From an uncultured Rhodospirillaceae bacterium (GTDB lineage: Bacteria; Pseudomonadota; Alphaproteobacteria; SP197), in contig CALGGB010000095.1 in the NCBI GenBank assembly GCA_937880925.1, positions 4,782 to 68,781 of the forward strand: DNA of 64,000 nucleotides. The letters are read 5' to 3'. Position numbers and translations under genes: made by a program. Position 1 is the first letter of the stretch. Each line of letters starts with the position of its first letter. Shown piece by piece: positions 1 to 64,000 of this stretch. Under the pieces are notes generated by a model that worked only from the letters and a program-made list of their open reading frames with translations, had not been told where the DNA came from and made no database searches.

Positions 1-198
1 GATATACAAACATGGAAACCCGACGGCGCGCGCCCATCGCGCGTCTCCCTTCCGCAGCAGTTCTCTCTTATGTATATATCAATTTCTAAACAAATGGAAC
101 CAAGCATATGAGACTCATGGAAGAATCGGGGTCGCTGGTAGTTCGTTTCGAGCGCTTCAGCCCGGTCGCCACGCGGCACGGCGCGGTGGGCTGAAGGC

Positions 199-966
199 GT
201 GGACCTGGCAAGCGTCTGGCCGGGCGCCGTCCTGGCCTGCGTCCTGGGGCTGATCTTCGGCAGTTTCGCCACCATGCTCGCCCATCGCCTGGCGCATGGC
301 GGCGATATCCTGGGCCGGCGTTCGGCCTGTCCCTCGTGCGGTGCGGTGCTGACGGCGCAGGACCTTGTACCGCTCCTGTCCTGGCTTGTTATGCGTGGGC
401 GCTGCCGTCACTGCGCCGCGCCCATCGGCTGGCGTTATCCCGCGACGGAACTGGCCTGTGCGCTCGCCTTCCTGGCTGCGTGGTGGGTCTCGGGCGGGCT
501 GGGCCCGGGCTTTGCCATGCTGGCGGGACTGGCGGTTGCCCTGATTGCCATGAGTGCCGTCGATCTGGAGCAGGGCTGGCTGCCCGATCCTCTGCAGATG
601 GTGGCGGCCCTTCTGGCTCCGGCCTGGCGGCTGACCGGCGATGACCCTTCGGCCGCCGCGCTCGACATGGCGCTGGGCGCGGCCGTTCTGGGTGGCGCCG
701 GGCTCGCCGTGCGCTGGGGCTTTCGCCTGCTGCGCGGCCGCGAGGGCTTCGGACTGGGCGATGTGAAGCTGCTGGCGGTCGCCGGCCTGTGGCTCGGTCT
801 GGCGCCGACGCCGATGTTCCTCGTCCTGGGCGGCGGTGCCGGGGCATTGCTGGCTCTGATCTGGCGCGCCACGGGCCGCGGTGCCGAATTCCCGCTCGGT
901 CCGGCCCTGGCATCGGCGCTTTATCTGCTGTTGATTTTCCCCGCCTTGGGCGGGCTGCTCGCCTAG
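199..966 (+). CDS. Type IV prepilin peptidase (A24 family; TadV/CpaA/PilD-like)
   Basis: Translation has the peptidase A24 pattern, including the N-terminal Cys box CPSCG...CRHC. It is a multi-TM protein. The track start codon is GTG. Confidence 0.75.
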   Translation: MDLASVWPGAVLACVLGLIFGSFATMLAHRLAHGGDILGRRSACPSCGAVLTAQDLVPLLSWLVMRGRCRHCAAPIGWRYPATELACALAFLAAWWVSGGLGPGFAMLAGLAVALIAMSAVDLEQGWLPDPLQMVAALLAPAWRLTGDDPSAAALDMALGAAVLGGAGLAVRWGFRLLRGREGFGLGDVKLLAVAGLWLGLAPTPMFLVLGGGAGALLALIWRATGRGAEFPLGPALASALYLLLIFPALGGLLA

Positions 967-1316
967 ACCTTGGCCTTGGGCTGATCCCAGTCGAAGCCGA
1001 CCAGCATGCAGCCGGTTTCCGTCCGGCTGTTGTGGTGGCTGCCGGGCCTGTAGCTTGTGAAATCACCCTTCTTCAGTACCGTGCCGTCGCTCTCGATCAG
1101 CTCGCCCTCCAGGATCAGGTATTCCTCCATGCAGTCGTGGGTGTGGGGGATGGTGACCGCACCGGGCTCCATGCGCATGACATAGATGCCGCGCTGCGTG
1201 GCGCGGTTGTAGCTCACCTCCAGCACGCTCATGTCCTCCTGCACGGGACCTTCCATGTCGTAGGTCGCAAACGGAGTCTCGTAGATGTTGACGATGGTGC
1301 GGTCGTTTCGGGGCAT
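963..1316 (-). CDS. Cupin domain protein (ChrR-like cupin)
   Basis: 117 aa with cupin motifs (PHTHDCMEEYLILEGEL). Overlaps the preceding gene's stop by 4 bp. Confidence 0.5.
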   Translation of the reverse strand: MPRNDRTIVNIYETPFATYDMEGPVQEDMSVLEVSYNRATQRGIYVMRMEPGAVTIPHTHDCMEEYLILEGELIESDGTVLKKGDFTSYRPGSHHNSRTETGCMLVGFDWDQPKAKV

Positions 1317-1348
1317 GGGCGGGCTCCTTGGTTGACGGAAGGTTGGCC

Positions 1349-2284
1349 TCAGTAGATGGCGGTAACGGTGTAGCCGGCGCCGGCGAAACGCTCCAGCAGG
1401 CCTGCCTCCCCGGTCAGATGGAGTGCGCCCACGGCAATGAACAGGCCGCCGTCGGCCAGCATCGGTTGCAGGCGCGCGAACATGTTGGCGTCGCGCCGGG
1501 TCTTCAGGCGCTCCATGAAACGCGCCACCAGCGCGGCCTCCTGGGAGTCCTCCAGGGCGTCACTGACGCTGAGGATACCGGCCAGATCGCGCTCCAGGTA
1601 GAAGCGCAGCATCAGCTCGAAGGCCAGATCGTTCTCCTCCTTGCTCTCCACCAGGGAGCGCAGCAGGGCGATCTGGTCCTCCTCCGGCAGGTCGTCGAAC
1701 ACCTGGATCTGTTCGGCTGCGGTCTCCAGCCCGCGCAGGTCCTTGCCCGCGCGCGTCGCTTCCTCCTGGAGCAGGGTATCGAGGACGACGCCGCTCGCCA
1801 TCATGGCGCGCATCTGCTCGACCGGCACCGAAAGCAGCACCAGAAGGCCCCAGGGCTTGTAGCGGCGCACCAGGGGCGAGGTCAGGCCATAGGTCCGCGC
1901 TACCGCCACGGTCTGCTGCCAAAGCTCCGCGCCCAACTCCTCCTCAAGGTTGCGCCCGTCGCTGTAGAACATCATGGCCGCCACCGCCTGCTGCTCGGCA
2001 GCGCTGTCGATGACCTCGAAGACAGCGGTGTCGCTGGCCGCCAGGGCCTGGCTTACCGCATCGGGAATGTCCAGAACGCGTGGGTCGGCAATATGCATGG
2101 TGCCGAGCAGATAGCTTGCGCGTCCGCCATCGGGGGGATCCAGGCGCCACAGCAGGCCCTGGTCGAAGCGGCCATCCTGCGCCAGGGCGCCGCCGGCCGC
2201 AGCAAGCAACAGCAAGACACCGGCAAAGCCGCACAATCGGAGCAGGGCAATGGGACGCAGGCGCAGGAAACGGGACATCGGCAT
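1349..2284 (-). CDS. TraB/GumN family protein, secreted
   Basis: N-terminal signal peptide and TraB/GumN-like conserved blocks (GTMHI...; IAVGALHL). 311 aa. Confidence 0.65.
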   Translation of the reverse strand: MPMSRFLRLRPIALLRLCGFAGVLLLLAAAGGALAQDGRFDQGLLWRLDPPDGGRASYLLGTMHIADPRVLDIPDAVSQALAASDTAVFEVIDSAAEQQAVAAMMFYSDGRNLEEELGAELWQQTVAVARTYGLTSPLVRRYKPWGLLVLLSVPVEQMRAMMASGVVLDTLLQEEATRAGKDLRGLETAAEQIQVFDDLPEEDQIALLRSLVESKEENDLAFELMLRFYLERDLAGILSVSDALEDSQEAALVARFMERLKTRRDANMFARLQPMLADGGLFIAVGALHLTGEAGLLERFAGAGYTVTAIY

Positions 2285-2412
2285 GGGGCTCCGGACTTAC
2301 CGCCTCGCCCAGCATGGCCCATCGCGGGGCCGCAGCGAACCCCGAAGGCGCGAAAACGCAACGGCCCCGCACCGTTTCCGATGCGGGGCCGCGTTCCGGA
2401 AGGGGAAGGGCG

Positions 2413-3462
2413 CTAGAAGCCGGCCTTCAATTCTTCCCACATGTTGGAGGCCTTCTCGCGGACCTCGGGGTTCCACTCATCGAAGAAGACGCCCAGCGCC
2501 ATGACCTTGTCGGGGTCCTCGATGCCCAGTTCGACAAGCAGGTCCTGGTTGGCGGTCTCGAAGGACACCTTGTTGACCGATCCGTAGCCGTACTCCTCGA
2601 TCATGAACACGCCGGCCTCGGGCGAGAGCGTGGCGTCGAGATAGGCATAGGCCTCGTCCTCGTCGCCGGGGCCGTCCTTGATCATGATGCTGGAATCGAC
2701 CCAGGTCAGGATGCCTTCCTTGGGGATCATGTAGCCGACGTCGTAGCCCTGCCGCTTGAGCGATGCGTAGGCGTCGTTCCAGGCATAGGCCGCGACGATC
2801 TCGCCGGAGGCCAGCGCCTGCTCCACGTCCGACTGGCTCGACCAGTAGTACCGCAGCAGCGGCCGCTGCTCGACCAGCAACTGGCGGCAGCGATCGAGAT
2901 CGGCATCGCTCATCTGATAGGGGTTCTCGATCCCCAGGATCAGTGCTGCCTCCAGGAACCCGGCATCGACGGAATCACGCTGGGCCAGGCGGCCGCTGTA
3001 CTTCTCGTCCCACAGGATGCCCCAGCTATCGTTGCCGACGTACTCGGGCGCCAGATCCTTGCGGTAGAGCACGGAGGAGTTGCCCCAGGCCAGCGGCGCA
3101 CCCCAGGTCTCGCCCTCGTAGCTGATGCCCGTGATGTCCTTGAGCTGGGGGAAGACGTTCTCCCAGTTCGAAAGGCGCGAGGTGTCGATCTGCTTGGCCA
3201 GGCCCGCATCACGCCAGCGCCCGATCAGATAGCTGGTGGGCTGCACGATGGTCGGGGCGTAGCCTGCGCGGACCTTTTCGATGGCCTCGTCGTTGTCGGC
3301 ATACAGCAGGTAGCCCGGTGCTCCGAACTCGGCATCGAAGCCGGGGCGGAGTTGCTCGACGTCATAACCCGACCAGGTGAAGATCTGGATCGTGGACTCG
3401 GCGGCGGCGCGCTGCGTCACCATCGGCAGCGAAACGGTGGCGATGCCGACCGAGGCCAACAC
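2413..3462 (-). CDS. Polyamine (spermidine/putrescine) ABC transporter periplasmic binding protein, PotD/PotF family. Orphan: no cognate permease adjacent.
   Basis: 349 aa, PotF-like throughout. GTG start directly abuts an in-frame TAG (see findings). Confidence 0.7.
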   Translation of the reverse strand: MLASVGIATVSLPMVTQRAAAESTIQIFTWSGYDVEQLRPGFDAEFGAPGYLLYADNDEAIEKVRAGYAPTIVQPTSYLIGRWRDAGLAKQIDTSRLSNWENVFPQLKDITGISYEGETWGAPLAWGNSSVLYRKDLAPEYVGNDSWGILWDEKYSGRLAQRDSVDAGFLEAALILGIENPYQMSDADLDRCRQLLVEQRPLLRYYWSSQSDVEQALASGEIVAAYAWNDAYASLKRQGYDVGYMIPKEGILTWVDSSIMIKDGPGDEDEAYAYLDATLSPEAGVFMIEEYGYGSVNKVSFETANQDLLVELGIEDPDKVMALGVFFDEWNPEVREKASNMWEELKAGF

Positions 3463-3537
3463 CTAATTCATCTGGCGCCGCGTCATGGTGTGCGCGGCAA
3501 GCCGATCCTTGAACTCGGAAAGTTCCATGCGTTTCAT
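3463..3537 (-). other. 24-codon upstream ORF (MKRMELSEFKDRLAAHTMTRRQMN) with strong SD (GGAGGA). Its TAG stop directly abuts the GTG start of the PotF-like gene. Either a leader peptide or the interrupted N-terminus of the binding protein.
   Basis: Read directly from the sequence. SD is 7 nt upstream of the ATG at 3537. No SD precedes the GTG at 3462. Confidence 0.35.
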
Positions 3538-3665
3538 TTTGTTGTCCTCCCAGGACGTGCCGAATTACCCCGCGGCGCACCAAGGGCGGCAACGCCGCAT
3601 GGGGCAGTTTGCGCCCAATCGTCCTGCCTGCAAAGACCACGATACAGTTGTGGGGATCGGCGGGG

Positions 3666-5039
3666 CTAGCGGTCGCGCCAGGCGAAGGCGAGCCTGAGGG
3701 CCCGCAGGGAGGATGCGGTGCCGCACAGCACCACAATGCCCTTTTCCGACAGCGCCTTGCCTGCCGTCATCAGCCCCGACATCGGCGTGTTGATGAGCGC
3801 TGCCATCGGCTTTGCCGTACCCGCCTGGGCGCCGACCAGGGCCTTGGAATAGCCGCCCTCGGTGGTCGGGCTCCAGGTGAAGTCGCCGCAGAACATCGTG
3901 ATGGCGACGGCAGGATCGTCGGCAAGTGCCGAGAAGAACTCCTGGAAGTCGTCCTCGAAGTTGTTTGCAGTGCCCCAGGCGTCCAGCGGGTTCACCGGCT
4001 CCAGTGCGTGGTGCAGCCGGGCGGCGAAGCGTGCCCGGGTCTTCTCGCCGATCTGCGCGAACGCCACCCCGGCGTCGTGTGCCAGGTCGACCAGCATCTC
4101 GCGCTCGCCGCCGCTGTCGAGCACCACGCCCAGGTCGCCGTCCGCGATCTTGCGCGCGCTGGAAAGCAGGGTCAGCAGATTGCCCATTTCCTCCATGTTG
4201 GCCACGCGCAGCACGCCGTGGCGGGCAAACATCGCCTCGTAGTCGGCATCCCTGCCGGTGTCGGCGTTGGAATGCACGCGGGCAAAGGCCGCCGCGGCGG
4301 GCGTGCGCCCGACCTTCATGGCGACCACGGGGACGCCCTGGGCGAATGCCCTGGCCAGTGCCGTCTCCATGGCGGCTGGGTCGCGCGCCTGTTCCATGAA
4401 CAGGGCGATGGCCCTGGTCGAGGGCATCTCCAGGGCATAGTCGATGTATTCGGCCATGGTCGCACCGATCTCCTGTCCGCAGGAGACGACCAGGTTGCAG
4501 CCGTAACGCCAGTCGTTGAGCCCGATCTCGCTGAACACCGTGCCCGAATGGGTGATGAAGGCGACATTGCCGCCCTCGCGCATCTTGTCGGCGGCGTTGT
4601 AGGTCGTCGCCGGAATGCGCCGGGCCATGTTGAGAAAGCCCATGCCGTTGCCGCCGCACACCGGCATGCCGGCTTCGGCCGCCATGGCCTTCAGGCGGGC
4701 AAGCAGGGCGCGCTCGGGATCGTTGTCGACATAGCAGGTGTCGAAGATGACCGCAGCCCTGATGCCGCGCGCGATGGCGTCTGCCAGCTGGCCTTCGATA
4801 TGGGCGCTGTTGACCCCGATGATGGCGAGGTCCACCGCCTCGGGAATGTCCTGCAGACTGCCGAAGCAGGGCAGGCCGTGGACGGCGTCGTACTTGGGAT
4901 TGACCGCATAGATCGTGCCGCCGAAGGCGCAGGCCTGCAGGCCTTCGACCATGCCGCTGCCGACGCTGCCCGGTCGTTCGGAGGCTCCCACCACGGCGAT
5001 GGAGCGGGGGTTGAGCAGGGGATCAAGGCGATGGCGCAT
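3666..5039 (-). CDS. Acyl-CoA synthetase (NDP/ADP-forming), CoA-binding plus ATP-grasp/ligase-CoA domains
   Basis: 457 aa. N-terminal CoA-binding motif (IAVVGASERPGSVG). Overall similarity to acetate--CoA ligase (ADP-forming) and succinyl-CoA-ligase-like enzymes. Confidence 0.65.
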   Translation of the reverse strand: MRHRLDPLLNPRSIAVVGASERPGSVGSGMVEGLQACAFGGTIYAVNPKYDAVHGLPCFGSLQDIPEAVDLAIIGVNSAHIEGQLADAIARGIRAAVIFDTCYVDNDPERALLARLKAMAAEAGMPVCGGNGMGFLNMARRIPATTYNAADKMREGGNVAFITHSGTVFSEIGLNDWRYGCNLVVSCGQEIGATMAEYIDYALEMPSTRAIALFMEQARDPAAMETALARAFAQGVPVVAMKVGRTPAAAAFARVHSNADTGRDADYEAMFARHGVLRVANMEEMGNLLTLLSSARKIADGDLGVVLDSGGEREMLVDLAHDAGVAFAQIGEKTRARFAARLHHALEPVNPLDAWGTANNFEDDFQEFFSALADDPAVAITMFCGDFTWSPTTEGGYSKALVGAQAGTAKPMAALINTPMSGLMTAGKALSEKGIVVLCGTASSLRALRLAFAWRDR

Positions 5040-5253
5040 CGGCGGAGTTCCTGGTTGGTCTGGTTGCGCTGCGTATCAGGTTCGCACGAGCGGGCAAGCA
5101 CGATCCCTGTTTCCTGTCTCTCTATCTAACGTTTGCTTGACGTACAACAAATTAACTTGCTATCCTGACGACAGAATTGGCGCCCGTGCCGTGCTCGGCC
5201 CAGGCCGCCATCTCTCAGGAACATCAACAGGTTACGCGTTGGAGGAACGGGCC
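5040..5253. promoter_or_regulatory. Divergent intergenic region between the acyl-CoA synthetase (-) and the TetR-Rieske fusion (+). Contains an AT-richer patch TTGCTTGACGTACAACAAATTAACTTGC and SD GGAGGA 7 nt before ATG 5254.
   Basis: Sequence inspection only. Confidence 0.4.
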
Positions 5254-7188
5254 ATGACCGCGAAGGCGGCCGAGAAGAAGGATGTGCGGCGCAAGGATCT
5301 GATCGAGGCCACGATCAGCGCGATCGCGCACAACGGGTTTGCGCGCACGACATTGGCCGATGTCGCCGCAGCCGCGGGTTTGTCGCGCGGCATCGTCAAC
5401 TTCTACTTCGAGAGCAAGGACGATCTCTTCCTGGAGACCCTGCGTTATCTTGCCGAGGAATATGCCGGACTGATCCGCGCCGCGGTCGACGCCGCCGGCA
5501 GCGATCCGGCTGCCCGCGTCGTCGCCTTCATCGACGCCGACCTCAATCCGCGCGTCTGGAATCTCGACCGCATCGCCGCCTGGGTGGCCTTCCTGGCCGA
5601 ATCCAAGAGCCATCCCGACTACCGCGAGATCTGCCGTCGCTACGACGTCGCCTCCGCCGAGGAGCTTTCCAACCAGATCGAGCTGCTCATCCTGCGCTCG
5701 GGCCGCCCGTCCTCGGACGGCGTGGTGATCGCGCGCTGCCTCTCGGCGATGCAGCAGGGCTTCTGGTACGACCTGCTGTTCTACGGCGAATCCTACGATC
5801 ATGCCTTCGTGCGCGGCGCGCTGGTCGACTATCTCGCCCGCGTCATGCCCGAAAGCTTCGATTCCTATCGCCGCGCACCGGCGCAACGCCCGACCCTGTC
5901 GGTCTATACCGCCGGCGGCGCCGACGATGCCCTGCCGCGCGAACTGCCGCTGACCGCCCTGCCGGGCGACCCCCTGCCGGAACCGCCGGCCACCGGTTCG
6001 ACGCTGGCGGGCGGGGTCAAGACCCTGCCGGCCTGGACCTACAAGAACGACGAGTTCTACCAGCTCGAGACCGAGCACATCTTCGACACCCACTGGCAGG
6101 TCGTCTGCCACCTCAACGATGTGAAGAAGGCCGGTGACTACGCCACGCTCGATCTGGCGACGCGCCGCGTGGCCGTGATCCGCGACAAGGCCGGCGACGT
6201 GCGCGCCTTCCACAACGTCTGCCGCCACCGCGCCGCCCGCCTGTGTCCGGGCAAGCACGGCAACCACCGCTTCAACATCGTCTGCCCCTACCACGGCTGG
6301 TCCTACAACTTCGACGGCACCCTGCGCGCCATGTCGGAGGGCCACACCTTCCCCGAGATCGACACCGACAAGTTCGGCCTTTGGGAGATCGACACGGAAA
6401 TCTGGAACGGCTTCGTCTTCGTGCGCCTGAAGAACGACGACGGTCCCAGCGTCGAGCAGATCATGGCGCCCTATGCCGAGGAGCTTGCGCCCTATCGCTT
6501 CGCCGAGATGGAGCCGATCGGCCCCATCTGGACCGGTCCGGTGGTCAACACCGACTGGAAGAACACGATGGACAACTACCTGGAGGGGTATCACATCAAC
6601 CCCGGCCATCCCGGCCTCTTCCGCATGTTCGGCAACAGCTACGTCACCGAGGCCAACGAGCACGGCACGGGCCGCGCCTTCTCGGTGCTGAAGGACGAAC
6701 CCTCCAGCGTCTGGGCGGAGGGTCTCTACATGAAGCTGCTGCCCAGCTTCGACCACCTGCCCGAGGAGCGCCAGCGCGCCTGGGTCTACTACAGCCTGTT
6801 CCCCAACATGGCCTTCGACGTCTATCCCGATCAGGTGACCGTATTCCACGTCATGCCGATCGCGCCGGGCAAGAGCCAGGTCGTCGGCGGCGCCTACGCG
6901 CTGCCCGATGCCCGGCGTGAGGTGAAGGCCTGCCGCTGGCTCTCCAACCGCATCAACCACCAGGTCTGGCTGGAGGACAACGAACTCACCGACCTGGTGC
7001 AGGAAGGCCTGCAGTCGGGGCCTTACACCACGGGTTACTTCTCCGAGAAGGAGGTGTGTCTGGCCCGCTTCCACCAGAACATCCGCGCCCGCCTGCCGGT
7101 CGCCACCCTCGACCGCGTGCCTCACGAAGGCAACGTCGCCGACGTCAACGCCCAGCTTTCAAGGCGCCTCGCCGAAGCGGCGGAGTAG
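5254..7188 (+). CDS. Fusion protein: N-terminal TetR/BetI-type HTH regulator domain (about 200 aa) plus C-terminal Rieske [2Fe-2S] non-heme-iron oxygenase alpha subunit (GbcA/CntA-like)
   Basis: A single uninterrupted 644-codon frame from an SD-preceded ATG. TetR HTH: LADVAAAAGLSRGIVNFYFESKDDLF. Pro-rich linker. Rieske motif CRHRAARLCPGKHGNHRFNIVCPYHGW. Mononuclear-iron region DNYLEGYHINPGHPG. Confidence 0.7.
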   Translation: MTAKAAEKKDVRRKDLIEATISAIAHNGFARTTLADVAAAAGLSRGIVNFYFESKDDLFLETLRYLAEEYAGLIRAAVDAAGSDPAARVVAFIDADLNPRVWNLDRIAAWVAFLAESKSHPDYREICRRYDVASAEELSNQIELLILRSGRPSSDGVVIARCLSAMQQGFWYDLLFYGESYDHAFVRGALVDYLARVMPESFDSYRRAPAQRPTLSVYTAGGADDALPRELPLTALPGDPLPEPPATGSTLAGGVKTLPAWTYKNDEFYQLETEHIFDTHWQVVCHLNDVKKAGDYATLDLATRRVAVIRDKAGDVRAFHNVCRHRAARLCPGKHGNHRFNIVCPYHGWSYNFDGTLRAMSEGHTFPEIDTDKFGLWEIDTEIWNGFVFVRLKNDDGPSVEQIMAPYAEELAPYRFAEMEPIGPIWTGPVVNTDWKNTMDNYLEGYHINPGHPGLFRMFGNSYVTEANEHGTGRAFSVLKDEPSSVWAEGLYMKLLPSFDHLPEERQRAWVYYSLFPNMAFDVYPDQVTVFHVMPIAPGKSQVVGGAYALPDARREVKACRWLSNRINHQVWLEDNELTDLVQEGLQSGPYTTGYFSEKEVCLARFHQNIRARLPVATLDRVPHEGNVADVNAQLSRRLAEAAE

Positions 7189-7215
7189 CGACGCGCCGCT
7201 CCCTTCTTCTCTGCT

Positions 7216-7305
7216 CCTCATTCCCGTGAACGCGGGAATCCAGGGTTGCGCGCTCCAGCGGCTCTTGCGCGCGCTGCCTGGTTTCCCGCGTCCGCAGGGA
7301 TGAGG
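7216..7305. repeat. Composite imperfect inverted repeat: two arms of about 38 bp, about 80% matching. The left arm also contains the perfect hairpin ATTCCCG-TGAACG-CGGGAAT.
   Basis: Left arm 7216-7253 versus the reverse complement of right arm 7267-7305. Lies between the Rieske-fusion stop and the ACAD start. Confidence 0.6.
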
Positions 7306-7399
7306 ACAAGGAGAGCGCGCGCAACGTCCCCTCTCCCTTGCGCGTCCATCCCGTCCGCACCACAGTAACCAGCGACCCCAAGCCTCCCGGAGCCTCCTC

Positions 7400-9718
7400 A
7401 TGCCCTATCCATTGCCCGCCGGCGCCCGCGACTGGCAGCAGAAGATGCGCACGTTCACCGATGAGCGGCTGATCCCCTGGGAGGTCCATGCCGAGATGAA
7501 CGACGGCTTCGTACCCCAGGAGGAGCATGAGGCGATCTTTGCCGCCACGCGCGCCATGGGTCTCTACTTCCCATCGCTACCGCGCGAGGGCGGCGGCGCG
7601 GAACTCACCAAACTGGAGATCGCGGTCATCCAGGAGCAGGTCGGACGCGCCACCAACGGCCTGGGGTTCTGCTACGCCGACCTTTCGCCCTTCCTCTACC
7701 ACACGGCCAACCCGCACCAGATGGCCCGCTACGTGAAGCCGATGCTGCAGGCCGGCAAACGTGTCGCCTACGCCATCACGGAAGAGGGCGCTGGCTCGGA
7801 CGTCGATGCCATCGAGGCGACCGCCACCAGGGACGGTAACGGCTACATCCTCAACGGCGTGAAGCTCCACGTCACCGGCGCCAACCTTTCCGACTGGCTG
7901 GTCTTCCAGGCCAAGCTGGAGGACGGCAGCCACGCGCTGTTTTATGTCGACTCCGGCGCCAAGGGCGTCTCGACCATCCGCACCCCTAAGTACACGCACA
8001 ACTTCCGCGCCCATCACCTGCTGATGAAGTTCGAGAACGTGCATGTCACCGCCGACGACATGATCGACCCCGATGGCGACGCCATCGGCTGGACCTACGA
8101 CTGGTTCCGCCAGGAGCGCATGAAGATCGCCGCGCGCTGCTGCGGCGCCGCCAGCCGCCTGATCGACGAGGCCCTTGCGTTCGCGCAGGAGCGCGTGCAG
8201 TTCGGCACGCCGATCTGGGAGAACCAGGCGGTCCAGTTCCCCATCGCCGACAGCCTCACCGAACTCTGGGCCGGCCGGCTGATGACCTACGACCTGGCCG
8301 CGGCCATGGATGCGAAGGAAGACGTCAAGGTGCTGCACGCCAAGTGCGCCATGGCCAAGCTCTTCTGCTCGGAATTCGCCTGGCGCACCGCCGACCGCGT
8401 CGTCCAGGTCTTCGGCGGCCGCGGCTACATGCGCGAGAACCCGGCCGAGCGTTTCTATCGCGAGCTGCGCGTCGACCGCATCTGGGAGGGCACCAGCGAA
8501 ATCCAGCGCGTCATCATCGCGCATAGTCTGAGGAAGCGCGGCCAGGAAGCCCTGATCGGTGTGCCCGAGACGGAAAAGGCGAAGGCCTGGCACGCCAAGC
8601 TGCGCCCCTTCGTCGAGAAGGAGCTGATCCCATGGGAGCAGCACGCCGAGGACAACGACGGCTTCATTCCCGACGACATCCGCAAGGGCCACATCCAGAA
8701 GGCAAGGGAGATGGGCCTCTGGCTGCCGCTGATCGACAAGGAACACGGCGGCGGCGGTCTCGACACCTCCGAGATCGTCGCGGTCCAGGAGGAGATCGGG
8801 CGTGTCACCAACGGGGTGGGCTGGTGCTACCACGACACCTCGCCCTTCCTGGTCAACACGGCAACGCCCTGGCAGATGGAGCACTACGTGAAGGGCCTGC
8901 TCGATGGCACCCGCCACGAGTGTTACGCCATTACCGAGGAGGGCGCGGGCTCGGACGTCGACGCGATCAAGGCGACCGCGAAGAAAGAGGGCAACGGCTA
9001 TGTGCTCAACGGCCTGAAGTGGCACGTCACCAGCGCCAATCTCGCCGACGTCATCATCTTCCAGGCCAAGCTGGAGGACGGCAGCCATGGCCTGTTCTAT
9101 GTCGACAGCGACGCTGAAGGCATCGAGACCGTGCGCACGCCGGCCTACACCCACACCTATCCCGCGCACCATCCGATCATGAAGTTCACGGATGTGAAGG
9201 TGCCCGCCGATGCCCTGATCGATCCCGAAGGCAGCGGCATCGCGCTCACCCACGAGTGGTTCCGCCAGGAGCGCCTGGGCATCGCCGGACGCTGCTGCGG
9301 CGCGGCTTCGCGGCTCATCGACGAGGCGCTTGCCTTTGCCGAGGAGCGCGTGCAGTTCGGCAAGCCGATCATCGAGAACCAGGCCATCGCCTTCATGCTG
9401 GCCGACAGCCTGACCGAGCTGTGGGCCGGCCGCCTGATGATCCATCGCCTGGCCCAGGCGATCGATGCCGGCGAGGATGTGAAGGTCCAGCACGCCCAGT
9501 GCGCCATGGCCAAGCTCTACTGCTCGGAGATGGCAAACCGGGTCGCCGACCGCGCCGTGCAGATCTTCGGCGGGAGGGGTTACATGCGCGAATACGCCGC
9601 CGAGCGCTTCTATCGCGAGCTGCGCGTCGACCGCATCTGGGAAGGCACCAGCGAGATCCAGCGGATGATCATCGCCCACAGCCTGGCCAAGCGCGGCCAG
9701 GACGAGCTGATCGGTTAG
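7400..9718 (+). CDS. Tandem-duplicated acyl-CoA dehydrogenase (two complete ACAD units in one 772-aa polypeptide)
   Basis: Residues 1-386 and 387-772 are clearly paralogous at roughly 60-65% identity. Each half ends with the ACAD C-terminal block containing the catalytic Glu (IWEGTSEIQR). Confidence 0.8.
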   Translation: MPYPLPAGARDWQQKMRTFTDERLIPWEVHAEMNDGFVPQEEHEAIFAATRAMGLYFPSLPREGGGAELTKLEIAVIQEQVGRATNGLGFCYADLSPFLYHTANPHQMARYVKPMLQAGKRVAYAITEEGAGSDVDAIEATATRDGNGYILNGVKLHVTGANLSDWLVFQAKLEDGSHALFYVDSGAKGVSTIRTPKYTHNFRAHHLLMKFENVHVTADDMIDPDGDAIGWTYDWFRQERMKIAARCCGAASRLIDEALAFAQERVQFGTPIWENQAVQFPIADSLTELWAGRLMTYDLAAAMDAKEDVKVLHAKCAMAKLFCSEFAWRTADRVVQVFGGRGYMRENPAERFYRELRVDRIWEGTSEIQRVIIAHSLRKRGQEALIGVPETEKAKAWHAKLRPFVEKELIPWEQHAEDNDGFIPDDIRKGHIQKAREMGLWLPLIDKEHGGGGLDTSEIVAVQEEIGRVTNGVGWCYHDTSPFLVNTATPWQMEHYVKGLLDGTRHECYAITEEGAGSDVDAIKATAKKEGNGYVLNGLKWHVTSANLADVIIFQAKLEDGSHGLFYVDSDAEGIETVRTPAYTHTYPAHHPIMKFTDVKVPADALIDPEGSGIALTHEWFRQERLGIAGRCCGAASRLIDEALAFAEERVQFGKPIIENQAIAFMLADSLTELWAGRLMIHRLAQAIDAGEDVKVQHAQCAMAKLYCSEMANRVADRAVQIFGGRGYMREYAAERFYRELRVDRIWEGTSEIQRMIIAHSLAKRGQDELIG

Positions 9719-9728
9719 GGCAGGGACC

Positions 9729-10463
9729 GTGGCCGCCAGCCAGCCCAGCGTCATCGGCCATCGCGGCTGTGCCGCCCACGCGCCCGAAAACACGCTGGGC
9801 GGCTTCGGCCGTGCGGCCGAACTGGGTTGCGACTGGGTCGAGTTCGATATCCAGATCTCGCGCGACGGCGTGCCCGTGGTGATGCACGACGCGAACCTGG
9901 AACGCACCACCGGCCTCGACATGCCGGTGCGCTTCCTGGTTGCGCGGCGTATCGCCGAACTTGATGCCGGCTCCTGGTTCGGTCCGGAATGGCGCGACGA
10001 ACGGGTGCCGACGCTCGCCCAGGCGCTCGATGCCTGCGCCGTGCTCGGTCTGATGCCCAATGTCGAGGTAAAATACGATTGCGGAGCCCTGCGCCGTTGC
10101 GCGCGGGCGGTCGCGGCCGTCATTGCTCAGCGCTGGCCGGCGGGCAGGGACCGGCCGCTGGTATCCAGTTTCAGTCTGCGCGCGCTCTACTGGTCGCGCC
10201 TGGCCGGCCCCGAACAGCCTCTGGCACTTCTGATGTGGCAGAAGCCGGTAAAGTTCTGGGGGCTGCATGCCCGCCTGCTGTCCTGCCGCGCGATCCATGT
10301 CGATGCGTCGCTGGCCAGTCAGGCGCTTCTGGACAAGGCACACCGACGTGGCCTGAAGGTCGGTGTCTATACCGTCAACGATGGCGCGCTCGCCGCCGAA
10401 CTGCGGGAACGGGGCGTCGACTACATCTTTTCCGATAAGCCCGAAGAGATGGCAGCCACCTAG
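9729..10463 (+). CDS. Glycerophosphodiester phosphodiesterase (GDPD family)
   Basis: N-terminal VIGHRGCAAHAPENTLGGF...DWVEFDIQISRDGVPVVMHD is the GDPD catalytic signature. 244 aa. Confidence 0.8.
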   Translation: MAASQPSVIGHRGCAAHAPENTLGGFGRAAELGCDWVEFDIQISRDGVPVVMHDANLERTTGLDMPVRFLVARRIAELDAGSWFGPEWRDERVPTLAQALDACAVLGLMPNVEVKYDCGALRRCARAVAAVIAQRWPAGRDRPLVSSFSLRALYWSRLAGPEQPLALLMWQKPVKFWGLHARLLSCRAIHVDASLASQALLDKAHRRGLKVGVYTVNDGALAAELRERGVDYIFSDKPEEMAAT

Positions 10464-10483
10464 GCGTGTAAACCTCTGCTGGC

Positions 10484-12127
10484 TTGTCCGTCCGACGCGG
10501 TCGGGCGATGATCCCGGCCGAGCGCGACCGGCTATTCCAGGACAAGCAAGGCCGATTGGGGGCGACGTTGGCTGTCGGTATTGGCGCGCGTGCGGCAAGG
10601 CCCGTGAAGGGCCTGCGCACGCGTATTCGTTTGATCATTTTGATTGCCGGCGTCTGTGCCGCCGCATGGATCGCAGCAACCACCTATGTCGGCGTCTGGC
10701 GCCTGGACCTGATGATGGACCGCCGCGTCGGCGCGGCAATGCAGGAAGCCCAGGTCATCGCGGGCGTCGGTGCCCAGGCCGTCGTGCGCCGGCTGGATGC
10801 GCTGCGCACCATCCCCGAACTGCTTGCAGATCAGGAGCGCCTGGGCCGCAGGCTGGCGAAGTTCGATGTTTATTCGGCGATGGTGCCCCGGCACCTTTGG
10901 GGCGACCTGCTGCGCCGCGAGGAGATGCTCGATCTCAGCCGGGAGCTGGCGGCGTCGGCGGACAACCTGAACCTGGAAGGCATCTATCTGGTGAGCGACA
11001 AGGGCTTTGTTATCGCCGCCAGCGACGGAACCGAACCGGGGGGGCATCTGGCCTCCAGCTTTTCGGGGCGCGATTACTTCCTCGAAGCCATGTCCGGGGG
11101 AAAGGGCGAAGGTTTCGGCGTCGATCCGGTCAGCGGCGCGCCGATGTTCTTCTTTGCGAACCGTGTCGAGATGACCCCCTTTCACCAGGGCGCGGTGATC
11201 GTCGCCACCTCCTCGGCGCGCATGCTGTTGCCCATCGAGAGGGGATTGGAGACGATCTATCTCAGCGATCGTGGCGGCGTCGTCGTGGTGGCCAGCGAAC
11301 CGGAACTGCTCTACCGCACGGTGAGAGACGGCGCCCTTGACGGCATGGGCGAGGATGCGCTGAAGCTGCGTTACGGCAGGACGCGCTTCGAGCCGGTCGC
11401 GCAGGAATCGCTCGACGTTGAGGCATCCCTGGACGGCGACGACGTTTCGGTCCATGCCGACCTTGCACTGCCGGACGAACAGATGACGCTGCACGTCTGG
11501 GCGCCGCTCCAGGACCTGAACGTGGCGCGGCGCGAAAATCTCAACGCCACCCTGGGGCTGGGTCTGCTTGGCGTGATGCTGACGGTGGTGGTGACCCTGG
11601 CCCTGGTCCAGATCGCCAGCATGCGGGAACGGGCCACGCGCGACGGGCTGACCGGGCTTGCCAACCGGCGCCAGGCCGATGACGTGCTGCCCGAGCTGAT
11701 GGAGCTGGACGACCGCGGCCGTCTCGCCGGCATCGCCGTCGTGTCCTTCGACCTCGATCGTTTCAAGAAGATCAACGATACCTGGGGACACGCGGTCGGC
11801 GATCGCGTGTTGCGGCGCTTCGCCCAGATCCTGATGCGTTCGGCGCGGCGTGCCGATCTGGTGTTCCGCTACGGCGGCGAGGAGTTTCTCGCGGTCCTGG
11901 TTGAACAGGACATCACCGCTGCCACACGGTTCGCGGAACGGGTGCGCGTCGCGACGGCGGCCATCGACGATATGCAGCCGGTGCCACCGGCCACCATCAC
12001 GGTCAGCGCCGGGGCGGTGATGCGCAATCCCGGCGAACCGCTGGACGACGTCATCGCCCGCGCCGACGCACTGCTGTATCGGGCCAAGAACAACGGCCGC
12101 AACCGAGTCGAATCCGACCCGGATTAG
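10484..12127 (+). CDS. Sensor diguanylate cyclase (TM - periplasmic sensor domain - TM - GGDEF)
   Basis: Two hydrophobic segments bracket a periplasmic domain of about 300 aa. C-terminal GGDEF domain with RYGGEEF. Start codon uncertain. Confidence 0.75.
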   Translation: MSVRRGRAMIPAERDRLFQDKQGRLGATLAVGIGARAARPVKGLRTRIRLIILIAGVCAAAWIAATTYVGVWRLDLMMDRRVGAAMQEAQVIAGVGAQAVVRRLDALRTIPELLADQERLGRRLAKFDVYSAMVPRHLWGDLLRREEMLDLSRELAASADNLNLEGIYLVSDKGFVIAASDGTEPGGHLASSFSGRDYFLEAMSGGKGEGFGVDPVSGAPMFFFANRVEMTPFHQGAVIVATSSARMLLPIERGLETIYLSDRGGVVVVASEPELLYRTVRDGALDGMGEDALKLRYGRTRFEPVAQESLDVEASLDGDDVSVHADLALPDEQMTLHVWAPLQDLNVARRENLNATLGLGLLGVMLTVVVTLALVQIASMRERATRDGLTGLANRRQADDVLPELMELDDRGRLAGIAVVSFDLDRFKKINDTWGHAVGDRVLRRFAQILMRSARRADLVFRYGGEEFLAVLVEQDITAATRFAERVRVATAAIDDMQPVPPATITVSAGAVMRNPGEPLDDVIARADALLYRAKNNGRNRVESDPD

Positions 12128-12464
12128 AGCGGCGTATCAGCGACGCTTGCGGCTTGTCGCGGCGCGTTCCGCGGCCCGGTCTGCATCCCGGTTGGAAGGG
12201 GCCGTCAAAGCCGACATGGTCTGGACGAGGCCCAGGAAGGGAAGCGTGAAGTAGTTCATGGCCGTGCGCCTTTCCAAGCGTCAGGGGTTATCCTTCATGC
12301 GATATGGCCGGGTGCGGCGCGGCCTGCAAATGCTGGCTTTGGATGGCTGCCCCGCGCTGCTCGCATGGCCGTCCACGCGAACCCTTTCCTGCTCGGGCGT
12401 TTCGCATTCGCGCGATCCGCTCTAGTCTGGGCGTCCCCTTTCACGAACCATCTGGAGCCGCTCC

Positions 12465-13790
12465 GTGGCCGAAACCTTCGATCTCATTCTGCGCGGCGGG
12501 CAGGTCTTCTCGCCCGGCGGCCTGCTCGAAACCGATGTCGGTGTCCGCGACGGCCGTATCGTGCGCATCGGCCAGATCGCCCCTGAACAAGGCGGCGAGC
12601 TGTTCGACGCCCGGGGACTGACCGTGCTGCCCGGCGTGATCGACACGCAGGTCCACTTCCGTGAGCCCGGCAACGAGCACAAGGAGGATCTGGCGACCGG
12701 TTCGGCCGCCGCCGTGGCGGGCGGTGTCACCGCGGTCTTCGAGATGCCCAACACCAGCCCCTCCACCACCACCGCCGAGGCGATGGAAGACAAGCTCAAG
12801 CGCGCTGCAGGGCGCATGCTCTGCGATCATGCCTTTTTCATCGGTGCTGCCGACAACGCCGATCACCTTGCTGATCTGGAGCGGATGCCCGGCTGCTGCG
12901 GCGTGAAGATCTTCATGGGAAGCTCCACCGGCAGCCTGCTTGTCGAGGACGATGCCGCGCTGGCGAAAATTCTGGCAGCCGGCCGCCGTCGCGTCGCCAT
13001 CCATGCTGAGGACGAGCCTCGCCTGAAGGAGCGCAAGAAGATCGCCGAAGAGAGCGGCGATGTCGCCGACCATCCCAACTGGCGTGATGTCGAATCCGCC
13101 CTGAAGGCGACCCACCGCATCGTTGCTCTCGCGCGCGAGGCCAACCGGCCGATCCACGTCCTCCACATCACCACTGCCGAGGAACTGGAGTTTCTGGCCG
13201 GCGTGAAGGATGTCGCCACCGTGGAGGCGACACCCCAGCATCTGACCATGGCCGCGCCAGATTGCTACACGCGCATGGGCACCCTGGCGCAGATGAACCC
13301 GCCGATCCGTGAGGCGCGCCACCGCGATGCCCTTTGGCAGGCGGTGCGCGAGGGTGTCGTGGATGTGCTGGGTTCCGACCACGCACCCCATACCCGGGAG
13401 GAAAAGGAAAAGCCCTATCCGGCCAGTCCGTCGGGCATGCCCGGCGTGGAGACCATGTTGCCGCTGATGCTGAGCCACGTTTCCAGCGGTCGCTTGTCAC
13501 TGACGCGTGTGGTCGACCTGCTCTGCGCCGGCCCCCAGCGCATCTACAACATCCGCGGCAAGGGTCGCATCGCCCTGGGCTACGACGCCGACTTCACCGT
13601 CGTCGACCTCAAGGCGCGCCGCACCCTGAGCCACGACATGATGCACAGCAAGGTCGGCTGGACGCCCTTCGACGGCCTGAAGGTCCAGGGCTGGCCGATG
13701 GCGACCATCATCCGCGGCGGCTTTGCCATGCGCGACGGCGAACTGGCGCATGAGCCCCAGGGCAAGCCGGTGCGTTTCTGGGATACCTGA
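12465..13790 (+). CDS. pyrC: Dihydroorotase (cyclic amidohydrolase, type I)
   Basis: 441 aa. Motif PGVIDTQVHFREPG...TGSAAAVAGGVTAVFEMPNT. GTG start. Confidence 0.7.
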   Translation: MAETFDLILRGGQVFSPGGLLETDVGVRDGRIVRIGQIAPEQGGELFDARGLTVLPGVIDTQVHFREPGNEHKEDLATGSAAAVAGGVTAVFEMPNTSPSTTTAEAMEDKLKRAAGRMLCDHAFFIGAADNADHLADLERMPGCCGVKIFMGSSTGSLLVEDDAALAKILAAGRRRVAIHAEDEPRLKERKKIAEESGDVADHPNWRDVESALKATHRIVALAREANRPIHVLHITTAEELEFLAGVKDVATVEATPQHLTMAAPDCYTRMGTLAQMNPPIREARHRDALWQAVREGVVDVLGSDHAPHTREEKEKPYPASPSGMPGVETMLPLMLSHVSSGRLSLTRVVDLLCAGPQRIYNIRGKGRIALGYDADFTVVDLKARRTLSHDMMHSKVGWTPFDGLKVQGWPMATIIRGGFAMRDGELAHEPQGKPVRFWDT

Positions 13791-13793
13791 GCC

Positions 13794-14423
13794 TTGGCGG
13801 GAAGCCTGAGGGCGACCTGCGTTGTGTTGGCGCTCTGCACCTTTCTGGGAGCATGTGCGACAGGTACGCCGCCGGGATCACTGGCCTCGTCAAGCTCAGA
13901 CGTTTCGCCGGGATTGTCACAGGCCTCAGGGAACTCGCTGTCGAACGAGCAGGTTTACGGGCGGCTAAACAACTCGCCCCAGGTCCTGGTCGGCCGGACC
14001 GCCCGGCACGACGGCATGTTCTATGTCGTGGTCGCGAGCCAACCCGGACTGGCCGATGTCATGTTGCGGTATCTGCTGGATGATGACGACGCAGCGGCGG
14101 CTGAGGGTTTCGACAGGCTCACGGCGAGCGGCATCGATCTGGACCTTGAGATGGTCTGCATCGGGACGTTTTCTGAGGAACTCACGGAAAGCGGATCGCA
14201 ACAGGGCGTCTTTCGATGTGAGCCCGGGCCCCAGGACATGGTGGGCGTCATGAAGCGTTACGATGGCCAGCCGGACTATGTGCTGGGCAAGTCGGTCTAT
14301 CATGACGACAGCATCGCGGTGATGATTGGCGGCACAAAGACCGAGTTCGGATCGTTCGCGGCCAGAATCCTCCACGACCGCCTGAACGCCGGGCGGCTCA
14401 CCTGGCCGCTGGAGACCTACTAG
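13794..14423 (+). CDS. Hypothetical lipoprotein
   Basis: Signal peptide with lipobox (FLGAC). No recognisable family. Confidence 0.4.
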   Translation: MAGSLRATCVVLALCTFLGACATGTPPGSLASSSSDVSPGLSQASGNSLSNEQVYGRLNNSPQVLVGRTARHDGMFYVVVASQPGLADVMLRYLLDDDDAAAAEGFDRLTASGIDLDLEMVCIGTFSEELTESGSQQGVFRCEPGPQDMVGVMKRYDGQPDYVLGKSVYHDDSIAVMIGGTKTEFGSFAARILHDRLNAGRLTWPLETY

Positions 14424-14429
14424 AGCGCG

Positions 14430-15089
14430 CTACTTCTGCGCACCCGGCGGGATCAGCGTGTCCTTCATGGAGGAGAAATCGACCATGGTGTGCTCGCGGT
14501 AGGCCGGGCGCTCCTTGAGGCGGGCGTACCAGGCTTCCACGTTGGGCAGGCTGGGCCGCGCGATGTCCATCTCGAAGTAGCGGTAGAGCGACATGCCGAG
14601 CGGAATGTCTCCCATGGTCAGTCGGTCGCCGGCGATGAAGCCGCGGCCCTCCAGGTGGGCATCCACCGTGGCGTAGTGGCCGCCAAGGCGCTTGATGGCG
14701 GCTTCGTTGGCGGCCTTGTCGCGGTACTGCTCGGGCGTGCGATAGACGCCGAAGAACACGGCGACCCAGTCGCGCAGCAGGGTGGTCTGCTGCCAGTCCA
14801 TCCACATGTCGGCGATGGCGCGCTGGTTGGGGTCCTCCGGCCACAGGCCGCCGGCATCGTGCTTGGACGCCAGGTGGCGGACCATGGCATTGGATTCCCA
14901 CATTACCAGGTCGCCGTCGATCAGGGTCGGCACCACGCCGTTGGGGTTCAGCTTCACATAGTCGGGCTTGTCCAGGCCGCCGAAGGCGCCGCCCAGGTCG
15001 ACCCGCTCGTGCGCCAGGCCCAGTTCGCCGATGGTCCACATCACCTTCTGCACGTTCGACGAGGTTGCCCGTCCCAGCACCGTCAGCAT
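14430..15089 (-). CDS. Glutathione S-transferase
   Basis: 219 aa from ATG 15089 (MLTVLGRATSSNVQKV...). GST N- and C-terminal domain pattern. The track ORF extends to 15437 but that extension is Arg/Pro-rich junk. Confidence 0.8.
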   Translation of the reverse strand: MLTVLGRATSSNVQKVMWTIGELGLAHERVDLGGAFGGLDKPDYVKLNPNGVVPTLIDGDLVMWESNAMVRHLASKHDAGGLWPEDPNQRAIADMWMDWQQTTLLRDWVAVFFGVYRTPEQYRDKAANEAAIKRLGGHYATVDAHLEGRGFIAGDRLTMGDIPLGMSLYRYFEMDIARPSLPNVEAWYARLKERPAYREHTMVDFSSMKDTLIPPGAQK

Positions 15090-15181
15090 TGCCGATCTCC
15101 CTTGTCGTGTTGACGCCGGCCACGATGGCGTGTCGGCTGATCCCGGTCCAGTCACGTTGCCGCGCGGAGGCGGCCTGCGCC

Positions 15182-16060
15182 ATGTTGATACGTCCGCTTG
15201 ATGACAGTCGCTGCCACCTGGGCGAAGGCCCGCTCTGGGATGTCGGGCAGCAGGCCCTCTACTGGGTCGACAGCCTGGCGCCCGCGCTCTACCGCCACGA
15301 CTGGGCCTCCCGCACGACCCGGCGCTGGGACCTGCCGGGCGCCAGCGTCGGCAGCCTGGCGGTGCGCCGCAGCGGCGGCCTGGTGCTCGCCATGGACCAG
15401 GGCTTCCACGCCTTCGACCCCGAAAGCGGCGCCACAAGCCTGCTCTGCGAACCCTTCGCCGGTCGCGACCTGGTCCGCTTCAATGACGGCAAGGTCGATC
15501 CGGCCGGGCGCTTCCTTTCCGGCGGCATGCACGGCGCGGTGGGCGAGGGCACCGGGCCCGAGCCGGTCTGCGACATGGTGAGCCTGGGAGCAGACGGCAC
15601 GATCACCACCCTGCTGGGCGGCTTTGGCTGTTTCAACGGCCCCTGCTTCAGTCCGGATGGCCGCACGCTCTATGTCGCCGGGCGCGGCGATCTCTTCACC
15701 ATCGAGGCCTTCGCCTACGATCCCGCCAGCGGTGCGCTGGGCGAGGGGAGGGTGCTGATCGACGGCATCGACCCGGACGGCTGTACGGTCGATGCGGAGG
15801 GTTTCCTCTGGTCGGCGCAGTTCGGCGCGGGCGAAGTCCTGCGTATCGCCCCCGACGGCCGCATCGATGCGCGCATCGCCCTGCCGGGCCAGATCACCGC
15901 CAGCGTCATGTTCGGCGGACCCGAACTGGATCTCATGTTCGTCACGACTCTCGGCCGGCCGTTCTGGGGCGTGGAGCCCACGGAGACTGACGCCGGCGCG
16001 GTCTTTGTCGTAGAGGGCAGTGGCTTTCGCGGACTGCCCGAGCACCGCTTCGCAGGTTGA
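15182..16060 (+). CDS. SMP-30/gluconolactonase/LRE-like region protein
   Basis: From ATG 15182 ([20 protein letters not shown]...). Beta-propeller SGL family hallmarks. Confidence 0.7.
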
Positions 16061-16178
16061 GAACCATTCACAATGGCCGATTGACCCCGGCCACAGTGAG
16101 GCCATAATCCCGCTTTGGGGCGACCGGCCCGCGAACACGCAGCAAGCGGCGTCGGATCGGTCTCGATTGGGAGGAACC

Positions 16179-17780
16179 ATGCATTCTCGTCTTTTCACGC
16201 TGGCCGCCGGCGCAGCGCTTACGCTGGTGCTCGCGACGGCACAGGCACAGGCCGATAAGACCCTGGTCTATTGCTCGGAGGGCAGCCCCGAGGGCTTCTA
16301 CCCGGCGCTCTACACCTCGGGCACGACCTTCGATGCCACCTCGCGCACGATCTACAACAAGCTTGTGGAGTTCGAGCGCGGCTCCACGCAGGTCGTGCCG
16401 GGCCTGGCCGAGAGCTGGGAAATCTCCGACGACGGGCTGGAATACACCTTCCATCTCCGCAGCGGGGTCAAGTTCCAGAGCAGCGACAGCTTCACCCCGA
16501 CGCGTGATTTCAACGCCGACGACGTGGTCTTCAGCTTCATGCGCCAGTGGGATCCCGAACACCCCTACCATCTGGTTTCGGGCGGCTCCTACGAGTACTT
16601 CAGCGGCATGGACATGCCCAACATCATCAAGTCGATCGAGAAGGTCGACGACATGACGGTGAAGTTTACGCTCAGCCAGCCCGAGGCGCCGATGATCGCG
16701 AACCTCGCGATGGACTTCGCCTCGATCGTCTCGGCCGAATATGGCCAGGCCATGCTCGATGCCGGCACGCCGGACGCCTTCGACCAGAACCCGATCGGTA
16801 CCGGCCCATTCCAGATGGTGCGCTACGTTCCAGACGAGCGCATCGACTACGTCGCCTTCGACGATTACTGGGCCGGCCGCGCCGCGATCGATCGTCTGGT
16901 CTTCCTGATCACGATCGATGCCACGCAGCGCTACAACAAGCTGCTGGCCGGCGAATGCCACATCATGCCCTATCCCAATCCCGCCGATGTCCAGGCCATG
17001 ATGGACAATCCCGACATCACGGTCATGGAACAGGCGGGCCTCAACGTCGGCTACCTCGCCATGAACGTCGAGCACGCCCCGTTCGACGACGTGCGGGTGC
17101 GCCGCGCCGTCAACATGGCGATCGACCGCGATGCGATCATCGATGCGGTCTATCTGGGTGCAGGCGTCAAGGCCAAGAACCCGATCCCGCCGACGATCTG
17201 GTCCTACAACGACGCGGTCGTGGACTACGAATACGATCCCGAGGCGGCCAAGGCCCTGCTCGACGAGGCCGGTGTCCAGGATCTCAGCGTCACCCTCTGG
17301 GCGATGCCGGTGCAGCGGCCCTACAATCCTAACGCTGCCCGTATGGCCGAACTGATGCAGGCCGATCTTGCCGAGGTCGGCATCACCGCCGAGATCGTCA
17401 CCTACGAATGGGGCGAGTATCTGGAGCGTTCGTCCAAGGGCGAACACGACATGGTCCTGCTCGGCTGGACCGGCGACAACGGCGATCCCGACAACTTCCT
17501 CAACGTTCTTCTGGGTTGTGCGGCGGCCAAGGACGGCCCCAACCGCGCCCGCTGGTGCGACGAGGACTTCGAGGCGCTGATCTCGCAGGCCAAGCAGATC
17601 AGCGATGTCGATCAGCGTACCGATCTCTACGAACAGGCCCAGGTCGTGTTCAAGGATCAGGCCCCCTGGGTGACGATCGCCCATTCGGTGGTCTTCATGC
17701 CCATGACCAACAATGTGCAGAACTATCTGATCGATCCGTTCGGCGGCCACGTGTTCTACGGCGTCGATCTGGCTGAATAA
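16179..17780 (+). CDS. ABC transporter substrate-binding protein, family 5 (DppA/OppA-like peptide/opine type)
   Basis: ATG 16179 preceded by GGGAGGA. Signal peptide plus family-5 SBP similarity over 530 aa. Confidence 0.85.
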
Positions 17781-17855
17781 CGGACCGCGGGGGCGCTCCG
17801 GTATGCGGGCGGCAGGCGCAAGATTGCCTGCCGCCCGCATCGTTTCAGGCATGCC

Positions 17856-18875
17856 ATGCTGAAGTTCTTCTTTCGCCGCGCCAGCCTCGTCATCCCGACT
17901 TTCCTGGGGGTGACGCTGCTGACCTTCGCGCTCGTCCGCCTCGTTCCCGGCGACCCGCTGGAGATGATGGCGGGTGAGCGCGGCCTGACGCCCGAGCGCC
18001 ATGCCGAACTGATGGCCCAGTACGGCTACGACAAGCCCCTGCTGGAACAGTACGGCCTCTATCTCTACGAGCTTGCCGGCGGCGATTTCGGCCGCTCCGT
18101 CGTTACCAAGAAGCCGGTCCTGCAGGAATTCTTCGAGCGCTTCCCCGCGACCGTGGAACTGGCCGTCTGCGCCATGTTTTTTGCCGTCCTCATCGGCCTG
18201 CCCATGGGCATTCTGGCGGCGGTGCGGCGGGGTACCGTGCTCGACTATGCGGTCATGGGCACGGCCGTCACCGGCTTTTCGATGCCGATCTTCTGGTGGG
18301 CGCTGCTGCTGGTCCTGTTCTTCTCGGTCAACCTGGGCTGGACGCCGGTCTCGGGGCGCATCTCCGCGCTCTACTGGGTCGATGCCCGTACCGGCTTCAT
18401 GCTGATCGACAGCCTGCTTTCCGACGAGAAGGGCGCCTTCCGTTCGGCGGTCAGCCATCTCATCCTGCCGGCGGTGGCGCTGGGCACCATCCCGCTGGCG
18501 ATCATCGCGCGCATGACCCGCTCCTCCATGCTCGAGGTCCTGAACGAGGATTATGTGCGCACGGCGCGAGCCAAGGGCCTTTCGCCCTTCCGCGTCGTCA
18601 CCGTGCACGCCCTGCGCAATGCGCTGATCCCCGTCGTCACCGTTGTCGGCCTGGCGACCGGCATCCTGCTCGCGGGCGCCATCCTCACCGAAACCATCTT
18701 CTCCTGGCCGGGCATCGGCAAATGGCTGATCGAGGCCGTACGCCGGCGCGACTATCCCACCGTGCAGGGCGGTGTGCTGCTGGTCGCCACCATCATCATG
18801 CTGGTCAACCTCCTGGTCGACCTGCTCTACGGCGTCATCAACCCGCGCATCCGCCACGCTTCGGAGCGGACATGA
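17856..18875 (+). CDS. ABC transporter permease (DppB-like)
   Basis: 339 aa with 6 TM segments and the binding-protein-dependent permease EAA-region. Confidence 0.85.
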   Translation: MLKFFFRRASLVIPTFLGVTLLTFALVRLVPGDPLEMMAGERGLTPERHAELMAQYGYDKPLLEQYGLYLYELAGGDFGRSVVTKKPVLQEFFERFPATVELAVCAMFFAVLIGLPMGILAAVRRGTVLDYAVMGTAVTGFSMPIFWWALLLVLFFSVNLGWTPVSGRISALYWVDARTGFMLIDSLLSDEKGAFRSAVSHLILPAVALGTIPLAIIARMTRSSMLEVLNEDYVRTARAKGLSPFRVVTVHALRNALIPVVTVVGLATGILLAGAILTETIFSWPGIGKWLIEAVRRRDYPTVQGGVLLVATIIMLVNLLVDLLYGVINPRIRHASERT

Positions 18876-19768
18876 CCGACCGCACCCTCGATACGGCGCC
18901 GTCAAAGCCGCCCCATCCGCTGCAGGACATCTGGGCCGATTTCCGCCGCAACCGCGGCGCCATGGTCGGCCTGGCGCTGATCCTGATCGTCACCTTCCTC
19001 GCGGTCTTTGCCGATGTCGTCGCACCCTACGGCCCGGCCGAGCAGTTTCGCGATGCCTTCCTCTCACCCCCCGCATGGCTGGAGGGCGGCGATCCCCGCT
19101 TCCTGCTCGGCACCGACGATGTCGGCCGCGACATGCTCTCGCGCCTGATCTACGGCGCCCGCCTGTCGCTGCTGATCGGCGTGGTTGTCGTTACCCTGGC
19201 GCTTGCCGCAGGCGTCACCCTGGGCCTGTGCGCCGGTTTCTTCGGCGGCATTGTCGACATCGTCGTGATGCGCCTGATGGACATCATGCTGGCGCTGCCG
19301 GCCCTGCTGCTCGCCATCGTCATCGTCGCCATCCTGGGGCCGGGCCTGATGAACGCCATGGTCGCGGTGACGGTGGTCGTGGTGCCCCACTACGCGCGCC
19401 TGACCCGCGGCGCCGTGCTCTCCGAACTCGGTCGTGACTACGTCACCGCCTCGCGTGTCGCCGGCGCCGGGCCGTTGCGCCTGATGTTCGTCACGGTCCT
19501 CCCCAACTGCCTCGCCCCGCTCATCGTGCAGGCCACACTCGGTTTCTCCGGCGCCATCCTGGACGCTGCAGCGCTTGGCTTCCTGGGCCTGGGCGCGCAG
19601 CCGCCGACACCCGAATGGGGCTCGATGCTGGCCAACGCCCTGCAGTTCATCCAGCGCGCCTGGTGGGTCGTCACCTTCCCGGGGCTGGCGATCCTTGTCA
19701 CGGTGCTTGCCTTCAACCTGATGGGCGACGGCCTGCGCGACGCCCTCGACCCCAAGCTCAAGAGGTAG
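18872..19768 (+). CDS. ABC transporter permease (DppC-like)
   Basis: ATG 18872 overlaps the upstream stop (ATGA). The longer track ORF from 18296 is an out-of-context extension. Confidence 0.85.
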
Positions 19769-19772
19769 CGCG

Positions 19773-20747
19773 ATGCCTCTTGTGGAAATCCGCAACCTCT
19801 CCGTCCGCTTCGGCAGCCTCACCGCCGTCGACGGCATCGACCTGGTGCTGGAGGAGGGCGATGTCCTGGGCATCGTCGGGGAGTCCGGCTCGGGCAAGTC
19901 CGTCACCTCGCTTGCCCTGCTGGGCCTCATCGGCTTCCCCGGCGTCGTCACCGCCGACCGCATGACCTTTGCCGGGCGCGACCTGCTGCACGTCTCGCCG
20001 CGCGAGCGTCGCAGGATCGTCGGCAAGGACATGGCGATGATCTTTCAGGAGCCCATGACCAGCCTCAATCCCTGCTTCACGGTCGGCTTCCAGATCATGG
20101 AGCAACTCCGCGTCCACGAGGGGCTGGACCGGCGTGCCCGGCGTGCCCGCGCCATCGAACTGCTCGATCTCGTCGGCATCCCCGATGCCGCCTCACGCCT
20201 CTCTGCGTTCCCGCACCAGCTTTCGGGCGGCATGAACCAGCGCGTGATGATCGCCATGGCGATCTCCTGCAACCCGCGCCTGCTGATCGCCGACGAGCCG
20301 ACCACGGCGCTCGACGTCACCATCCAGGCGCAGATCCTCGACCTGCTGCTCCAGCTCCAGCGCGAACGCGGCATGACCCTCATCCTCATCACCCACGACA
20401 TGGGCGTGGTCGCCGAAACCGCGCGCCGGGTCGCCGTGATGTATGCCGGGCAGGTGATGGAGGAACGCGCCGCGATCAACCTCTTCACCCGACCGCGTCA
20501 CCCCTACACCGCAGCCCTGCTGGAGGCGCTGCCCGAGCGCGCCCTGGGCAAGGGCCGGCTGCCGGCCATTCCGGGCACCGTGCCCGGCGTCTATGACCGC
20601 CCGCCCGGCTGCCTCTTTGCGCCGCGGTGCCGCCTGGCCGACGATGCCTGCCGCGCCGCCGTGCCGCCGCTGCTCGATGTCGCCGACGGCCGCGTGCGCT
20701 GCATCCGCCCGCTGGACGCCCCCATGCCGGTGGAGAGCGCGCCGTGA
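19773..20747 (+). CDS. ABC transporter ATP-binding protein (DppD-like)
   Basis: Walker A GESGSGKS, signature LSGGMNQR, C-terminal oligopeptide-type extension. Confidence 0.85.
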
Positions 20748-21727
20748 GCGAGAAGCCCATCCTGGTCGCCCGCGATCTCGCCCGTTTCTACACCGTGCGG
20801 CGCGGCGCCTTCCGCAAGCCCGCCACGGTGAAGGCGCTGAACGGCGTCTCCTTCGAGCTCTATCGGGGCCGCACCCTGGCGGTGGTCGGGGAATCAGGCT
20901 GCGGCAAGTCGACGCTCGCCCGGCTTGTCACCATGATCGAGAAACCGACCTCGGGCAGCCTGGAGATCGAGGGCCACGACATCGCCACCGCCGGCAAGCG
21001 CGACGTCGAGGATCTGCGCGAGGAGGTCCAGATCGTCTTCCAGGACCCTTATGGTTCGCTCAATCCGCGCCGCAAGGTCGGCGACATCCTGGGTGAGCCG
21101 CTGGCGATCAACCGCGCCATGAGCCGCACCGAGCGCCGCGAGGCCGCGCGCGCCATGATCGAGAAGGTCGGCCTGCGCCCCGAGCACATCGACCGCTACC
21201 CGCACATGTTCTCGGGCGGCCAGCGCCAGCGCATCGCCGTAGGCCGCGCGCTGATGCTGAACCCGAAGATCGTCGTCGCCGACGAGCCGGTCTCGGCCCT
21301 TGACATCTCGATCCAGGCCCAGGTCTTGAACCTGCTTTCGGACCTGCAGCAGGAATTCCAGCTCGCCTATCTCTTCATCAGCCACGACCTCTCGGTCGTG
21401 CGCCACATCGCCGACGACATCATGGTGATGTACCTGGGCCGTCCGGTGGAGCAGGGCGAGGGTGCGGTCGTTTTCGCCGAGCCGCGCCACCCCTATACGC
21501 GCGCCCTGATGGCCGCCACACCCCGTGTCGATCCGCGCCAGCGCGCCGAGCGCGTCATGCTGAAGGGCGAACTGCCAAGCCCCCTCAATCCCCCCAGCGG
21601 CTGCGCCTTTCACACCCGCTGTCCGTTTGCGACATCGCTGTGCAGCGCCGAGCGCCCCGAACTGCGCCCCGTCGCCGGCCGCCTGGTCGCCTGCCACCAC
21701 GCTGAACATTTAGAAAATAGCAGATAG
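20744..21727 (+). CDS. ABC transporter ATP-binding protein (DppF-like)
   Basis: GTG start overlapping the upstream stop. Walker [10 protein letters not shown], signature FSGGQRQR. Confidence 0.85.
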
Positions 21728-21774
21728 AAAATAGAGAGCTGCGGCCGAAAGGCTCGCACCCCTATTTCCTAACT

Positions 21775-21802
21775 CCTCTTTTCTCTTTTCTCTTTTCTCT
21801 TT
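21775..21802. repeat. Heptanucleotide microsatellite (CTCTTTT)x4 with degenerate flanking copies, inside a roughly 100-bp AT-rich patch
   Basis: Direct read of 21775-21802. Degenerate copies extend to about 21818. Sits in the convergent spacer between dppF-like (+) and the last EctC-like gene (-). Confidence 0.8.
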
Positions 21803-21810
21803 TCTATTTC

Positions 21811-22641
21811 CTAATTTTCCGGCCCCGCCGGCACCGGCCCCGTCGGGGGATAGCTGCCGTCTTCGTCGTGCAGTTCGTTGCCGTGGAGCGGCGGGTTGAA
21901 GATGCTCAGCACATGGGAGTCCTCGGCGATCCGCACATGATGGCGGTCCCTGGGGCCGACGGCGAAGATGCTGCCGGTGCCGATGTCGTGGGTCTTGCCC
22001 GTGGCGTGGTCGGTGACCACGAGCAGGCCATCGAGCACGATGTTGGCCTCCCAGTGGTTCTTGTACCAGAGTGCCATTTCCTGGCCCTTCCGGAAGCGCA
22101 CGTCCGAGAGGGTGAAACCCAGCCCGTCCGGCGCGGTCAGCAGGCGCGCCCAGCGCGGCGAGCCGCCCTCCTTGACCACGACATGGCCGGCGGCCTCGGC
22201 GTCCTTCCAGGTGCGCACGAACATCGCCGGCTGTCCGGGCGGGATCTCGCCGCCGGGCGGATAGCTGCCGTCTGCATCGTGGCTCTCGCCGCCCTGCAGC
22301 GGCGGGTTGAAGACGCTGATGATGCGGAAGCCTTCGCCACCGGCGTTCTCCAGGCGGTGGCGGTCGGTCGGGCCGACGCAGTAGAGCATGCCGGGTTCAA
22401 GCTGCCAGACCTGGCCGGTGGTCAGGTTTTCCAGCGTGCCCGTGCCCTGGCGCACGTAGTTCGCCTCCCAGTGGTTCTTGTACCAGAGGGTCGCGTTGCC
22501 GCCCGGCGCGCCGCGCGCCTCCGAAAGCGAAAAGCCGATGCCGTCGGAGCGGTTGATCATGCGCAGGGCGCTCGACCTGCCCTGGTTGATGGCGATCAGG
22601 CGATCGCCGCTCTCCATCTCCTCGAGCGTGCGGACCAGCAT
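21811..22641 (-). CDS. Didomain ectoine-synthase-like protein (two tandem EctC-type cupin domains), paralog 6 of 6
   Basis: N-terminus MLVRTLEE mirrors EctC MIVRNLEE. Both halves carry WYKNHWEAN, the cupin motif RH[RH][LV], and NPPLxGxExHDxDGSYPP. Confidence 0.8.
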   Translation of the reverse strand: MLVRTLEEMESGDRLIAINQGRSSALRMINRSDGIGFSLSEARGAPGGNATLWYKNHWEANYVRQGTGTLENLTTGQVWQLEPGMLYCVGPTDRHRLENAGGEGFRIISVFNPPLQGGESHDADGSYPPGGEIPPGQPAMFVRTWKDAEAAGHVVVKEGGSPRWARLLTAPDGLGFTLSDVRFRKGQEMALWYKNHWEANIVLDGLLVVTDHATGKTHDIGTGSIFAVGPRDRHHVRIAEDSHVLSIFNPPLHGNELHDEDGSYPPTGPVPAGPEN

Positions 22642-22657
22642 GGTGTTCTCCTCGGTG

Positions 22658-23473
22658 TCAGGTTTGCGGCCCCGGCGGCAGCGGGCCGGTGGGGGGATAG
22701 GCGCCGTCCTCGTCGTGCACCTCGGTGCCCGAAAGCGGCGGGTTGAACAGGCTCACGATGTGGAAGTCGCGCACCGCCTTCAGCGTGTGGCGGTCGTCGG
22801 GCCCCACGGCATACATCATGCCCGGCGTCAGCTTCAGTACCTCGCCGGTGCCGTGGTGGTGCAGTTCGCCCTCGCCGCCGAAGACATAGTTGCCTTCCCA
22901 GTGGTTCTTGTACCAGAGGTTGGCTTCGCTGCCGTCCTGGAAGTGAACGTCCGACCAGGTCAGTCCCAGGCCGTCGGCATCCAGCAGATAGCGCAGCAGT
23001 TGCGAGCCGCCCTTGCTCGTCTTGGCGCGGCCCATGGCCTGCAGGTCCGCCGGGCGATAGACGAACATCGCCTCGTGCCCCGCGGGCGGCGGCGTGGCGC
23101 CGCGGGGATAATTGCCCTCCGCGTCGTGGCTTTCCGTACCGCTCAGCGCCGGGTTGAAGACCCCCAGCACCGTGCATTCGGTGAGGTCCGTGACGCGATG
23201 GTGATCGTTCGGACCGACGCAGTACATGTCGCCCGGCCCAAGTTCCCAGCTCCGCTTCTCGCCCGAAAGCTCCTCCAGCAGGGCGCGGCCGGAGATCATG
23301 TAGCTCGCCTCCCAGTGATGGCGGTACCAGATGGTATGCGGCCCGCCCTTGGGCGCGGTGACCACAGAGATCGAGAAGCCCAGCCCGTCGCCGGCCAGCA
23401 GCAGGCGCTGGGTGTTCGCCCCGCCGTGGGAGATGGCGGTGCCGTTGAGGTCGGTGCGCGTGCGGTGGAACAT
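22658..23473 (-). CDS. Didomain EctC-like cupin protein, paralog 5
   Basis: 271 aa with two EctC-like halves (WYRHHWEAS / WYKNHWEGN; C-terminal NPPLSGTEVHDEDGAYPPTG). Confidence 0.8.
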   Translation of the reverse strand: MFHRTRTDLNGTAISHGGANTQRLLLAGDGLGFSISVVTAPKGGPHTIWYRHHWEASYMISGRALLEELSGEKRSWELGPGDMYCVGPNDHHRVTDLTECTVLGVFNPALSGTESHDAEGNYPRGATPPPAGHEAMFVYRPADLQAMGRAKTSKGGSQLLRYLLDADGLGLTWSDVHFQDGSEANLWYKNHWEGNYVFGGEGELHHHGTGEVLKLTPGMMYAVGPDDRHTLKAVRDFHIVSLFNPPLSGTEVHDEDGAYPPTGPLPPGPQT

Positions 23474-23476
23474 CGC

Positions 23477-24292
23477 TCAGATCCCTCCCGGGCCCGGCGG
23501 CACCGGCCCGGTTGGGGGATAGCCGCCCTTGTCGTCGTGCAGCTCGTCGCCGGCCAGCGGCGGATTGAAGATGCTGACCAGATGCAGGTCGCTGCCCGCC
23601 GTCAGGGTATGGCGATCCTCCGGCCCGACACAGTAGAGCAGGCCGGGCGCCAGAATCAGCGTCTCGCCGGTACCGTGATGGTCGATCGTGCCGCTGCCGG
23701 AAAAGACATAGTTGGCTTCCCAGTGGTTGCGGTACCACAGGTTGGAGACGACGCCGTCCCTGAAATGAACATCCGACCAGGCAAAACCCAGCCCGTCCTC
23801 GGCCAGCAGGTAACGCAGCAGTTCGGCGTTGCCGGAAGCGCTGGTCTTGGCACGGCCCCGCTGCTTCAGATCACCGGGCGTGACGACGAACATGGAAGGC
23901 TGCCCCGCCGGCACGTTGCCGGTGGGCGGATAGGTGCCTTCGCTGTCATGAGTCTCGTCGCCGTTGATCGGCGGGTTGAAGACGCTCATTACCGTCATCG
24001 GCGTCTGCGCGGTGACCCGGTGGCGGTCGGTCGGGCCGACGCAGTACATGTCGCCCGCCGTCAGGTCCCAGGTCCGCCCGCTCGCCACCTCTTCCAGGAG
24101 AAGCTCCCCGGCAATGACGTAGTTGGCCTCCCAGTGGTGCTTGTACCAGAGCTCGTGCGGCCCGCCGGCCGGCCCGGTGACGATCGAGAGCGAAAAGCCC
24201 AGGCCATCGCCTTTCGTCAGGGGCCGCGCCGCGCTCGCCTTTCCGTGGGAGATGGCGACGCCGCGCGCCGTGTCGATGCTGCGATGGAACAT
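23477..24292 (-). CDS. Didomain EctC-like cupin protein, paralog 4
   Basis: 271 aa. Both halves EctC-like (WYKHHWEANYV / WYRNHWEANYV). Confidence 0.8.
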   Translation of the reverse strand: MFHRSIDTARGVAISHGKASAARPLTKGDGLGFSLSIVTGPAGGPHELWYKHHWEANYVIAGELLLEEVASGRTWDLTAGDMYCVGPTDRHRVTAQTPMTVMSVFNPPINGDETHDSEGTYPPTGNVPAGQPSMFVVTPGDLKQRGRAKTSASGNAELLRYLLAEDGLGFAWSDVHFRDGVVSNLWYRNHWEANYVFSGSGTIDHHGTGETLILAPGLLYCVGPEDRHTLTAGSDLHLVSIFNPPLAGDELHDDKGGYPPTGPVPPGPGGI

Positions 24293-24296
24293 GGTG

Positions 24297-25124
24297 TCAG
24301 CTTCCTTTCGGTCCGGGCGGCACGGGGCCGGATGCGGCGAGCGTGCCCTCCGCGTCGTGAATCTCGTCGCCCCGCAGGGGAGGATTGAAGACAGAGATGA
24401 GGTGAAGGTCTTCCTCCGCGTGCATGGCGTGGCGGTCCTTGGGCCCGACGCAGTACATCATGCCCGGCTCCATCACCCAGCTCTCTCCCGTCGTCAGGTC
24501 CTCGACGCGGCCGCGCCCGGAGAGCACCACGTTGGCCTCCCAGTGGTGCTTGTACCAGAGCGTATTGCTGTTCCCCGCAGGCATGTGAACGTCGCTCAGC
24601 GTGATGCCGACATCGTCCTCCTGCGTCAGCATGCGCAGGGTCGTCGCCGAGTCCGCGGCGGCCGAGAGAAGGCGTCCGGCATCGCTCAGTTCCGTCACCG
24701 ATTTGGCGAACATCTTGGGCTGGCCCGCCGGCACCGGCCCGGTCGTGGGATAACTGCCGTCGGCGTCATGCTCCTCCTCGCCCGACAACGCTGGGCAGAA
24801 GACGCTGACGATGTGGCAATCCCCGCTCGCCACCATGCGATGCCTGTCCCGCGGCCCCGCGACATAAAGCAGTCCCGGCTCCAGCCGCCAGGTGCGTCCG
24901 TCGTCGAGGTCGGTAACGGTGCCCGCGCCCGCCACGATGTAGTTGGCTTCCCAGTGATGCTTGTACCACAGCGTGAAATCCATCCCCGGCGCCAGCCGCA
25001 CGTCCGACAGCGAGAACCCCAGCCCGTCATCCTTCGCCAGCATTCGGGTCGAGACAGTCTTGCCCTCGCACAGCACCTTCTGGCGCGGTGTGCCGGTCAG
25101 CTCCTTCAGGGTGCGTGCGAACAT
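24297..25124 (-). CDS. Didomain EctC-like cupin protein, paralog 3
   Basis: 275 aa. Both halves EctC-like (LWYKHHWEAN in each). Confidence 0.8.
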   Translation of the reverse strand: MFARTLKELTGTPRQKVLCEGKTVSTRMLAKDDGLGFSLSDVRLAPGMDFTLWYKHHWEANYIVAGAGTVTDLDDGRTWRLEPGLLYVAGPRDRHRMVASGDCHIVSVFCPALSGEEEHDADGSYPTTGPVPAGQPKMFAKSVTELSDAGRLLSAAADSATTLRMLTQEDDVGITLSDVHMPAGNSNTLWYKHHWEANVVLSGRGRVEDLTTGESWVMEPGMMYCVGPKDRHAMHAEEDLHLISVFNPPLRGDEIHDAEGTLAASGPVPPGPKGS

Positions 25125-25133
25125 GGCGCTCTC

Positions 25134-25946
25134 CTAAACCCAGGCTTCCGGCACGGCTCCGCCCGGTGGATAGCCGCCCAGGTCATCGTAGCGTTCGGTG
25201 CCGACAAGCGGCGGGTTGAAGACGCTGAGCCAACGCACGCCGTTGCTGTTGCTCACACGGTGCTTGTCCTTCGGGCCGATGACGAAGAGGTCGCCGGGTT
25301 CCAGCGCGTGAGTCTTGCCGGTCGCCTTGTCGAGCACTTCGGCCGAACCCTCGACCAGGTAGTTCGCCTCGACATGGTGGCGGTACCACAGGTCGATCCC
25401 GAGGCCCGGCTTGGTCGTGAGGTCCGAGAGCGAAAGGCCGATACCGTCGGCGGCGAGCAGGGGACGGTGGACACCAGAGCTGCCGGTGCTGAGTTCGGTG
25501 CGCACATAGTCGCGCGGGCCGCGCACGAACATCGTCCTTCCGCCGTTGCCCCACCCTTCCGGCAGGGGCCCCGATGTTGCAAAGGCGCCATCCGCGCCCT
25601 TCTCCAGGATCAGGGCGGGCGTGAACATCGAGAAGGTCGTCCACGGCCCCTCGAAGGCGATGCTGTAGCGGTCGTCGGGACCGACGACGTAGAACGAACC
25701 CGGCTCCAGCGGCCATGTCTGCCCGTCCTCGCGCGTGATGCGGCCCGTGCCCTCCAGCACGTAGTTGCCCTTCACATGATGCGGGTAGTTCAGCGGCCCG
25801 GTCTCGATCGGTTCATCGGATTCGACCGTCGCAAGGGCAAAGCCGGTGCCTTCGTCCCGGGTCAGGTAGATCAGCGCGCGGGCGCCGGCGCCAAAGGGGG
25901 TCTCGCGGGCGCTGCCTGCGAGGTCGCGCTTGCGGATCACCAGCAC
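25134..25946 (-). CDS. Didomain EctC-like cupin protein, paralog 2. N-terminal half degenerate.
   Basis: C-terminal half retains WYRHHVEANYLVEG...NPPLVGTERYDDLGGYPPGG. N-terminal half has lost the WYKNHWE and ExHDxDG blocks. Confidence 0.7.
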   Translation of the reverse strand: MLVIRKRDLAGSARETPFGAGARALIYLTRDEGTGFALATVESDEPIETGPLNYPHHVKGNYVLEGTGRITREDGQTWPLEPGSFYVVGPDDRYSIAFEGPWTTFSMFTPALILEKGADGAFATSGPLPEGWGNGGRTMFVRGPRDYVRTELSTGSSGVHRPLLAADGIGLSLSDLTTKPGLGIDLWYRHHVEANYLVEGSAEVLDKATGKTHALEPGDLFVIGPKDKHRVSNSNGVRWLSVFNPPLVGTERYDDLGGYPPGGAVPEAWV

Positions 25947-25998
25947 CCCCGGACCTCCCAGGCTCGTGTTGTCGTCGCCGTCGGTACATGGGTGGCGT

Positions 25999-27174
25999 TC
26001 ATGTTGCCTGCTTTCCGCGCGGGATCAATTTTTCGGCGTCATAGAACGGCAGCGCAACGGTCTCTCCCGGCACGGCGTCGGGGCCGCAGGCGACGTGGCG
26101 ACCGGTCCAGTCGCCCGGGGCATCGAAGCGCGCATAGGCGACATGATGCCCCAGGAACGGCGAGAAAGCCGACGCGGTGATGCGCCCGGCCGGCTTGCCG
26201 TCGACCGCCAGAGTCATGCCGGCGGCGATCTCGGCCTGCGCTTTCAGGCCCACGAGGCGGGGCCGCCGGTCGGCGTCGACCAGTGCCTCGCGGCCGATGA
26301 AGTCTTCCTTGGTCAGGTCGACGAACTGTCCGATGCCCGCGGCAAAGGGTGTCATCGAGGGGTTCATGTCGGTGCCGTTGTCGAGGATGCCGCTTTCGAT
26401 GCGGCGGATGTTCATGCACGACATGGAGGCAAAGCGCATCCCGTGGGGCTTGCCCGCCGCCATCAGGTGGTGCCACAGGGTGGCGTGGTCAGCGGTTTCC
26501 GGCACGTAGATCTCGAAACTCAGCTCCCCGGTCCAGCCGGTGCGGGTGATGAGCAGCGGCTGGCGCGCCATGGTCACCTGCGCGCAGGAGAAGTAGGGGA
26601 AGGGATCGGGCGCGCCGCCGTCGCAGAGGTCGGCGAGCACATCCATGGATTTCGACCCCTGTACCTGGAGCACCCAGTCCTCGGTGTCGACGATCTCGAC
26701 ATCGAAGCCCTTCTGGTGCGCCTTGAGCCAGCCGAAGATCTCGCCGTCGGCCAGCACGTAGCGGAAGTGGTCCTCGGCGAGGCGGATCAGCACGCCGTCC
26801 ATCAGCACGCCGCCGTCATCGTAGCACATCAGACCGTAGCCGCAGCGCCCCACCTTCATTGCCGAGATGCGGCGGGTCATCAGGTGGTCGAGGAATCGCG
26901 CGGCGTCGGGGCCGACGAACTCGATGGCGTGCTCGGGCACGTCGAACAACGTCGCGGCCTTGCGCAGGTTGGCGTATTCGGCCTCCACGTCATCGTCGAG
27001 ATAACCCGGGGACATGTGGCCGCTGTAGACCGAGAAGGATGCGTTGGGCCCGATCCGGTCCTCGTAGAACGGGATGAAGGGAGACGCGCGCAGACGTCCG
27101 AAACGCCAGGGGCGCACGGGCAGGCTGCGGCCTCGGCCGGTACGGGCGGTATGTCCAGTAGCCTGGTTTGTCAT
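25999..27174 (-). CDS. Aminomethyltransferase family protein (GcvT/DmdA-like folate-dependent demethylase)
   Basis: 391 aa with glycine-cleavage T-protein fold similarity. Embedded in the EctC-like operon. Confidence 0.7.
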   Translation of the reverse strand: MTNQATGHTARTGRGRSLPVRPWRFGRLRASPFIPFYEDRIGPNASFSVYSGHMSPGYLDDDVEAEYANLRKAATLFDVPEHAIEFVGPDAARFLDHLMTRRISAMKVGRCGYGLMCYDDGGVLMDGVLIRLAEDHFRYVLADGEIFGWLKAHQKGFDVEIVDTEDWVLQVQGSKSMDVLADLCDGGAPDPFPYFSCAQVTMARQPLLITRTGWTGELSFEIYVPETADHATLWHHLMAAGKPHGMRFASMSCMNIRRIESGILDNGTDMNPSMTPFAAGIGQFVDLTKEDFIGREALVDADRRPRLVGLKAQAEIAAGMTLAVDGKPAGRITASAFSPFLGHHVAYARFDAPGDWTGRHVACGPDAVPGETVALPFYDAEKLIPRGKQAT

Positions 27175-27185
27175 GTCCGCGTCCT

Positions 27186-28025
27186 TCAGCGCCAGGCCGC
27201 GGGGATCTCGCCCGTGGGCGGGTAGGCGCCGTCCGCGTCGTGGGTCTCGCCGCCGACAAGGGGCGGGTTGAAGATGCTCAGGATGTGGATGCCGTCCGTG
27301 TTGGTCACGCGGTGGCGGTCCCTGGGGCCCACGACATAGAGCGTGCCGGGCACCAGCGGCCAGGTCTTGCCGGTCGCCATTTCCATCACCTCGCCGCCGC
27401 CCGAAACCACGAAGTTGGCCTCGACATGGTTCTTGTACCAGAGCTGGCTTGCCCCGCCTGGCTTGGCGCGCAGGTCCGACAGCGTCATGCCGACATCATC
27501 GGCCTTGGTCAGGTAGCGCCTTGCTTCCGCCCGGCCTCCGCCCAACTGCACCACAGGAATGTCGGCGAGTTGCTTCACGAACATCCGCCGGCTGGTCGGG
27601 CTGCCGCCCGCCGGACCCCAGGCCTCAGGAATCTCGCCCGAGGGAGGGTAGCCGCCGAAGTCCTGGTGCTGCTCGTTGCCCTTGATCGGCGGGTTGAACA
27701 GCGAGATTACCTTGACGTCGCCCCGCAGCATGACCTCGTGGCGGTCGGCCGGCCCGACGACATAGAGGGTGCCGGGAGAGGCCGGCCAGCGTTGGTCTGT
27801 ATCCAGGTTGTGAATCTCGCCCACGCCTTCCAGGACCAGATTGACCTCGATGTGGTTGCGGTAATGCAGGGGGAAACCGGAGCTGCCGCCGGGAATTTCC
27901 AGCGTCGAGAAGGAAAAGCCGCAGCCGTCCTCTTCCGCCAGGTAACACATGGCGTGGGCTTTGCCGCCTGCGACCATGCGGTCGCGGCCGGTTCCTGCGA
28001 TATCCGCGATCGATTTCACCAGCAT
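27186..28025 (-). CDS. Didomain EctC-like cupin protein, paralog 1 (first gene of operon)
   Basis: ATG 28025 (MLVKSIADIAG..., with SD GGGAAGGA) is preferred over the track's GTG at 28052. Both halves EctC-like (HYRNHIEVN / WYKNHVEAN; NPPLVGGETHDADGAYPPTG). Confidence 0.75.
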   Translation of the reverse strand: MLVKSIADIAGTGRDRMVAGGKAHAMCYLAEEDGCGFSFSTLEIPGGSSGFPLHYRNHIEVNLVLEGVGEIHNLDTDQRWPASPGTLYVVGPADRHEVMLRGDVKVISLFNPPIKGNEQHQDFGGYPPSGEIPEAWGPAGGSPTSRRMFVKQLADIPVVQLGGGRAEARRYLTKADDVGMTLSDLRAKPGGASQLWYKNHVEANFVVSGGGEVMEMATGKTWPLVPGTLYVVGPRDRHRVTNTDGIHILSIFNPPLVGGETHDADGAYPPTGEIPAAWR

Positions 28026-28150
28026 GGTCACATCCTTCCCTGTCCAGGTCACATGACAGCCTACCTGACAGGCTGCTGCAAGTCGCAGGTGGCCGTGCTA
28101 AATCTTGCCGTCCATGGGGACTATTCCCACAGTACGGAAAGGGCAGGGCG
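28026..28150. promoter_or_regulatory. Divergent promoter/leader region between the EctC-like operon (-) and the cupin/DoeB-like operon (+). Contains the dyad CAGCCT-N7-AGGCTG (28058-28076).
   Basis: Sequence inspection. The dyad lies 33-51 bp upstream of ATG 28025. Confidence 0.4.
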
Positions 28151-28498
28151 ATGGAGCTTCGAAGCCAGGGTGACTACGTGATCGACGGCACGGAAACCGT
28201 TGCCGAGGGTGCCGACATGATGGTCTCCATCCTCACCCTGGGGGCCGGTCAGTCTGTCCCCTGGCACTATCACACCGAGATCACCGACAGCTTTGTCTGT
28301 CTGGAAGGTGAGCTTGTGGTGGAGACGCGGGCGCCGCGCGCGACCCATGTGTTGGCGCCTGGCCAGCGCTGCGCCGTCGGCCCCAGGACCGCCCACCACG
28401 TCCATGGCCGCGACGGCGCGGCCTGCCGCTTCCTGATTATCCAGGGGGTCGGCGTCTATGACTATGTGGCTGCAGGAGGCCAGGCCGGGTCTGCTTGA
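28151..28498 (+). CDS. Cupin domain protein (small, single domain)
   Basis: 115 aa with cupin-2-like motifs (WHYHTEITDSFVCLEGEL...HHVHG). Confidence 0.55.
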   Translation: MELRSQGDYVIDGTETVAEGADMMVSILTLGAGQSVPWHYHTEITDSFVCLEGELVVETRAPRATHVLAPGQRCAVGPRTAHHVHGRDGAACRFLIIQGVGVYDYVAAGGQAGSA

Positions 28499-28549
28499 CT
28501 CCCATCCCCGCGCCTCCGACAAGGTGCCGGGTGATCGCTGGAGTTGCCG

Positions 28550-29689
28550 ATGTCGCACGAGGTCGAGACGATACCGCTGATGGCGCCCGGGCCGGGCACC
28601 AGCCGTGCGCTGACCGTGCATCGCTTCGGCACGCGTGGCCTCGGCCCTAAACTCTATTTCCAGGCGGCGCTGCACGCCGACGAGCTGCCCGGCACCCTGG
28701 TGCTCAATCACCTCATCGGCTGGCTGGCCAAGGCAGATGCACGCGGCGAGGTCATGGCCGACATCACCGTGCTGCCCTATGCCAATCCGGTGGGCCTGGC
28801 CAACCGCATCCACGGCTATCACCTGGGCCGCTACGACCTTGATGGCGACGGCAACTTCAACCGCTGGTATCCGCGCCTCTCCGAAAAGGTCGCCGACAGG
28901 ATCGGCAATCGCCTTGGCGACGATGAAGCCGAGAACCGCGCCATGATCCGCGCCGCCGCGCTGGAGGTGGTGGAGGACTGGCAGGCCGAGGGTGAGGCCA
29001 ACGTGCTGCGCAAGGCGCTGATGGCGCTCTCGGTCGATGCCGACATGATCTTCGACCTGCATTGCCACGGCGCCGCCGTGCAGTATGCCTACTTTCCTGA
29101 AGCGCAGTGGCAGGCCTACGGCGATCTCACTGCTGAACTCGGCTGCCGCGTCGTCCTGTTTTTTCCCACCGACGAGGGTTCGACCTTCGATGCCGTCGCC
29201 AGCGTGCTGATGCACGACCTGGCGGCCCGCTTCCCGGACCGCCCGATCCCGCCGCCGCCCTTCACCACGACCCTGGAGCTGCGCGGCCAGCAGGATGTCG
29301 GCGATGCCCTGGCCGAGGGCGATGCCCGCGCCATCCTGCGCTTCCTGCAGCGCCACGGCATGGTCGCGGGCGATCCCGGCCCGCCGCCCGAGCCCTTGTG
29401 CAAGCCGACGCCGCTGGAAGGTTCCGATACCCTTGTCGCGCCCTGCGCCGGGGTGATCTCCTACCGTGTGCCCCTGGGCGGAACCGTGAAGGCGGGCGAT
29501 GTCGTGGCCGATATCGTCGATCCCGCCGTTGCCGATTTTGCCGCAGCGCGCACGCCGGTCGCCACACGCACCGGCGGCATCGTCTATGGCCGCAACGTCT
29601 CCATGCTGGTGAAGCCCGGCCAGAGCTTTGCGGTGGTTGCGGGCGATCACGCCCTGCCGCCGCCCGAGCTGCCCCTGATCGACCACTGA
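28550..29689 (+). CDS. Succinylglutamate desuccinylase/aspartoacylase (AstE/AspA) family zinc deacylase, DoeB-like, paralog 1 of 3
   Basis: ATG 28550. Zn-ligand context AALHADELPG and DLHCHG. About 380 aa, typical of the family. N-acetyl-DABA deacetylase DoeB belongs to this family (established knowledge). Confidence 0.7.
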   Translation: MSHEVETIPLMAPGPGTSRALTVHRFGTRGLGPKLYFQAALHADELPGTLVLNHLIGWLAKADARGEVMADITVLPYANPVGLANRIHGYHLGRYDLDGDGNFNRWYPRLSEKVADRIGNRLGDDEAENRAMIRAAALEVVEDWQAEGEANVLRKALMALSVDADMIFDLHCHGAAVQYAYFPEAQWQAYGDLTAELGCRVVLFFPTDEGSTFDAVASVLMHDLAARFPDRPIPPPPFTTTLELRGQQDVGDALAEGDARAILRFLQRHGMVAGDPGPPPEPLCKPTPLEGSDTLVAPCAGVISYRVPLGGTVKAGDVVADIVDPAVADFAAARTPVATRTGGIVYGRNVSMLVKPGQSFAVVAGDHALPPPELPLIDH

Positions 29690-29696
29690 GGCGGCC

Positions 29697-30806
29697 GTGA
29701 CCCACGTCACCGAACGTTTCGATCTGCCCACCGCCACTCTGGGTACCGGCCGGCACCTGCTGGTCCATCGCTTCGGCACGGCGGGCGCGCGGCCCAAGGC
29801 CTATCTCCACGCCGGGCTTCATGCCGCGGAGCTGCCCGGCATCGTCGTGCTCGATCATCTGCTCGACCGCCTGAGTGAGGCCGATGCCGCGGGGCAGGTG
29901 ACGGGCGAGATCGTCGTCGTGCCGTTCGCCAATCCCATCGGCCTTGCCCAGCAGGTGCTGATGGAGGCCCAGGGCCGCTACGATCTCGACACCAACCGCA
30001 ACTACAATCGGGGTTTCCCCGATCTGGTCGACGGCGTGCTCGAACGTATCGAGGGCCGCCTGGGCGAAGACGGCGCGGCCAATGTCGCCGTCGTGCGCGC
30101 GGCCATGGCAGAGACGCTCGCCGCCCGGCGCGACAAACGCGAGCCCGAGGTGCTGAAGGCGACGCTGATGCGCCTTTCTTTCGACGCCGACATCGTGCTT
30201 GACCTGCATTCGGCCTGGGAGGCGTTGCTCCACGTTCTGGTCAGCGACAGCAACTGGCCGGATGCAGAGGACCTCACTCGCCAGATGGGGGCCGAGGTCG
30301 TGATGATCGATCGTGGCAACCGCATGATGACCTTCAAGTCCGCCCATGTCCTGGTCTGGAAGGCGGTCGCGGCGGCCTGGCCCGGCCTGCCGGTGCCGCC
30401 CGGCGCGCTCGCCGCCGTGGTCGAGCTGCGCGGTCAGCGCGATGTCGACGACCATCTCACGCGCCCGGATGCCGACGGCCTGTTCCACTTCCTGCAACGG
30501 CGCGGCCTGATCGCCGGCCATCCGGGCCCGCTGCCCGAAGCGCTGTGCCCCGCCCGTTCCAGCAAGGGGTTGTGGCGCCTGTTCGCCGAAACCTTCGGCA
30601 TCCTCGTCTATCACTGCGAGCTGGGCGATCGCGTGCGCGAGGGCGAAACGATCTGCCACATCGTCGACCCCGAGAGCCGCAGGCGCACGCCCGTGCCGGC
30701 GCCCATCGACGGCCTGCTCTACGCCCGCCGCAGCCATCGTTTCACCCGCCAGGGCCAGTACTTCTGCGCTATCGCCGGCGACATGCTGCACGAGACCGCG
30801 CCATGA
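29697..30806 (+). CDS. AstE/AspA family deacylase, DoeB-like, paralog 2
   Basis: GTG start. AGLHAAELPG and LDLHSAWEA motifs. Collinear with paralogs 1 and 3. Confidence 0.7.
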   Translation: MTHVTERFDLPTATLGTGRHLLVHRFGTAGARPKAYLHAGLHAAELPGIVVLDHLLDRLSEADAAGQVTGEIVVVPFANPIGLAQQVLMEAQGRYDLDTNRNYNRGFPDLVDGVLERIEGRLGEDGAANVAVVRAAMAETLAARRDKREPEVLKATLMRLSFDADIVLDLHSAWEALLHVLVSDSNWPDAEDLTRQMGAEVVMIDRGNRMMTFKSAHVLVWKAVAAAWPGLPVPPGALAAVVELRGQRDVDDHLTRPDADGLFHFLQRRGLIAGHPGPLPEALCPARSSKGLWRLFAETFGILVYHCELGDRVREGETICHIVDPESRRRTPVPAPIDGLLYARRSHRFTRQGQYFCAIAGDMLHETAP

Positions 30807-31930
30807 CCCATCGCATCGAGACCATCGCGCTCGATACGCCCTCGCCGGGCACGACGCGCCAGCTGATGGTCCACCGCTTCGGCCGCGGTGAAGGCCCGAA
30901 GGCCTACATCCAGGCTGCGATCCACGCCGGGGAGACACCGGCCCTGCTGGTGGCCCACCACCTGCTCGCTCTGCTCGAGAACGCCGACGTGCCGGGCGAG
31001 GTGGTGCTGGTGCCTTTTGCCAATCCCGTCGGTCTTGGCCAGCGGGTCCATGGCCGGCATCTGGGGCGCTACGACCTCGACAGCGGCGTCAACTTCAACC
31101 GCGACCTTCCGGACCTTTCCGAGGCGGTTGACGCTGCGGTGGGCGAGGGGCTGGGGAGCGACGCACCGATCAACGTCGCCATCGTGCGCGAGGCCATGGC
31201 CGAGGCGCTGGCCGGTCTGCGCATGGCGCGCGAGGGTTCGGTGCTGAAGGCGGCCCTGCTCGGCCTGGCCTGCGATGCCGACATCGTGCTCGACCTGCAC
31301 TGCGCCCAGCGCGCCCTGCTGCATCTTTTCGTCGATGCCGGCCTGTGGACCCAGGCCGCCGAGCTGCATGCCGATCTGGGCTGCGCCGTCACCCTGCTGG
31401 AGAGCGACACCGGCAGCGGCACTGCCTTCGACCACGCCTGCACGGTGGTCTGGCGCACCCTGCAGGCGCGCCACCCGGACAAGGCCATTCCCGACGCCTG
31501 CCTGGCAGCCACCGTGGAGCTGCGCGGCTTCAGCGATGTCGATGAGGACGTCGCAGCGACCGATGCCGAAAACATCCTGCGCTTCCTGCGCCGCAAGGGC
31601 GTGGTGGCGGGCGATGCCGGGCCGCTGCCGGAAGCCGTCGGCGAGGCTTATCCGCTGGAGACCGTGGGTTTTGCCGATGCGCCGGCCACCGGGATCGTCA
31701 CGTTCCGCGTGGCGCTCGGCGATCATGTCCGGCGCGGCGATGTGGTGGCCGAGATCGTCGATCCAGCCGCGCCCAGCGCGGCTGCCGCACGTACCCCCGT
31801 CACCAGCCCCACGGACGGCCTGGTCTATGAACTGGCCGACAGCCGCTTCCTCTGGGCCGGGCAGACCGTGTGCCATGTCGCGGGACGCGAACCCCTGGCG
31901 GATCAGCGCGCCAACCTGCTGGGCGACTAG
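30803..31930 (+). CDS. AstE/AspA family deacylase, DoeB-like, paralog 3
   Basis: ATG 30803 overlaps the upstream stop (ATGA). AAIHAGETPA and LDLHCAQRA motifs. Confidence 0.7.
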   Translation: MTHRIETIALDTPSPGTTRQLMVHRFGRGEGPKAYIQAAIHAGETPALLVAHHLLALLENADVPGEVVLVPFANPVGLGQRVHGRHLGRYDLDSGVNFNRDLPDLSEAVDAAVGEGLGSDAPINVAIVREAMAEALAGLRMAREGSVLKAALLGLACDADIVLDLHCAQRALLHLFVDAGLWTQAAELHADLGCAVTLLESDTGSGTAFDHACTVVWRTLQARHPDKAIPDACLAATVELRGFSDVDEDVAATDAENILRFLRRKGVVAGDAGPLPEAVGEAYPLETVGFADAPATGIVTFRVALGDHVRRGDVVAEIVDPAAPSAAAARTPVTSPTDGLVYELADSRFLWAGQTVCHVAGREPLADQRANLLGD

Positions 31931-32673
31931 GGCAGGGGCAGACCGGGCAGGTGGCGGGCGATCAGCGCTGCGAAGCTGCCATCCTCCCGCATCTGCGCCA
32001 GCGCGGCCTCGACCTCGGCGGCGGCTGCCGGATCGTGGGAGAGCGCCAGCGCAAGGCCATCGTCCTCCACCGCGATTCCCGGTCCCGCGAGCACCACGCC
32101 CTGGCCCAGCGGCGCATTGAGCAGGTCGCGCCACAGGATCAGGCCGTCGCCGAACACGGCATCCACGCTGCCGGTGTGGAGCGAGAGGAACATCTCCTCG
32201 TCATCGGCAAAGCGCTGCAGCCGTTCCAGGGGCAGGTGCGCCTCCAGCCACAGCGCGTGCGGCGTGCCGCGTATGACGCCGATCATCGCGCCGTCGTCCG
32301 CGAGCGGATCGCCCGCCCCCGCCGCATGGGCGAGCACCGCGTGCTGGGCCAGCAGCGGCAGGTAGGGCGAGCTCGCCGCGGTCCCCTGGCTGGCGAGCGT
32401 CACGGTCGAAAGCCCGCCGAAGCCGATGGCATAGCGGCCCTCGCGCAGACCGGAGATCAGATCGCTCCAGTCCGTCGCGACGACCAGGGTACAGCCATCC
32501 TCAAGGCGCGCGCACAGCGTCGCCACCAGATCGGGCTCGAGCCCGCCCAGGTGGCCGTCGTCCTGCACCACCGCTAGCGGCGGCTGTCCGCTGAGGCCGG
32601 CCACCACCACCGGCTCTGCGGCGGCGGGGCGGTCGGCTGCCAGCAGGGCGAGCAGCAGGAGGAGGGTACGCAT
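31927..32673 (-). CDS. Periplasmic solute-binding protein (family 3, polar amino acid type), orphan
   Basis: Signal peptide MRTLLLLLALLAADRPAAA. SBP_bac_3-like length and layout. Its TAG stop overlaps the stop of the convergent gene within CTAG. Confidence 0.5.
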   Translation of the reverse strand: MRTLLLLLALLAADRPAAAEPVVVAGLSGQPPLAVVQDDGHLGGLEPDLVATLCARLEDGCTLVVATDWSDLISGLREGRYAIGFGGLSTVTLASQGTAASSPYLPLLAQHAVLAHAAGAGDPLADDGAMIGVIRGTPHALWLEAHLPLERLQRFADDEEMFLSLHTGSVDAVFGDGLILWRDLLNAPLGQGVVLAGPGIAVEDDGLALALSHDPAAAAEVEAALAQMREDGSFAALIARHLPGLPLP

Positions 32674-32735
32674 CGCCCATTCTAACGCCGCGTCCGTCTC
32701 TGTGCTAAGCCGGTCGGATCAGCGGGGAGGGTGCG

Positions 32736-33482
32736 ATGGCGGCGGTGTACGATTTCACGGGGAAAACGGCGGTGGTGACCGGAGGGGCAAGCGGTATCGG
32801 CCTTGCTTGCGCCCGGCGTCTCCACGAGGCGGGTGCGCGCGTTGTCCTGTGGGACCGTGACGCGGCCGGGCTTGATGCTGCCGTGTCCGGTCTGGGCGAG
32901 GGGGTCGAGGCCATGGCCGTGGACGTCACCGACGAGGCCGCGGTCGCCGCTGCGGCCGATCAGGTGGCAAGCAGCGGCTCGGCGCAGATTCTCGTCAACA
33001 GCGCCGGCATCGGCGGCAGCGGCCAGCCGGTCTGGGAAGTCGACGTCGCGCTCTGGCGGCGCATGATCGAGATCAACCTCACCGGGCAGTTCCTCGTATG
33101 CCGTGCCCTGGCGCCGGGCATGATCGCTTCCCGTTGGGGCCGCATCGTCAACATCGCCTCGGTCGCAGGCAAGGAGGGCAACCCCAACGCCGCGGCCTAC
33201 AGCGCGTCCAAGGCCGGTCTCATCGGCCTCACCAAGTCCCTGGGCAAGGAACTGATCGGCACCGGCGTGCTCGCCAACTGCGTCTGCCCCGCCGTCATCG
33301 AAACCCCGATGATCCATCAGGTGACGCCCGAGCAGATGGTCTACATGACGGCGAAAATACCCATGGGCCGCCTCGGCCAGCCCGACGAGGTCGCCGCCCT
33401 GGTCGCCTGGCTCTCCAGCGAGGACTGCAGCTTCTCGACCGGCGGCGTCTACGACATCTCCGGCGGCCGCGCGACTTACTGA
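32736..33482 (+). CDS. SDR family oxidoreductase
   Basis: TGGASGIG cofactor motif and catalytic YSASKAG. Confidence 0.8.
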   Translation: MAAVYDFTGKTAVVTGGASGIGLACARRLHEAGARVVLWDRDAAGLDAAVSGLGEGVEAMAVDVTDEAAVAAAADQVASSGSAQILVNSAGIGGSGQPVWEVDVALWRRMIEINLTGQFLVCRALAPGMIASRWGRIVNIASVAGKEGNPNAAAYSASKAGLIGLTKSLGKELIGTGVLANCVCPAVIETPMIHQVTPEQMVYMTAKIPMGRLGQPDEVAALVAWLSSEDCSFSTGGVYDISGGRATY

Positions 33483-33505
33483 GGCAGACGGGCGGCGCTA
33501 CGCGC

Positions 33506-34939
33506 CTACACCGGGATCGGCGTGAAGTCGAAGTTGGGGCTGTCTAGGATGGCCCGGCGGCCGCCCAGTTCGGCGATCTTGGCTTCCTGGTCGGCGAAGG
33601 CCTGCGCATTCACCGCGTCGATGTCGCAGATTTCCGACAGCTTCGCCGCGCACATGGCGCGAACGTCTGCGTGCTCGGGGCTTTCGCCCAGATCGATCGC
33701 CTCGTGCGGATCGCTCGCCAGATCGTAGAGCTCGGGCGGGTAGCCCGGATAGGCGTTGTACTTCCAGTCGCCGACGCGGACCATGAACATGGCCGTGATC
33801 GAACCGCCGTCGTGGTACTCGCTGAGCACGCAGCGTCCGTGGCGCGCGCCGTTGGCGATGGCGACGAGATCGCGGCTGGGCAGGGCGCGGTCGCTTTCGG
33901 AGAGACCCAGCCCGCTGGCCTCCAGCACCGTGGCATGAATGTCGACCAGGGAGACCTGCTCGTCCTCCACCCGGTGCCCGCCGGGCACGCCGGGCCCCGC
34001 GACCACCATGGGAATCGCCGCGGATTCCTCGAACATGCAGCACTTGGTCCAGATGCCGTGGTTGCCGACGCAGTCGCCGTGGTCGCTGGTGTAGATGATC
34101 AGGGTGTTTTCCAACTGCCCGCTCGCCTCCAGTGCGGCCAGCACGTGGCCGATCTGGCGGTCGAGGAAGGAGACGAGGCCGAGGTAACTCGCCTTGGCGA
34201 CCAGCCGCGTGTGATCGTCGAAATAGTCGTCGTAGTTCATGTAGGCGCGCATCGCCGCGACCACCGGGTTCTTCGCCATCTCCCCGGGTTTGTTGAGGCG
34301 CGGCGGTTCCAGGCTGTCCAGCGGATAGAGGTCGTAGAACTGCTGGGGCACGATCAGCGGGTAGTGCGGGGAAACGAAGGAAGCATAAAGCGTCCACGGT
34401 TTGTCGAGACCCGGCGCCACCTTGGTCAGCCAGTCCACCATCTCGCGCTGCACCCGCATGTCGTAGCGGTTGTAGTCGCACAGGCCCGGCCCGATCTCCT
34501 CGACGAAATGCGCTGCGGCTCCCCAGGGCGAACCGTCGCGGCCGAGCAGCCCGCGCGTCCAGCCCAGGCCGCCCTTGACGTGGAGCGGCACGATCTCCTC
34601 GTCGAAACCGTTGTCGTCCTCTTCCGAGCGGTAGTGCAGCTTGCCGACCGAGACGCTGCGGCGGCCGCTCTCCTTCAGGCGATGCCCCCAGCCTTCGATG
34701 GAGCCGTCATAGGGCTGGGCGTTGGACCAGCAGCCGGTCTGGTGCACCCAGCGGCCCGTGGCCAGACTGGCGCGCGCGGGCACGCAGATGGGCGAGGGGG
34801 TGTAGGCCCTGGTGAACACCGTGCCGCGCGCGGCAAGCACGTCGAGGTTCGGCGTCTGTGCAATGTCGCTGCCGTAGAAACCAGCCATGTCGCGGGCGTG
34901 TTCGTCGGAGACGATGACGAGAACATTGCAGCCGTCCAT
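33506..34939 (-). CDS. Arylsulfatase (formylglycine-dependent sulfatase)
   Basis: Sulfatase signature C-V-P-A-R (SPICVPARASL) near the N-terminus. 477 aa. Confidence 0.8.
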   Translation of the reverse strand: MDGCNVLVIVSDEHARDMAGFYGSDIAQTPNLDVLAARGTVFTRAYTPSPICVPARASLATGRWVHQTGCWSNAQPYDGSIEGWGHRLKESGRRSVSVGKLHYRSEEDDNGFDEEIVPLHVKGGLGWTRGLLGRDGSPWGAAAHFVEEIGPGLCDYNRYDMRVQREMVDWLTKVAPGLDKPWTLYASFVSPHYPLIVPQQFYDLYPLDSLEPPRLNKPGEMAKNPVVAAMRAYMNYDDYFDDHTRLVAKASYLGLVSFLDRQIGHVLAALEASGQLENTLIIYTSDHGDCVGNHGIWTKCCMFEESAAIPMVVAGPGVPGGHRVEDEQVSLVDIHATVLEASGLGLSESDRALPSRDLVAIANGARHGRCVLSEYHDGGSITAMFMVRVGDWKYNAYPGYPPELYDLASDPHEAIDLGESPEHADVRAMCAAKLSEICDIDAVNAQAFADQEAKIAELGGRRAILDSPNFDFTPIPV

Positions 34940-34950
34940 CGCGTCCTCCT

Positions 34951-35685
34951 TCAGGAGCGGGCACGCAGGGCGTCGCGCACTGCGGTGGCCGGGTCCTCCC
35001 GCTCGCGCAGGTGGCCCGACAGCCGGTGCTCAACGATGCGGAAAATCCACAATACGCCATAGGTGACGGCCAGGTACATGAGGCCGGCGGTGATGTAGAT
35101 CTCGTAGACGTCGAAGGTGCGCGCCACGATCGTGCGCGCCACGCCGGTCAGGTCGAGCAGGGTGATGATCGAGACCAGCGAGGTCGACTGGAAAAGCTGG
35201 ATGACCTCGTTGGAATAGGCAGGCAACGCCAGGCGCAGCGCCTTGGGCAGGATGATGCGCCGGTAGAGCAGCCAGCCCGACATGCCGCAGGCCCGCGCCG
35301 CCTCGACCTCGCCATGGGGCACGGCCTGGATGGCGCCGCGGAAGATCTCGGCGGTGTAGGCCCCGGTGTTGAGCACCAGGGTGAGCAGGGCGCAGAAATA
35401 GGGCTCGCGGAACAGGTGCCAAAGGCCGATCTGCGTCAGTTCCTCGCGGAACTGGCCGCTGCCGTAGTAGATCAGGAAGATCTGCACCAGCAGCGGCGTG
35501 CCGCGGAAGAAGAAGATGAAGGCGATGACCGGGGCACGCACGAAGACGTTGCGCGAAACCCGCATCATGGCCACCGCGACCGCCAGGCAGAAGCCGATCA
35601 GCAGGGCGTAGGCGGTGAGTTCGATCGTCAGCCAGAGGCCGCCGAACATGGCGGGCAGGCTGTCGATGATGACCTGGGTGTCCAT
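34951..35685 (-). CDS. Polar amino acid ABC transporter permease (HisM/EhuD-like)
   Basis: 244 aa, multi-TM, polar-amino-acid permease family layout. Confidence 0.75.
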   Translation of the reverse strand: MDTQVIIDSLPAMFGGLWLTIELTAYALLIGFCLAVAVAMMRVSRNVFVRAPVIAFIFFFRGTPLLVQIFLIYYGSGQFREELTQIGLWHLFREPYFCALLTLVLNTGAYTAEIFRGAIQAVPHGEVEAARACGMSGWLLYRRIILPKALRLALPAYSNEVIQLFQSTSLVSIITLLDLTGVARTIVARTFDVYEIYITAGLMYLAVTYGVLWIFRIVEHRLSGHLREREDPATAVRDALRARS

Positions 35686-35689
35686 GGCG

Positions 35690-36379
35690 TCAGGCCCTCC
35701 TGACGCCGCGGTTGGCCCAGCGTTCGATCTGCTGCTGGCCGACCATGGAGACCGCGGTGATGCCGAGATACATCATCGCCGCGACGAAGAAGAAATCGAA
35801 CGGCAGCTTGGTGACACCCATCGCGATGAAGGACTTGCGCATCAGGTCGTCGAGCTGGATGACCGAGACCAGCGCCGTCGCCTTGATCAGCACCATCCAT
35901 ACGTTGCCGAGACCCGGCAGGGCAAAGCGCCAGATCTGGGGCAGCATGATGCGCCGGAAGGCCAGTCCCCTGGACATGCCGCAGGCATAGGCCGCCTCGA
36001 CCTGGCCCTTGGGCACCGCCAGGAAGGCGCCGCGGAATACCTCGGTGGCAAAGGCGCCGTAGATAAACCCCAGGGTGAGCACCCCGGCGGTGAAGGCATT
36101 GAAGTCGACGCGGATGTCGTGGCCCAGGCGCGCGGCCAGCGCCTGCAGCAGGGTCGGCGTGCCGTAGAACACGATCAGCAGCAGCAGCAGCTCGGGGATG
36201 CCGCGGATCACGGTGGTATAGGTGTTGGCCGCCAGTCTGGCCGCGGGGTTGCGCGCCAGCTTGCCCCAGGCCCCCAGCAGACCCATGACGATCGCCAGCA
36301 GCAGGGCGCAGACACCGACCTCCAGCGTCGTGGCGAGCCCCTCCCAGAGCATCCAGCCATAGCCCTTCAGGTCGAACAT
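35690..36379 (-). CDS. Polar amino acid ABC transporter permease (HisQ/EhuC-like)
   Basis: 229 aa, multi-TM, paralogous to the adjacent permease. Confidence 0.75.
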   Translation of the reverse strand: MFDLKGYGWMLWEGLATTLEVGVCALLLAIVMGLLGAWGKLARNPAARLAANTYTTVIRGIPELLLLLIVFYGTPTLLQALAARLGHDIRVDFNAFTAGVLTLGFIYGAFATEVFRGAFLAVPKGQVEAAYACGMSRGLAFRRIMLPQIWRFALPGLGNVWMVLIKATALVSVIQLDDLMRKSFIAMGVTKLPFDFFFVAAMMYLGITAVSMVGQQQIERWANRGVRRA

Positions 36380-36466
36380 GGGCAGCTCCGCCAGGAAAAC
36401 GAAGGGGGCGCCGCGGCCACCGGGATCTGGTGGCGCACGACGCCCCGGTCACGCATTACGTCAGGC

Positions 36467-37258
36467 TCATTCGCCGTAGACGTTGAAGTCGAAGTACTTG
36501 TCGTTGATCGCCTTGTAGGTGCCATCGGCCAGAATCTGGGCCAGGGCGGCGTTCAGCGCGTCCTTCAGTTCGGTGTCTTCCTGGCGCACGGCGATGCCGG
36601 CACCGTCGCCGAACCACTGCGGATCGGAGTAGTCGGGCCCGACGAAGTTGAAGCCCTGACCCATGTCGGTCTGCAGGAAGCCCTCGTCCAGCGCCACGGA
36701 ATCGGCAAGCACCAGGTCGACGCGGCCGTTGGCCAGATCGAGATTGGCCTCGTCCTGGGTCGCGTAGCTCATCAGGCCGACATCGGGGAAATTGTCCTTG
36801 ATGAAGTTCTCGTGGATCGTCGCGCGCTGCACGCCGACCTTCAGGCCGGACAGGGCGGCGTTGGCGGCAGCCGTGTCGGGCGGGATCTCGGTCATGAAGT
36901 CCTCGGCCGCGATGAACTTGGCCGGCGTGTTGTAGTACTTGTTGGTGAAGGCGACGACCTCGGCGCGCTCTGCCGTGATCGACATCGAGGCGATGATGGC
37001 GTCGTATTTCTTGGCGAGCAGGCCGGGGATGATGCCGTCCCAGTCCTGAACGACGAATTCACAGGTGAAGCCTGCGGCATCGCACAGGGCATTGGCGATA
37101 TCGACGTCGAAGCCCTGCAGGTCGCCGTTCTCGTCGATGTAGTTGAACGGAGGATAGGCGCCCTCCGTGCCGATCAGCACCACGTCCTGGGCCGTTGCCT
37201 GCTGGGCAAAGAGGCCGGAGACGGTGAGTGCCAGTGCGGCAGCGAACATTTTCTTCAT
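36467..37258 (-). CDS. Polar amino acid/opine/ectoine-type ABC transporter periplasmic binding protein (family 3; EhuB/LAO-like)
   Basis: Signal peptide MKKMFAAALALTVSGLFAQQATA plus family-3 SBP pattern. Confidence 0.75.
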   Translation of the reverse strand: MKKMFAAALALTVSGLFAQQATAQDVVLIGTEGAYPPFNYIDENGDLQGFDVDIANALCDAAGFTCEFVVQDWDGIIPGLLAKKYDAIIASMSITAERAEVVAFTNKYYNTPAKFIAAEDFMTEIPPDTAAANAALSGLKVGVQRATIHENFIKDNFPDVGLMSYATQDEANLDLANGRVDLVLADSVALDEGFLQTDMGQGFNFVGPDYSDPQWFGDGAGIAVRQEDTELKDALNAALAQILADGTYKAINDKYFDFNVYGE

Positions 37259-37321
37259 GGTCTTGCTCCCTTGTTGCGAGCCCCGTGCAGGGCTCCCCGC
37301 GTTCGTCGGTGCGGCCGGTCT

Positions 37322-38119
37322 TCAGGCGGTCAGATTGCTCGCCAGGAATTGCCGGAACCGCTCCGATCTGGGGTTGCCGAACATCTCGTCCGGCGGCCCC
37401 TGAACCTCGATCCTGCCTTCGTGCAGGTAGATGACCTCGTTGGAAACCTCGCGCGCAAAGCCGATCTCGTGGGTGACCACGATCATGGTGCGGCCCTCGT
37501 CGGCAAGCTGGCGCATGACACGCAGCACCTCGCCGACCAGTTCGGGATCAAGGGCGCTGGTCGGTTCGTCGAACAGCATCACGTCGGGCTCCATGGCCAG
37601 GGCGCGCGCAATGGCCGCGCGCTGCTGCTGGCCGCCCGAAAGATGGGCCGGGTAGTAGCTCGCCCGGTCGGCAAGGCCGACCTTCTCGAGTGTGGCGTGG
37701 GCAATCTCAAGCGCCTCGGCGCGGGATTTCTTCAGCACATGGATCGGCGCCTCGATGACGTTCTGCAGCACCGTCATGTGGGACCACAGGTTGAACGACT
37801 GGAAGACCATGCCGAGGCGCGAGCGGATGCGGTCGACCTGCTTGCTGTCGGCCGGCACGGTCTCGCCGCGCCGGTTCCTGGTCATCGCGATCAGCTCGCC
37901 GCCGACGCTGACCTCGCCCGCATCGGGTATCTCCAGAAGATTGATGCAGCGCAGGAAGGTGCTCTTGCCCGAGCCGCTGGCGCCCAGCATGGCGATGACA
38001 TCGCCTTCCTGCGCGGTCAGCGATACCCCCTTCAACACTTCCACGGAACCAAACGACTTGTGGACATCCGTTGCCACAAGCGCCGGTTGCCGAGCCACCG
38101 CCTGTGCGGCTGCAGCCAT
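37322..38119 (-). CDS. Polar amino acid ABC transporter ATP-binding protein (HisP/EhuA-like)
   Basis: ATG 38119 (MAAAAQAV...). Walker A GASGSGKST, signature LSGGQQQR, Walker B MLFDEPTSALD. Confidence 0.8.
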   Translation of the reverse strand: MAAAAQAVARQPALVATDVHKSFGSVEVLKGVSLTAQEGDVIAMLGASGSGKSTFLRCINLLEIPDAGEVSVGGELIAMTRNRRGETVPADSKQVDRIRSRLGMVFQSFNLWSHMTVLQNVIEAPIHVLKKSRAEALEIAHATLEKVGLADRASYYPAHLSGGQQQRAAIARALAMEPDVMLFDEPTSALDPELVGEVLRVMRQLADEGRTMIVVTHEIGFAREVSNEVIYLHEGRIEVQGPPDEMFGNPRSERFRQFLASNLTA

Positions 38120-38243
38120 CTTGCGCCCCTCTCGCGGTCGTTTGAACGCGACCGTCTTACCCGGCGCTATACAAGCCGCTTCCGGGGCGCTTGGCAAACG
38201 TCCTGCTCGAGAGATTGAACCGCTGTTCAACCAGGCTGTTCAA

Positions 38244-39479
38244 TCAGGCGATGGAATCCAGCGCCCTGATCAGCCGGTCGACCTCGGCCGCCGTGTTGTA
38301 GTGGACGAAGGAGCAGCGCACGGCGCCGTCCTCGGGATCGATGCCCATGGCCTTCAGCACGCGCGGCGCATAGAAGTCGCCGGCGTTGGCGGCAATGCCG
38401 GCGGCGTCCAGATGGGCCATCACCGCCTGCGAGGACATGCCCTCGACCGTGAAGCTGAAGGTCGGGGCACGGCGGTCGTGATCGGGATCGGTGCGGCCCA
38501 GCAGCTTGATGCGCGGGTTGGAGGCGACGTAGTCGAGGAACCTGCGCGACAGGTTCTCCTCGTGCGTGGCGATCAGCTTGTAGACCTGCCGGATGCGCCC
38601 GTGCAGGTCGTTGGCCGGTTCCTCCAGGTGGTGGGCGGCCAGGGCCTCGAAGTATTCCCCGATGCCGACGCAGCCGGCGGTCAGCTCGTGGTTCGGCGCG
38701 CCGGGGTTCATCTTCAGCGGCAGGTTGTCCTCGCCGTGGAAGTAGAAGTACTGCCCCTTGGCCTTCAGCAGCAGTTCCTTGCGCCCGTACATCACGCCCA
38801 GATGCGGACCGAAGGTCTTGTAGAGGCTGAAGAGGTAGAAATCGACGTCCAGCGCCTTCACGTCGACGCAGCCGTGGGGTGCGTAGGCGACGCCGTCGAC
38901 GCAGACCAGGCCGCCCACGGCATGGACCGCATCGGCGATCTGCTTCACCGGATTGGGACCGCCCACGACGTTGGAGCAGTGGGAGAAACACACCAGCCGC
39001 GTTTTCTCGCTGAGCATGGGTTTCAGCGTCTCCAGCTCCAGCTCGGCGGTCTGCGGATTGACCTGCCATTCGCGCACCGTGATGCCGAATTCCTCCAGGC
39101 GCCGCCAATGGCCGTTGTTGGCCTCGTGGTCGAGGTTGGTGACGATCAGTTCGTCACCCGGCTTGAACCAGCCGCGCACGCCCGCGGCCAGCGCGATGAC
39201 ATTGCGCGTCGTGGAGGGGCCGATAACCACCTCCTCGGGCTCGGCGTTCAGCATGGCGGCCACGGTCCTGTGACCCTGCGCCATGCGCCGGCTCGCCTCG
39301 CGCGCGATGGGCGAGCCTTCGCCGGGCTGCACCTGGCACTCGGTCATGTAGTCCTTCACCCGGTCGATCACCGTATGCGGCACCAGCGAGCCGCCTGCGT
39401 TCTCCATGAACGCCCAACCGTCGTTGAGCGCGGGAAAGAAGGAACGGACGAATGTGAGATCGAGCGGCTTGTCGGCCAT
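38244..39479 (-). CDS. Aminotransferase class V-fold PLP-dependent enzyme
   Basis: 411 aa with class-V fold similarity. Candidate PLP-lysine context FSLYKTFGPH. Confidence 0.65.
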   Translation of the reverse strand: MADKPLDLTFVRSFFPALNDGWAFMENAGGSLVPHTVIDRVKDYMTECQVQPGEGSPIAREASRRMAQGHRTVAAMLNAEPEEVVIGPSTTRNVIALAAGVRGWFKPGDELIVTNLDHEANNGHWRRLEEFGITVREWQVNPQTAELELETLKPMLSEKTRLVCFSHCSNVVGGPNPVKQIADAVHAVGGLVCVDGVAYAPHGCVDVKALDVDFYLFSLYKTFGPHLGVMYGRKELLLKAKGQYFYFHGEDNLPLKMNPGAPNHELTAGCVGIGEYFEALAAHHLEEPANDLHGRIRQVYKLIATHEENLSRRFLDYVASNPRIKLLGRTDPDHDRRAPTFSFTVEGMSSQAVMAHLDAAGIAANAGDFYAPRVLKAMGIDPEDGAVRCSFVHYNTAAEVDRLIRALDSIA

Positions 39480-39541
39480 GGAGCACCCCCTGCTGAAGCG
39501 CTCCGTTGTAGTGGCTGAGGCCGCGCCGTCAATCCATGGCG

Positions 39542-40759
39542 TCAGTCGATGAGGATGCCATCCCAGGGCCAGCGGTAGGTTTCGCCCAGGCCCTTGAGGA
39601 CTGCCGCGGCAATGGCCCCGCCGTTGGTTCCGCCGGTCATCACCACTGCGCCCTGGCCTGTGGCGGGGAAAAACACCATGTAGCCGCTGTACCCTGCGCC
39701 GCTGCCGCTCTTGTGCAATGCCAGACTGCTGCCTTCGCCGGCAAGGGCAAAACCCAGGCCCCAGGGGCCACCGTTCTGGCGCGTCAGCATCTGGCCGGCG
39801 ATCGCGGAGCCGAGCAGATCGCCCCGGCCCGCGTGCGCTTTGCCCAGGGCAATCAGGAATGCGGAAAGATCGGCCGGGGTCGACCAGAGCCCGGTGGCGG
39901 CGCGCGCAGGCCGGTTCATCCAGCCACCGGGGATCGGGTTGCCTCGGCCGTCATGCCCGGGTGCGGCAATGACCGCCAGGGTATCGCCGGCCGGCTGCTC
40001 GAAGCTGCTGGCGGGCATGTCTGCGGGGACCAGGACGCGCGCCCGCGCGAGCTCACCGAAGTCGACGCCCGTCGCGCCCTGCATGGCGACCTCCAGCACG
40101 ACAAAGCCGCTGTCGGATACGGCAAAGGCTGTGCCGGGCGCGCTGATGATCCTGAGCGGTGGCGAATTGGCCGGCGGCGCTCCCGCCAGGATCTGGGCAA
40201 GCGTCGGCAGGGGCGCGCCCTGCGGATAACCCTGAAAGCCGGGCTCTGCGAAGCCCGCGGTCATGCTCATCAGGTTGCGCAGGGTCACGGGGTGGTCGGA
40301 CATGGCAAGGCGCCAGCCATCGACCCACTGGCCGACATCGTCGTCGAGCGTCAGGTAGCCTTCCTCAACCAGGCTGAGAGCGGTGGCTGCGCTGACCGGC
40401 TGGGCCATGGCGCCGGCCTGGAACGGCGTCGTCGGACCGATGCCCTCGCCCCAGCTGCGTGTCCAGGCGAGCGTCCCACCCTCGATCACGGCAAGGCTGA
40501 CCGATGGCACATGCAATTCTTTCATGGCCGCTGCGACGGCGATGTCGCGGGCGGTGTCCTCGCCGGGCAGGGCGAGGCTGACGACGATAGGCTCCAGCGT
40601 CGTGCCGGCGCCGCCGCCCTGGGCCACGGGAAAGGCGCCGTGCTGGCAGGCGCCGGCAAGCAGCAGGACCAGCACCGGCAGCAACGTTCCGGTCAGCCGC
40701 GCGATTGTATGCGGGCGTCCGGCGTTGCGCCCGGATTTGTGAGTGATTCTGAACATCAT
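39542..40759 (-). CDS. Beta-lactamase-fold / serine-hydrolase-like lipoprotein. A canonical SxxK was not evident.
   Basis: Start MMFRITHK... followed by lipobox LLLAGAC. Fold-level similarity to class C beta-lactamase and esterases. Where SxxK is expected the sequence reads GAMAQP. Confidence 0.5.
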   Translation of the reverse strand: MMFRITHKSGRNAGRPHTIARLTGTLLPVLVLLLAGACQHGAFPVAQGGGAGTTLEPIVVSLALPGEDTARDIAVAAAMKELHVPSVSLAVIEGGTLAWTRSWGEGIGPTTPFQAGAMAQPVSAATALSLVEEGYLTLDDDVGQWVDGWRLAMSDHPVTLRNLMSMTAGFAEPGFQGYPQGAPLPTLAQILAGAPPANSPPLRIISAPGTAFAVSDSGFVVLEVAMQGATGVDFGELARARVLVPADMPASSFEQPAGDTLAVIAAPGHDGRGNPIPGGWMNRPARAATGLWSTPADLSAFLIALGKAHAGRGDLLGSAIAGQMLTRQNGGPWGLGFALAGEGSSLALHKSGSGAGYSGYMVFFPATGQGAVVMTGGTNGGAIAAAVLKGLGETYRWPWDGILID

Positions 40760-40787
40760 GCGGGGGTAGCCCGCCCGGCCCGGGCTT

Positions 40788-41627
40788 TCAAAGGCTTTCT
40801 TGCGCCCGGCGGGACTCCAGCACGGCGGCCACGCGGGGGCCGTAGATATGGATGTTCTCGCGGTCGGTGGCGATGCGGTCCGGGCGGCCGTCATAGCTCA
40901 GCACGGCGGTAATGCGGGGGCGGTTGCCCTGGACCTCGCTCACACGGTGCAGGGAATACATGCCGCGGAACACGGTCAGGGTCCCGGCATCGCGTACCGG
41001 GCGCACCACGCCGGGGTGGCGGCCATCGATGGCGGCGGCGACGCCTGCCAGGTTTTCATCGGTTTCGCTGCGGATCGCGGGCACGAATTCGAAGTCGCCA
41101 CCGGCTTCCGGTGCCTGCAGCAGCAGGGTCACGGCGAACTCGCCCTGATCGTAGTGCCAGGGCTGGTGGTGGCCGGAATGCAGATAAATCAGGTTCAGGT
41201 TCTGGAATTCATCGGCCATGGGGTAGAGCGCCTCGTAATCCAGGATCTGCCGGAAGAACTCGGTCAGCGCGCCCCACTGGAACAGCGCGCGGCAGCCGGT
41301 GCCCCCGGGAATCGCATCACCTGCAAGCTGGTGCATGCGGTAGTGCCAGTAGCGCCGCCGCGGGTCGTCCTGCGGCAGTGCCGGATCGTCGAGGGTGAAG
41401 TAGGCATTGCGCCGCCCGTCCTGGCGATAGGCCATGTCCTCCAGGCCCAGCGCTTCCTCACGCATGGCGGCGACCGCCTCTTTCCGCACGAAACCGGTGA
41501 GGTTGCAGCAGCCGTTGGTTTCGAGCTGGGCGCGGCAGGATGCGACCAGCGCCTGGCCTTCAGGCGTATCGAGGCGGTCGACGGGATAACGCTCGAGATC
41601 GACCAGACTGGCGGCGGGCGATGTCAT
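40788..41627 (-). CDS. Putative Fe(II)/2-oxoglutarate-dependent dioxygenase (PhyH-like HxD...H), paralog B
   Basis: WHYD motif (HQPWHYDQGEF) and a distal His (FRGMYSLHRVSE). Real start is probably MTSPAASLVDLERYP at 41627, immediately after the upstream stop. Confidence 0.45.
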   Translation of the reverse strand: MTSPAASLVDLERYPVDRLDTPEGQALVASCRAQLETNGCCNLTGFVRKEAVAAMREEALGLEDMAYRQDGRRNAYFTLDDPALPQDDPRRRYWHYRMHQLAGDAIPGGTGCRALFQWGALTEFFRQILDYEALYPMADEFQNLNLIYLHSGHHQPWHYDQGEFAVTLLLQAPEAGGDFEFVPAIRSETDENLAGVAAAIDGRHPGVVRPVRDAGTLTVFRGMYSLHRVSEVQGNRPRITAVLSYDGRPDRIATDRENIHIYGPRVAAVLESRRAQESL

Positions 41628-42505
41628 GGAGCTTTGGCGGCCTCCCTGCGGCGGCGATAGATCTCGGCCACGCGGGGGCCGTAGATGAATGTATTGCCGC
41701 GCTCGCCGGCTACGCAATCGGGCTTTTCGTCATAGGTCATGATGGCGGTGATGCGCTGGTCCTTGCCTTTCACCGGCGTCACGACGTGAAACGCGTTGCG
41801 GCCGCGGAACAGGGTCAGCGTGCCCGCGCCACGCTCCAGGGTACGAACCTTGCTCATGTCGCCGTCAAAGATGCGGCTGATCGTCTCGTAGTCGGGGTTG
41901 CCGTCCTGGCGCAGTTCGGTGGCGTAGTTGAAATCGCCGCCCTCTTCGCTGGCCTGCAACAGCAGGGTGATGGTGAAGTCGTTGGCGTCGAAGTGCCATG
42001 GCTGCATCTCGCCATCGGCCAGCGCCGTCAGGTTCAGCGCCTGGAATTCGTCGGCCATGCGGTAAAGCGTGTCGCGCCCCTCGACGACGCGGATGAATTC
42101 GGTCAGCGGATCCCATTCGTAGATCGTGCGGATCAGCGCATCGACGGGGATCTGGTCGTAGGCAAGCTGCAGCACGTCGTCGGGCCACTGGCGGCGGCGG
42201 GGATGGCCTTCGGGATACTCGGGCTCATCTTCATGGAAGAAGGCGGTGCGCACCCGCTTCTTCTTCAGGCCGCCCTTGAGCAGGTGTTTGGCTTCTTCAG
42301 CGAGCGCAGGCAGGGCCTCCTGGCGCACGAAACCGTGGAGGTTGGCCGCGCCCTGCTTGGCGTACTGGCGCCTGCAGTCATCGATCAGCGCCTGCCACTG
42401 AGGAGAACCGATCCTGTCGAGGGGATAGCGGTCGAGGTCGATCAGGTCGGCGATGCTGGCTGGCGTGTTCATGCGCGCTCCGTTGGCAAGTGTTTTGACA
42501 AGCAT
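41624..42505 (-). CDS. Putative Fe(II)/2-oxoglutarate-dependent dioxygenase (PhyH-like), paralog A
   Basis: Paralogous to 40788-41627 (LDRYPLDRIGSPQWQAL...; PWHFDANDF...; FRGRNAFHVV). Confidence 0.45.
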   Translation of the reverse strand: MLVKTLANGARMNTPASIADLIDLDRYPLDRIGSPQWQALIDDCRRQYAKQGAANLHGFVRQEALPALAEEAKHLLKGGLKKKRVRTAFFHEDEPEYPEGHPRRRQWPDDVLQLAYDQIPVDALIRTIYEWDPLTEFIRVVEGRDTLYRMADEFQALNLTALADGEMQPWHFDANDFTITLLLQASEEGGDFNYATELRQDGNPDYETISRIFDGDMSKVRTLERGAGTLTLFRGRNAFHVVTPVKGKDQRITAIMTYDEKPDCVAGERGNTFIYGPRVAEIYRRRREAAKAP

Positions 42506-42662
42506 TGCGCAATCTTCTCGCCCGTCAATGAAGCAACGCTGATCTTGCGAACGATTCGCAACATTTTCGGACGCTGTTGCATGCCTGCGTCATCAGCCCT
42601 TGCGCGGCCGTTGGACTTCGCCGCACGCCGTGCAAAGGTTCGCCGCGCGCAGAGGGGGAACC

Positions 42663-43463
42663 ATGGCGGGACGGCTGCAGGACAAGGTGGTGCTGGTGAC
42701 GGGCGCGGGTTCCGTGGGTCCCGGCTGGGGCAACGGCAAGGCCGCCAGCGTGCTTTTCGCCCGCGAGGGGGCGCGGGTCTTCGCCATCGACCGTGACCTT
42801 GCCGCCGCCCGGGTCACCGCCGACCTGATCGCCGGAGAGGGCGGCCGCTGCGCCACCTTCCAGGCCGACGTCACAGACAGCGCTGCGGTCAAGGCCGCCG
42901 TCGATGCCTGCCTTGCCGAATTCGGGCGGCTGGACGTGCTCCACAACAACGCCGGCGGTTCCGCGCCGGGCAATCCGGTGACCATGGAGGAGGAGGTCTG
43001 GGAGGCCCAGATCGCGCTCAACCTCACCAGCGTCTTCCTCACCTGCAAACACGCCGTCCCCGTGATGCAGGCCCAGGGCGGCGGCGCCATCGTCAACGTC
43101 AGCTCGCTCGCGGGCGTGCGTTACTTCGGGCGCGACAACATCGCCTATACCGCGGCCAAGGCGGGGCTCCACAAGTTCACCGAGCAGATCGCCGTGCGCT
43201 ACGCGCCCGAGAACATCCGCGCCAACACGGTGATCGCCGGCCTCATGCACACACCGCTGGTCGAGGCCCGTCTGCTCAAGCAATACGGTGACGGCGACCG
43301 CGAGAAGCTGATCGCCGAACGCAACGCCATGGTCCCCATGGGCCGCATGGGCGATGCCTGGGACGTGGCGCACGCCGCCCTGTTCCTGGCCAGCGACGAG
43401 GCCAAGTATGTGACCGGGGCGCAGCTTCTGGTCGACGGCGGCATCACCGCCAAGTGCAACTGA
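42663..43463 (+). CDS. SDR family oxidoreductase
   Basis: ATG 42663. VTGAGSVGPGWGNG cofactor loop. Catalytic YTAAKAG. Confidence 0.8.
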   Translation: MAGRLQDKVVLVTGAGSVGPGWGNGKAASVLFAREGARVFAIDRDLAAARVTADLIAGEGGRCATFQADVTDSAAVKAAVDACLAEFGRLDVLHNNAGGSAPGNPVTMEEEVWEAQIALNLTSVFLTCKHAVPVMQAQGGGAIVNVSSLAGVRYFGRDNIAYTAAKAGLHKFTEQIAVRYAPENIRANTVIAGLMHTPLVEARLLKQYGDGDREKLIAERNAMVPMGRMGDAWDVAHAALFLASDEAKYVTGAQLLVDGGITAKCN

Positions 43464-43509
43464 ACCCACACCCGGCCAGCGCCGGGTGGTTCCAACAACA
43501 GGAAACGCC

Positions 43510-44043
43510 ATGACCGATGCCGCCGAAGGGCGCCTTTCTCCACTGCCGCCGAGCCAGTGGGACGCTTCGCTCAAGCCCGTTCTCGACGATCTGAAGACCC
43601 CGCTGAACATCCACAACGTCATCGCGCGCCATCCGGCTCTGATGCTGAACTACGTCGATTTCCGCAACCACATCGTCAAGACCAGCAGCCTTTCTGGCCG
43701 TCAGCGCGAACTGCTGGTGCTGCGCACCGCGCACAACACCGGCTCGGAATACGAATGGAGCCACCATGTCGTGCGCTCGCGCGCCATCGGCATGAGTGAA
43801 GAGGAAATCGACCGCGTGCGCCACGGCGCCGGCGCACGGGGCTGGACGGAAGAGGAGGCCCTGCTGCTCAAGGCCGCCGACGACATGTATGCCGACAAGG
43901 AGATCGCCCGGCCGACCTGGGCCGCCATGTGTGCGATCTTCGGCGACCAGCAGCTTCTCGACATCATCTTCACCGTCGGCACCTACTTCATCATGGCGAC
44001 CATCCTGAAGACCGCTGAGGTGCCCGACGAGGAAGAGCACTAG
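43510..44043 (+). CDS. Carboxymuconolactone decarboxylase (AhpD-like) family protein
   Basis: 177 aa with CMD-family pattern (RELLVLRTAHNTGSEYEWSHH). Confidence 0.65.
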   Translation: MTDAAEGRLSPLPPSQWDASLKPVLDDLKTPLNIHNVIARHPALMLNYVDFRNHIVKTSSLSGRQRELLVLRTAHNTGSEYEWSHHVVRSRAIGMSEEEIDRVRHGAGARGWTEEEALLLKAADDMYADKEIARPTWAAMCAIFGDQQLLDIIFTVGTYFIMATILKTAEVPDEEEH

Positions 44044-44050
44044 GCCGGTC

Positions 44051-44824
44051 ATGGTCCCTTCGCGCACCGTCATCGAGGCCGATGGCAGACGTCTGGCTGT
44101 CTCCATGCGGGGGCAGGGGCGCGACGTCGTGCTGATTCCCTCCCACGGTCGCGGCGCCGATGATTTTGATGATCTTGCCGGTCGGCTTGCCGCAGCGGGC
44201 TTCCGCACGATCGCGCTCGATCCCCGTGGCGTGGGAGAGAGCACGGGACCAGAGGGCCCCGTGACGCTGCACGACCTTGCCCACGACGCTGCGCTGGTCA
44301 TCGAGGCGCTCTGCACCGCGCCTGTTGATGTCGTCGGTCATGCCAACGGCCAGCGCATCGCCCGCTGTCTGGCTGCCGACCGGCCCGAGCTGATCGACAG
44401 GCTGGTACTGCTGGCCTGTGGCGGCAAGCTGCCGCTGCCCGATCTGTGGGCGCGCTATGGTGAACTGTACGACCGTAACCTGCCGCTGGCGCAGCGCCTG
44501 GAGGTTCTCTCCTGCCTCTTCTTTGCGCCCGGCGCCGATGCCTCGGTCTGGCTCGACGGCTGGTGGCAGGAGGCCCGCCTGCTGCAGGACCGCGCCAATG
44601 AGGCTGTCGCGCTTGATGCGTGGTGGCGCGGTGGTTCCGCGCCGATGCTGGTGATCCAGGGTGCCGACGACATCGTTGCGCCGCCGGGCAACGGCCATCT
44701 CCTGGCCGCCGAACTGGGGAAGCGTGTCAGCGTGATCGACCTTCCAGGAGTTGGTCATGCCATGCTGCCCGAACAGCCCGAGGAGATTGCCGCAGCAATG
44801 ATCTCGTGGTTGGGTGGGCAATAA
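44051..44824 (+). CDS. Alpha/beta hydrolase
   Basis: 257 aa. Nucleophile elbow GHANG, alpha/beta-hydrolase layout. Confidence 0.6.
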   Translation: MVPSRTVIEADGRRLAVSMRGQGRDVVLIPSHGRGADDFDDLAGRLAAAGFRTIALDPRGVGESTGPEGPVTLHDLAHDAALVIEALCTAPVDVVGHANGQRIARCLAADRPELIDRLVLLACGGKLPLPDLWARYGELYDRNLPLAQRLEVLSCLFFAPGADASVWLDGWWQEARLLQDRANEAVALDAWWRGGSAPMLVIQGADDIVAPPGNGHLLAAELGKRVSVIDLPGVGHAMLPEQPEEIAAAMISWLGGQ

Positions 44825-44894
44825 CGCCGCGACTGCTGGGCGCTGGAGCCGACTCGCGCTAAAGTCCATTCATCTGCTGAAATGGAGTGCCGTC

Positions 44895-45857
44895 ATGCGC
44901 CGCCTGCGCCTTGCCATCCTCGCCATCGCCGTCGCTGGCGGGCTTGTTCTCTCGGGCGCTCCGACACGGGCGGCCCAGGACCTGCTGTTCGGCGGCGGCG
45001 CCGTGACAGGCGTCTATTTCAAGGCGGTGCTCTACGCCTGCAACATCGTCAACAAGGTCTCCGACGGCAAATACAACTGCATCGGCCGCCCCGGCCTGGG
45101 TTCGGTCTTCAACGTCAATGCGGTGAGCCGTGGCCTGCTCGATTTCGGCGTCGTGCAGTCCGATGTGAACTTTCAGGCCTTTACGGGCCAGGGTGAGTGG
45201 GAAAACAAGCCGGTCGAGAACCTGCGCAGCCTGTTCAGTCTGCATTCGGAGACGGTGCTGCTGATCACCCGCGCCGACACGGGCATCAACAGCGTTGACG
45301 ATATCCGCGGCCACGACGTGAACCTGGGCAATCCAGGCTCCGGCGCGCGGGTCAATGCCGAGCAGGTGCTGGCGCTTTACGGCATTGATGTCGAGAAGGA
45401 TATTCGCTCCGGAGGTCTGCAGCAGAACGAGGCCAACCAGGCCCTGATCGATGGCAAGATCGAAGCCTTCTTCTACACCGTCGGCAATCCCGCATTCGCC
45501 ATTGAGGACATCGCCGACGCGGTCGACATCCGCATCATCCCGATCGATTCTGAAGCTGTGCGCGCCTTCGTGGCCGAACGGCCTTACCTGGTGCTGACCG
45601 AGGTTCCGGGCGGCCTCTACCGCGGTGTCGATCAGGGGGTGCCGACCTTCGGCGTCAAGGCGACCGTGGTGACCCGCGCGGAAATGTCCGACGAGGTCGT
45701 CACCGACTTTGTTTCCATGATCTTCGGTAACCTGGATGAGCTTCGCGAAAGTTATCCTGTGTTCGAGAACCTCGAGCCCGCCGAGATGATGCGGGGCCTT
45801 TCGGCGCCGCTCCATCCGGCTGCGCAAGCGTGGTACCAGGCGCAGGGCCTGCTCTAG
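44895..45857 (+). CDS. TRAP transporter solute receptor, TAXI family
   Basis: ATG 44895 (MRRLRLAILAIAVAGG... signal peptide). TAXI-family conserved blocks. Confidence 0.75.
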   Translation: MRRLRLAILAIAVAGGLVLSGAPTRAAQDLLFGGGAVTGVYFKAVLYACNIVNKVSDGKYNCIGRPGLGSVFNVNAVSRGLLDFGVVQSDVNFQAFTGQGEWENKPVENLRSLFSLHSETVLLITRADTGINSVDDIRGHDVNLGNPGSGARVNAEQVLALYGIDVEKDIRSGGLQQNEANQALIDGKIEAFFYTVGNPAFAIEDIADAVDIRIIPIDSEAVRAFVAERPYLVLTEVPGGLYRGVDQGVPTFGVKATVVTRAEMSDEVVTDFVSMIFGNLDELRESYPVFENLEPAEMMRGLSAPLHPAAQAWYQAQGLL

Positions 45858-46753
45858 GGATTCGCGTCGTGGGTCTGGCCGACGCGCCGCCTGTGGACAG
45901 CTTCCGGGTGCCGGTCCCCGGCGGCGAGGTTGCCGCCTACAGCATGGGCAGCGGTCCGGACGTGCTGTTTCTGGTCAACGGGGGGCCGGGCATCGTCAGC
46001 AGCGGCATCCGCGCCGATCATGCCTGGCTGGCCGAGAAGGGCTGGCGCGTCGTCGCCCACGACCAGCTTGGGACCGGGGCATCCGACTGCCCTGACGATC
46101 CTTCCCTGTGGACCATCGCGCGCTACGGCGACGAGATTGAGGCGGTGCGCCGGGCGCTTGGCCTGGGAACCGTCCATCTGCTCGGCCACTCCTGGGGCGG
46201 CTGGCTCTCATGCGACTATGTCTGCCGTTATCCCGGTTCGGTCAAAAGCCTGATCGCAGCCAACACGGGCGCCGACATGGCCTTGCATTTGGCCGAGCTG
46301 CGCCGCCTGATCGGCGCTTTCGGGGTTGAGACCCAGACCATGGTCGATCGGCACGAGGCCACCGGCACGCTGAAGGATGCCGAATACCGCGCCTTCTGCA
46401 CGCTGTTCTACTGCCGCCACCAGAACAGGCGGCCCACCGGAGAACGCCTGCCGGAAGGGATCACCAAACTCAACATGCAGATCCAGATGGCGCTGTGGGG
46501 GCCGGCGGAATTCTCCTGCACCGGCAGCCTGCGCGGCTGGTCGCGGCTTGACGACCTGCGCCGCTTCACATCGCCCTGCCTGGTCTTCAACGGTGTCCAC
46601 GATTACCTCACCATCCGGGAGGGCGCGGAGATCCAAGCCGCGGTGGCCGGCTCGGAAATGACCGTGTTCGCCAACAGCGGCCACATGCCTGCACGGGACG
46701 AGCCGGAGGCCTATCGCACTGTTGTGGAAGGCTTCCTTGAACGGCACCGTTGA
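45830..46753 (+). CDS. Alpha/beta hydrolase, proline iminopeptidase-like
   Basis: Motifs NGGPG and GHSWGG. 307 aa in the track. Start uncertain because of a 28-bp overlap upstream. Confidence 0.65.
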   Translation: MVPGAGPALGIRVVGLADAPPVDSFRVPVPGGEVAAYSMGSGPDVLFLVNGGPGIVSSGIRADHAWLAEKGWRVVAHDQLGTGASDCPDDPSLWTIARYGDEIEAVRRALGLGTVHLLGHSWGGWLSCDYVCRYPGSVKSLIAANTGADMALHLAELRRLIGAFGVETQTMVDRHEATGTLKDAEYRAFCTLFYCRHQNRRPTGERLPEGITKLNMQIQMALWGPAEFSCTGSLRGWSRLDDLRRFTSPCLVFNGVHDYLTIREGAEIQAAVAGSEMTVFANSGHMPARDEPEAYRTVVEGFLERHR

Positions 46754-46855
46754 GCGTTTGGCGGCTTTCATCACGGGGCCAAATCGGTAAGATCGCGCCG
46801 AATCGAGCCGGCGCGGTGCAACGACGTTCGGCCAACAGCGGGAAGGAACGACATC

Positions 46856-47863
46856 ATGCAAAAGGCGGGTTCGCCTTATCTGCTTTTCCTCGGTGATGCC
46901 CAGGACGAGCTCTCGATCAAGGGCTGCACCGGCGTCAAGATCTGGCGGCCCGAGAAGGCCAAGGCGCAGATCCGTCTGGAAGGCTGCACCCAGGACCTCA
47001 AGCTGCCCGATATGACGCCTGCCGAGGCCGCCGCTGCCGGATGCAAGACCATGCTGCTGGGCGTGGCCAACGCCGGCGGCTTCATTCCCGACAACTGGAT
47101 CCCCACGATCCTGCAGGCCCTGGAATCGGGCATGGACGTGATGGCCGGCATGCACAAGCGCATGGCCGACATTCCCCAGCTTGCCGAAGCAGCCAGGAAG
47201 CATGGCCGTACCCTGTTCGACGTGCGCCAGCCCAGCCAGGACTTCAAGGTCGGCAAGGGTTACGAGCGCGCCGGCAAGCGCGTGCTCACCGTGGGCACCG
47301 ACTGCTCGCTGGGCAAGATGTTCACCTCGCTCGCCATCGAGAAGGAGATGAAGGCGCGCGGCATGAACGCCACCTTCCGCGCCACCGGCCAGTCCGGCAT
47401 CTTCATCGCCGGTGAAGGCGTGGCGATCGACGGCGTCATCGCCGATTTCATCGCCGGCGCCACCGAGTGGCTGACGCCCGAGAACACGCCCGATCACTGG
47501 GATGTCGTCGAAGGCCAGGGCTCGCTCTTCCACCCCTCCTTTGCCGGCGTCAGCCTGGGCCTGCTGCACGGCGCCCAGGCCGATGCCCTGATCATGTGCC
47601 ACGAGCCGACCCGTCCGCACATGCGCGGCGTTCCCGGCCGTGCGCTGCCCTCTCTGGAGGAGTGCATCGAGGCCAACGAGCGTTCCGCGCGCCTGACCAA
47701 TCCCGCGGCCAAGGTTGTGGGCTTCGCCATCAACACCTCGGCCATGCCCGAGGACAAGGCCCATGCCTGGATGGAAGAGACCGCCAAGCGCTTCGGCATG
47801 CCCTGCTGCGATCCGCTGCGCGGCGGCGTCGGCCCCATCGTCGACGTTCTGGCCAAGATGTAG
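46856..47863 (+). CDS. DUF1611-family protein (DgcN-like putative N-acetyltransferase of D-glutamate catabolism)
   Basis: 335 aa. Rossmann-like N-terminus typical of DUF1611. Paired with a downstream dipeptide-epimerase-like gene. Confidence 0.6.
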   Translation: MQKAGSPYLLFLGDAQDELSIKGCTGVKIWRPEKAKAQIRLEGCTQDLKLPDMTPAEAAAAGCKTMLLGVANAGGFIPDNWIPTILQALESGMDVMAGMHKRMADIPQLAEAARKHGRTLFDVRQPSQDFKVGKGYERAGKRVLTVGTDCSLGKMFTSLAIEKEMKARGMNATFRATGQSGIFIAGEGVAIDGVIADFIAGATEWLTPENTPDHWDVVEGQGSLFHPSFAGVSLGLLHGAQADALIMCHEPTRPHMRGVPGRALPSLEECIEANERSARLTNPAAKVVGFAINTSAMPEDKAHAWMEETAKRFGMPCCDPLRGGVGPIVDVLAKM

Positions 47864-47896
47864 ACGTGGTGCTCGCCTCGATCGCCCCCACCCCAA

Positions 47897-47998
47897 CCCT
47901 CCCCCTCCTGGGGGGAGGGCAATCCCGTTTGCCGGCAGCGGCCGGTGATGTTTTCACGGCCGCTGCGACAGCGTCCCTTCCCCCCTGGAGGGGGAAGG
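47897..47998. repeat. Three strong hairpins in the 175-bp spacer between the DgcN-like and DgcA-like genes: CCCTCCCCC/GGGGGAGGG (47897-47919), GCAGCGGCCG/CGGCCGCTGC (47935-47966), CCTTCCCCC/GGGGGAAGG (47976-47998)
   Basis: Perfect stems of 9-10 bp, read directly. C-rich and G-rich arms. Confidence 0.7.
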
Positions 47999-48038
47999 AC
48001 AGGATGGGGGGGAACGGCGCAGCCGTTCTTGTGTATTC

Positions 48039-49022
48039 ATGAGCCGTTTGCTCAAGGCCGCCCACGAATCCTGGCCGCTGGCTCAGGTCTTCCGCATCTC
48101 GCGCGGCTCCAAGACGGCCGCCGACGTCATCGTCGTGGAGATCGCCGAGGATGGCCTCACCGGCCGGGGCGAGGCGGTACCCTATCCCCGCTACAACCAG
48201 ACCATCGATTCCAGCCTGGCCGAGATCGCCGCGGTGCGTCGCGCGGTTGAGGAGGGCGCGGCTCGCCACGAGCTTATCACCCTCATGGCCCCCGGCGCGG
48301 CGCGCAACGCGCTGGACTGCGCGCTGTGGGACCTGGAGGCCAAGATGACCGGCACGCCGGTCTGGCAGCTTGCCGGTCTGGAGCAGCCTTCCGACCTTGT
48401 CACCGCCTACACCCTCTCCATCGACACTCCGGAGGCCATGGGTGCGGCGGCCGCAAAAAATGCCGACCGCGCGTTGCTCAAGATCAAGCTCGACGGCGAA
48501 CAGGTGCTGGAGCGTCTGGGCGCGGTGCGCGCGGGTGCGCCGAAGGCGCGGATGGTGGTCGATGCCAACGAGGCCTGGAGTGTCGATCTGCTGCGCGCCA
48601 TCGGCGGCGATCTCGCCGGCCTCGGCGTCGAGATGATCGAGCAGCCCTTGCCGGCTTCCGACGACGCCGGTCTGGCGGGCATCGACTGCCCCGTCATCCT
48701 GTGCGCCGATGAAAGCTGCCACGGCAGCGACACCGTGGCCGAGCTCACCGACCGCTACGGCATGGTCAACATCAAGCTCGACAAGACCGGCGGCCTGACC
48801 GAGGCGCTGGCCCTGCGCGAGGCCGCCATGGCGGCGGGCCTGGAGATCATGGTCGGCTGCATGGTCGGAACGTCGCTGGCCATGGCGCCCGCCATGCTGG
48901 TCGCCCAGAACGCCCGCGTCGTCGATCTCGACGGACCTTTGCTGATGAAGCAGGACCGCGAACCCGGCATCGCCTTCGACGGCAACATCATGCACCCGGC
49001 GCCCCGCGACCTCTGGGGCTGA
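48039..49022 (+). CDS. Enolase-superfamily dipeptide epimerase / N-acylamino acid racemase-like (DgcA-like)
   Basis: 327 aa. Metal-ligand positions in VDANEAW...EQP...DES. Resembles L-Ala-D/L-Glu epimerase. Confidence 0.7.
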   Translation: MSRLLKAAHESWPLAQVFRISRGSKTAADVIVVEIAEDGLTGRGEAVPYPRYNQTIDSSLAEIAAVRRAVEEGAARHELITLMAPGAARNALDCALWDLEAKMTGTPVWQLAGLEQPSDLVTAYTLSIDTPEAMGAAAAKNADRALLKIKLDGEQVLERLGAVRAGAPKARMVVDANEAWSVDLLRAIGGDLAGLGVEMIEQPLPASDDAGLAGIDCPVILCADESCHGSDTVAELTDRYGMVNIKLDKTGGLTEALALREAAMAAGLEIMVGCMVGTSLAMAPAMLVAQNARVVDLDGPLLMKQDREPGIAFDGNIMHPAPRDLWG

Positions 49023-49074
49023 GGCAGAACTCCGCCGCCCTCTCGCGCGGGACCGCCGCCCCACACACCCACCA

Positions 49075-49209
49075 CCGTCATCCCGGACAAGCGCCCGCAG
49101 GGCGCGCCGATCCGGGATCCATGCTGTGGCCGGCCGTGCCGCACCGCCTCACGGCGGCGCCGGTCGCGCTGTCACAGCATGGATCCTCCGCTTTCGCGGA
49201 GGATGACGG
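49075..49209. repeat. Nested palindromic element: outer CCGTCATCC/GGATGACGG, perfect 14-bp IR GGATCCATGCTGTG/CACAGCATGGATCC (49115-49128 and 49173-49186), plus internal hairpins including CCTCCGC-TTTC-GCGGAGG
   Basis: Read directly. Located in the convergent spacer between the DgcA-like gene and tenA. Confidence 0.7.
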
Positions 49210-49384
49210 AGATCGGATAAATAGATGATTTTTTCAGAAACTTGCAGTCAATTGTTGATGTGACACATCATCCCTGACTGTGCTTCCAGCGGATTTTTGC
49301 GAAACAAACCCAATTCGGCCTAACGCCCTGTCGGAACGAGCCGAATCCGATTCTCCGAATCCATTGCTTTAAGTCGATCCTGGG

Positions 49385-50050
49385 CTAGCCCGCGGGCCAG
49401 GCCTCGAGCCGCCAGGAGCTGTCCCAGAACAGATACTCGAGCTGCATCGCCTTGCGGAAGGCGTGGTGCATGCGCGCGCGCACGGCCGGCGTCGCGGCGG
49501 CGGCCAGGCGATCGGTCTCGGCGCGGCCCTGGGCACAGGCCTCGCCGAAACCCTCGGCGGAGTAGGTGGCGATCCAGGCGGCAAAGGGATTGTCCGGCGC
49601 GGCCTGGGCGGCGATCGCCTGGCCGACCTCCCAGTAGACCCACTGGCAGGGCAGCATGGCCGCGATGGTCACCTCCAGCGGCGCGACGGCGCCGCACTCG
49701 GTGAGGAAGCCGGTGTAGGCCAGGCACGTCGGCGTCGGCTCGATCGCCGCGACTTCTTCGGCGGACAGGCCGAATTCCTCGAAGTAACGCTCATGCAGGC
49801 TGCGTTCGGCCCGCATGGTGCCTGCGGCCCAGTCGGCCATGGTGACCATCAGGTCCTCGGTGTCCGCCCGTGCCGAGGCCATGGCATAGACCCGCGCGTA
49901 TGCCTTCAGGTAGTGCGCGTCCTGGACGATGTAGTGCCGGAAGCGTTCACCCGAGAGGGTGCCCGCGGCAAGCTCCTTGTTGAACGGCATCGCGGCGATG
50001 GTCTCGTAGAGGCCGGTATTGGCCTCCCAGGCGTTTCGGCTGAAGGTCAT
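49385..50050 (-). CDS. tenA: TenA/thiaminase II family protein (aminopyrimidine aminohydrolase)
   Basis: 221 aa with TenA pattern (ERFRHYIVQDAHYLKAYARVYA). Confidence 0.7.
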   Translation of the reverse strand: MTFSRNAWEANTGLYETIAAMPFNKELAAGTLSGERFRHYIVQDAHYLKAYARVYAMASARADTEDLMVTMADWAAGTMRAERSLHERYFEEFGLSAEEVAAIEPTPTCLAYTGFLTECGAVAPLEVTIAAMLPCQWVYWEVGQAIAAQAAPDNPFAAWIATYSAEGFGEACAQGRAETDRLAAAATPAVRARMHHAFRKAMQLEYLFWDSSWRLEAWPAG

Positions 50051-50065
50051 CTGCCGCGGCCCCGA

Positions 50066-51154
50066 TCAAAAGCGCTGTCTCTTGTTTCCCGCCTCGATCG
50101 TGTGACCGTCCACATGCGGGATGTAGCCGTCTCCCGTCATCGCGCCCTTGGGCACGGCCTTGGCGTTTGCCGGATCGGGGAAGGGGAAGTGGCAGCTTGC
50201 CCAGTGGCCGGGCGCGACTTCCTCGTACTTGGGCGCGACTTCCAGGCACTTCTTCTGCACGAAGGGGCAGCGGGTGTGGAACTCGCAGCCGCTGGGACGG
50301 CGCATCAGGGAGGGGATTTCGCCCTGCAGCTCCAGCTTGTCGCGGCGCTTGTCGGGGTCGGGCTCGGGCACGGCGGCGAGCAGGCCCAGGGTGTAGGGGT
50401 GGGCCGGGCGCTCGAAGATCTCCTTGGTCGAACCCTGCTCCACGAAGCGGCCCAGATACATGATCGCCAGCTTGTCGGAGACGTGGCGCACCACCGGCAG
50501 GTTGTGCGTGATGATGAGGTAGGACAGGCCCAGCTCGCGCTGCAGCCGGTTCATCAGGTTGAGGATCTCGCCCTGAACCGAAACGTCGAGGCCCGCCGTC
50601 GGTTCGTCGGCGATGATCAGCTTGGGCTCCAGCGCCAGGGCGCGGGCGACGCCGACGCGGCGCGCCTGACCGCCCGATAGCTGGTGCGGGTAGGCGGCCA
50701 TGAAACCCTGGTGCAGGCCGACCAGGTCGAGCAGACGTCGCGCCTCCTCGCCCAGGTTGGCAACGCCCATGTTGTGGATGCGGAAGGGCTCGGTGATGCT
50801 CGCGCGCACGTTCTTGCGCGGCGACAGGCTGGCGACGGGATCCTGGAACATCATCGCGATGTTGCGGCGGATATCGCGGAACTGGCCGTCTTTCAGGCCC
50901 ACAAGCTCCTTGCCGTTGAATTCGATGCTGCCTTCCTGGGCCTTGACCAGGCCGATGATGGCGCGCCCCAGGGTGGTCTTGCCCGAGCCGGACTCGCCGA
51001 CCAGACCGAAGGTCTCGCCGCGGCCCAGGCTGAATGAAACCTTCATCACGGCATCGATGAACGGATCGTCGATGCGCTTGATCAGCGACTTCACCAGGCC
51101 CGCGGTGCGGAACCGGACGCGCAGGTCCTTCACGGTGATGATGTTATCGGCCAT
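50066..51154 (-). CDS. Peptide-type ABC transporter ATP-binding protein (DppF-like)
   Basis: Walker A GESGSGKTT, signature LSGGQARR, C-terminal oligopeptide-type extension. Confidence 0.8.
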   Translation of the reverse strand: MADNIITVKDLRVRFRTAGLVKSLIKRIDDPFIDAVMKVSFSLGRGETFGLVGESGSGKTTLGRAIIGLVKAQEGSIEFNGKELVGLKDGQFRDIRRNIAMMFQDPVASLSPRKNVRASITEPFRIHNMGVANLGEEARRLLDLVGLHQGFMAAYPHQLSGGQARRVGVARALALEPKLIIADEPTAGLDVSVQGEILNLMNRLQRELGLSYLIITHNLPVVRHVSDKLAIMYLGRFVEQGSTKEIFERPAHPYTLGLLAAVPEPDPDKRRDKLELQGEIPSLMRRPSGCEFHTRCPFVQKKCLEVAPKYEEVAPGHWASCHFPFPDPANAKAVPKGAMTGDGYIPHVDGHTIEAGNKRQRF

Positions 51155-52127
51155 CGCGCACCAGGAAGCAGCGGGCGGAATGCTGGTCGCTCACCGCATA
51201 GTGGTCCGGCGGCGATTCGTTGCAGGGCTCATAGCGGTGCGGGCAGCGCGGCGAAAAGATGCAGCCCTTGGGCAGGTCGATGAGGTCCGGCACGCTGCCC
51301 GAGATGGTCGGCAGCTCCTGGCGCGTCTCCTCGATGCGGGCGGGATCGCATTCCAGGAGCATGCGTGTGTAGGGATGCTGGGCGCGGTGGAACAGGTCAT
51401 GGACCTCTCCCTGCTCCACGACCTCGCCGGCGTACATCACGATCACCTCGTCGCACAGCTCGGCGATCAGGCCCAGGTTGTGGCTGACGAAGAGCATGGA
51501 ACACTCGAACTCTTCCCGCAGCTCTTTCATCAGATGGATGATCTGGGCTTCCAGCGTCACGTCCAGCGCGGTGGTCGGTTCGTCGGCGATCAGCAGGGAA
51601 GGGTTCATCATCAGCGCCATGGCGATGCAGATGCGCTGGCGCATGCCGCCGGAGAACTGATGGGGATGGTCGTCCAGACGCCGCACGGCGTCGGGAATGC
51701 CGACCTGGGCGAGCATGTCGGCCGCGCGCTTCCTCTTCTGCGCCATCGGAATCTTCTGGCGGTAGAGGATATCGGTCATCTGGGTGCCGATGGAGATCAC
51801 CGGGTTGAGCGCCGTCATCGGGTCCTGGAAGACCATGGAGATGCGCTGGCCACGCAGGTCGGTGAGCTGGCTGTTGCTCATCTTGAGCACGTCGTCGCCC
51901 TGGAAGATGACCTCCGAGCCGTCCTCGATCACCGCGTTGGGCGCCAGCAGGCGCAGGACGGTGTTGATCAGGGTGGACTTGCCGCAACCGGATTCACCAA
52001 CGATGCCGACGATCTTGTTCCTGGGCACGTTGATGTCGACGTGGCGCAGGGCGCGCACCTTACCGCGTGCCGTGCGGAAGCTGACCGACAGGTCGCGGAC
52101 GTCCAGGACGTGCTCGTTGCCGCTCAT
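51144..52127 (-). CDS. Peptide-type ABC transporter ATP-binding protein (DppD-like)
   Basis: ATG 52127 (MSGNEHVLDVRDLSV...). Walker [10 protein letters not shown], signature FSGGMRQR. The 647-aa track ORF is an out-of-frame extension over the permease. Confidence 0.8.
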   Translation of the reverse strand: MSGNEHVLDVRDLSVSFRTARGKVRALRHVDINVPRNKIVGIVGESGCGKSTLINTVLRLLAPNAVIEDGSEVIFQGDDVLKMSNSQLTDLRGQRISMVFQDPMTALNPVISIGTQMTDILYRQKIPMAQKRKRAADMLAQVGIPDAVRRLDDHPHQFSGGMRQRICIAMALMMNPSLLIADEPTTALDVTLEAQIIHLMKELREEFECSMLFVSHNLGLIAELCDEVIVMYAGEVVEQGEVHDLFHRAQHPYTRMLLECDPARIEETRQELPTISGSVPDLIDLPKGCIFSPRCPHRYEPCNESPPDHYAVSDQHSARCFLVRDGR

Positions 52128-53014
52128 CGGTCTTTTTTCATCTTCGGGTCGAAGACATCGCGCATGGCCTCGCCCAGGAACGTGAAGCCCAGGGTGGTGA
52201 TGATCAGCGGAATGCCGCCCGCGATGACCAGCCAGGGCGTGTTGCGGATGAAGGAATAACCGTCGTTCAGGATCGAACCCCAGGACGGCGTCGGCGGTTT
52301 TACGCCCAGGCCCAGGAACGACAGGCCCGCCTCGATCGTGATGACGACCGGAATGTCCATGCTGGCAAGGATCAGCAGCGGCGCGATCAGGTTGGGCAGC
52401 AGGTGCGAGACCATGACGCGCACCGTGCCGGCGCCCAGCGATCGCTCGGCCAGGATGAACTCCGTGTTCTTCAGCGACAGGGTCGCCGCGCGCGTTATTC
52501 GCGCGTAGCCCGGTACGCTGGTGACGATGACGACGAAGATGATGGTCTCCAGGCTCGGCCCCACCACGGTGATCACCGCCAGGGCGAACATGATGACCGG
52601 GAAGGCGCGCACCGCGTCGAACAGCAGCATCAGCAGATTGTCGAGCCAGCGCGGCCCGTAGCCCGCCAGCATGCCCAGGATCAGCCCCAGGACGAGCGAG
52701 CCGCCGACCGAAACCAGCGCCACGTAAAGCGCGATGCGTCCGCCGTGGAGAATGCGGCTGAAGGTGTCGCGGCCCAGGTTGTCGGTGCCCAGAAGATGCT
52801 CGAAGGAGGGCGGGGCCAGGCGCGCCTTGATGTCGAGCGCCTTGTAGTCGTAGGGCGAGAGTATGTCGGCGCCGGCCGCGGCGAGCACGATCAGCAACAC
52901 CAGGATCAGCCCGAAGCAGCCCAGCGGATCGCGCAGGAGCTGCCAGAGCCAGGAAAACCGTGGTTCGCGCTTGATTGGCGCGCCGGCCTCGGTGGTTTCG
53001 ATCGCGGCTGTCAT
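52124..53014 (-). CDS. Peptide-type ABC transporter permease (DppC-like)
   Basis: ATG 53014 (MTAAIETTEAGAPIKREPRFSWLWQLL...). Permease layout. Confidence 0.8.
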   Translation of the reverse strand: MTAAIETTEAGAPIKREPRFSWLWQLLRDPLGCFGLILVLLIVLAAAGADILSPYDYKALDIKARLAPPSFEHLLGTDNLGRDTFSRILHGGRIALYVALVSVGGSLVLGLILGMLAGYGPRWLDNLLMLLFDAVRAFPVIMFALAVITVVGPSLETIIFVVIVTSVPGYARITRAATLSLKNTEFILAERSLGAGTVRVMVSHLLPNLIAPLLILASMDIPVVITIEAGLSFLGLGVKPPTPSWGSILNDGYSFIRNTPWLVIAGGIPLIITTLGFTFLGEAMRDVFDPKMKKDR

Positions 53015-53016
53015 CG

Positions 53017-53961
53017 CTACAGTCCCTGCCGTACGCGCGGATCGATCCATGCCGCCAGAAGGTCCGAGAGCAGGGTCGAAAGGGCAAACAGCATGGTCGT
53101 CACCAGCACGCCGCCCATGACGATGGGATAGTTCCGGGTGTTGACCGCATCGACCACCATCTTGCCCACGCCCGGCCGGGCAAAGATGATCTCGGCAAAG
53201 ACAGCGCCGGAAATCAGGCCGCCGACACCCACGCCGAGCAGGGCGATGGTCGGCAGAATCGCGAGCTTGAGAGCATAGACATAGGTGATCCGGCGCCGGG
53301 GCAGGCCATAGGCCCGCGCCATGCGGATGTGATTCTCGCCCAGCACTTCCAGCATCGAGGTGCGCACGAAGCGGGCGAGATATCCGACCCAGCCCAGGCC
53401 GACCGCCAGGCCAGGAAGCACCAGGTGCATCGCCTGGTCGCCCAGGTCGCCGTTTTCCCCCGCACCGATGGCAGGGAACCAGCGCAGGTTCACGGCAAAC
53501 AGCAGCAGCGCATAGAGCCCGACGATAAACGATGGAATGGCGATACATCCCACCGACAGCACACCGGTCAGTTTGTCGATCCAGCTGTTGCGGTGGACGG
53601 CCGAGAAACAGCCCAGGGGGATGCCGATCATGATCGACCAGCCCAGGCCGGCAATCGCCAGGGCGATGGTATGGGGAAGCTGCTCGCCGATCATGGTGGA
53701 GACCGGACGGTTCGACCAGACATCGACACCCAGATCGCCGGTCACGACGTTGGTCAGGAAGTTGACGTACTGCACGACAAAGGGCTGATCCAGACCCATC
53801 TTGGCCTTGAATGCTTCGCGCATCTCCGGCGTCGCGCGGGGGCCAAGGGCAATGCCTGCGGGGTCGCCAGGTACCATGTGGATCGCCGCGAGCAACAGAA
53901 GCATCGCGAGACACACGATAAGCACCGCCAGTCCCAGGCGTCGGAACGTGTACAGCAGCAT
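53017..53961 (-). CDS. Peptide-type ABC transporter permease (DppB-like)
   Basis: 314 aa, multi-TM, permease family. Confidence 0.8.
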   Translation of the reverse strand: MLLYTFRRLGLAVLIVCLAMLLLLAAIHMVPGDPAGIALGPRATPEMREAFKAKMGLDQPFVVQYVNFLTNVVTGDLGVDVWSNRPVSTMIGEQLPHTIALAIAGLGWSIMIGIPLGCFSAVHRNSWIDKLTGVLSVGCIAIPSFIVGLYALLLFAVNLRWFPAIGAGENGDLGDQAMHLVLPGLAVGLGWVGYLARFVRTSMLEVLGENHIRMARAYGLPRRRITYVYALKLAILPTIALLGVGVGGLISGAVFAEIIFARPGVGKMVVDAVNTRNYPIVMGGVLVTTMLFALSTLLSDLLAAWIDPRVRQGL

Positions 53962-54053
53962 GATGAACCTATCGGGCGATGGATCGGGTTTTATGTCAAC
54001 CCTTCTGTCGGACGTATGTCCAAGAAGTCGTGGATGATCCCGCTCGCGGAGTG

Positions 54054-54905
54054 TTACTGCGGTGGCGGACCTTCCTGGTTGCGCGGCAGGTCGTCGGTGA
54101 TCGTGAACCAGCCGGCCTTTGATCCGACGTGAACATGATCGCCGGGGCGGATGCCGGGATCATCGTCCAGGCTGCCCATGGGCACTACGGTTATCTGTCG
54201 TTCGGGGTCGCGCCTGGGCATCAGGGAGCCGCAGGTTCGGCAGAAGGTCTGGGCGAAGAAACGCGCCTCGGGAAGCTTGAAGGTGGCGAGGTTCTCCCCG
54301 CCCCTGAGGAACACGACATCGTCGAAGCCGGCAAAGGCGTTGCTGGCGTGCGCCGCCGCCCGGCCGTGCCGGCAGCGCGAGCAGTGGCAGTGGCGTGCCG
54401 TCCTGAAGGGCGCGGTGATCTCAAAGGCAACCGCACCGCACAGGCAGCTTCCGCCGACCTTGCCGTCGGTGCGCGGGGGCGCCACGGGCCGCTCAATGCT
54501 CGGCAGGCCGCTCCCGGCGGGGTAGGCGTCGTGGCGCGGCAGATCAGAGGTCAGGGTGAACCATGGCGCCCGGCTGGCAACGAAGATCTCGGCCTCCGCG
54601 GCCGGTCCCTCCTCATGGCCGCCTGCCGGCACCGACCACTCCGCGCCCTCAGCCCCGGCGAAGGGGACCTTCGCGCCACAGGTGCCGCAGAACGCCCGAG
54701 GCAGGGTGGGCGAGGATGGATAGACAACGATGGCATCCGTGCCCGAGATGAAGCGGAGATCGCCCGGTGCCACGGTCCAGTAGGTGGCGAAGGCCGCGCC
54801 GTGGGCCTTGCGGCACATGCTGCAGTGGCAGTGGCTGGCGCCGTGCGGCTGGCCTGTGATCTCCCAGGTGACGGTGCCGCACAGGCATTGCCCCTTGTTT
54901 GCCAT
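54054..54905 (-). CDS. Tandem GFA (glutathione-dependent formaldehyde-activating / CENP-V-like) domain protein
   Basis: Two GFA-type zinc-Cys modules (CLCGTVTWE...HCHCSMCRK and CLCGAVAFE...HCHCSRCRH), each followed by a CxxCG motif. Confidence 0.7.
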   Translation of the reverse strand: MANKGQCLCGTVTWEITGQPHGASHCHCSMCRKAHGAAFATYWTVAPGDLRFISGTDAIVVYPSSPTLPRAFCGTCGAKVPFAGAEGAEWSVPAGGHEEGPAAEAEIFVASRAPWFTLTSDLPRHDAYPAGSGLPSIERPVAPPRTDGKVGGSCLCGAVAFEITAPFRTARHCHCSRCRHGRAAAHASNAFAGFDDVVFLRGGENLATFKLPEARFFAQTFCRTCGSLMPRRDPERQITVVPMGSLDDDPGIRPGDHVHVGSKAGWFTITDDLPRNQEGPPPQ

Positions 54906-54928
54906 CGCTTGCTCCAGGCGGCTTTCGC

Positions 54929-56971
54929 TCAGTTGAGATCGCGCGGGATCGCCTCGTTCCAGCTCTTGCCATAGACGCGCCGCTCGTTCTCGAAGGCTTC
55001 ACAATCGGCCCAGAACAGCCAGTCGTCCTTCGAGCAGGCAAGCGTCGAGCGGGTTTCACTCCGCACGTCGAACCCATCGGAAGGGCGTCGGAAACGCCAG
55101 GTGATTTCAATCGCAATGCGCGCCGAGGTCGGATCGCCCTCGGTGATGGAGAAGCGCTGTTCGACCCGCGCGCCGACCTCCCAGCCGTCCAGCTTGTTGA
55201 AGCGGTTCATGCCGCCGTCGCTGATGACGGTGACGCAGGCATGGCCGGTGGTGTCGTCGCGTTCGACACGGCGACTGTAGCTGCCGGGAGCAAGCCGCGA
55301 GACGTCGACCGGGCGCGCGCTCTCGGGCGGGCCGAAGGGGCGCAGCTTGCCGTCCTCGTCGCGCGGCTGGCGCGTCGGCAGGGTAAGCGTGCTGGAACCC
55401 GTCGCCATGGTCACGGTGACGGTCTCAGGCGAGGGCCAGAACAAGGGCCACAGGCTGTTGGAGAGCGCCACGCGGATGCGGTTGCCCGCCGGAAACTGCT
55501 GGGCGATGTCGTTGAGCTGGATGCGCACGCGATAGCTTTTGCCCGGTTCCAGCGGCTCCGGATTCTCGTGGCTGTCGCGGTGGGTAAGGTTGAGCACGCC
55601 GTAGGTGACGCGTGTCGAGGCGCCGTCGGGCGCCACACTGGAGAGACGGGCGACGACGAAGGCGTTGGGCTTGTCGGCGCTGACGTCGAGTTCCAGCACC
55701 GGCGCGCCCATGATCTCCAGCGGCGCCTCCAGGGGGGCGGTCTCGAAGACGATGGAGCAGCCGTCGTCCTCGCGCTGATCGGCGGGGCTGTCGGGCACCA
55801 GGCCATAGCCGCACCACTCGCCCTGGCGCAGGCCCATGGTCATGGGCGTGCGGATCAGTGCCGGCGCGCCGTCGACGGCCAGGTCGCCCAGGCGGCCGTC
55901 AGCGTTGAGGTGCAGGGTGCGCGCCTTGATGCTGGGCGAGGGCCAGCTCGCCTCCGCGACCCAGCGGCCCGGCCGCTCGGCGTACCATGTCGCAGGCGCG
56001 ACATGGTCCTGCATCCACACCCGGTATTCCGGCTCGTCCATGATCCCGGTGTCGATGTCCTTCAGCCAGTGGTCCCACCAGCGCAGGGTATCCTGCAGAA
56101 AACCGATGCGCGGGCCGGGTACGGCAAAGTGCGGGTACTTGTGCGCCCAGGGGCCGACCAGACCCTTCTTGGGTCCCTTCAGGCCGGCAAGCAGGCGCGG
56201 CACGGTGTTGGAATAGCCGTCGGCCCAGCCGCCCACCGCATAGACCGCGGCTTCGATGTCGGCATGGTTCTCGATCACCGAGCCGTGCTGCCACATCGCG
56301 TCGCGGCGCTGATGGGGGAGCCACTGCAGCACCCAGGGATCGTTGGCCTTCAGGCGGTCCATCCACAGCTCGCGCCATTTCTCGCCGACCAGCTTCGGGT
56401 CGGGCGGGCGGGTGTTGAGCCCCAGCATGGTGGCGCCCCACGACATGGTGTCGTTGATCATGACGCCGCCCATGTAGTGGATGTCGTCGCTGTAGCGGTC
56501 GTCGGTCGAGGCGATGGTGACGATGGCCTTCAGCTCGGGCGGGCGCCGCGCGGCGACCTGCAGGCCGTTGAAGCCGCCCCAGGAGATGCCGATCATGCCG
56601 CACTTGCCGGTGCACCAGGGCTGGGCGGCGATCCACGCCAGGATCTCCAGCGCATCGTCCTGTTCCTGTTTGAGGTACTCGTCCTCCAGGATGCCGTCGG
56701 ACTCGCCCGAGCCGCGGATGTCGACGCGCACACAGGCATAGCCGTGACCGGCGTAGTAGGGGTGGGTCAGTTCGTCGCGGTCGGCCGTGCCGTCGCGCTT
56801 GCGATAGGGCAGGAACTCGAAGATCGCGGGCACCGGGTCGGTTTCGGCGTCCTCGGGCAGCCAGATGCGGGCGGCCACCTTCACGCCGTCAGACAGGGTG
56901 ATCCAGGCGTTCTCGATCTCGCGCACCTTGCGCGGGTACTGGGTCACCACTTCGATGTCGTCGACGGCCAT
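54929..56971 (-). CDS. CocE/NonD family hydrolase (S15 X-Pro dipeptidyl-peptidase fold)
   Basis: 680 aa. Nucleophile region GISWGG. Family-typical N-terminal alpha/beta domain plus C-terminal beta-sandwich. Confidence 0.75.
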   Translation of the reverse strand: MAVDDIEVVTQYPRKVREIENAWITLSDGVKVAARIWLPEDAETDPVPAIFEFLPYRKRDGTADRDELTHPYYAGHGYACVRVDIRGSGESDGILEDEYLKQEQDDALEILAWIAAQPWCTGKCGMIGISWGGFNGLQVAARRPPELKAIVTIASTDDRYSDDIHYMGGVMINDTMSWGATMLGLNTRPPDPKLVGEKWRELWMDRLKANDPWVLQWLPHQRRDAMWQHGSVIENHADIEAAVYAVGGWADGYSNTVPRLLAGLKGPKKGLVGPWAHKYPHFAVPGPRIGFLQDTLRWWDHWLKDIDTGIMDEPEYRVWMQDHVAPATWYAERPGRWVAEASWPSPSIKARTLHLNADGRLGDLAVDGAPALIRTPMTMGLRQGEWCGYGLVPDSPADQREDDGCSIVFETAPLEAPLEIMGAPVLELDVSADKPNAFVVARLSSVAPDGASTRVTYGVLNLTHRDSHENPEPLEPGKSYRVRIQLNDIAQQFPAGNRIRVALSNSLWPLFWPSPETVTVTMATGSSTLTLPTRQPRDEDGKLRPFGPPESARPVDVSRLAPGSYSRRVERDDTTGHACVTVISDGGMNRFNKLDGWEVGARVEQRFSITEGDPTSARIAIEITWRFRRPSDGFDVRSETRSTLACSKDDWLFWADCEAFENERRVYGKSWNEAIPRDLN

Positions 56972-57058
56972 GTTCGCTTTCCCTGATCTGTGCGGCGCGA
57001 CGCTAGACCTGCCGTGGCGCGGCGGTCAAACGCCGCGGCTGTTTCCAGACCCGCGGCG

Positions 57059-57090
57059 GACAAAAAGAGAGGGACCGGCGAACCGGTCCC
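57059..57090 (-). terminator. Rho-independent terminator (minus strand): GGGACCGG-CGAA-CCGGTCCC followed by TCTCTTTTTGT
   Basis: Perfect 8-bp GC stem plus a T-tract on the minus strand, about 190 nt downstream of the TPR gene stop. Confidence 0.6.
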
Positions 57091-57275
57091 TCAGGCAAGG
57101 CAGGCGGGGTCGGATCGCAGGGACGCGATCCTGGGTTCGCAAGGGCTGCGATCCCGGAGCGGCGCCCTCTGGGAATGTGCGGTGGGCGGTGGCGCCGTCG
57201 GAGCCGACTTTGAGGGGCGCTGGTGACAACGTGATGTCGGCGGGATGACGATTTCGCCGCGGCGGTGGAAGAGAT

Positions 57276-58952
57276 TCAGGCGCCGCGTTCGCCAAAGAGC
57301 AGGGTGACGTTGGTGCGCCGGTTGCCAAAGCCCTGGCGAAAGGCGAAGCGGTCGGAACGGTGGAACATGTTGGAGCCGAAGAGCACGGCCCGATTGGGCC
57401 TGTGCGCCACCGTGACCTGCTCGGCATCACTGAGGAACGCGCCGATGCGCGTCTTCACGTCCGGTGCGTTCTTGCGCAGGTTGATGTCGGTCCAGTCCCA
57501 GTCCAGCGGCTGCTCCTTGGCAAAGAGCACCAGGCCGCCATGATCGGGATCAAGACTGGCGTCCTCCGGCCCGATCCAGAAGTTGAAGGTGACCGCGGCG
57601 TCATCGGTGTGGGCCTCAACGCCGTTGCCCTCCGCGCCGTAGCGATAGACCCACATGTTGTGCAGGTGGCGCCCGCCCAGCACGGTCGGCATCAGCGCCT
57701 GCAACTCCTCCGCGATGCGGTAGAGCAGGCTGCAGGCAAAGCCGTCGGCCATGTAGGAGGTGACGTAGCCTGTCGCGTTGTGGCCAAAGAAGATGGTCGA
57801 TTCCCGGCAGAACCGCTGCAGCGCCTCGTGCGCCTGTGGGGAGAGGAAGCCGTCGATCGCCGTGATGGACGTTGGGCTTGCCAGGAACCCTTCCTCGATC
57901 GCACGCCAGTCGTTCCCGGCGCCGATCGCGGCGCCGCCTTCGATGTCGACATCGGCAAACCGTACCGCGTGTTCGTGCATCCCGGCGATGGCCTGGGCAG
58001 CCTCGCCGTCCAGCACCTGGGGCTTGGCGGGATCGAGCCCTCGTAAATCCAGCTCGGCAGCGCCGGCATCGTAGAAACCCGCGGCATCCTCCCAGCTCGG
58101 TTCAAGCAGCCCCATGCCGATCATGTGGCGAAGCTGCTCGGCCGCATCCACCAGACGTGCCCGGCAGGTGCGCAGGCTGGTTTCTGGTCCTCCCCGCACC
58201 AACGACGGATCGAAGACTCCGGGATCGCTGTGCAGTGGCCCGCGCCGCTCGGCGAACATCGTGTGGAAGGTGGTGTGCGCCTGCGCGTACTGCCGCAGTC
58301 CCAGTTGCGCCGTCCCGATGTTGTTGCGCGCGCTGCGCATGGCGCCGTCGCGTTCCAGTGCGCGCCGGTAGCAGGCGATCGCCGCGTCGAAGCGCTGTTC
58401 GTCCTCCTCGATCGTGCCCTGCAGGAACCAGGCCTCGGCGGGCGGACTGTCCATGGTCAGGACCGGCGCCAGGGTCGCGGCAGCATCGCTGCGTCGCCGG
58501 GCCGCACATTGCAGACGGGCGAGGTTGATGCGCGCGGCGACATGGCCGGGATTGGCTGCAACCGCAGCGGTAAAGGCGTCCTCGGCTTGCCGGGGGGCCT
58601 CGCCCAGGAGCAGGCCCAGGTTGTTCCAGGCATCGGCGAAGTCGGCCTTCAGGCGCACCGCCTGGCGATAGGCATCGATCGCCGCGTCGGTCTGACCGGC
58701 CCGGCTGAGCGCCAGACCATGATTGAAGCGGTAGAGCGGACGTCCCGGCGCTGCCTTCACGGCCTTGCCCAGGTGGTCGAGGGCGTCCCGCGTCCGGTTC
58801 TGTGCGAGCAGCAGCAGGCCGCAGCCGTGGTGGGCGCCGGGGTGGCCGGGAACCTTTGCCAGCACCTTCTCGTAGAGCGCGCGAGCGGCCGTGGCGTTGC
58901 CGGCCTGATGCTGTTGCTGGGCCTGACGGAAGGCGGCCTCGACCGGGTCCAT
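57276..58952 (-). CDS. TPR-repeat protein with C-terminal putative 2OG-Fe(II)-oxygenase-like domain
   Basis: N-terminal TPR repeats. C-terminal HTDD...FNFWI...H arrangement resembling HxD...H. Confidence 0.5.
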   Translation of the reverse strand: MDPVEAAFRQAQQQHQAGNATAARALYEKVLAKVPGHPGAHHGCGLLLLAQNRTRDALDHLGKAVKAAPGRPLYRFNHGLALSRAGQTDAAIDAYRQAVRLKADFADAWNNLGLLLGEAPRQAEDAFTAAVAANPGHVAARINLARLQCAARRRSDAAATLAPVLTMDSPPAEAWFLQGTIEEDEQRFDAAIACYRRALERDGAMRSARNNIGTAQLGLRQYAQAHTTFHTMFAERRGPLHSDPGVFDPSLVRGGPETSLRTCRARLVDAAEQLRHMIGMGLLEPSWEDAAGFYDAGAAELDLRGLDPAKPQVLDGEAAQAIAGMHEHAVRFADVDIEGGAAIGAGNDWRAIEEGFLASPTSITAIDGFLSPQAHEALQRFCRESTIFFGHNATGYVTSYMADGFACSLLYRIAEELQALMPTVLGGRHLHNMWVYRYGAEGNGVEAHTDDAAVTFNFWIGPEDASLDPDHGGLVLFAKEQPLDWDWTDINLRKNAPDVKTRIGAFLSDAEQVTVAHRPNRAVLFGSNMFHRSDRFAFRQGFGNRRTNVTLLFGERGA

Positions 58953-58957
58953 CAGGG

Positions 58958-59857
58958 TTATTCCGCCGCGGCGGCCGGGCGGGCGAGCGCCAGCATGGCC
59001 TGGCCCATGTCGGCGATCAGCGTTTCGATGCAGGCCGCAAGCCCGGCCATGCCCGGGCCGCGCACCAGGGCCTTTTCATCCATGTAGAGCCCCCGGTTCA
59101 TCTCCACCTGCACGGCGTGCAGGCCCACCTCGGGCCGACCGTAGTGTTCGGTGATGAAGCCGCCGGGATAGGGATCGTTGCGCCGCACCGTCAGGCCGCT
59201 GCGGCGCAGGCTGGCGCTGGCGGCCTCGGTCATGGTGCGGTCGCAGGAGGCCCCGAAGCGGTCGCCCAGCACGATGTCGACCCGGGCGCGCGCCGCGCCC
59301 TCGTGGCCGACCGAGGGCATGGAGTGGCAGTCGATCAGGCAGGCCGCGCCGAAGCGTTGCCGGGTTTCCTCCAGCAGTTCGGCCAGGGCCGCGTGGTAGG
59401 GCAGGTAGCAGCGCTCCAGGCGTGCGGCGGCCTCGGCCACGGGCAGTCTGGTGCGGTAGATCTCCGCCCCGCCGGCAACGACACGCGGCACAGTCCCAAG
59501 GCCCGAGCGCACCCGTGGGCTGCGGCTGTTGACCGGGCCGCTCAGCGCACCGTCGAACATGGCGGGATCGAGCTCGAAGGGTTCGCGGTTGACGTCGAGA
59601 TAGGCGCGGGGAAAACGCGCCACCACCAGGGGGCAGCCCAGCTCGGGCGCGCGGGCCACCAGCTCGTCGACAAAGGCATCCTCGGAGCGTCGGATGGCCT
59701 GGGCATCCAGGCGGCTGGCGGAAAGGAAAGCTTCGGGATAGTCGCGCCCGCTATGGGGCGAGGAGACGACCACGGGCAGGCGTTGCCGTTCCGGGCGCCG
59801 GATCACGACCCGGGTGGGGTCGGTGTCGGCTTCGCTGTCGTTTGCGCGCGTCACCAC
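58958..59857 (-). CDS. N-formylglutamate amidohydrolase family protein (HutG-like)
   Basis: 299 aa with family pattern (VVSSPHSGRDYP...DVNREP...IDCHSMPS). Confidence 0.7.
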   Translation of the reverse strand: MVTRANDSEADTDPTRVVIRRPERQRLPVVVSSPHSGRDYPEAFLSASRLDAQAIRRSEDAFVDELVARAPELGCPLVVARFPRAYLDVNREPFELDPAMFDGALSGPVNSRSPRVRSGLGTVPRVVAGGAEIYRTRLPVAEAAARLERCYLPYHAALAELLEETRQRFGAACLIDCHSMPSVGHEGAARARVDIVLGDRFGASCDRTMTEAASASLRRSGLTVRRNDPYPGGFITEHYGRPEVGLHAVQVEMNRGLYMDEKALVRGPGMAGLAACIETLIADMGQAMLALARPAAAAE

Positions 59858-59955
59858 ACCGATTTAGACTAGCCCCATGGTGATGTCATCCCCCGGCTCC
59901 AGGGCCTCCGTGGCCCGTCGGCGGTCCCCTCGGGCAGAGCAGGACTGAGCGGGCG

Positions 59956-60315
59956 ATGGCACGCATCCTTCTTGCAACCCAGGATGACGTGCTGCGCGGC
60001 TACATTTCACGGCAGTTGACCCGCATGGGCCACGGCGTTCTGCCCGTCACCTGCCCGCGCGAGGCGGTCGGGTTGCTGATGCCCGGCGCCTTTGACATCC
60101 TGATCGCCCAGGCCGACATGGACGGGGTCGATGGGCCCGAGTTCGCCCGCCGCGCGGCAGCGGCCGTTCCCGGCCTGCGCATCTTCTTCCTGGAAGGCTT
60201 CCGGGTCCTGCCGCTGAAGGAGGGCGCCCGCACGGTGCTGGCCGACGATACGCTGGAGCCCGCCTTCCATCTCAACCGTCTGGCCCATGTGATCGACAAC
60301 CTGCTGGCTGCGTGA
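59956..60315 (+). CDS. Single-domain response-regulator receiver-like protein
   Basis: 119 aa. CheY-like acidic pocket (ATQDD) and DILIAQADMDGVDG. Atypical spacing, so it may be a degenerate receiver. Confidence 0.4.
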   Translation: MARILLATQDDVLRGYISRQLTRMGHGVLPVTCPREAVGLLMPGAFDILIAQADMDGVDGPEFARRAAAAVPGLRIFFLEGFRVLPLKEGARTVLADDTLEPAFHLNRLAHVIDNLLAA

Positions 60316-60351
60316 TAGGCGGCAAACCCTGATTTCCCGGACGGCGGAACC

Positions 60352-61521
60352 ATGAGCGAGACAAGCCCCTTTGCCCCCATCGACGAGGCGATCCGAGCGA
60401 TCGCCGAAGGCCGGATGCTGGTCGTGGTCGATGATGAATCGCGCGAGAACGAGGGTGATATCGTGATGGCTGCCGACAAGGTGACGCCCGAGGCCGTCGC
60501 CTTTATCGCCATGCATGCCCGCGGCCTGCTCTGCACGCCCATGGAAGGCGAACGGCTGGACGAGCTGGACCTGCCCCAGATGGTCTCCAACAACACCGAA
60601 AGCCACAGCACGGCGTTCACCGTCTCGGTCGACTACCGTTACGGCACCACCACCGGCATCTCGGCCTCGGACCGGGCCAAGACGATCCGGGCGCTGGCGG
60701 GCGACGGCGGCAACCGCGACGTGCGCGGTGGTGATTTCGCCCGGCCGGGCCACATCTTCCCCCTGCGCGCGCGCGAGGGTGGCGTGCTCACGCGTGCGGG
60801 CCACACCGAGGCCGCTGTCGATCTCGCCCGCATGGCAGGCTGTTATCCCGCCGGCGCGATCTGCGAGATCGTCGAGCCCGACGGCACCATGATGCGCCTG
60901 CCGCGGCTGATCGAATTCGCGCGCGAGCACGGCCTGCTGCTGATCTCCATTGCGGACCTCATTGCCCACCGGCGCAGCACCGAGAAGCTGGTCGAACTGG
61001 TCGAGACCGAACCCTTTGCCACGCGCCACGGCATGTTCGAGGCGCGCATCTACCGCAGCCTGATCGACGGCACCGAACACCTGACCCTCGTCCACGGCGA
61101 TCTGCGCAAGGCAAGCGACGTGCTGGTGCGCGTCCACAGCGCCAGCGCGCTTGATGACGTCTTCGGCCCGCTGCGCGGCAACGGCCGCAGCCTGGTTGAC
61201 CTCGCCATCGAACGGATCGCGGGCGAGGGGGCAGGGGTCTTCGTCTATCTGCGCGGTGCGGAAGGCTGGGGACTGGGCCTCAACCGCAAGCGCATCTACG
61301 ACCAGGACGACAAGGAGACCAACCTGCTGACCGGTTCGGACTGGCGCCAGTACGGCACGGGTGCGCAGATTCTCTACGATCTGGGCCTGCGCTCCTTCCG
61401 CATCCTGACCAACAATCCCGCGCATTACCGCGGCATCGAGGGGTATGGCCTGACCATCACGGCCAAGGTTCCCTTCACCGAAGCCGCCGCCACCGAAGCG
61501 GCGCGGGCCGGCGGAGATTGA
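60352..61521 (+). CDS. ribB: 3,4-dihydroxy-2-butanone-4-phosphate synthase fused to a GTP-cyclohydrolase-II-like domain (RibBX type)
   Basis: N-terminal DHBP synthase signature (ENEGDIVMAA...). C-terminal GCHII-like fold lacks the Zn-binding cysteines. Confidence 0.8.
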   Translation: MSETSPFAPIDEAIRAIAEGRMLVVVDDESRENEGDIVMAADKVTPEAVAFIAMHARGLLCTPMEGERLDELDLPQMVSNNTESHSTAFTVSVDYRYGTTTGISASDRAKTIRALAGDGGNRDVRGGDFARPGHIFPLRAREGGVLTRAGHTEAAVDLARMAGCYPAGAICEIVEPDGTMMRLPRLIEFAREHGLLLISIADLIAHRRSTEKLVELVETEPFATRHGMFEARIYRSLIDGTEHLTLVHGDLRKASDVLVRVHSASALDDVFGPLRGNGRSLVDLAIERIAGEGAGVFVYLRGAEGWGLGLNRKRIYDQDDKETNLLTGSDWRQYGTGAQILYDLGLRSFRILTNNPAHYRGIEGYGLTITAKVPFTEAAATEAARAGGD

Positions 61522-61588
61522 GAAGGGGCAAACGCCCCTGTTGCCAAGCGCGTCGAGCTTGGTTATGTACCGGCCTCACCCGAGGGAT

Positions 61589-61663
61589 GGGCGCGTAGCT
61601 CAGCGGGAGAGCACTACGTTGACATCGTAGGGGTCACTGGTTCAATCCCAGTCGTGCCCACCA
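61589..61663 (+). tRNA. tRNA-Val (anticodon GAC), CCA encoded
   Basis: GGGCGCG acceptor stem pairs with CGTGCCC. Anticodon loop TTGACAT. T-arm GGTTCAATCC. 3' ACCA. Confidence 0.9.
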
Positions 61664-61757
61664 TCCTTCTCCTTGAAATCATTGAATAATTTACCCTAGC
61701 CTCTGGGCCTCGCCGCCCGGCGTTTCGTGCCGTGTAAGCGCGATGTAAGCGCGGCGG

Positions 61758-61788
61758 GCAAAAAGAGAGGCGAGCCCGAAAGCTCGCC
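61758..61788 (-). terminator. Terminator-like motif (minus strand): GGCGAGC-TTTCGG-GCTCGCC followed by TCTCTTTTTGC. Near-copy of the motif at 57059-57090.
   Basis: Read directly. No intact minus-strand gene is upstream of it. It lies among IS remnants. Confidence 0.4.
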
Positions 61789-61992
61789 CTTCGGTAACGA
61801 TGTTTCGGCATAGCGCACGCTGGGCCGCTCAACGATCGCCAGTGGACCCCGGCACGCCCAATAGATCATGACCCAAGGGGGAAGCTTGCCGCTGCTATCG
61901 GCAACACAATCGAAGATCGCGGGATCGGTCGCCGCGTCCAGGTTGGGGACATTCGCTGCCGCCAATGCTCGGGCTTCAGCTGGCGTTTCAGC

Positions 61993-62290
61993 TTGCATCC
62001 AACAGTCGAACGTCGAGAGCCCATACTTGTCGATGACCACGCCCGGGAAGCTCTGGCCCTGGTGTTCGACACCTCGATCGGAGGTCGACGCCTGGCCCGG
62101 GAGCTCGACATCCTGATCGCCCGACGCCGCAGGCCCGTGATTTTCGTCAGCGACAACGGTACGGAGATGATCTCGCGCGCCATGCTGGAATGGGCCAACC
62201 GCACCGGAGTGGCGTGGCACTACATCGCACCGGGCAAGCCGATGCAGAACGGGTTTATCGAGAGCTTCAATGCTCGCCTTGCCGCAGTTG
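61993..62290 (+). pseudogene. IS3-family transposase (OrfB integrase-core, rve) C-terminal fragment
   Basis: [85 protein letters not shown] matches the DDE integrase-core C-terminal block (SDNGxEF...PGKPxQNGxIESFN). No N-terminal half and no OrfA. Confidence 0.6.
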
Positions 62291-62651
62291 CCGCAAGCAC
62301 AACGGCACGGCGGTGGTGGCGCTGGCGGGCTACAAGGACGATCAGGTCTCCTGGTCGGGCGACAAACGCCAGATCTACGCCTCCTCGCCAGGTCAGCGGC
62401 GCGCCTTCTGCGGCAAGTGCGGCACGCCGCTGACCTGGGAAGGCGACGGCGGCAAGCTGGGACCAATCTTCGAACTCCACATCTCCACCTTCGACGAACC
62501 GGACCTGCTGGTCCCCACGGCCCACGCCTTCGAGCACGAGCGCATCTCCTGGTTCGACGTCGCCGACAACCTGCCCCGTTACCAGGGGTTCATCGACGGC
62601 AGCGCGCCGCTGCGCCACGGCCCGGTCAAGGACGGCCTGCCCCAGGGCTGA
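62190..62651 (+). pseudogene. GFA-family (CENP-V/GFA) protein, N-terminally truncated remnant
   Basis: C-terminal FCGKCGTPL and CxxCRK blocks are present. The N-terminal CxC module is absent. The 5' part of the ORF overlaps IS3-derived sequence in another frame. Confidence 0.45.
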
Positions 62652-62756
62652 GTCGGCTTCAGACCTCTTCGTTGTTGATTTGCACTGAGAGTTGACCCGG
62701 GATTTTCATCGAGAAGTGACCCGGTTGGAAGATAGTCCCGCGGAGCGGGCTGTTGT

Positions 62757-63578
62757 TCAAGGTGGTGATTTTTCCTTTCGTGTTTTTGGCGCGGCGGAGC
62801 TGGCCCTGAACCGGAAGCTGTCATTGCCGGTCTCGAGGATGTGGCAGTGGTGGGTGAGCCGATCGAGCAGTGCGGTTGTCATCTTGGCATCGCCGAACAC
62901 GCCGGCCCACTCGCTGAAGCTGAGGTTGGTGGTGATGACGACGCTGGTGCGCTCGTAGAGCTTGCTGAGCAGGTGGAAGAGAAGGGCACCACCTGATGGG
63001 CTGAACGGCAGGTAGCCCAGTTCGTCGAGGATGACGAGATCGAGGCGCAGCAGTCGCTCGGCGAGCTGGCCTGCCTTGTTCATGGCCTTTTCCTGTTCCA
63101 GCGCATTGACCAGATCGACGGTGGCGAAGAACCGGACCTTCTTGCGGTGATGCTCGACCGCCTGGACGCCGAGTGCGGAAGCGATGTGGGTCTTGCCGGT
63201 TCCGGGTCCGCCGATCAGCACGATGTTATCGGCGCCATCGATGAACTCGCTGCGGTGCAACTGGCGGACCATGGCTTCGTTGACCTCGCTGGCAGCGAAG
63301 TCGAAGCCGGTCAGGTCCTTGTAGGCCGGGAAGCGGGCGGCCTTGATCTGGTAAGCGATGGACCTGACCTCGCGCTCGGCGACCTCGGCTTTGAGCAGTT
63401 GGGAGAGGATCGGCACAGCCGTATCGAACGCCGGTGCTCCCTGCTCCATGAGGTCGCCGACAGCCTGGGCCATGCCGTACATCTTGAGACCGCGCAGCAT
63501 GACCACGACGGCGGCACTGGCAGGATCATGACGCACGGGCGGCCGCCTTCCTGCGCAGCATGTCGTAGCGTGCGACAT
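62757..63578 (-). CDS. istB: IS21-family helper ATPase IstB
   Basis: Walker [10 protein letters not shown], Walker [11 protein letters not shown], IstB C-terminal block. Likely true start at M 63500 ([10 protein letters not shown]...), overlapping the istA end. Confidence 0.85.
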
Positions 63579-64000
63579 TGGCCTTGGGTTCGCGCCGCAA
63601 GCTCAGCACCTGTGGGGCATCGATAGCGGCGAGGCTGGTCGGCTTGCCGTCGAGCAGCCGGTGGAGGATGTTGAGGGTGTGGGTCTTGGTCGGCACGCCG
63701 GCCTCGAGCGCCAGTTCGACGGCACAGAGCACCGCCTGCTCGTCGTGCTGCAGGACAAGCGCCAGGATCTCCACCATCTCCCGGTCACCACCGGTGCGCT
63801 TGAGCAGATGACCCTGCAACTGCCGGAATGCATCAGGCATCTCAGTGAACGGCGCTCCATTGCGCAGGGCTCCGGGCTTGCGCTGGATCACAGCCAGATA
63901 GTGCCGCCAGTCATAGATCGTGCGCCCTGGCAGGTGATGGGATCGCTCAATAATCCGGCCATGCTCGCACAGGATCTGCCCCTCGGCGGCGATGACGAGC
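63526..64000 (-). CDS. istA: IS21-family transposase IstA, C-terminal part (5' end outside window)
   Basis: The frame is open to the window edge. C-terminal region typical of IstA precedes and overlaps istB. Confidence 0.75.

Follow-up and report, generated by a model that had tools for sequence, protein, structure and literature searches.

A TetR-type regulator and a Rieske oxygenase alpha subunit joined in one conserved, uncharacterised protein

We analysed a 64-kb window (the whole stretch of 64,000 nucleotides) and found a gene whose single polypeptide combines a TetR-family DNA-binding domain with a Rieske oxygenase that, judging from domain architecture and residue conservation, is predicted to be catalytically competent. 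A typical TetR repressor is a small protein of its own, about 200 residues long, and control of Rieske oxygenases is as a rule exerted in trans. The TetR-Rieske architecture is conserved yet uncharacterised, and it is new to the full-text literature that we searched, a collection from which many subscription papers were absent and which returned no match to such a fusion. From the sequence, we lean slightly towards the view that this protein is an autoregulatory bifunctional "trigger enzyme", made up of a BetI-type TetR repressor and a group-V-like Rieske monooxygenase alpha subunit. A single protein would then probably both sense and degrade a methylated amine.

Results

Architecture of the fusion protein

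The open reading frame ran from an ATG at position 5254 to a TAG at 7186-7188, in agreement with the single 644-codon frame and well-placed Shine-Dalgarno sequence described in the first-pass annotation (Table 1). All four Pfam matches in the 644-residue protein exceeded their gathering scores: TetR_N (PF00440) at residues 16-61 (47.7 bits, cut-off 24), the BetI-type domain TetR_C_6 at residues 85-197 (40.7 bits, cut-off 27), Rieske at residues 280-360 (69.5 bits) and Ring_hydroxyl_A at residues 431-614 (121.8 bits). These matches confirmed that a TetR module and a Rieske module share one open reading frame, as that annotation had proposed. The AlphaFold2 monomer model contained two confident domains, one all helical (residues 1-205) and one spanning residues 256-644, with pLDDT values below 50 at residues 214-253 between them. 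The proline-rich linker free of internal stop and Met codons, also described earlier, was borne out by the sequence: nine of the 51 residues at positions 206-256 were proline, and residues 199-262 contained no stop and no ATG, GTG or TTG codon, the nearest Met (M198) lying within the last TetR helix. Linker length differed widely among the aligned family members.

Table 1. Coordinates of the fusion gene, its parts and its surroundings in the 64-kb window
Feature	Position	Strand	Remarks
TraB/GumN family gene	1349..2284	-	End of the divergent gene group; kept in L001, L085, L086 and L087
PotD/PotF-like periplasmic solute-binding protein	2413..3462	-	Pfam
ADP-forming acyl-CoA synthetase-like gene	3666..5039	-	Divergent gene; CoA_binding_2 + Succ_CoA_lig, without ATP-grasp
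Candidate operator	5132..5151	.	20-bp imperfect palindrome, half-sites TTTGCTTGAC and GTACAACAAA; 7/10 positions symmetric
Sigma-70-like promoter	5137..5166	+	TTGACG, 18-nt spacer, TATCCT; TG before the -10 box
Shine-Dalgarno sequence	5241..5246	+	GGAGGA, 7 nt before the ATG; kept in L084 and L085
Fusion gene	5254..7188	+	644 aa: TetR (BetI-type), linker, Rieske oxygenase alpha subunit
TetR module	5254..5868	+	Residues 1-205; HTH + TetR_C_6 ligand/dimerisation domain; Pfam
Proline-rich flexible linker	5869..6018	+	Residues 206-255; about 40 disordered residues (pLDDT <50 over 214-253)
Oxygenase alpha module	6019..7185	+	Residues 256-644; Pfam; closest solved relatives Stc2 and CntA
Rieske [2Fe-2S] ligands C323, H325, C344, H347	6220..6294	+	Invariant in 198/198 family members examined
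Y442-L-E444-G-Y-H447-INPG-H452	6577..6609	+	Tyr, bridging Glu and two His iron ligands; aligned to CntA and Stc2
D575	6976..6978	+	Predicted carboxylate iron ligand; E574-D575 pair invariant in the alignment, matching the ED pair of Stc2
Double acyl-CoA dehydrogenase (ACAD)	7400..9718	+	Downstream; 772 aa, two complete ACAD units in tandem (Pfam)
Glycerophosphodiester phosphodiesterase (GDPD)	9729..10463	+	After ACAD; Pfam; equal position in L001, L084, L086 and L087

The fusion is conserved across phyla

At least 127 distinct full-length proteins from Alphaproteobacteria, Gammaproteobacteria and Myxococcota carried all four Pfam domains. Clustering of the fused proteins left at least 127 groups at the 90% identity level and roughly 25-30 at the 50% level, and 35 aligned fused representatives were 36-95% identical. 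The first-pass annotation had called the fusion unusual and suggested a search for orthologous fusions; the fusion is indeed uncharacterised, but it is not rare. One sequence, P0133 (1342 aa, with TetR, Rieske, a truncated catalytic domain and an ABC transporter), looks like a chimeric gene call.

We inspected the junction between the modules, where a frameshift or assembly artefact might have fused two adjacent genes. Some genomes, such as those of loci L044 and L007, do carry split two-gene versions. However, closer orthologs at 95, 90, 86, 83 and 58% identity kept one frame throughout the junction, as did more than 100 more distant proteins, and in none of these did a stop and start divide the frame into two genes. 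In all, more than 120 independent fused sequences from NCBI, ENA, JGI and Logan assemblies, including complete chromosomes of 3.6-7.8 Mb, had the identical continuous frame; indels in the linker preserved it, and the linker offered no start codon for a separate oxygenase gene. An artefact thus has a negligible chance of being the explanation, and we regard it as effectively refuted. Compared with close orthologs, dN/dS was lowest in the oxygenase module (0.06-0.12), followed by the TetR module (0.08-0.24) and the linker (0.3-0.6), which was in frame in every ortholog. Both modules are under purifying selection, and the linker is under relaxed selection with its frame always maintained.

The two modules also occurred as separate genes. 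They were adjacent on the same strand in Dongia sedimenti (L044) and in a Ca. Acidoferrum MAG (L007) and were divergent neighbours in L072 and L082; in 25 further loci, a BetI-like TetR gene lay at most 10 kb from the oxygenase gene. Because these same-strand adjacent and divergent arrangements exist, the fusion is a true Rosetta-stone case, as it had been labelled. When the oxygenase modules were placed in a neighbour-joining tree, built with no support values, fused and unfused forms were interleaved, which suggests several fusion or fission events. That tree did not favour a single origin of the fusion, although we draw no firm conclusion from it.

The TetR module is of BetI type

The TetR module formed ten helices running through residue 205 in the AlphaFold2 model, with pLDDT values of 85-95. 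L16, G28, T33, F52, K55 and Y123 were invariant among the 127 fused proteins, and W110, F113 and E116 were at least 97% conserved. Indeed, the module contained both a TetR-family HTH (TetR_N above its cut-off, with invariant HTH residues) and the all-helical C-terminal domain of that family (TetR_C_6 match, AlphaFold2 helices). W110, F113, E116 and Y123 make up a predicted pocket whose residues resemble a cation-pi/carboxylate cage.

The best NCBIfam match for residues 8-195 was BetI. The regulator had been described earlier as BetI-like, which was correct in that it has a BetI-type domain, but its scores were below both BetI equivalog cut-offs (TIGR03384, 100.1 versus 201.3 bits; NF001978, 98 versus 118). 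These curated cut-offs ruled out BetI orthology. Neither betA nor betB was found among the annotated neighbours (CoA ligase, PotD-like binding protein, ACAD and GDPD).

The oxygenase module retains the catalytic residues

Both metal-site motifs reported in the first pass were present. The Rieske motif CxH...CxxH was complete, but its spacing was X18 rather than X17 (C323-x-H325-x18-C344-x2-H347). By alignment, the iron motif given as DxxEGYH...H could be refined to D440-N-Y442-L-E444-G-Y-H447-INPG-H452, with D575 as the carboxylate ligand; the module therefore has a 2-His-1-carboxylate site (H447, H452 and D575) and a bridging carboxylate (E444). The conservation of the HTH and Rieske motifs, on which the earlier reading had depended, was upheld by the invariance of the HTH residues (n = 127) and the Rieske ligands (n = 198). 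The Rieske ligands, the two His, the Asp and the bridging Glu were all retained in the window protein and in 118 of the 127 fused proteins.

The top PDB matches were Stc2 and CntA, both by sequence and by fold. The oxygenase can be provisionally classed as group-V-like (quaternary-ammonium), based on its bridging Glu and nearest matches. The residue roles at the iron motif and the signatures of subgroups Va (an aromatic residue at CntA position 203) and Vb (Asn) have been described (PMC7948474). In a residue-by-residue alignment, Y442 corresponded to Y203 of CntA, the subgroup Va signature; across the 198 family members, this position was Tyr or Phe in 118, Asp in 77 and Asn in three. The term GbcA-like, used in the first pass, was too specific: the GbcA model NF058607 scored 143.1 bits against a cut-off of 670, covered only the Rieske half (model positions 32-228 out of 420), and the signature residue is Tyr rather than Asn. 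GbcA, CntA and Stc2 had been grouped as an N-demethylase clade; they are relatives of this module, but CntA is no demethylase: it is a monooxygenase that cleaves a C-N bond.

Neighbouring genes point to amine catabolism

An ACAD gene, single or double, followed the fusion gene in L001, L084, L086 and L087; in L088 it came after the fusion gene behind a CoA ligase gene, and in L007 it flanked the split pair. An ADP-forming CoA ligase lay beside the fusion gene in L001 and L084-L088. The most frequent neighbour of the oxygenase family was a PotABCD-like ABC transporter, with components in 36-50 of 84 loci, and conserved neighbours also included CrtI-like flavoproteins, a GcvT-like protein and an aminotransferase. 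Taken together, the PotD-type transporter, CoA ligase, ACAD, flavoproteins, GcvT-like protein and aminotransferase point to an uncharacterised amine catabolic pathway. The fusion marks this gene set, which is widespread in soil and marine Proteobacteria and probably acts on a methylated or quaternary amine. None of the ACAD, CoA ligase, binding protein, GcvT-like protein, flavoproteins and aminotransferase had an NCBIfam equivalog-level match. The DMSP (DmdABC) and gamma-butyrobetaine-CoA routes are analogies that we presume for this set, and they are speculative.

The earlier statement that no reductase partner is adjacent held for the whole window: a motif scan of the 64 kb detected neither a plant-type or putidaredoxin-type ferredoxin nor an FNR RxYS motif in coding-like open reading frames. 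Among the related loci, the same kind of scan placed a reductase- or ferredoxin-like gene nearby in only 2-4 out of 84. As a search by regular expressions, it may miss unusual reductases, and a partner encoded elsewhere is possible.

A candidate operator overlaps the promoter

The 214-bp region upstream of the fusion gene also lies upstream of the divergent gene group (CoA ligase, binding protein and TraB). The candidate operator falls inside this region (5040-5253), which the first-pass annotation had named as a place to look for DNA binding, and it was the sole conserved block there in orthologs of 58-95% protein identity. The palindrome occurred once in the 64-kb window, and no second copy of the operator motif was detected. 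In L001 and L087, its half-sites were TTGGCTGGAC and GTTCAGCCAA, with 9/10 positions symmetric. Only 4 out of 87 loci had the exact core, among them the three close relatives L001, L085 and L087.

The sigma-70-like site was the only promoter-like site in 4950-5350 (0.1 expected from shuffles), and its -35 hexamer sits at the centre of the palindrome. Because a conserved palindrome overlaps the -35 box of the only promoter-like site of the gene, autorepression is suggested, and we infer that the palindrome is a candidate operator for the TetR module; its conservation could partly reflect that of the promoter. AT-rich palindromes were also found close upstream of distant fused genes (L006, L089, L010, L009 and L003), where the window palindrome sequence was not found. 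As these distant palindromes differ from it, no family-wide operator consensus emerged.

Discussion

A model for an autoregulatory enzyme

In the reading that we favour, TetR modules would dimerise and bind the palindrome over the -35 box of the fusion promoter. Binding would repress the fusion, ACAD and GDPD genes, and probably the divergent genes too, because the palindrome overlaps the -35 box within the shared intergenic region. A cationic methylated or quaternary amine would enter the cell via the PotD-type transporter and occupy the TetR_C_6 pocket, the oxygenase active site or both, and the DNA would be released. The oxygenase module, presumably an alpha3 trimer by analogy with CntA and Stc2, would receive electrons from a reductase encoded elsewhere and oxidise the amine next to its nitrogen, by N-demethylation or C-N cleavage. 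The product would enter a CoA-dependent route (ADP-forming ligase and ACAD) with the CrtI-like flavoproteins, GcvT-like protein and aminotransferase. Since repressor and enzyme would be one chain in equal amounts, induction would also lift the repressor dosage, and consumption of the inducer by the enzyme would reset repression. Our guesses at the substrate are omega-trimethylammonio or N-methylamino carboxylates, for example beta-alanine betaine or gamma-butyrobetaine.

A single chain faces a symmetry mismatch, since dimers are the active form of TetR proteins and trimers that of these oxygenases. We counted this mismatch against the bifunctional reading, along with the lack, by motif scan, of a reductase in the window and in most related loci, the 7/10 symmetry of the palindrome and its absence from distant fused members.

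Weighing the alternatives

The first-pass annotation had offered two readings, a substrate-sensing autoregulatory enzyme and a regulator with an enzyme-derived ligand domain, and both are possible. Under the latter, the protein would be mainly a regulator, and the Rieske module would give sensory input to TetR with little or no turnover, reporting substrate occupancy, oxygen, iron or the [2Fe-2S] redox state. This argument draws on nine of the 127 fused proteins, in which iron-site residues are altered although all Rieske ligands and the HTH are intact: P0043, P0054 and P0056 carry H447E, and P0088, P0093, P0095, P0096, P0111 and P0117 carry E444Q, H447E and D575N together. None of the unfused homologs among the family members examined had changes of this kind. 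The P0054 locus is of the same gene-cluster type (aminotransferase, flavoproteins, CoA ligase and ACAD) and has no second Rieske oxygenase within 14.5 kb. These nine relatives suggest that at least some members of the family can do without catalysis and that what the fusion conserves is apparently its regulatory role. The motif scan, which turned up no reductase gene dedicated to the oxygenase either in the window or at most related loci, fits a sensor too, but it cannot separate sensor from enzyme because the unfused homologs also lack a neighbouring reductase. By contrast, every catalytic residue is kept in the window protein and in the other 118 proteins, dN/dS is at its lowest in the oxygenase module, and TetR_C_6 already provides a conserved ligand pocket. 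We consider a mainly regulatory protein unlikely, at roughly one chance in a few. Slightly less doubtful, though still tentative, is the broader idea of a new class of one-component regulator, in which a Rieske oxygenase trimer would do the sensing and TetR domains would deliver the DNA-binding output. Such a regulator would read substrate occupancy, catalytic flux or the [2Fe-2S]/Fe(II) redox state, and its particles could be dimers of trimers joined by three TetR dimers, an arrangement that would resolve the 3:2 symmetry mismatch.

Two further readings are improbable. A specific glycine betaine, carnitine or stachydrine oxygenase, orthologous to GbcA, CntA or Stc2 and fused to the choline repressor BetI, would accord with the best NCBIfam matches of the two halves (GbcA and BetI), the best PDB matches (Stc2 and CntA) and the group V bridging Glu. 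However, both halves miss their curated cut-offs by the margins given above, and sequence similarity to Stc2 and CntA is confined to the Rieske half and the iron motif (21-23% identity overall), the substrate-binding C-terminal half being divergent. Moreover, the CntA Cys pair is replaced, the motif scan of the window revealed no gbcB, cntB or other reductase-like open reading frame, and the transporter has a PotD-type rather than a betaine-type binding protein. More improbable still is an enzyme whose TetR module has lost DNA binding and serves for oligomerisation or solubility. The trimer/dimer mismatch might indeed build higher-order enzyme assemblies, but the HTH residues L16, G28, T33, F52 and K55 are invariant across several phyla, in several lineages a palindrome immediately precedes the fused gene, and TetR genes of the same subfamily also occur on their own near unfused oxygenase genes.

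If the bifunctional reading is correct and the TetR-oxygenase protein is autoregulatory, it provides a new example of an enzyme directly controlling its own operon, one that may sense at two sites and must reconcile dimer with trimer in an unusual assembly. The intact and iron-site-degenerate fused proteins, side by side, offer a natural series for the change from enzyme to sensor domain; were the one-component idea true, the degenerate subclade would be the end point of an enzyme-to-sensor transition within one family. If the ligand becomes known, a biosensor could possibly be built from the fused TetR module and the candidate operator.

Comparison with known systems

CntA and the plant and bacterial choline monooxygenases (group Va, PMC7948474) have the same Rieske motif and the same site of two His and one Asp, and like the window protein they have a bridging Glu (not Asp) with a Tyr two residues earlier. 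The CntA motif DNY203-M-E205-C-Y-H208-C-GPA-H213 is in register with DNY-x-E-x-Y-H of the window protein, pairing Y442 with Y203, E444 with E205 and H447 with H208. CntA also gave the best structural superposition on the AlphaFold2 model, with a TM score of 0.82-0.83 (normalised to CntA) and an rmsd of 2.6-3.0 A. Overall identity was only 22%, however, and the sequence match ended past the iron motif. The Cys206-x-x-Cys209 pair of CntA corresponds to G445 and I448, and CntA has an adjacent CntB-type reductase, whereas the window gene has none by motif scan and its product adds an N-terminal TetR module.

The stachydrine demethylase Stc2 and the glycine betaine monooxygenase GbcA/BmoA belong to group Vb and share the bridging Glu. 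Stc2 was the best PDB sequence match (2.7e-34) and likewise lacks an adjacent reductase, and GbcA was the best NCBIfam match. Their signature position is Asn (NN-R-E-C-Y-H in Stc2) where the window protein has Tyr; the catalytic-domain half of the window protein is divergent, and it is fused to a regulator. Orthology to GbcA or CntA was ruled out by the curated cut-off (GbcA) and the signature residues. With BetI, the choline-responsive TetR repressor of betIBA, the fusion protein shares TetR_N and the BetI-type TetR_C_6, but it scores below the equivalog cut-offs, sits without bet genes and is joined to an enzyme.

Bifunctional enzyme-repressors, or "trigger enzymes", include PutA (proline dehydrogenase with an RHH DNA-binding domain), BirA and NadR. 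The archaeal protein RbkR is a further bifunctional enzyme-repressor (PMC5397151). Like these four proteins, the fusion protein unites in one polypeptide a DNA-binding domain and an enzyme of the pathway proposed to be under its control, and it likely shares their logic of autoregulation dependent on substrate or flux. It differs from them in its DNA-binding fold (TetR) and enzyme class (Rieske oxygenase), and its TetR module adds a ligand-binding domain of its own, giving two potential sensing sites.

A regulator and an oxygenase in one reading frame

The fusion gene joins a TetR module to a Rieske oxygenase module through a Pro-rich junction (9 Pro among the 51 residues 206–256). No stop codon and no ATG, GTG or TTG codon occurs within residues 199–262, and a separate start of the oxygenase part is therefore impossible. 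The first-pass annotation had described the linker as free of internal stops and Met; this holds for residues 199–262, but there is an internal M198, which lies within the TetR module. The Rieske spacing, given there as CxH-X17-CxxH, is actually CxH-x18-CxxH. An AlphaFold2 model (alignment of 35 homologs; mean pLDDT 87, pTM 0.62) placed a ten-helix TetR module at residues 1–205 and the oxygenase module at 256–644, with pLDDT below 50 for the connecting segment 214–253; the pTM fits two domains predicted to sit on a flexible tether. A fold search with this model found no PDB entry spanning both modules, and the query-normalised TM never exceeded 0.48.

Searching a collection of 5.8 billion proteins returned more than 110 clusters of homologous fused proteins (588–656 residues, 36–95% identity) with all four Pfam domains, and the linker frame was kept in orthologs. 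The single-gene fusion is thus real, and an assembly or sequencing artefact is extremely improbable. The proteins came from NCBI, ENA, JGI and Logan assemblies, contigs of 3.6–7.8 Mb among them, and their hosts were Alphaproteobacteria (Kiloniellales, Rhodospirillales), Myxococcales/Deltaproteobacteria and unclassified Pseudomonadota MAGs. Together with loci from GTDB genomes, these matches gave an oxygenase family of 127 fused and 71 unfused members, so the architecture, initially called unusual, is more widespread than had been assumed. An exhaustive HMMER search of 50%-identity representatives yielded 423 family-level matches at E <1e-30, with about 25–30 fused clusters among the best 150. 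Relative to the closest orthologs (95, 86 and 83% identity), dN/dS was 0.08–0.24 for the TetR module, 0.06–0.12 for the oxygenase module and 0.3–0.6 for the linker, whose reading frame was kept in every one; linker length varied widely across the family.

Both modules are also known as separate genes in relatives. In Dongia sedimenti R-7 (locus L044), a 216-aa TetR gene with its own stop is separated by 88 nt from a 403-aa oxygenase gene that comes after it on that strand. In L007, from a Ca. Acidoferrum MAG, the oxygenase likewise comes after a TetR gene (222 aa), but in a different frame. At L072 and L082, a TetR gene of the same subfamily (~38% identity to the fused module) adjoins the oxygenase gene divergently, and 25 more loci have one within 10 kb. 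Fused and unfused forms were intermixed in a neighbour-joining tree of the oxygenase module computed without support values, which hints at repeated fusion or fission.

Separately, the 1342-aa protein P0133 is either yet another fusion or a chimera created by gene calling: ABC transporter ATPase and membrane domains come after its TetR_N, TetR_C_6 and Rieske domains and a truncated catalytic domain. Several loci have a pair of Rieske oxygenase paralogs in tandem. In L004 (10001–13068) a second copy, at 42% identity, comes after the fused one, and at others (L012, L016, L021, L063, L066, L069, L073, L076 and L081) a copy of 24–28% identity adjoins the family member.

Features of the fusion gene and its surroundings (window nucleotides unless residues are stated)
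Feature	Position	Strand	Detail
Fusion gene	ATG 5254 to stop 7186–7188	+	644 codons
Shine-Dalgarno GGAGGA	5241–5246	+	upstream of ATG 5254
TetR_N	residues 16–61		Pfam, above gathering score
TetR_C_6	residues 85–197		BetI-type C-terminal domain; Pfam, above gathering score
Rieske	residues 280–360		Pfam, above gathering score
Ring_hydroxyl_A	residues 431–614		Pfam, above gathering score
Sigma-70-like promoter TTGACG-18-TATCCT	5137–5166	+	0.1 expected by chance
20-bp palindrome, candidate operator	5132–5151		half-sites TTTGCTTGAC and GTACAACAAA; centred on -35 box
Acyl-CoA synthetase-like gene	3666–5039	-	457 aa
Inverted repeat	7215–7306		30 nt, 83% complementary, 32-nt loop
Tandem acyl-CoA dehydrogenase (ACAD)	7400–9718		two complete units fused, 772 aa
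GDPD gene	9729–10463
EctC-like array	21811–28052	-	six tandem paralogs, 270–288 aa
GcvT-like gene	25999–27174		breaks the EctC-like array
Two AstE/AspA-like genes	28544–30806	+	after the array, opposite strand

TetR module and candidate operator

The HTH residues L16, G28, T33, F52 and K55 were invariant in all 127 fused proteins, and W110, F113, E116 and Y123 of the ligand domain were 97–100% conserved. Three aromatics and an acid would be expected of a cation-binding pocket. The top NCBIfam match was BetI, at 100 and 98 bits against equivalog cut-offs of 201 and 118; the module is therefore BetI-type, not BetI.

The 214-bp intergenic region that separates the fusion gene from its divergent CoA-ligase neighbour holds one sigma-70-like promoter. 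The palindrome over it, present once in the 64-kb window, was the sole conserved block upstream of orthologs at 58–95% identity. Among related loci with the fused gene, it reads TTTGCTTGAC and GTACAGCAAA in L085, and TTGGCTGGAC and GTTCAGCCAA in L001 and L087, symmetric at 9/10 positions. Farther out in the family, AT-rich palindromes of different sequence lie immediately upstream of fused genes, such as ATTGAATGATAATTCAAT (L006) and GATTAAATGCTCATTCAATC (L089). Such palindromes are as expected for autorepressing TetR proteins; the one in the window is a candidate operator.

Oxygenase module

The Rieske ligands C323, H325, C344 and H347 were invariant in 198 of 198 family members. With H447, H452, D575 and the bridging E444 also present, the window protein, to judge from its sequence, keeps every catalytic residue. 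Its closest solved relatives by sequence were the quaternary-ammonium enzymes Stc2 (E 2.7e-34) and CntA (E 1.3e-26), and the AlphaFold2 model superposed best on CntA (TM 0.82–0.83, rmsd about 2.7 Å). The bridging glutamate defines group V Rieske oxygenases, and the residue two places ahead of it separates their two subgroups (Quareshy et al., PMC7948474). In group Va, which comprises CntA, choline monooxygenases and OxyBAC, this residue is Tyr/Phe and contacts the trimethylammonium group through a cation-pi interaction; in the group Vb demethylases (GbcA, BmoA, Stc2) it is Asn. In the HMMER alignment, window DNY442-L-E444-G-Y-H447 fell exactly on CntA DNY203-M-E205-C-Y-H208, whereas Stc2 has NN-R-E-C-Y-H. 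The signature is therefore Va-type, and the initial description 'GbcA-like' fails in that respect; the GbcA model scored 143 bits against a cut-off of 670, over the Rieske half only. Unlike CntA, the window protein lacks the CntA Cys pair (PMC10952381). Across the 198 members, position 442 was Y/F in 118, D in 77 and N in 3, which suggests different amine substrates in different clades.

Nine fused proteins had a remodelled mononuclear-iron site: H447E in P0043, P0054 and P0056, and E444Q, H447E and D575N jointly in P0088, P0093, P0095, P0096, P0111 and P0117. In all nine the HTH was intact and every Rieske ligand was retained, and no such changes were found among unfused homologs. P0054 is encoded in a cluster of the usual type, with the aminotransferase and flavoprotein genes divergent and the CoA-ligase and ACAD genes downstream; within 14.5 kb there is no further Rieske oxygenase. 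Part of the fused family thus appears able to do without canonical catalysis and yet has kept the fusion, an argument for regulation as the role that all fused proteins share; these nine are possible pseudoenzyme sensors. L088 and L089 belong to this subclade.

Genomic neighbourhood

Two gene groups are conserved in the window and its subclade. The divergent group comprises genes for a TraB/GumN protein, a PotD/PotF-like binding protein and an ADP-forming acyl-CoA synthetase-like protein; the group 3' of the fusion gene comprises a single or tandem-doubled ACAD and a glycerophosphodiester phosphodiesterase (GDPD) gene. Most frequent near the oxygenase family were PotABCD-like ABC transporter genes (36–50 of 84 loci), a class-III aminotransferase (37/84), paired CrtI/amine-oxidase-like flavoproteins (29/84), a GcvT-like aminomethyltransferase (24/84) and an aldehyde dehydrogenase (11/84). 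At L084, the locus of the 95%-identical ortholog, the flavoprotein pair, GcvT-like gene and CoA ligase stand together, divergent from the fusion gene, and thus tie both gene sets into one pathway. None of the neighbour proteins reached an NCBIfam equivalog cut-off; nearest below it were the C-terminal half of TMAO demethylase for the GcvT-like protein, and acryloyl-CoA reductase and other short-chain ACADs for the ACAD. The picture is of catabolism by an uncharacterised route, via a CoA thioester, of an amine that is cationic and probably N-methylated. A motif scan found no ferredoxin- or reductase-like ORF in the 64-kb window, which bears out the initial remark that no reductase is adjacent, and just 2–4 of 84 related loci have one nearby.

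Several local features were also observed. The ACAD is doubled in L084 and L086 as in the window, and single (387–389 aa) in L001, L087 and L088. The acyl-CoA synthetase-like protein lacks an ATP-grasp_5 domain, as do the L084 and L085 forms (463 and 462 aa); relatives in L001, L086, L087 and L088 (623–713 aa) have it, and tblastn found no ATP-grasp part anywhere in the window. The fusion gene–ACAD gap, 211 nt here and just 37–80 nt at orthologous loci, contains an inverted repeat with no second copy in the window, conceivably a REP-like insertion or a hairpin with a regulatory role. The GDPD gene always follows the ACAD, overlapping it by 4 nt in L086 (12284–13030), and its product might free the head-group amine of a glycerophosphodiester. 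Each EctC-like paralog has two Ectoine_synth (PF06339) cupin domains, an unusual doubled array.

Function and relation to known systems

The likeliest reading, held with moderate confidence, is an autoregulatory repressor-oxygenase. TetR dimers would occupy the palindrome over the -35 box until a quaternary or methylated amine freed them, and an oxygenase trimer would oxidise the same compound or a close metabolite with electrons from an unlinked reductase. Repressor and enzyme, made in equal amounts as one chain, would have negative feedback built in. The dimeric TetR and the trimeric oxygenase do not match in symmetry; two trimers joined through three TetR dimers would be one conceivable way to reconcile them. 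The iron-site-altered subclade and the missing reductase favour instead a protein that acts as a sensor-only regulator, an alternative we hold to be possible but distinctly less probable.

A true GbcA, CntA or Stc2 ortholog fused to BetI is contradicted by the cut-offs and the gene context, and we regard such a substrate assignment as unlikely. More doubtful still is an enzyme with a vestigial TetR module, given the invariance of the HTH.

Automated annotation already recognises both halves: the JGI label for proteins of this type is 'ring-hydroxylating dioxygenase large subunit/AcrR family regulator', whereas the NCBI label varies between 'SRPBCC family protein' and 'transcriptional regulator BetI'. 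Full-text searches of the accessible literature found no description of the TetR–Rieske oxygenase architecture, which lends itself to testing. Neither of the two modules is new in itself, and the principle of fusing an enzyme to a repressor is already known. PutA and BirA are fusions of this kind. So is RbkR (PMC5397151).

Follow-up and report, generated by a model that had tools for sequence, protein, structure and literature searches.

The acyl-CoA dehydrogenase locus and its reading frame

The window (the whole stretch of DNA analyzed, 64,000 nucleotides from an uncultured Rhodospirillaceae bacterium) harbors a complete gene for a double acyl-CoA dehydrogenase (ACAD). The following features were identified at this locus:

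2413..3462, reverse strand: PotF-like periplasmic solute-binding protein, belonging to the conserved neighbourhood
3666..5039, reverse strand: alpha-type subunit of an ADP-forming acyl-CoA synthetase (CoA_binding_2 + Succ_CoA_lig), divergently oriented and adjoining the ACAD gene in most fused loci
5254..7188, forward strand: BetI-type TetR regulator and GbcA-like Rieske oxygenase alpha subunit in one fused ORF (ATG at 5254 inferred as the probable start; frame open from 4915)
7400..9718, forward strand: double ACAD gene, complete ORF of 772 aa, stop codon at 9716-9718
7400-8560, forward strand: ACAD unit 1 (aa 1-387), equal in length to the single-unit relatives at loci L013 and L014 (387 aa, 'MSYPLP...ALIA' followed by the stop)
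8114..8116, forward strand: codon E239, a further Glu where LCAD/IVD have their catalytic base (MCAD T255), present family-wide
8486..8488, forward strand: codon E363, catalytic base of unit 1 (MCAD Glu376)
8555..8578, forward strand: fusion junction, ...L-I-G / V-P-E-T-E-K, at which the final sense codon of unit 1 abuts unit 2, the stop codon being lost
8561-9715, forward strand: ACAD unit 2 (aa 388-772), nearer to the inferred ancestral sequence than unit 1
9269-9271, forward strand: codon E624, the family-wide counterpart of E239 in unit 2
9641..9643, forward strand: codon E748, catalytic base of unit 2 (MCAD Glu376)
9729..10463, forward strand: GDPD-family phosphodiesterase, 10 nt downstream of the ACAD gene

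The double ACAD reading frame starts with an ATG preceded by GGAG 7 nt upstream, and its GC3 value of 0.90 is typical for coding sequences of this genome. BLASTP comparison of aa 1-386 with aa 387-772 resulted in 250 identical residues out of 383 (65%), 78% positives, and no gaps (523 bits, E = 0.0). The similarity of the two halves is far above chance, and the end-to-end alignment at 60-65% identity described in the initial annotation was thus reproduced. Its division into residues 1-386 and 387-772 was right in recognizing two units but placed the boundary one residue off; the register offset between the halves is 385, and the true split lies between 1-387 and 388-772. Each half comprises the complete set of Pfam ACAD domains (N, M, and C; PF02771, PF02770, and PF00441) and both PROSITE ACAD signatures, and the three-domain ACAD fold (N-terminal alpha, middle beta, C-terminal alpha) was recognized.

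There is no linker between the units, and the junction has the same length in 16 out of 16 orthologs. The variable first ~8 residues of unit 2 act as the connector, and the AlphaFold model features pLDDT values of 92-94 over the junction (aa 381-400). A conserved internal translation start for unit 2 was also considered, since codon 388 is GTG in the window with AGGA upstream, but was rejected: apart from the window, GTG was found in L001 only, and the remaining 14 of the 16 orthologs carry GTC, GCC, GCT, GGC, or GAC at this position.

Orthologs of exactly 772 aa were detected in 16 species-level genomes, 12 clusters with identities of 73-94% were obtained, and the identical protein was found on nine contigs (NCBI, JGI, and ENA). 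That two tandem genes were collapsed, or that a stop codon was deleted by a sequencing error, has a certain prior plausibility, and the closely related genomes L013 and L014 encode only one 387-aa unit at this position. However, the occurrence of the same protein on nine contigs from three sources and of 16 divergent orthologs (71-95% identity) featuring an open junction of equal length, with differing codons there, rules out an assembly artefact or a missed stop codon, leaving this explanation with a vanishingly small probability.

Doubled or fused genes recur within the window, as had been remarked previously. Besides the BetI-Rieske fusion, six tandem genes each encode two EctC-type cupin units, and the gene at 54054..54905 on the reverse strand encodes two GFA domains.

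Catalytic and flavin-binding residues of the two units

The block RIWEGTSEIQR with the catalytic Glu occurs in both halves (E363 and E748), in agreement with the initial annotation. Furthermore, the residues equivalent to MCAD Y133, T136, G141, S142, T168, R256, R281, F284, Q349, G352, G353, E376, G377, and T378 are retained in the N- and the C-half of every one of the 16 orthologs, so that neither half is degenerate, and two complete catalytic and FAD sites per chain are predicted. The numbers of columns conserved in at least 14 of the 16 orthologs are nearly equal (253 in the N-half and 251 in the C-half, out of 385), and dN/dS ranges between 0.02 and 0.23 in both halves; relaxed selection on one half was rejected on these grounds. 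Judged from its sequence, the protein represents two complete ACAD enzymes arranged head-to-tail, both apparently working, and it is conserved among a small set of uncultured Alphaproteobacteria.

Taken alone, each unit finds its best matches among the short- and medium-chain soluble ACADs (CarC 6fah_C, SCAD, MCAD, and AcrC), with 194 bits to CarC, TMt values of 0.83-0.87, and AcrC as the top NCBIfam model. The position corresponding to Glu376 is the same in these enzymes, whereas the double ACAD family also has the Glu found where LCAD/IVD place their base, and His replaces MCAD Trp166.

The double ACAD is a variant of an architecture known from steroid-degrading bacteria and does not represent a new kind of system. 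CasC of Rhodococcus jostii RHA1 and ChsE3/FadE34 of M. tuberculosis likewise join two ACAD units within a single polypeptide of ~700-800 aa (PMC8399759). In CasC, the catalytic Glu resides solely in the C-terminal unit, the N-terminal unit serving FAD binding (PMC8399759), whereas both units of the double ACAD are complete and 65% identical to each other. Moreover, CasC and FadE34 function in the context of steroid or bile-acid catabolism, while the present gene is accompanied by BetI, Rieske, and ADP-forming synthetase genes, and no steroid or bile-acid side-chain degradation cluster was found at its locus. An asymmetric enzyme of the CasC/FadE34 type, in which one half is a non-catalytic scaffold only aiding FAD binding, would follow the only experimentally characterized type of fused two-unit ACAD found (PMC8399759). 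It is nevertheless contradicted by the catalytic Glu and all checked FAD contacts being present in both units, and is regarded as highly improbable.

Origin and divergence of the duplicated units

The intragenic tandem duplication proposed in the initial annotation proved to be genuine and to encompass the whole ORF, as deduced from the single-unit relatives, which are 387 aa long and feature the same termini. In a bootstrapped neighbor-joining (NJ) tree of the halves, calculated from Kimura-corrected p-distances, the N-halves and the C-halves formed separate clades (bootstrap values of 100% and 93.5%, respectively). Identity between N- and C-halves was equal within (61.4%) and between proteins (61.1%), and gene conversion as the cause of their similarity was therefore rejected. 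The separate clades, the constant junction length, and the lack of gene conversion together indicate a single ancestral event. The fusion accordingly probably arose once, in the ancestor of a clade of uncultured Alphaproteobacteria, through tandem duplication of a whole gene of 387 codons and loss of the stop codon between the copies, with no linker left.

The single units of L013 and L014 may be either pre-duplication or secondarily reduced. They grouped with the C-halves in 57%, with the N-halves in 41%, and outside both in 0% of the bootstrap replicates, in an NJ tree that is open to long-branch attraction. Their identity amounts to 68.5% with the N-halves and 71.9% with the C-halves, compared to 61% between N and C, and their identity to the outgroup (61.9%) exceeds that of the N-halves (55.4%) and the C-halves (57.4%). 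They are thus nearer to each half than the halves are to each other, and nearer to the outgroup than either half is, which points to an acceleration of both halves after the fusion. Immediately following this event, both units evolved more rapidly than the unfused lineage, the N unit by a small margin more than the C unit, and from then on both have been under equal, strong purifying selection, neither becoming a degenerate scaffold.

This acceleration is also what would be expected of a subfunctionalized double enzyme, in which the N and C sites differ in substrate preference or serve successive or parallel substrates, so that the fusion couples two activities. In favor of this explanation, 17 fixed differences between N- and C-halves were found, 13 of them derived in N and 4 in C, among them a change from G to K at aa 242 in helix G, beside E239/R240, and from EC to VA at aa 122-123, immediately ahead of the FAD motif. 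The pocket-base residue (MCAD E99), ancestrally Trp, is Gly in 12 out of 16 N-halves but Phe or Trp in the C-halves, and the N-terminal alpha domains of the two halves are only 40-47% identical, compared to 80-93% for the FAD and catalytic segments. However, the catalytic and flavin-contact residues are identical between the halves, the pocket assignment is uncertain due to an indel in the alignment near MCAD 96-100, and the pocket-base difference in the window protein itself is merely Phe versus Trp. Helices H-I hold 6 of the 17 fixed differences, a mild enrichment (post-hoc P = 0.016) that fits the adaptation of a newly asymmetric interface just as well as a substrate change. Subfunctionalization is accordingly considered a possible, albeit doubtful, explanation.

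Predicted assembly, metabolic context, and significance

The arrangement of the units was deduced from one AF2 single-chain model (pTM 0.91) based on a 20-sequence alignment and read via alignment lengths and TM-scores against PDB structures. Between 498 and 503 residues of methylsuccinyl-CoA dehydrogenase (MCD) and 500 residues of 2z1q were aligned with the model as whole chains at 3.3-3.4 A (TMt 0.78), and, in the reference frame of PMC5798300, the model places an ACAD-derived helical domain at the opposite-dimer position, as in VLCAD, ACAD9, and MCD. This indicates, at the level of the model, that the second unit sits across the dimer-dimer interface and not at the FAD-sharing interface. 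Within a chain, the two units would contact each other through their helical C-terminal domains, with the packing seen between the dimers of canonical tetrameric ACADs, while two chains would join through the ordinary FAD-sharing interface. The protein thus probably forms dimers that amount to a pseudo-tetramer; this would bind four FAD, and its four active sites would comprise two of the N type and two of the C type.

Alternatively, the two units of one chain could form the canonical FAD-sharing dimer, corresponding to a covalent alpha-beta pair, the chains meeting at the dimer-dimer interface. The alpha-beta pair works in this way in ChsE4-ChsE5-type enzymes, and the same is implied for CasC, where the N-terminal unit is required for FAD binding (PMC8399759). 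The partner-contributed FAD residues (equivalents of R281, F284, Q349, and G353) are present in both halves, which is compatible with either arrangement. With the model linking the units across the other interface, this alternative is regarded as unlikely.

For the same reason, the obligate pseudo-dimer suggested in the initial annotation was not upheld: the model has the link span the interface between dimers, the arrangement known from VLCAD and MCD (PMC5798300), and the chain appears to be better described as half of a pseudo-tetramer. The proposed analogy to a covalent alpha2beta2 enzyme did not hold either. In the alpha2beta2 steroid ACADs (ChsE4-ChsE5, ChsE1-ChsE2, and Scd1AB), two different ACAD-fold units likewise combine into a tetramer-like assembly; these enzymes, however, feature one catalytic Glu and one FAD per alpha-beta pair, as does CasC, and hence two active sites per tetramer (PMC8399759), whereas both units are complete here. 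Furthermore, the alpha2beta2 subunits are encoded by separate genes, in contrast to the one chain of the double ACAD, for which four sites and covalent pairing across the other interface are predicted.

A duplication-derived extra domain on the catalytic unit is also known from VLCAD, ACAD9, bacterial FadE-type enzymes (2z1q and 3owa), and methylsuccinyl-CoA dehydrogenase (6es9 and 8ciw), where it occupies the dimer-dimer interface position (PMC5798300). The duplicate in these proteins is a non-catalytic fragment of ~170-180 aa that consists of helices only and shares just ~20% identity with the core, whereas the second copy described here is a full unit of 385-387 aa that is catalytic as judged by sequence, and would in effect represent the undegraded form of the same arrangement.

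Regarding the genomic context, the double ACAD gene follows the BetI-Rieske ORF on the same strand after a gap of 211 nt, as previously annotated. The promoter/terminator scan revealed a single promoter-like site, near the BetI-Rieske gene (5137-5166), and no informative signal in the gap separating the Rieske and double ACAD genes. The BetI and Rieske genes are also fused in L001, L014, and L044 and separate elsewhere; only the window, L001, and L002 have them next to the double ACAD, and they are absent at most fused loci, while a BetI-like regulator lies immediately upstream of most single-unit relatives. The GDPD gene, which is probably co-transcribed with the double ACAD, was found downstream of the ACAD gene in every locus with sufficient flanking sequence, including the single-unit loci L013 and L014. 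An amidohydrolase is also among the neighbours. The ADP-forming synthetase likely supplies the acyl-CoA substrate, and the relative P0076 has synthetase and ACAD joined within a single polypeptide.

The context of the ADP-forming synthetase subunit, the BetI-Rieske fusion, and GDPD suggests a short polar acyl-CoA as substrate. The double ACAD would thus act as an alpha,beta-dehydrogenase on an acyl-CoA that is short, probably polar, and made by the adjacent synthetase, within a BetI-regulated catabolic cluster also encoding the GbcA-like Rieske oxygenase. None of the NCBIfam equivalogs considered (AcrC, CaiA crotonobetainyl-CoA dehydrogenase, cyclohexanecarbonyl-CoA dehydrogenase, glutaryl-CoA dehydrogenase, and others) scored above its cutoff, the best scores per unit being 174-204 bits for AcrC (cutoff 640) and 142-151 bits for CaiA (cutoff 540), and the substrate is therefore a guess. 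An ADP-forming synthetase is paired with an ACAD in the Sinorhizobium BcoA/B-BcoC system. By analogy, the gamma-butyrobetaine/carnitine CoA pathway may serve as a lead for the substrate, with the CaiA model score far under its cutoff. Considered jointly, the explanation comprising two competent units, a single duplication, a cross-dimer pseudo-tetramer, and a role in the conversion of a short polar acyl-CoA is regarded as probable.

Where characterized, the known fused or heteromeric ACADs combine a catalytic unit with a scaffold and are thus asymmetric. A fusion that is symmetric, with both units catalytic, would provide a natural test case for the evolution of homo-oligomer interfaces after tethering, and the double ACAD is traceable to a single event, with unfused close relatives at the same locus (L013 and L014) and measurable acceleration of both halves. 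It would also offer a concrete intermediate for the proposed origin of the extension domains of VLCAD, ACAD9, ACO, and MCD by partial duplication. A bolder and rather unlikely proposition is that the protein represents an extant, fully functional example of the presumed whole-gene-duplication stage behind the partial domains of VLCAD, ACAD9, acyl-CoA oxidase, and MCD, that is, a covalent half-tetramer with two active-site types starting to specialize; if true, a hetero-pseudo-tetramer displaying two substrate specificities would arise from one gene. In practical terms, the value is modest and lies mainly in a better annotation of proteins now labelled 'acyl-CoA dehydrogenase family protein', together with a pointer to an uncharacterized BetI-linked acyl-CoA pathway in uncultured Alphaproteobacteria.

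Two-unit architecture and its conservation

Two full acyl-CoA dehydrogenase (ACAD) units within one polypeptide had been proposed in the initial annotation, and the sequence comparisons confirmed this architecture. The corresponding ORF featured a third-position GC content of 0.90, as is usual for real genes of this ~66% GC sequence, and GGAG is located 7 nt ahead of its ATG. Alignment of the first 386 with the last 386 residues by BLASTP yielded 250 identities over 383 positions (65%; 78% positives, 0 gaps, 523 bits), a similarity far beyond chance, and Pfam detected the ACAD N-terminal, middle, and C-terminal domains twice each. Because the protein matches itself at an offset of 385 residues, the units were delimited as follows:

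7400..9718, + strand: double ACAD, 772 aa
7400-8560, + strand: unit 1 (N-half), aa 1-387
8561-9715, + strand: unit 2 (C-half), aa 388-772

The possibility of a missed stop codon or a collapsed repeat, raised in the initial annotation, was excluded, since the identical 772-aa sequence was present on nine contigs (NCBI, JGI, and ENA) and the junction between the units was open, with differing codons, in all 16 orthologs. These orthologs comprised the window protein and ORFs extracted from 15 of the 17 genomes with full-length matches (scan of one genome per species), all 17 being MAGs of uncultured Alphaproteobacteria or ‘Rhodospirillaceae’. Counted from the conserved M-x-Y-P start, each ortholog was exactly 772 aa long. 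In the databases, 12 clusters (90% identity) were found at 73–94% identity, several of them on Mb-scale contigs, and all were of 772 aa except for one of 789 aa.

Origin and divergence of the halves

The nearest single-unit relatives, encoded at loci L013 and L014 in a syntenic position shared with the double ACAD, are 387 aa long (‘MSYPLP’ to ‘ALIA*’) and match the extent of unit 1 exactly. At the fusion point, unit 1 closes with its final sense codon (…ATC GGT), and unit 2 (GTG CCC GAG…) begins immediately thereafter, without a linker. The double ACAD therefore originated when the whole ORF was duplicated in tandem and the stop codon was subsequently lost. In the tree of half-units, the N-halves formed one clade (100% bootstrap) and the C-halves another (93.5%); both joined L013/L014 in a larger clade (92.5%), which was embedded in single-unit ACADs from Dongiaceae, Acidimicrobiia, and others. 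This clade structure indicates that the double ACAD arose by one duplication event in the ancestor of its group. Identity between N- and C-halves was 61.4% within a protein vs. 61.1% between proteins, indicating that the halves evolved independently, with no gene conversion between them.

The L013/L014 proteins were placed with the C-halves in 57% and with the N-halves in 41% of the bootstrap replicates, and outside both in 0%, and thus reside essentially at the duplication node; they may either predate the duplication or have been reduced secondarily. Their identity amounted to 68.5% to the N-halves and 71.9% to the C-halves, vs. 61% between the halves, and they were also nearer to the outgroup (61.9%) than the C-halves (57.4%) and N-halves (55.4%). 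Both halves thus accelerated after the fusion.

Integrity of the units and predicted assembly

The human MCAD sequence serving as alignment reference was self-consistent, with E376, W166, T168, R256, and Y375 at their published numbers. The FAD-binding and catalytic residues, whose retention had to be checked, were kept throughout the 16 proteins, in N- and C-halves alike (equivalents of MCAD Y133, T136, G141, S142, T168, R256, R281, F284, Q349, G352, G353, E376, G377, and T378), and each half of the window protein carries both PROSITE ACAD signatures. Constraint on the two halves is equal, as seen from the columns conserved in at least 14 of the 16 orthologs (N 253/385 vs. C 251/385), identities (N-N 79.1%, C-C 78.1%), and pairwise dN/dS values of 0.02–0.23 for both.

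Fixed differences between the halves were confined to 17 positions, 13 of them derived in N, for example, EC to VA at aa 122-123 and G to K at aa 242, beside the Glu/Arg pair of helix G. They were mildly enriched in helices H-I (6/17, post-hoc P = 0.016). At the pocket base (MCAD E99), where the alignment is uncertain, an ancestral Trp was replaced by Gly in 12 of the 16 N-halves, with Phe or Trp in the C-halves. A conserved separate translation start of unit 2 was rejected, since GTG at codon 388 is confined to the window and L001. Throughout this ACAD subfamily, including the halves and the single-unit relatives, Glu occupies both catalytic-base positions (MCAD E376 and the LCAD/IVD position, MCAD T255), and His replaces MCAD Trp166 on the flavin si-face. 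The codons of the second base are:

8114-8116 and 9269-9271: E239 and E624, LCAD/IVD position

The AlphaFold2 model, built on a 20-sequence alignment, reached a mean pLDDT of 88.7 and a pTM of 0.91, with pLDDT 92–94 over the junction, where approximately six non-helical residues (aa 386-391) form the connector. Its geometry was read indirectly, via structure searches, in which chains with an extra ACAD-derived helical domain aligned as rigid bodies over much more of the model: methylsuccinyl-CoA dehydrogenase (MCD; 6es9/8ciw) with 498–503 of 545–555 residues at 3.4 Å (Foldseek TMt 0.78), and ACAD9 with 469 residues. The N-terminal extension of MCD (helices A'-E') superposes on MCAD helices G-K across the dimer-dimer interface, and partial gene duplication was stated to be the source of this extension and of the VLCAD C-terminal domain (PMC5798300). 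Given these matches and the position of the MCD extension, the two units of one chain are predicted to be placed across the dimer-dimer interface. Two chains may then pair via the usual FAD-sharing interface, which would create a pseudo-tetramer with four complete sites.

Genomic context and other doubled proteins

The following features adjoin the double ACAD or represent further duplications in the window:

3666..5039, - strand: ADP-forming acyl-CoA synthetase alpha-type subunit, divergent from the double ACAD
5254(4915)..7188, + strand: BetI-type TetR regulator and GbcA-like Rieske oxygenase alpha subunit in one ORF, upstream of the double ACAD
21811..28052, - strand: six tandem EctC-type paralogs, 270-288 aa
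21811-22641, 22658-23473, 23477-24292, 24297-25124, 25134-25946, 27186-28052, - strand: the individual EctC-type genes
25999-27174: GcvT-like aminomethyltransferase, interrupting the EctC-type array
28544..30806, + strand: adjoining AstE/AspA-type (succinylglutamate desuccinylase/aspartoacylase) paralogs, 381 and 369 aa
54054..54905, - strand: double GFA protein, 283 aa

A PotF-like binding protein gene is likewise transcribed divergently, and a GDPD gene starts 10 nt 3' of the double ACAD. Among the fused loci, the synthetase alpha gene adjoins the double ACAD in most and GDPD always follows; adjacency of the BetI-Rieske gene is limited to the window, L001, and L002, and one locus has genes of the MttB and creatinase families in its vicinity. 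In almost all cases, a BetI-like regulator precedes the single-unit relatives, often with a Rieske gene. In one relative, P0076 (954 aa), a single chain carries Succ_CoA_lig and ATP-grasp_5 together with a complete ACAD unit. No NCBIfam equivalog cutoff was approached by the double ACAD. We infer a dehydrogenase of a short, polar acyl-CoA, possibly of the betaine type, supplied by the neighbouring synthetase.

The synthetase gene encodes CoA-binding and flavodoxin-like (alpha-type) domains only; no adjoining ATP-grasp partner gene was found in the window, and a separate ATP-grasp_5 gene lies near the single-unit relative in L082. The fusion of the regulator (TetR_N and TetR_C_6) with the Rieske gene is also open in L001, L014, and L044, and both are separate adjoining genes in Dongiaceae and other loci. 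In L042, an 812-aa ORF (1898..4336) opens with a related ACAD unit and runs on into unidentified sequence.

The doubling also reported for EctC-like and GFA genes held for both: Pfam identified two Ectoine_synth (EctC-type cupin) units in each of the six paralogs, and the GFA protein harbours two PF04828 domains, in both of which the C-x-C...C-x-x-C-G motif is present. The six-member bicupin array, adjoined by an Opp/Dpp-type ABC transporter, is unusual. The AstE/AspA-type pair is a further local tandem duplication, unfused.

Fused two-unit ACADs are an already described kind; when full texts were queried for ACADs with fused, tandem, or two-domain architecture, the description of CasC, a steroid side-chain ACAD (PMC8399759), was the only one returned. 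The window protein shares the doubled architecture of CasC, but lacks its defining asymmetry and differs in gene context and predicted tethered interface. Doubled ACADs occur repeatedly across sequence space, and at least 14 of the clusters behind the top 150 representatives (50% identity) are of two-unit size. P0013-15 form a separate symmetric group with 56–70% identical halves; in P0115, P0117, and P0119 (778–798 aa, halves 35% identical), both units use the helix-G Glu only, the E376 position being Ala or Gly, so that both halves are LCAD/IVD-like. P0088 and P0093 are further examples. P0093 (768 aa, MCAD-like, halves 66% identical, E376 and W166 in both) is an annotation on a 28-Mb contig from the nematode Nippostrongylus brasiliensis; tandem paralogs may have been merged there into one gene model, or this may be a genuine double ACAD of a eukaryote.

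As judged from its sequence, the window protein is a genuine, conserved double ACAD with both halves intact. Its second copy resembles that of VLCAD and MCD in position, but is complete and apparently catalytic. The double ACAD makes a useful, clean example of evolution and may represent a full-length precursor state of VLCAD/MCD-type extensions.

Follow-up and report, generated by a model that had tools for sequence, protein, structure and literature searches.

Organisation of the gene cluster

The window, meaning the whole 64,000-nucleotide stretch of DNA that was analysed, comes from an uncultured marine Rhodospirillaceae-like alphaproteobacterium. Genes were called with a GC3-based procedure and domains were assigned with Pfam. 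All the genes listed in an earlier sequence-only reading were recovered at their positions, exactly or within a few codons, and several of its family labels need correction. The cluster consists of five transcription units with two binding-protein-dependent importers:

15182-16060 (+): SMP-30/gluconolactonase-like (SGL) gene (PF08450, 210 bits)
16179-21727 (+): Dpp-type ABC importer operon (Pfam SBP_bac_5, BPD_transp_1/OppC_N, ABC_tran+oligo_HPY)
16179-17780 (+): its binding protein
17856-18875 and 18872-19768 (+): its permeases
19773-20747 and 20744-21727 (+): its ATPases
21811-22641 (-): bic1, two PF06339 (Ectoine_synth) stretches
22658-23473 (-): bic2, two PF06339 stretches
23477-24292 (-): bic3, two PF06339 stretches
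24297-25124 (-): bic4, two PF06339 stretches
25134-25946 (-): bic5, two PF06339 stretches
25999-27174 (-): GcvT-family folate-binding aminomethyl/methyl-transferase-like gene (PF01571+PF08669)
27186-28025 (-): bic6, first gene of the minus-strand operon, two PF06339 stretches (start refined by an identical called gene, 279 aa)
28151-28498 (+): small single-domain cupin, 115 aa (PF07883, Cupin_2)
28550-31930 (+): three tandem CphZ/AotO-like M14 zinc hydrolases (PF24827, AstE_AspA)
28550-29689, 29697-30806 and 30803-31930 (+): CphZ-like paralogs 1, 2 and 3
31927-32673 (-): orphan periplasmic family-3 binding protein (PF00497, SBP_bac_3; weak, 45.9 bits)
32736-33482 (+): short-chain dehydrogenase/reductase (SDR) 1 (PF13561/PF00106)
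33506-34939 (-): cytoplasmic sulfatase, accessory (PF00884; CVPAR motif)
34951-38119 (-): Lys/Arg/Orn-type polar amino-acid ABC importer (Pfam)
34951-35685 and 35690-36379 (-): its permeases
36467-37258 (-): its binding protein
37322-38119 (-): its ATPase
38244-39479 (-): Fgm3/UstD-like PLP enzyme, cysteine-desulfurase-like fold (PF00266, Aminotran_5)
39542-40759 (-): S12-type beta-lactamase-fold hydrolase, D-peptidase/esterase-like, accessory (PF00144)
40788-41627 and 41624-42472 (-): HalD/BesD-family Fe(II)/2-oxoglutarate (Fe/2OG) enzymes (PF23169; weak, 43-50 bits; starts refined)
42663-43463 (+): SDR 2 (Pfam)
43510-44043 (+): CMD/AhpD-like protein (Pfam), just outside the end first given for the block

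Metagenome contigs from several samples, at least 16-18 in number, show the same gene order with identical proteins. The SGL gene, missed by the earlier reading, lies directly upstream of the Dpp-type importer and keeps this position in the identical contigs; its membership of the cluster is uncertain. No GC shift, tRNA or integrase was found at the cluster edges, so the term "island" does not apply in the mobile-element sense, and no regulator was seen inside the block. Alpha/beta hydrolase genes lie just downstream of the block, and peptide catabolism genes are abundant in the surrounding window.

In the Dpp-type operon, intergenic gaps range from -4 to 75 bp and a promoter-like site is located upstream (16081-16108). 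The binding protein scored 795.6 bits on the NCBIfam DppA model (cut-off 1005), suggesting an importer of near-DppA dipeptide type. Dpp/Opp genes adjoin bicupins in about 10 of 82 loci, an adjacency that may be incidental because these systems are frequent in Alphaproteobacteria.

Six fused double-EctC proteins

The bicupins are chains of 270-280 aa, each made of two fused ectoine-synthase (EctC) domains, whereas EctC itself (PF06339; PDB 5ONM/5BXX) is a homodimer of ~130 aa. bic1-bic5 are separated by gaps of 3-16 bp and show 38-50% identity to bic1, and the six paralogs fall in old, separate clades. At 50% identity, the EctC superfamily comprises just 515 representatives in a set of 1.84 billion proteins, so that six intact paralogs in one operon do not form a chance array. 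The AF2 model of bic4 was a compact bicupin (pLDDT 95.9), and each of its halves aligned across the whole EctC domain with about 83-85 bits.

Conservation was then considered in EctC numbering. Glu57 and His92 are retained in 11 of the 12 bicupin halves and Tyr84 in 10, the remaining two having Phe; with ligands kept in 11/12 halves, the iron site of the bicupins is preserved. Tyr52, His55 and Phe106 are present in every half and Arg25 in 10 of them. None of the 12 halves retains Trp21 or Thr40, and Asn38 is changed to Ser in 11 and to Ala in the other. These three residues are the ones through which EctC contacts the methylenes, carboxylate and alpha-amino group of its substrate (PMC6344544), and two of the three replaced positions are polar contacts. 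Because these contacts are replaced, the six bicupins are probably not ectoine synthases and ectoine itself is an unlikely substrate. The non-canonical nature proposed for the EctC-like genes is supported, and the same three replacements speak against ectoine as the solute. The genomic setting also differs from that of EctC, as ectA and ectB are not nearby and the six paralogs stand in an import and hydrolase context. EctA-, EctB-, DoeA-, DoeC- or DoeD-type domains were not found among the Pfam-scanned genes of the window (a few called ORFs lay outside the scan), in agreement with the reported absence of the canonical ectoine genes.

Many bicupins are oxygenases or lyases, such as quercetinase, gentisate dioxygenase and the cupin DMSP lyases. 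It is conceivable, if improbable, that the bicupins of the cluster are likewise iron-dependent enzymes that cleave C-C, C-N or C-S bonds of imported solutes instead of (de)hydrating them. The nearest whole-chain structural neighbours of the model are quercetin dioxygenase, oxalate decarboxylase and salicylate dioxygenase bicupins, some database names read quercetin dioxygenase-like, and the bicupins have O2-dependent enzymes as neighbours. However, the match to these other bicupins, at just 11-16% identity, reflects the generic fold; sequence similarity is to EctC only, and what stays conserved is the unusual ligand set Glu/Tyr/His, which in EctC forms a non-redox Lewis-acid site.

The GcvT-like gene is embedded in the bicupin operon. 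Its product fell below every NCBIfam cut-off, with best matches to the C-terminal part of Tdm, GcvT and DmdA. Orthologs adjoin a bicupin in loci L001 and L009 (72% identity in L009), and the bicupin of L040 has a gcvT homolog no more than 3 kb away. The small cupin, which heads the divergent plus-strand operon, has an H-x-H...E...H metal motif in its sequence and an ortholog of 75% identity in L008.

Zinc hydrolases and the Lys/Arg/Orn-type importer

The three tandem hydrolases had been described as DoeB-like deacylases. Scores of only 28-32 bits on the DoeB model (cut-off 402.7) rule out this identity, and all three gave full-length matches of 205-227 bits to AbCphZ (PDB 8EIN/8EIP), placing them with CphZ/AotO, a cyanophycin dipeptide hydrolase (PDB 8EIN; Sharon et al. 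2023, PMC9974463). All three paralogs retain the residues that bind zinc (H50/E53/H179), the catalytic E251 and the R102/N112/R113 carboxylate clamp. At the guanidinium pocket, D222-E223 of CphZ becomes D-A, K-S and D-H in paralogs 1-3, and the aspartyl-recognition pair D181/K366 becomes H/V, A/A and A/H, respectively. The trio combines full catalytic machinery and a C-terminal carboxylate clamp with an altered side-chain pocket. Since the pocket residues differ from those of true CphZ, with paralog 2 carrying Lys at the CphZ Asp position, a basic side chain on the putative substrate is not assured. Like aotO in the aot operon, the trio stands beside a Lys/Arg/Orn-type ABC importer, but it differs in being a tandem set of three old paralogs. 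The window contains neither a cyanophycinase nor a synthetase gene.

This importer had been labelled Ehu/His-like. An Ehu identity was rejected (EhuB 72.4 bits, cut-off 190.9), and the binding protein encoded at 36467-37258 passed TIGR01096 (264.9 against 256.35), pointing to the Lys/Arg/Orn (LAO) type. Its linkage is conserved in L093 and L095. The orphan binding protein, which is divergent, Ala/Leu-rich and equipped with a signal peptide, scored 77.6 bits on TIGR01096, below the cut-off; L008 contains an ortholog, and in L009 a match was obtained by tblastn. For SDR 1, an ortholog of 69-89% identity adjoins the module in each of L008, L009 and L093-L095.

The sulfatase gene ends the long minus-strand operon. 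Its CxPxR motif is intact, as claimed, reading C-V-P-A-R; the protein has no signal peptide and reached 273.6 bits on the choline-sulfatase model (cut-off 433). The gene is absent from L095, a relative of 80% identity, and the beta-lactamase-fold gene was not detected in L094 or L095. The sulfated derivatives suggested previously would therefore be an accessory feature at most.

A PLP enzyme and probable amino-acid hydroxylases

The presumed class-V aminotransferase is better described as an Fgm3/UstD-like PLP aldolase/retro-aldolase: it passed TIGR01976 (356.3, cut-off 352.35) and matched both Fgm3 (274.6 bits) and UstD (199.9 bits) over the full length in the PDB. The S-x-Y-K PLP motif is retained. 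Two positions past the PLP lysine, the enzyme has Phe as in UstD, where Fgm3 has Tyr, and its reaction could thus be aldol-forming rather than cleaving. Fgm3 performs the retro-aldol cleavage of gamma-hydroxy-L-arginine (PMC10367076), an activity that would accord with the Lys/Arg/Orn importer and with the amino-acid hydroxylases encoded alongside. The characterised enzymes, Fgm3 of the fusaoctaxin pathway and UstD of the ustiloxin pathway, are fungal and biosynthetic. Orthologs of 74-90% identity are found beside CMD in L009, L010 and L093-L096, CMD being retained next to the PLP enzyme in all of them.

The two Fe/2OG enzymes, first called PhyH-like, are probably hydroxylase-type members of the HalD family, with weak family scores. 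Their metal motifs read H-Y-D and H-F-D, that is, HxD with the two histidines of the BesD/HalD family, which includes amino-acid halogenases and hydroxylases; the halogenases carry HxG/A instead. No PDB sequence match was obtained for the pair, and homologs adjoin the PLP enzyme in L093-L095. SDR 2 and CMD are divergent from the hydroxylase operon. The best PDB matches of the beta-lactamase-fold hydrolase were Pab87, alkaline D-peptidase and R61 DD-peptidase.

Biosynthetic roles are known for EctC, the BesD/HalD family and UstD alike. The product of the cluster might thus be a modified basic amino acid, or else a cyclic amidine solute or natural product, made with the hydroxylases, a UstD-like enzyme that forms C-C bonds and cyclases of EctC-like type; the UstD-like Phe and the ClbP-type peptidases among the weak beta-lactamase-fold matches would favour this reading. 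We consider this very unlikely in view of the two importers with periplasmic binding proteins, the three carboxypeptidase-like hydrolases, the sulfatase, and the downstream alpha/beta hydrolases and peptide catabolism genes mentioned above. Ligase, acyltransferase, methyltransferase, NRPS/PKS or exporter genes were not found among the Pfam-scanned genes of the block. The two importers and many hydrolases, together with the lack of ligase, NRPS and exporter among these genes, indicate a catabolic rather than biosynthetic cluster, as the sequence-only reading had proposed for import-linked use of amino-acid derivatives.

Conservation of the enzyme set and neighbours of the bicupins

Conservation as a block was found in part. 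Bicupins, GcvT, small cupin, CphZ-like genes, orphan binding protein, SDR, PLP enzyme and CMD recur in related genera, but never all in one locus; L008-L010 and L095 each hold part of the set, with identities of 64-80%. CphZ-like genes accompany bicupins in L001, L004, L008-L010 and L025, and alphaproteobacterial loci combine two bicupins with two or three CphZ-like genes. Alternatively, independent nutrient-scavenging operons might merely lie side by side, since there are five separate transcription units with no shared regulator, the Dpp operon, sulfatase and S12 hydrolase are absent from some relatives, and the bicupin array varies even among close ones (five copies and an inserted ADC-like gene in L001). 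This appears the least likely of the explanations weighed here, because the bicupin, CphZ-like, small cupin, SDR, PLP enzyme and CMD genes are linked in several genera at the identities given and bicupin plus CphZ-like sets recur in more distant Alphaproteobacteria.

The commonest bicupin neighbours elsewhere are Rieske and TauD oxygenases, not deacylases. A Rieske gene adjoins a bicupin in 19 of the 82 loci (median gap 27 bp), and TauD lies within 11 bp of one in 10. Rieske, bic6-type and bic4-type genes form translationally coupled operons with TauD convergent 8 bp downstream, and in L008-L010 the module itself includes a Rieske gene, with gcvT and a bicupin as its neighbours. GbcA is the best-scoring model for the Rieske partners, and the TauD partner comes close to the taurine dioxygenase cut-off. 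With such neighbours, the bicupin reaction may be linked to the products of oxygenases instead of cyclic amidines. Under this explanation, which we regard as somewhat unlikely, bicupins working together with oxygenases would process unstable Rieske, TauD or Fe/2OG hydroxylation products of small osmolytes containing N or S (betaines, taurine-like sulfonates, methylated amines), and dehydration or cyclisation of carbinolamines or amino-aldehydes would be examples of such processing. The one-carbon unit set free would be captured by the GcvT-like protein, and the CphZ-like genes would be separate and merely adjacent. However, no Rieske or TauD gene adjoins the array of the window, whose nearest Rieske gene (6049-7188) is only 27-28% identical to the bicupin-partner type, and the repeated co-occurrence of CphZ-like genes with bicupins argues against mere adjacency. 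To our knowledge, no EctC chemistry acts on such intermediates.

A proposed route for basic amino-acid derivatives

Altogether, we favour, with a probability of about 0.45, a chromosomal supercluster that imports and dismantles basic amino-acid derivatives of the Arg, Lys, Orn or diaminobutyrate type, and not ectoine. The analyses gave no support for compatible solutes as the substrates. The CphZ-like enzymes would cut imported N-acyl or isopeptide conjugates into a basic amino acid and an acid. The Fe/2OG enzymes would hydroxylate the free basic amino acid at the gamma carbon, and the Fgm3-like enzyme would then cleave it by a retro-aldol reaction, yielding a small amino acid plus an aldehyde, of amino- or guanidino- type, that the SDRs would process further. 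By analogy with EctC, the Lewis-acid iron of the bicupins may add or remove water across an amide/amidine carbon, opening cyclic amidines or cyclised N-acyl diamino acids to linear N-acyl amino acids that the zinc hydrolases would deacylate. The six old paralogs could cover different ring sizes or acyl groups, and the GcvT-like protein would hand a one-carbon unit to folate.

The logic may resemble that of the DoeA/DoeB (EutD/EutE) system with Ehu/Ueh, in which ring opening precedes deacylation by an AstE/AspA-superfamily enzyme and an ABC importer is encoded alongside. Ectoine degradation differs in that the window has no DoeA, DoeC, DoeD or EnuR-type gene. DoeA-like M24 genes do accompany bicupin arrays in Dehalococcoidia, where one locus holds six bicupins, two DoeA-like M24 hydrolases, an arginase-family enzyme and two M20 deacylases, and such arrays beside M24 hydrolases and N-acyl amino-acid deacylases in distant genomes fit ring opening followed by deacylation. 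We found no literature on the bicupins, which are confined almost entirely to uncultured bacteria and represent a family that is common in these organisms yet unstudied.

Organization of the gene cluster

Genes were called by third-position GC (GC 0.63-0.71 throughout the window) and annotated with Pfam and NCBIfam; the gene starts were adjusted to those of identical genes predicted on metagenome contigs. Every gene that the sequence-only reading had listed for its ~27-kb island (16179-43463) was found at, or a few codons from, the position it had given. The block comprised five transcription units, while a lactonase-like gene that had been overlooked lay upstream of them.

Main features of the block
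15182-16060, SGL lactonase-like gene, upstream of the dpp operon
16179-21727, plus strand, dppABCDF, Dpp-type importer operon
28025 down to 21811, minus strand, bic6-gcvT-bic5-bic4-bic3-bic2-bic1, gaps of 3-52 bp; bic1-bic6 are six fused double-EctC (bicupin) paralogs
28151-31930, plus strand, cupin-cphZ1-cphZ2-cphZ3, 125 bp from the divergent bicupin operon; cphZ1-cphZ3 are AstE/AspA-type M14 zinc hydrolases
31927-32673, orphan family-3 binding protein with a signal peptide, between units, as is the short-chain dehydrogenase gene SDR1
42472 down to 33506, minus strand, nine-gene unit: two Fe/2OG genes, S12 (beta-lactamase-fold) gene, PLP enzyme, four ABC importer genes and sulfatase
Plus strand, fifth unit: SDR2 (second short-chain dehydrogenase), the CMD/AhpD-like gene CMD and subsequent genes

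No regulator gene, riboswitch, regulatory RNA, tRNA or integrase was detected in the block or at its edges. The GC content was 0.63-0.70 within the block versus 0.64-0.71 outside, and the only tRNA and IS element of the window were located at 61.6-63.6 kb. With neither a compositional shift nor a flanking tRNA or integrase, the block is a chromosomal gene cluster and not an island in the mobile or horizontally acquired sense. The region at 61589-63891, distant from the cluster, carried the window's only mobile-element signature: a tRNA-Val (GAC) followed by an IS21-type IstB ATPase gene (62757-63578), plus an unannotated upstream ORF.

Promoter and terminator scans yielded counts not above those in shuffled sequence; a promoter-like site precedes the dpp binding-protein gene. 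A 10-bp palindrome, ATCTTGCGAA nnn TTCGCAACAT, lay at 42542-42564, within the 190 bp that separate the hydroxylase operon from the divergent SDR2; it is a candidate operator, though with no regulator gene nearby.

Bicupins keep the EctC iron ligands and lose the ectoine substrate contacts

EctC is taken as the diagnostic enzyme for ectoine producers. Each of the six bicupins carried two full EctC domains (PF06339; Pfam scores of 133-233 bits), and the three tested with NCBIfam NF009806 scored 140-233 bits (cut-off 128), a match at the domain level; bic2-bic6 were 38-50% identical to bic1. However, EctC sensu stricto is a single domain of ~130 aa encoded together with ectA and ectB, whereas the bicupins are fused didomains of 270-280 aa and thus fall outside that definition. 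The absence of the canonical ectoine genes, already remarked on from the sequence, held: EctA, EctB, DoeA, DoeC and DoeD-type domains were all missing among the scanned window genes.

The bicupin residues were mapped onto the Paenibacillus lautus EctC described in a structural study, where Trp21, Asn38 and Thr40 contact N-gamma-acetyl-DAB (PMC6344544). Among the 12 EctC domains, the iron ligands Glu57 and His92 were present in 11 and Tyr84 in 10 (Phe in the other two), while Tyr52, His55 and Phe106 were invariant and Arg25 was found in 10. Trp21 occurred in none, Asn38 was replaced by Ser in 11, and Val, Leu or Ala took the place of Thr40 in all 12. The N-terminal half of bic5 was degenerate and its metal site gone. 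Judging from these residues, the Lewis-acid iron centre is conserved, but the contacts to the alpha-amino group, carboxylate and methylene chain of N-gamma-acetyl-DAB are lost; the bicupins are not ectoine synthases. The AlphaFold2 model of bic4 was a compact bicupin (pLDDT 95.9, pTM 0.93), whose whole-chain structural neighbours were generic bicupins such as quercetinase, oxalate decarboxylase and ureidoglycine aminohydrolase, at 11-16% identity.

Hydrolases, oxygenases and importers

Several family assignments of the sequence-only reading had to be replaced. Its "DoeB-like deacylases" scored 32.2, 31.6 and 28.5 bits on the DoeB/EutE (N-acetyl-DAB deacetylase) model TIGR02994 (cut-off 402.7), and this label was rejected; instead, cphZ1-cphZ3 matched the cyanophycin dipeptide hydrolase AbCphZ (PDB 8EIN/8EIP) over their full length (~360 residues) with 205-227 bits. 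Residue roles were mapped after Sharon et al. (PMC9974463), in whose work D222/E223 form the guanidinium pocket of CphZ, both being essential, and D181/K366 the aspartyl-recognition pair. Each of the three paralogs retained seven residues: the zinc triad, Glu251, which is catalytic, and R102/N112/R113, the clamp for the C-terminal carboxylate. The guanidinium pocket, on the other hand, reads D-A, K-S and D-H in cphZ1-cphZ3, and D181/K366 was replaced by H/V, A/A and A/H. Because the catalytic residues are kept and the pocket residues changed, these genes encode active-looking CphZ/AotO-type hydrolases with a retuned specificity.

The presumed class-V aminotransferase passed TIGR01976, a cysteine-desulfurase-like model of the VC1184 family (356.3 versus 352.35), and its best solved relatives were Fgm3 (274.6 bits) and the decarboxylative aldolase UstD (199.9 bits). 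Its S-x-Y-K motif aligned with both; two residues after the PLP lysine it has Phe, as does UstD, whereas Fgm3 has Tyr. Fgm3 catalyses the PLP-dependent retro-aldol cleavage of (S)-gamma-hydroxy-L-arginine (PMC10367076). The two dioxygenases that had been called PhyH-like matched Pfam HalD, the BesD/HalD amino-acid halogenase/hydroxylase family, with the motifs H-Y-D and H-F-D. Halogenases of this family carry HxG/A in place of HxD/E, and a halogenase reading of the pair was discarded on account of its hydroxylase-type HxD motif.

The binding protein of the first importer scored best, by far, on the DppA model NF043070 (795.6 bits, below the cut-off of 1005). The second importer, previously described as Ehu-like, reached only 72.4 bits on the EhuB model TIGR02995 (cut-off 190.9), and its binding protein passed TIGR01096, the LAO (Lys/Arg/Orn-type) model (264.9 versus 256.35). 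The sulfatase contained a C-V-P-A-R sequence (generic CxPxR) and no signal peptide; its best model was choline sulfatase TIGR03417 (BetC), with 273.6 bits, below the cut-off of 433.45. A biosynthetic role for the cluster is very unlikely given its two importers, its many hydrolases and the lack of ligases and exporters among its scanned genes.

The beta-lactamase-fold protein resembled S12 D-peptidases. Further along the window, a two-domain P-loop DUF1611 gene was followed by an MR_MLE enolase-superfamily gene (46856-49022), a pairing that matches DgcN/DgcA, with which marine bacteria break down D-glutamate. Combined with the S12 gene, this pair hints at the use of D-amino-acid peptides. The 283 aa product of 54054-54905 had two stretches of GFA (glutathione-dependent formaldehyde-activating enzyme) and its gene adjoined a second Opp-type importer (50066-53961) and an S15 X-Pro dipeptidyl peptidase (54929-56971). 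The 772 aa ORF at 7400-9718 encoded acyl-CoA dehydrogenase twice over, each unit complete with its N, M and C domains, whereas its ortholog in the related locus L009 had only 402 aa (77% identity).

Linkage of the cluster in relatives

At least 16-18 contigs from several samples, all of one population, carried identical proteins with an unchanged gene order. Three loci from related genera (L008-L010) had bicupins at 64-75% identity and shared subsets of CMD, PLP enzyme, SDR1, orphan binding protein, CphZ-like genes, small cupin, bicupins and gcvT, with a Rieske oxygenase within the module; the sulfatase, importers and hydroxylases were not detected there. Another three (L093-L095) had the PLP enzyme at 80-90% identity. 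One of them, L093, retained the full window order from NMT1 to SDR1, and L095 retained CMD, SDR2, one HalD-like gene, the PLP enzyme, the LAO importer, SDR1 and two CphZ-like genes, without the sulfatase and the S12 gene. The Dpp operon, sulfatase and S12 hydrolase were variable among relatives. Thus much of the enzyme set proved to be linked beyond the species level (L008-L010, L093-L095), but no single locus has all of it. That neighbouring operons came together by pure coincidence is highly improbable, as the linkage extends across genera.

In L001-L003, the bic4 ortholog was 93% identical and bic1 was missing; an acetoacetate-decarboxylase-family (PF06314) gene lay on the opposite strand between bic5 and bic4 (4716-5528 in L001). 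A link to MppR/enduracididine-type chemistry was dropped, as this gene of L001 matched only generic acetoacetate decarboxylases (34 bits). The Amidohydro_1 gene of the window (12465-13790), to which the precomputed Pfam annotation of an identical copy adds DHOase, was likewise found close to the bicupins in both L006 and L009 (69% identity in the latter), and it may be a further ring-opening amidohydrolase of the same metabolism.

Distribution and neighbours of the bicupin family

A word-indexed search returned 611 bicupin relatives among 90%-identity clusters, nearly all of ~275 aa and metagenomic, and often named 'ectoine synthase' by database sources. For the whole EctC superfamily, an exhaustive search gave only 515 matches among 1.84 billion representatives, 29 of them at E <= 1e-30. 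The best 80 bicupin loci in GTDB species genomes all came from MAGs, including Rhodospirillaceae, other Alpha- and Gammaproteobacteria, Binatia, Rokubacteria/Methylomirabilota, Entotheonella, Gemmatimonadales and Dehalococcoidia. No paper on the fused family turned up in our literature search, which covered bicupins resembling EctC, EctC in tandem and EctC together with Rieske or TauD; an ectoine review mentions just 'solitary EctC-type proteins', of unresolved function.

In a neighbour-joining tree of 116 bicupins, the window paralogs fell into separate old clades (bic1, bic2/3, bic4, bic5 and bic6), each with orthologs in other genomes; the six-copy array is not a recent amplification. Arrays of four to six copies recurred in Rhodospirillaceae and other MAGs (L001, L007, L008, L048, L078), and a Dehalococcoidia MAG (L071) showed its own six-copy expansion. 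This independent expansion (OZ240215.1, 2101-20927) consisted of six bicupins in a row, each of 277 aa, with two DoeA-like M24 genes, a DAO flavoenzyme and a PD40-repeat-like protein upstream, and an Amidohydro_2 gene, an arginase-family gene and two M20 deacylase genes downstream.

Across 82 loci, two oxygenases were linked to bicupins more tightly than any other neighbour: a Rieske oxygenase of GbcA-like type in 19 (median gap 27 bp) and a dioxygenase of the TauD family in 10 (median gap 11 bp). Glutamine-synthetase-like ligases, DoeA-like M24 hydrolases, PhyH enzymes, and luciferase-like and Baeyer-Villiger monooxygenases also recurred in the 10-kb flanks, and two loci (L004, L025) combined two bicupins with two or three CphZ-like genes. 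Adjacency to Dpp/Opp was set aside as evidence, because its frequency (~10 of 82 loci) was too near the expected alphaproteobacterial background. Since Rieske and TauD oxygenases are the strongest statistical association of the family, a role for the bicupins downstream of hydroxylation is a serious rival, if an unlikely one, to the hydration chemistry proposed below. It is improbable that the bicupins are themselves oxygenases or lyases.

A compact operon in L005 (8088-11684) joined a Rieske gene, a bic6-type and a bic4-type bicupin with gaps of 1-2 bp, with a convergent TauD gene 8 bp downstream. Similar arrangements occurred in several Alphaproteobacteria MAGs (L061, L063, L073, L074), some beside hydantoinase A/B or a polyamine-type binding protein. 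The window has a GbcA-like Rieske gene of its own, after a BetI-type TetR regulator (4915-7188); its score on the glycine betaine monooxygenase model was 138 bits (cut-off 670), and it was only 27-28% identical to bicupin-adjacent Rieske genes elsewhere.

A proposed catabolic route and its significance

Our preferred reading, with a probability of about 0.45, is that the cluster as a whole serves to break down basic-amino-acid derivatives. Substrates would enter via the Dpp-type and LAO-type importers, and the three CphZ-like zinc hydrolases would remove N-acyl or isopeptide groups. The Fe/2OG pair would then gamma-hydroxylate the product for an aldol-type cleavage by the Fgm3-like PLP enzyme, with the SDRs serving for redox tailoring and the GcvT-like protein handing a one-carbon unit to folate. 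In the weakest step, the bicupins would reversibly hydrate or dehydrate cyclic amidines or cyclised N-acyl diamino acids by EctC-type chemistry. The loss of Thr40, the alpha-amino contact, would fit alpha-N-acylated substrates, that is, those cut by CphZ-type enzymes. Of the sequence-only interpretation, the catabolic and non-canonical character and the kinship in kind with ectoine-pathway chemistry are retained, but its proposed ectoine-like or compatible solutes found no support as substrates, and several of its family assignments were wrong.

As a cluster it is of a familiar type, a set of genes for scavenging nutrients, with the widespread, uncharacterised bicupin family at its centre. More tentatively, and with the odds against it, the bicupins might be a new family of iron-dependent hydro-lyases. 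They would act on natural metabolites that have so far gone unrecognised in the dissolved organic nitrogen of sea and soil, either cyclic amidines or cyclised N-acyl diamino acids. Together with the three retuned CphZ-like hydrolases, the six-clade array would then form a salvage pathway dedicated to these compounds, widespread among uncultured Alpha- and Gammaproteobacteria, Binatia, Rokubacteria and SAR202-like Dehalococcoidia.

Counting bicupins as 'ectoine synthase' inflates metagenomic estimates of ectoine synthesis. The cluster also suggests a possible hydroxylation and retro-aldol breakdown route for basic amino acids, as well as a wider substrate range of CphZ-type hydrolases. Uncultured lineages from marine, sponge-associated and soil habitats have the bicupin family in abundance, tightly coupled to oxygenases and deacylases of small nitrogen compounds, so that its reaction, once solved, would give hundreds of gene clusters a function and could uncover a new class of dissolved organic nitrogen substrates.
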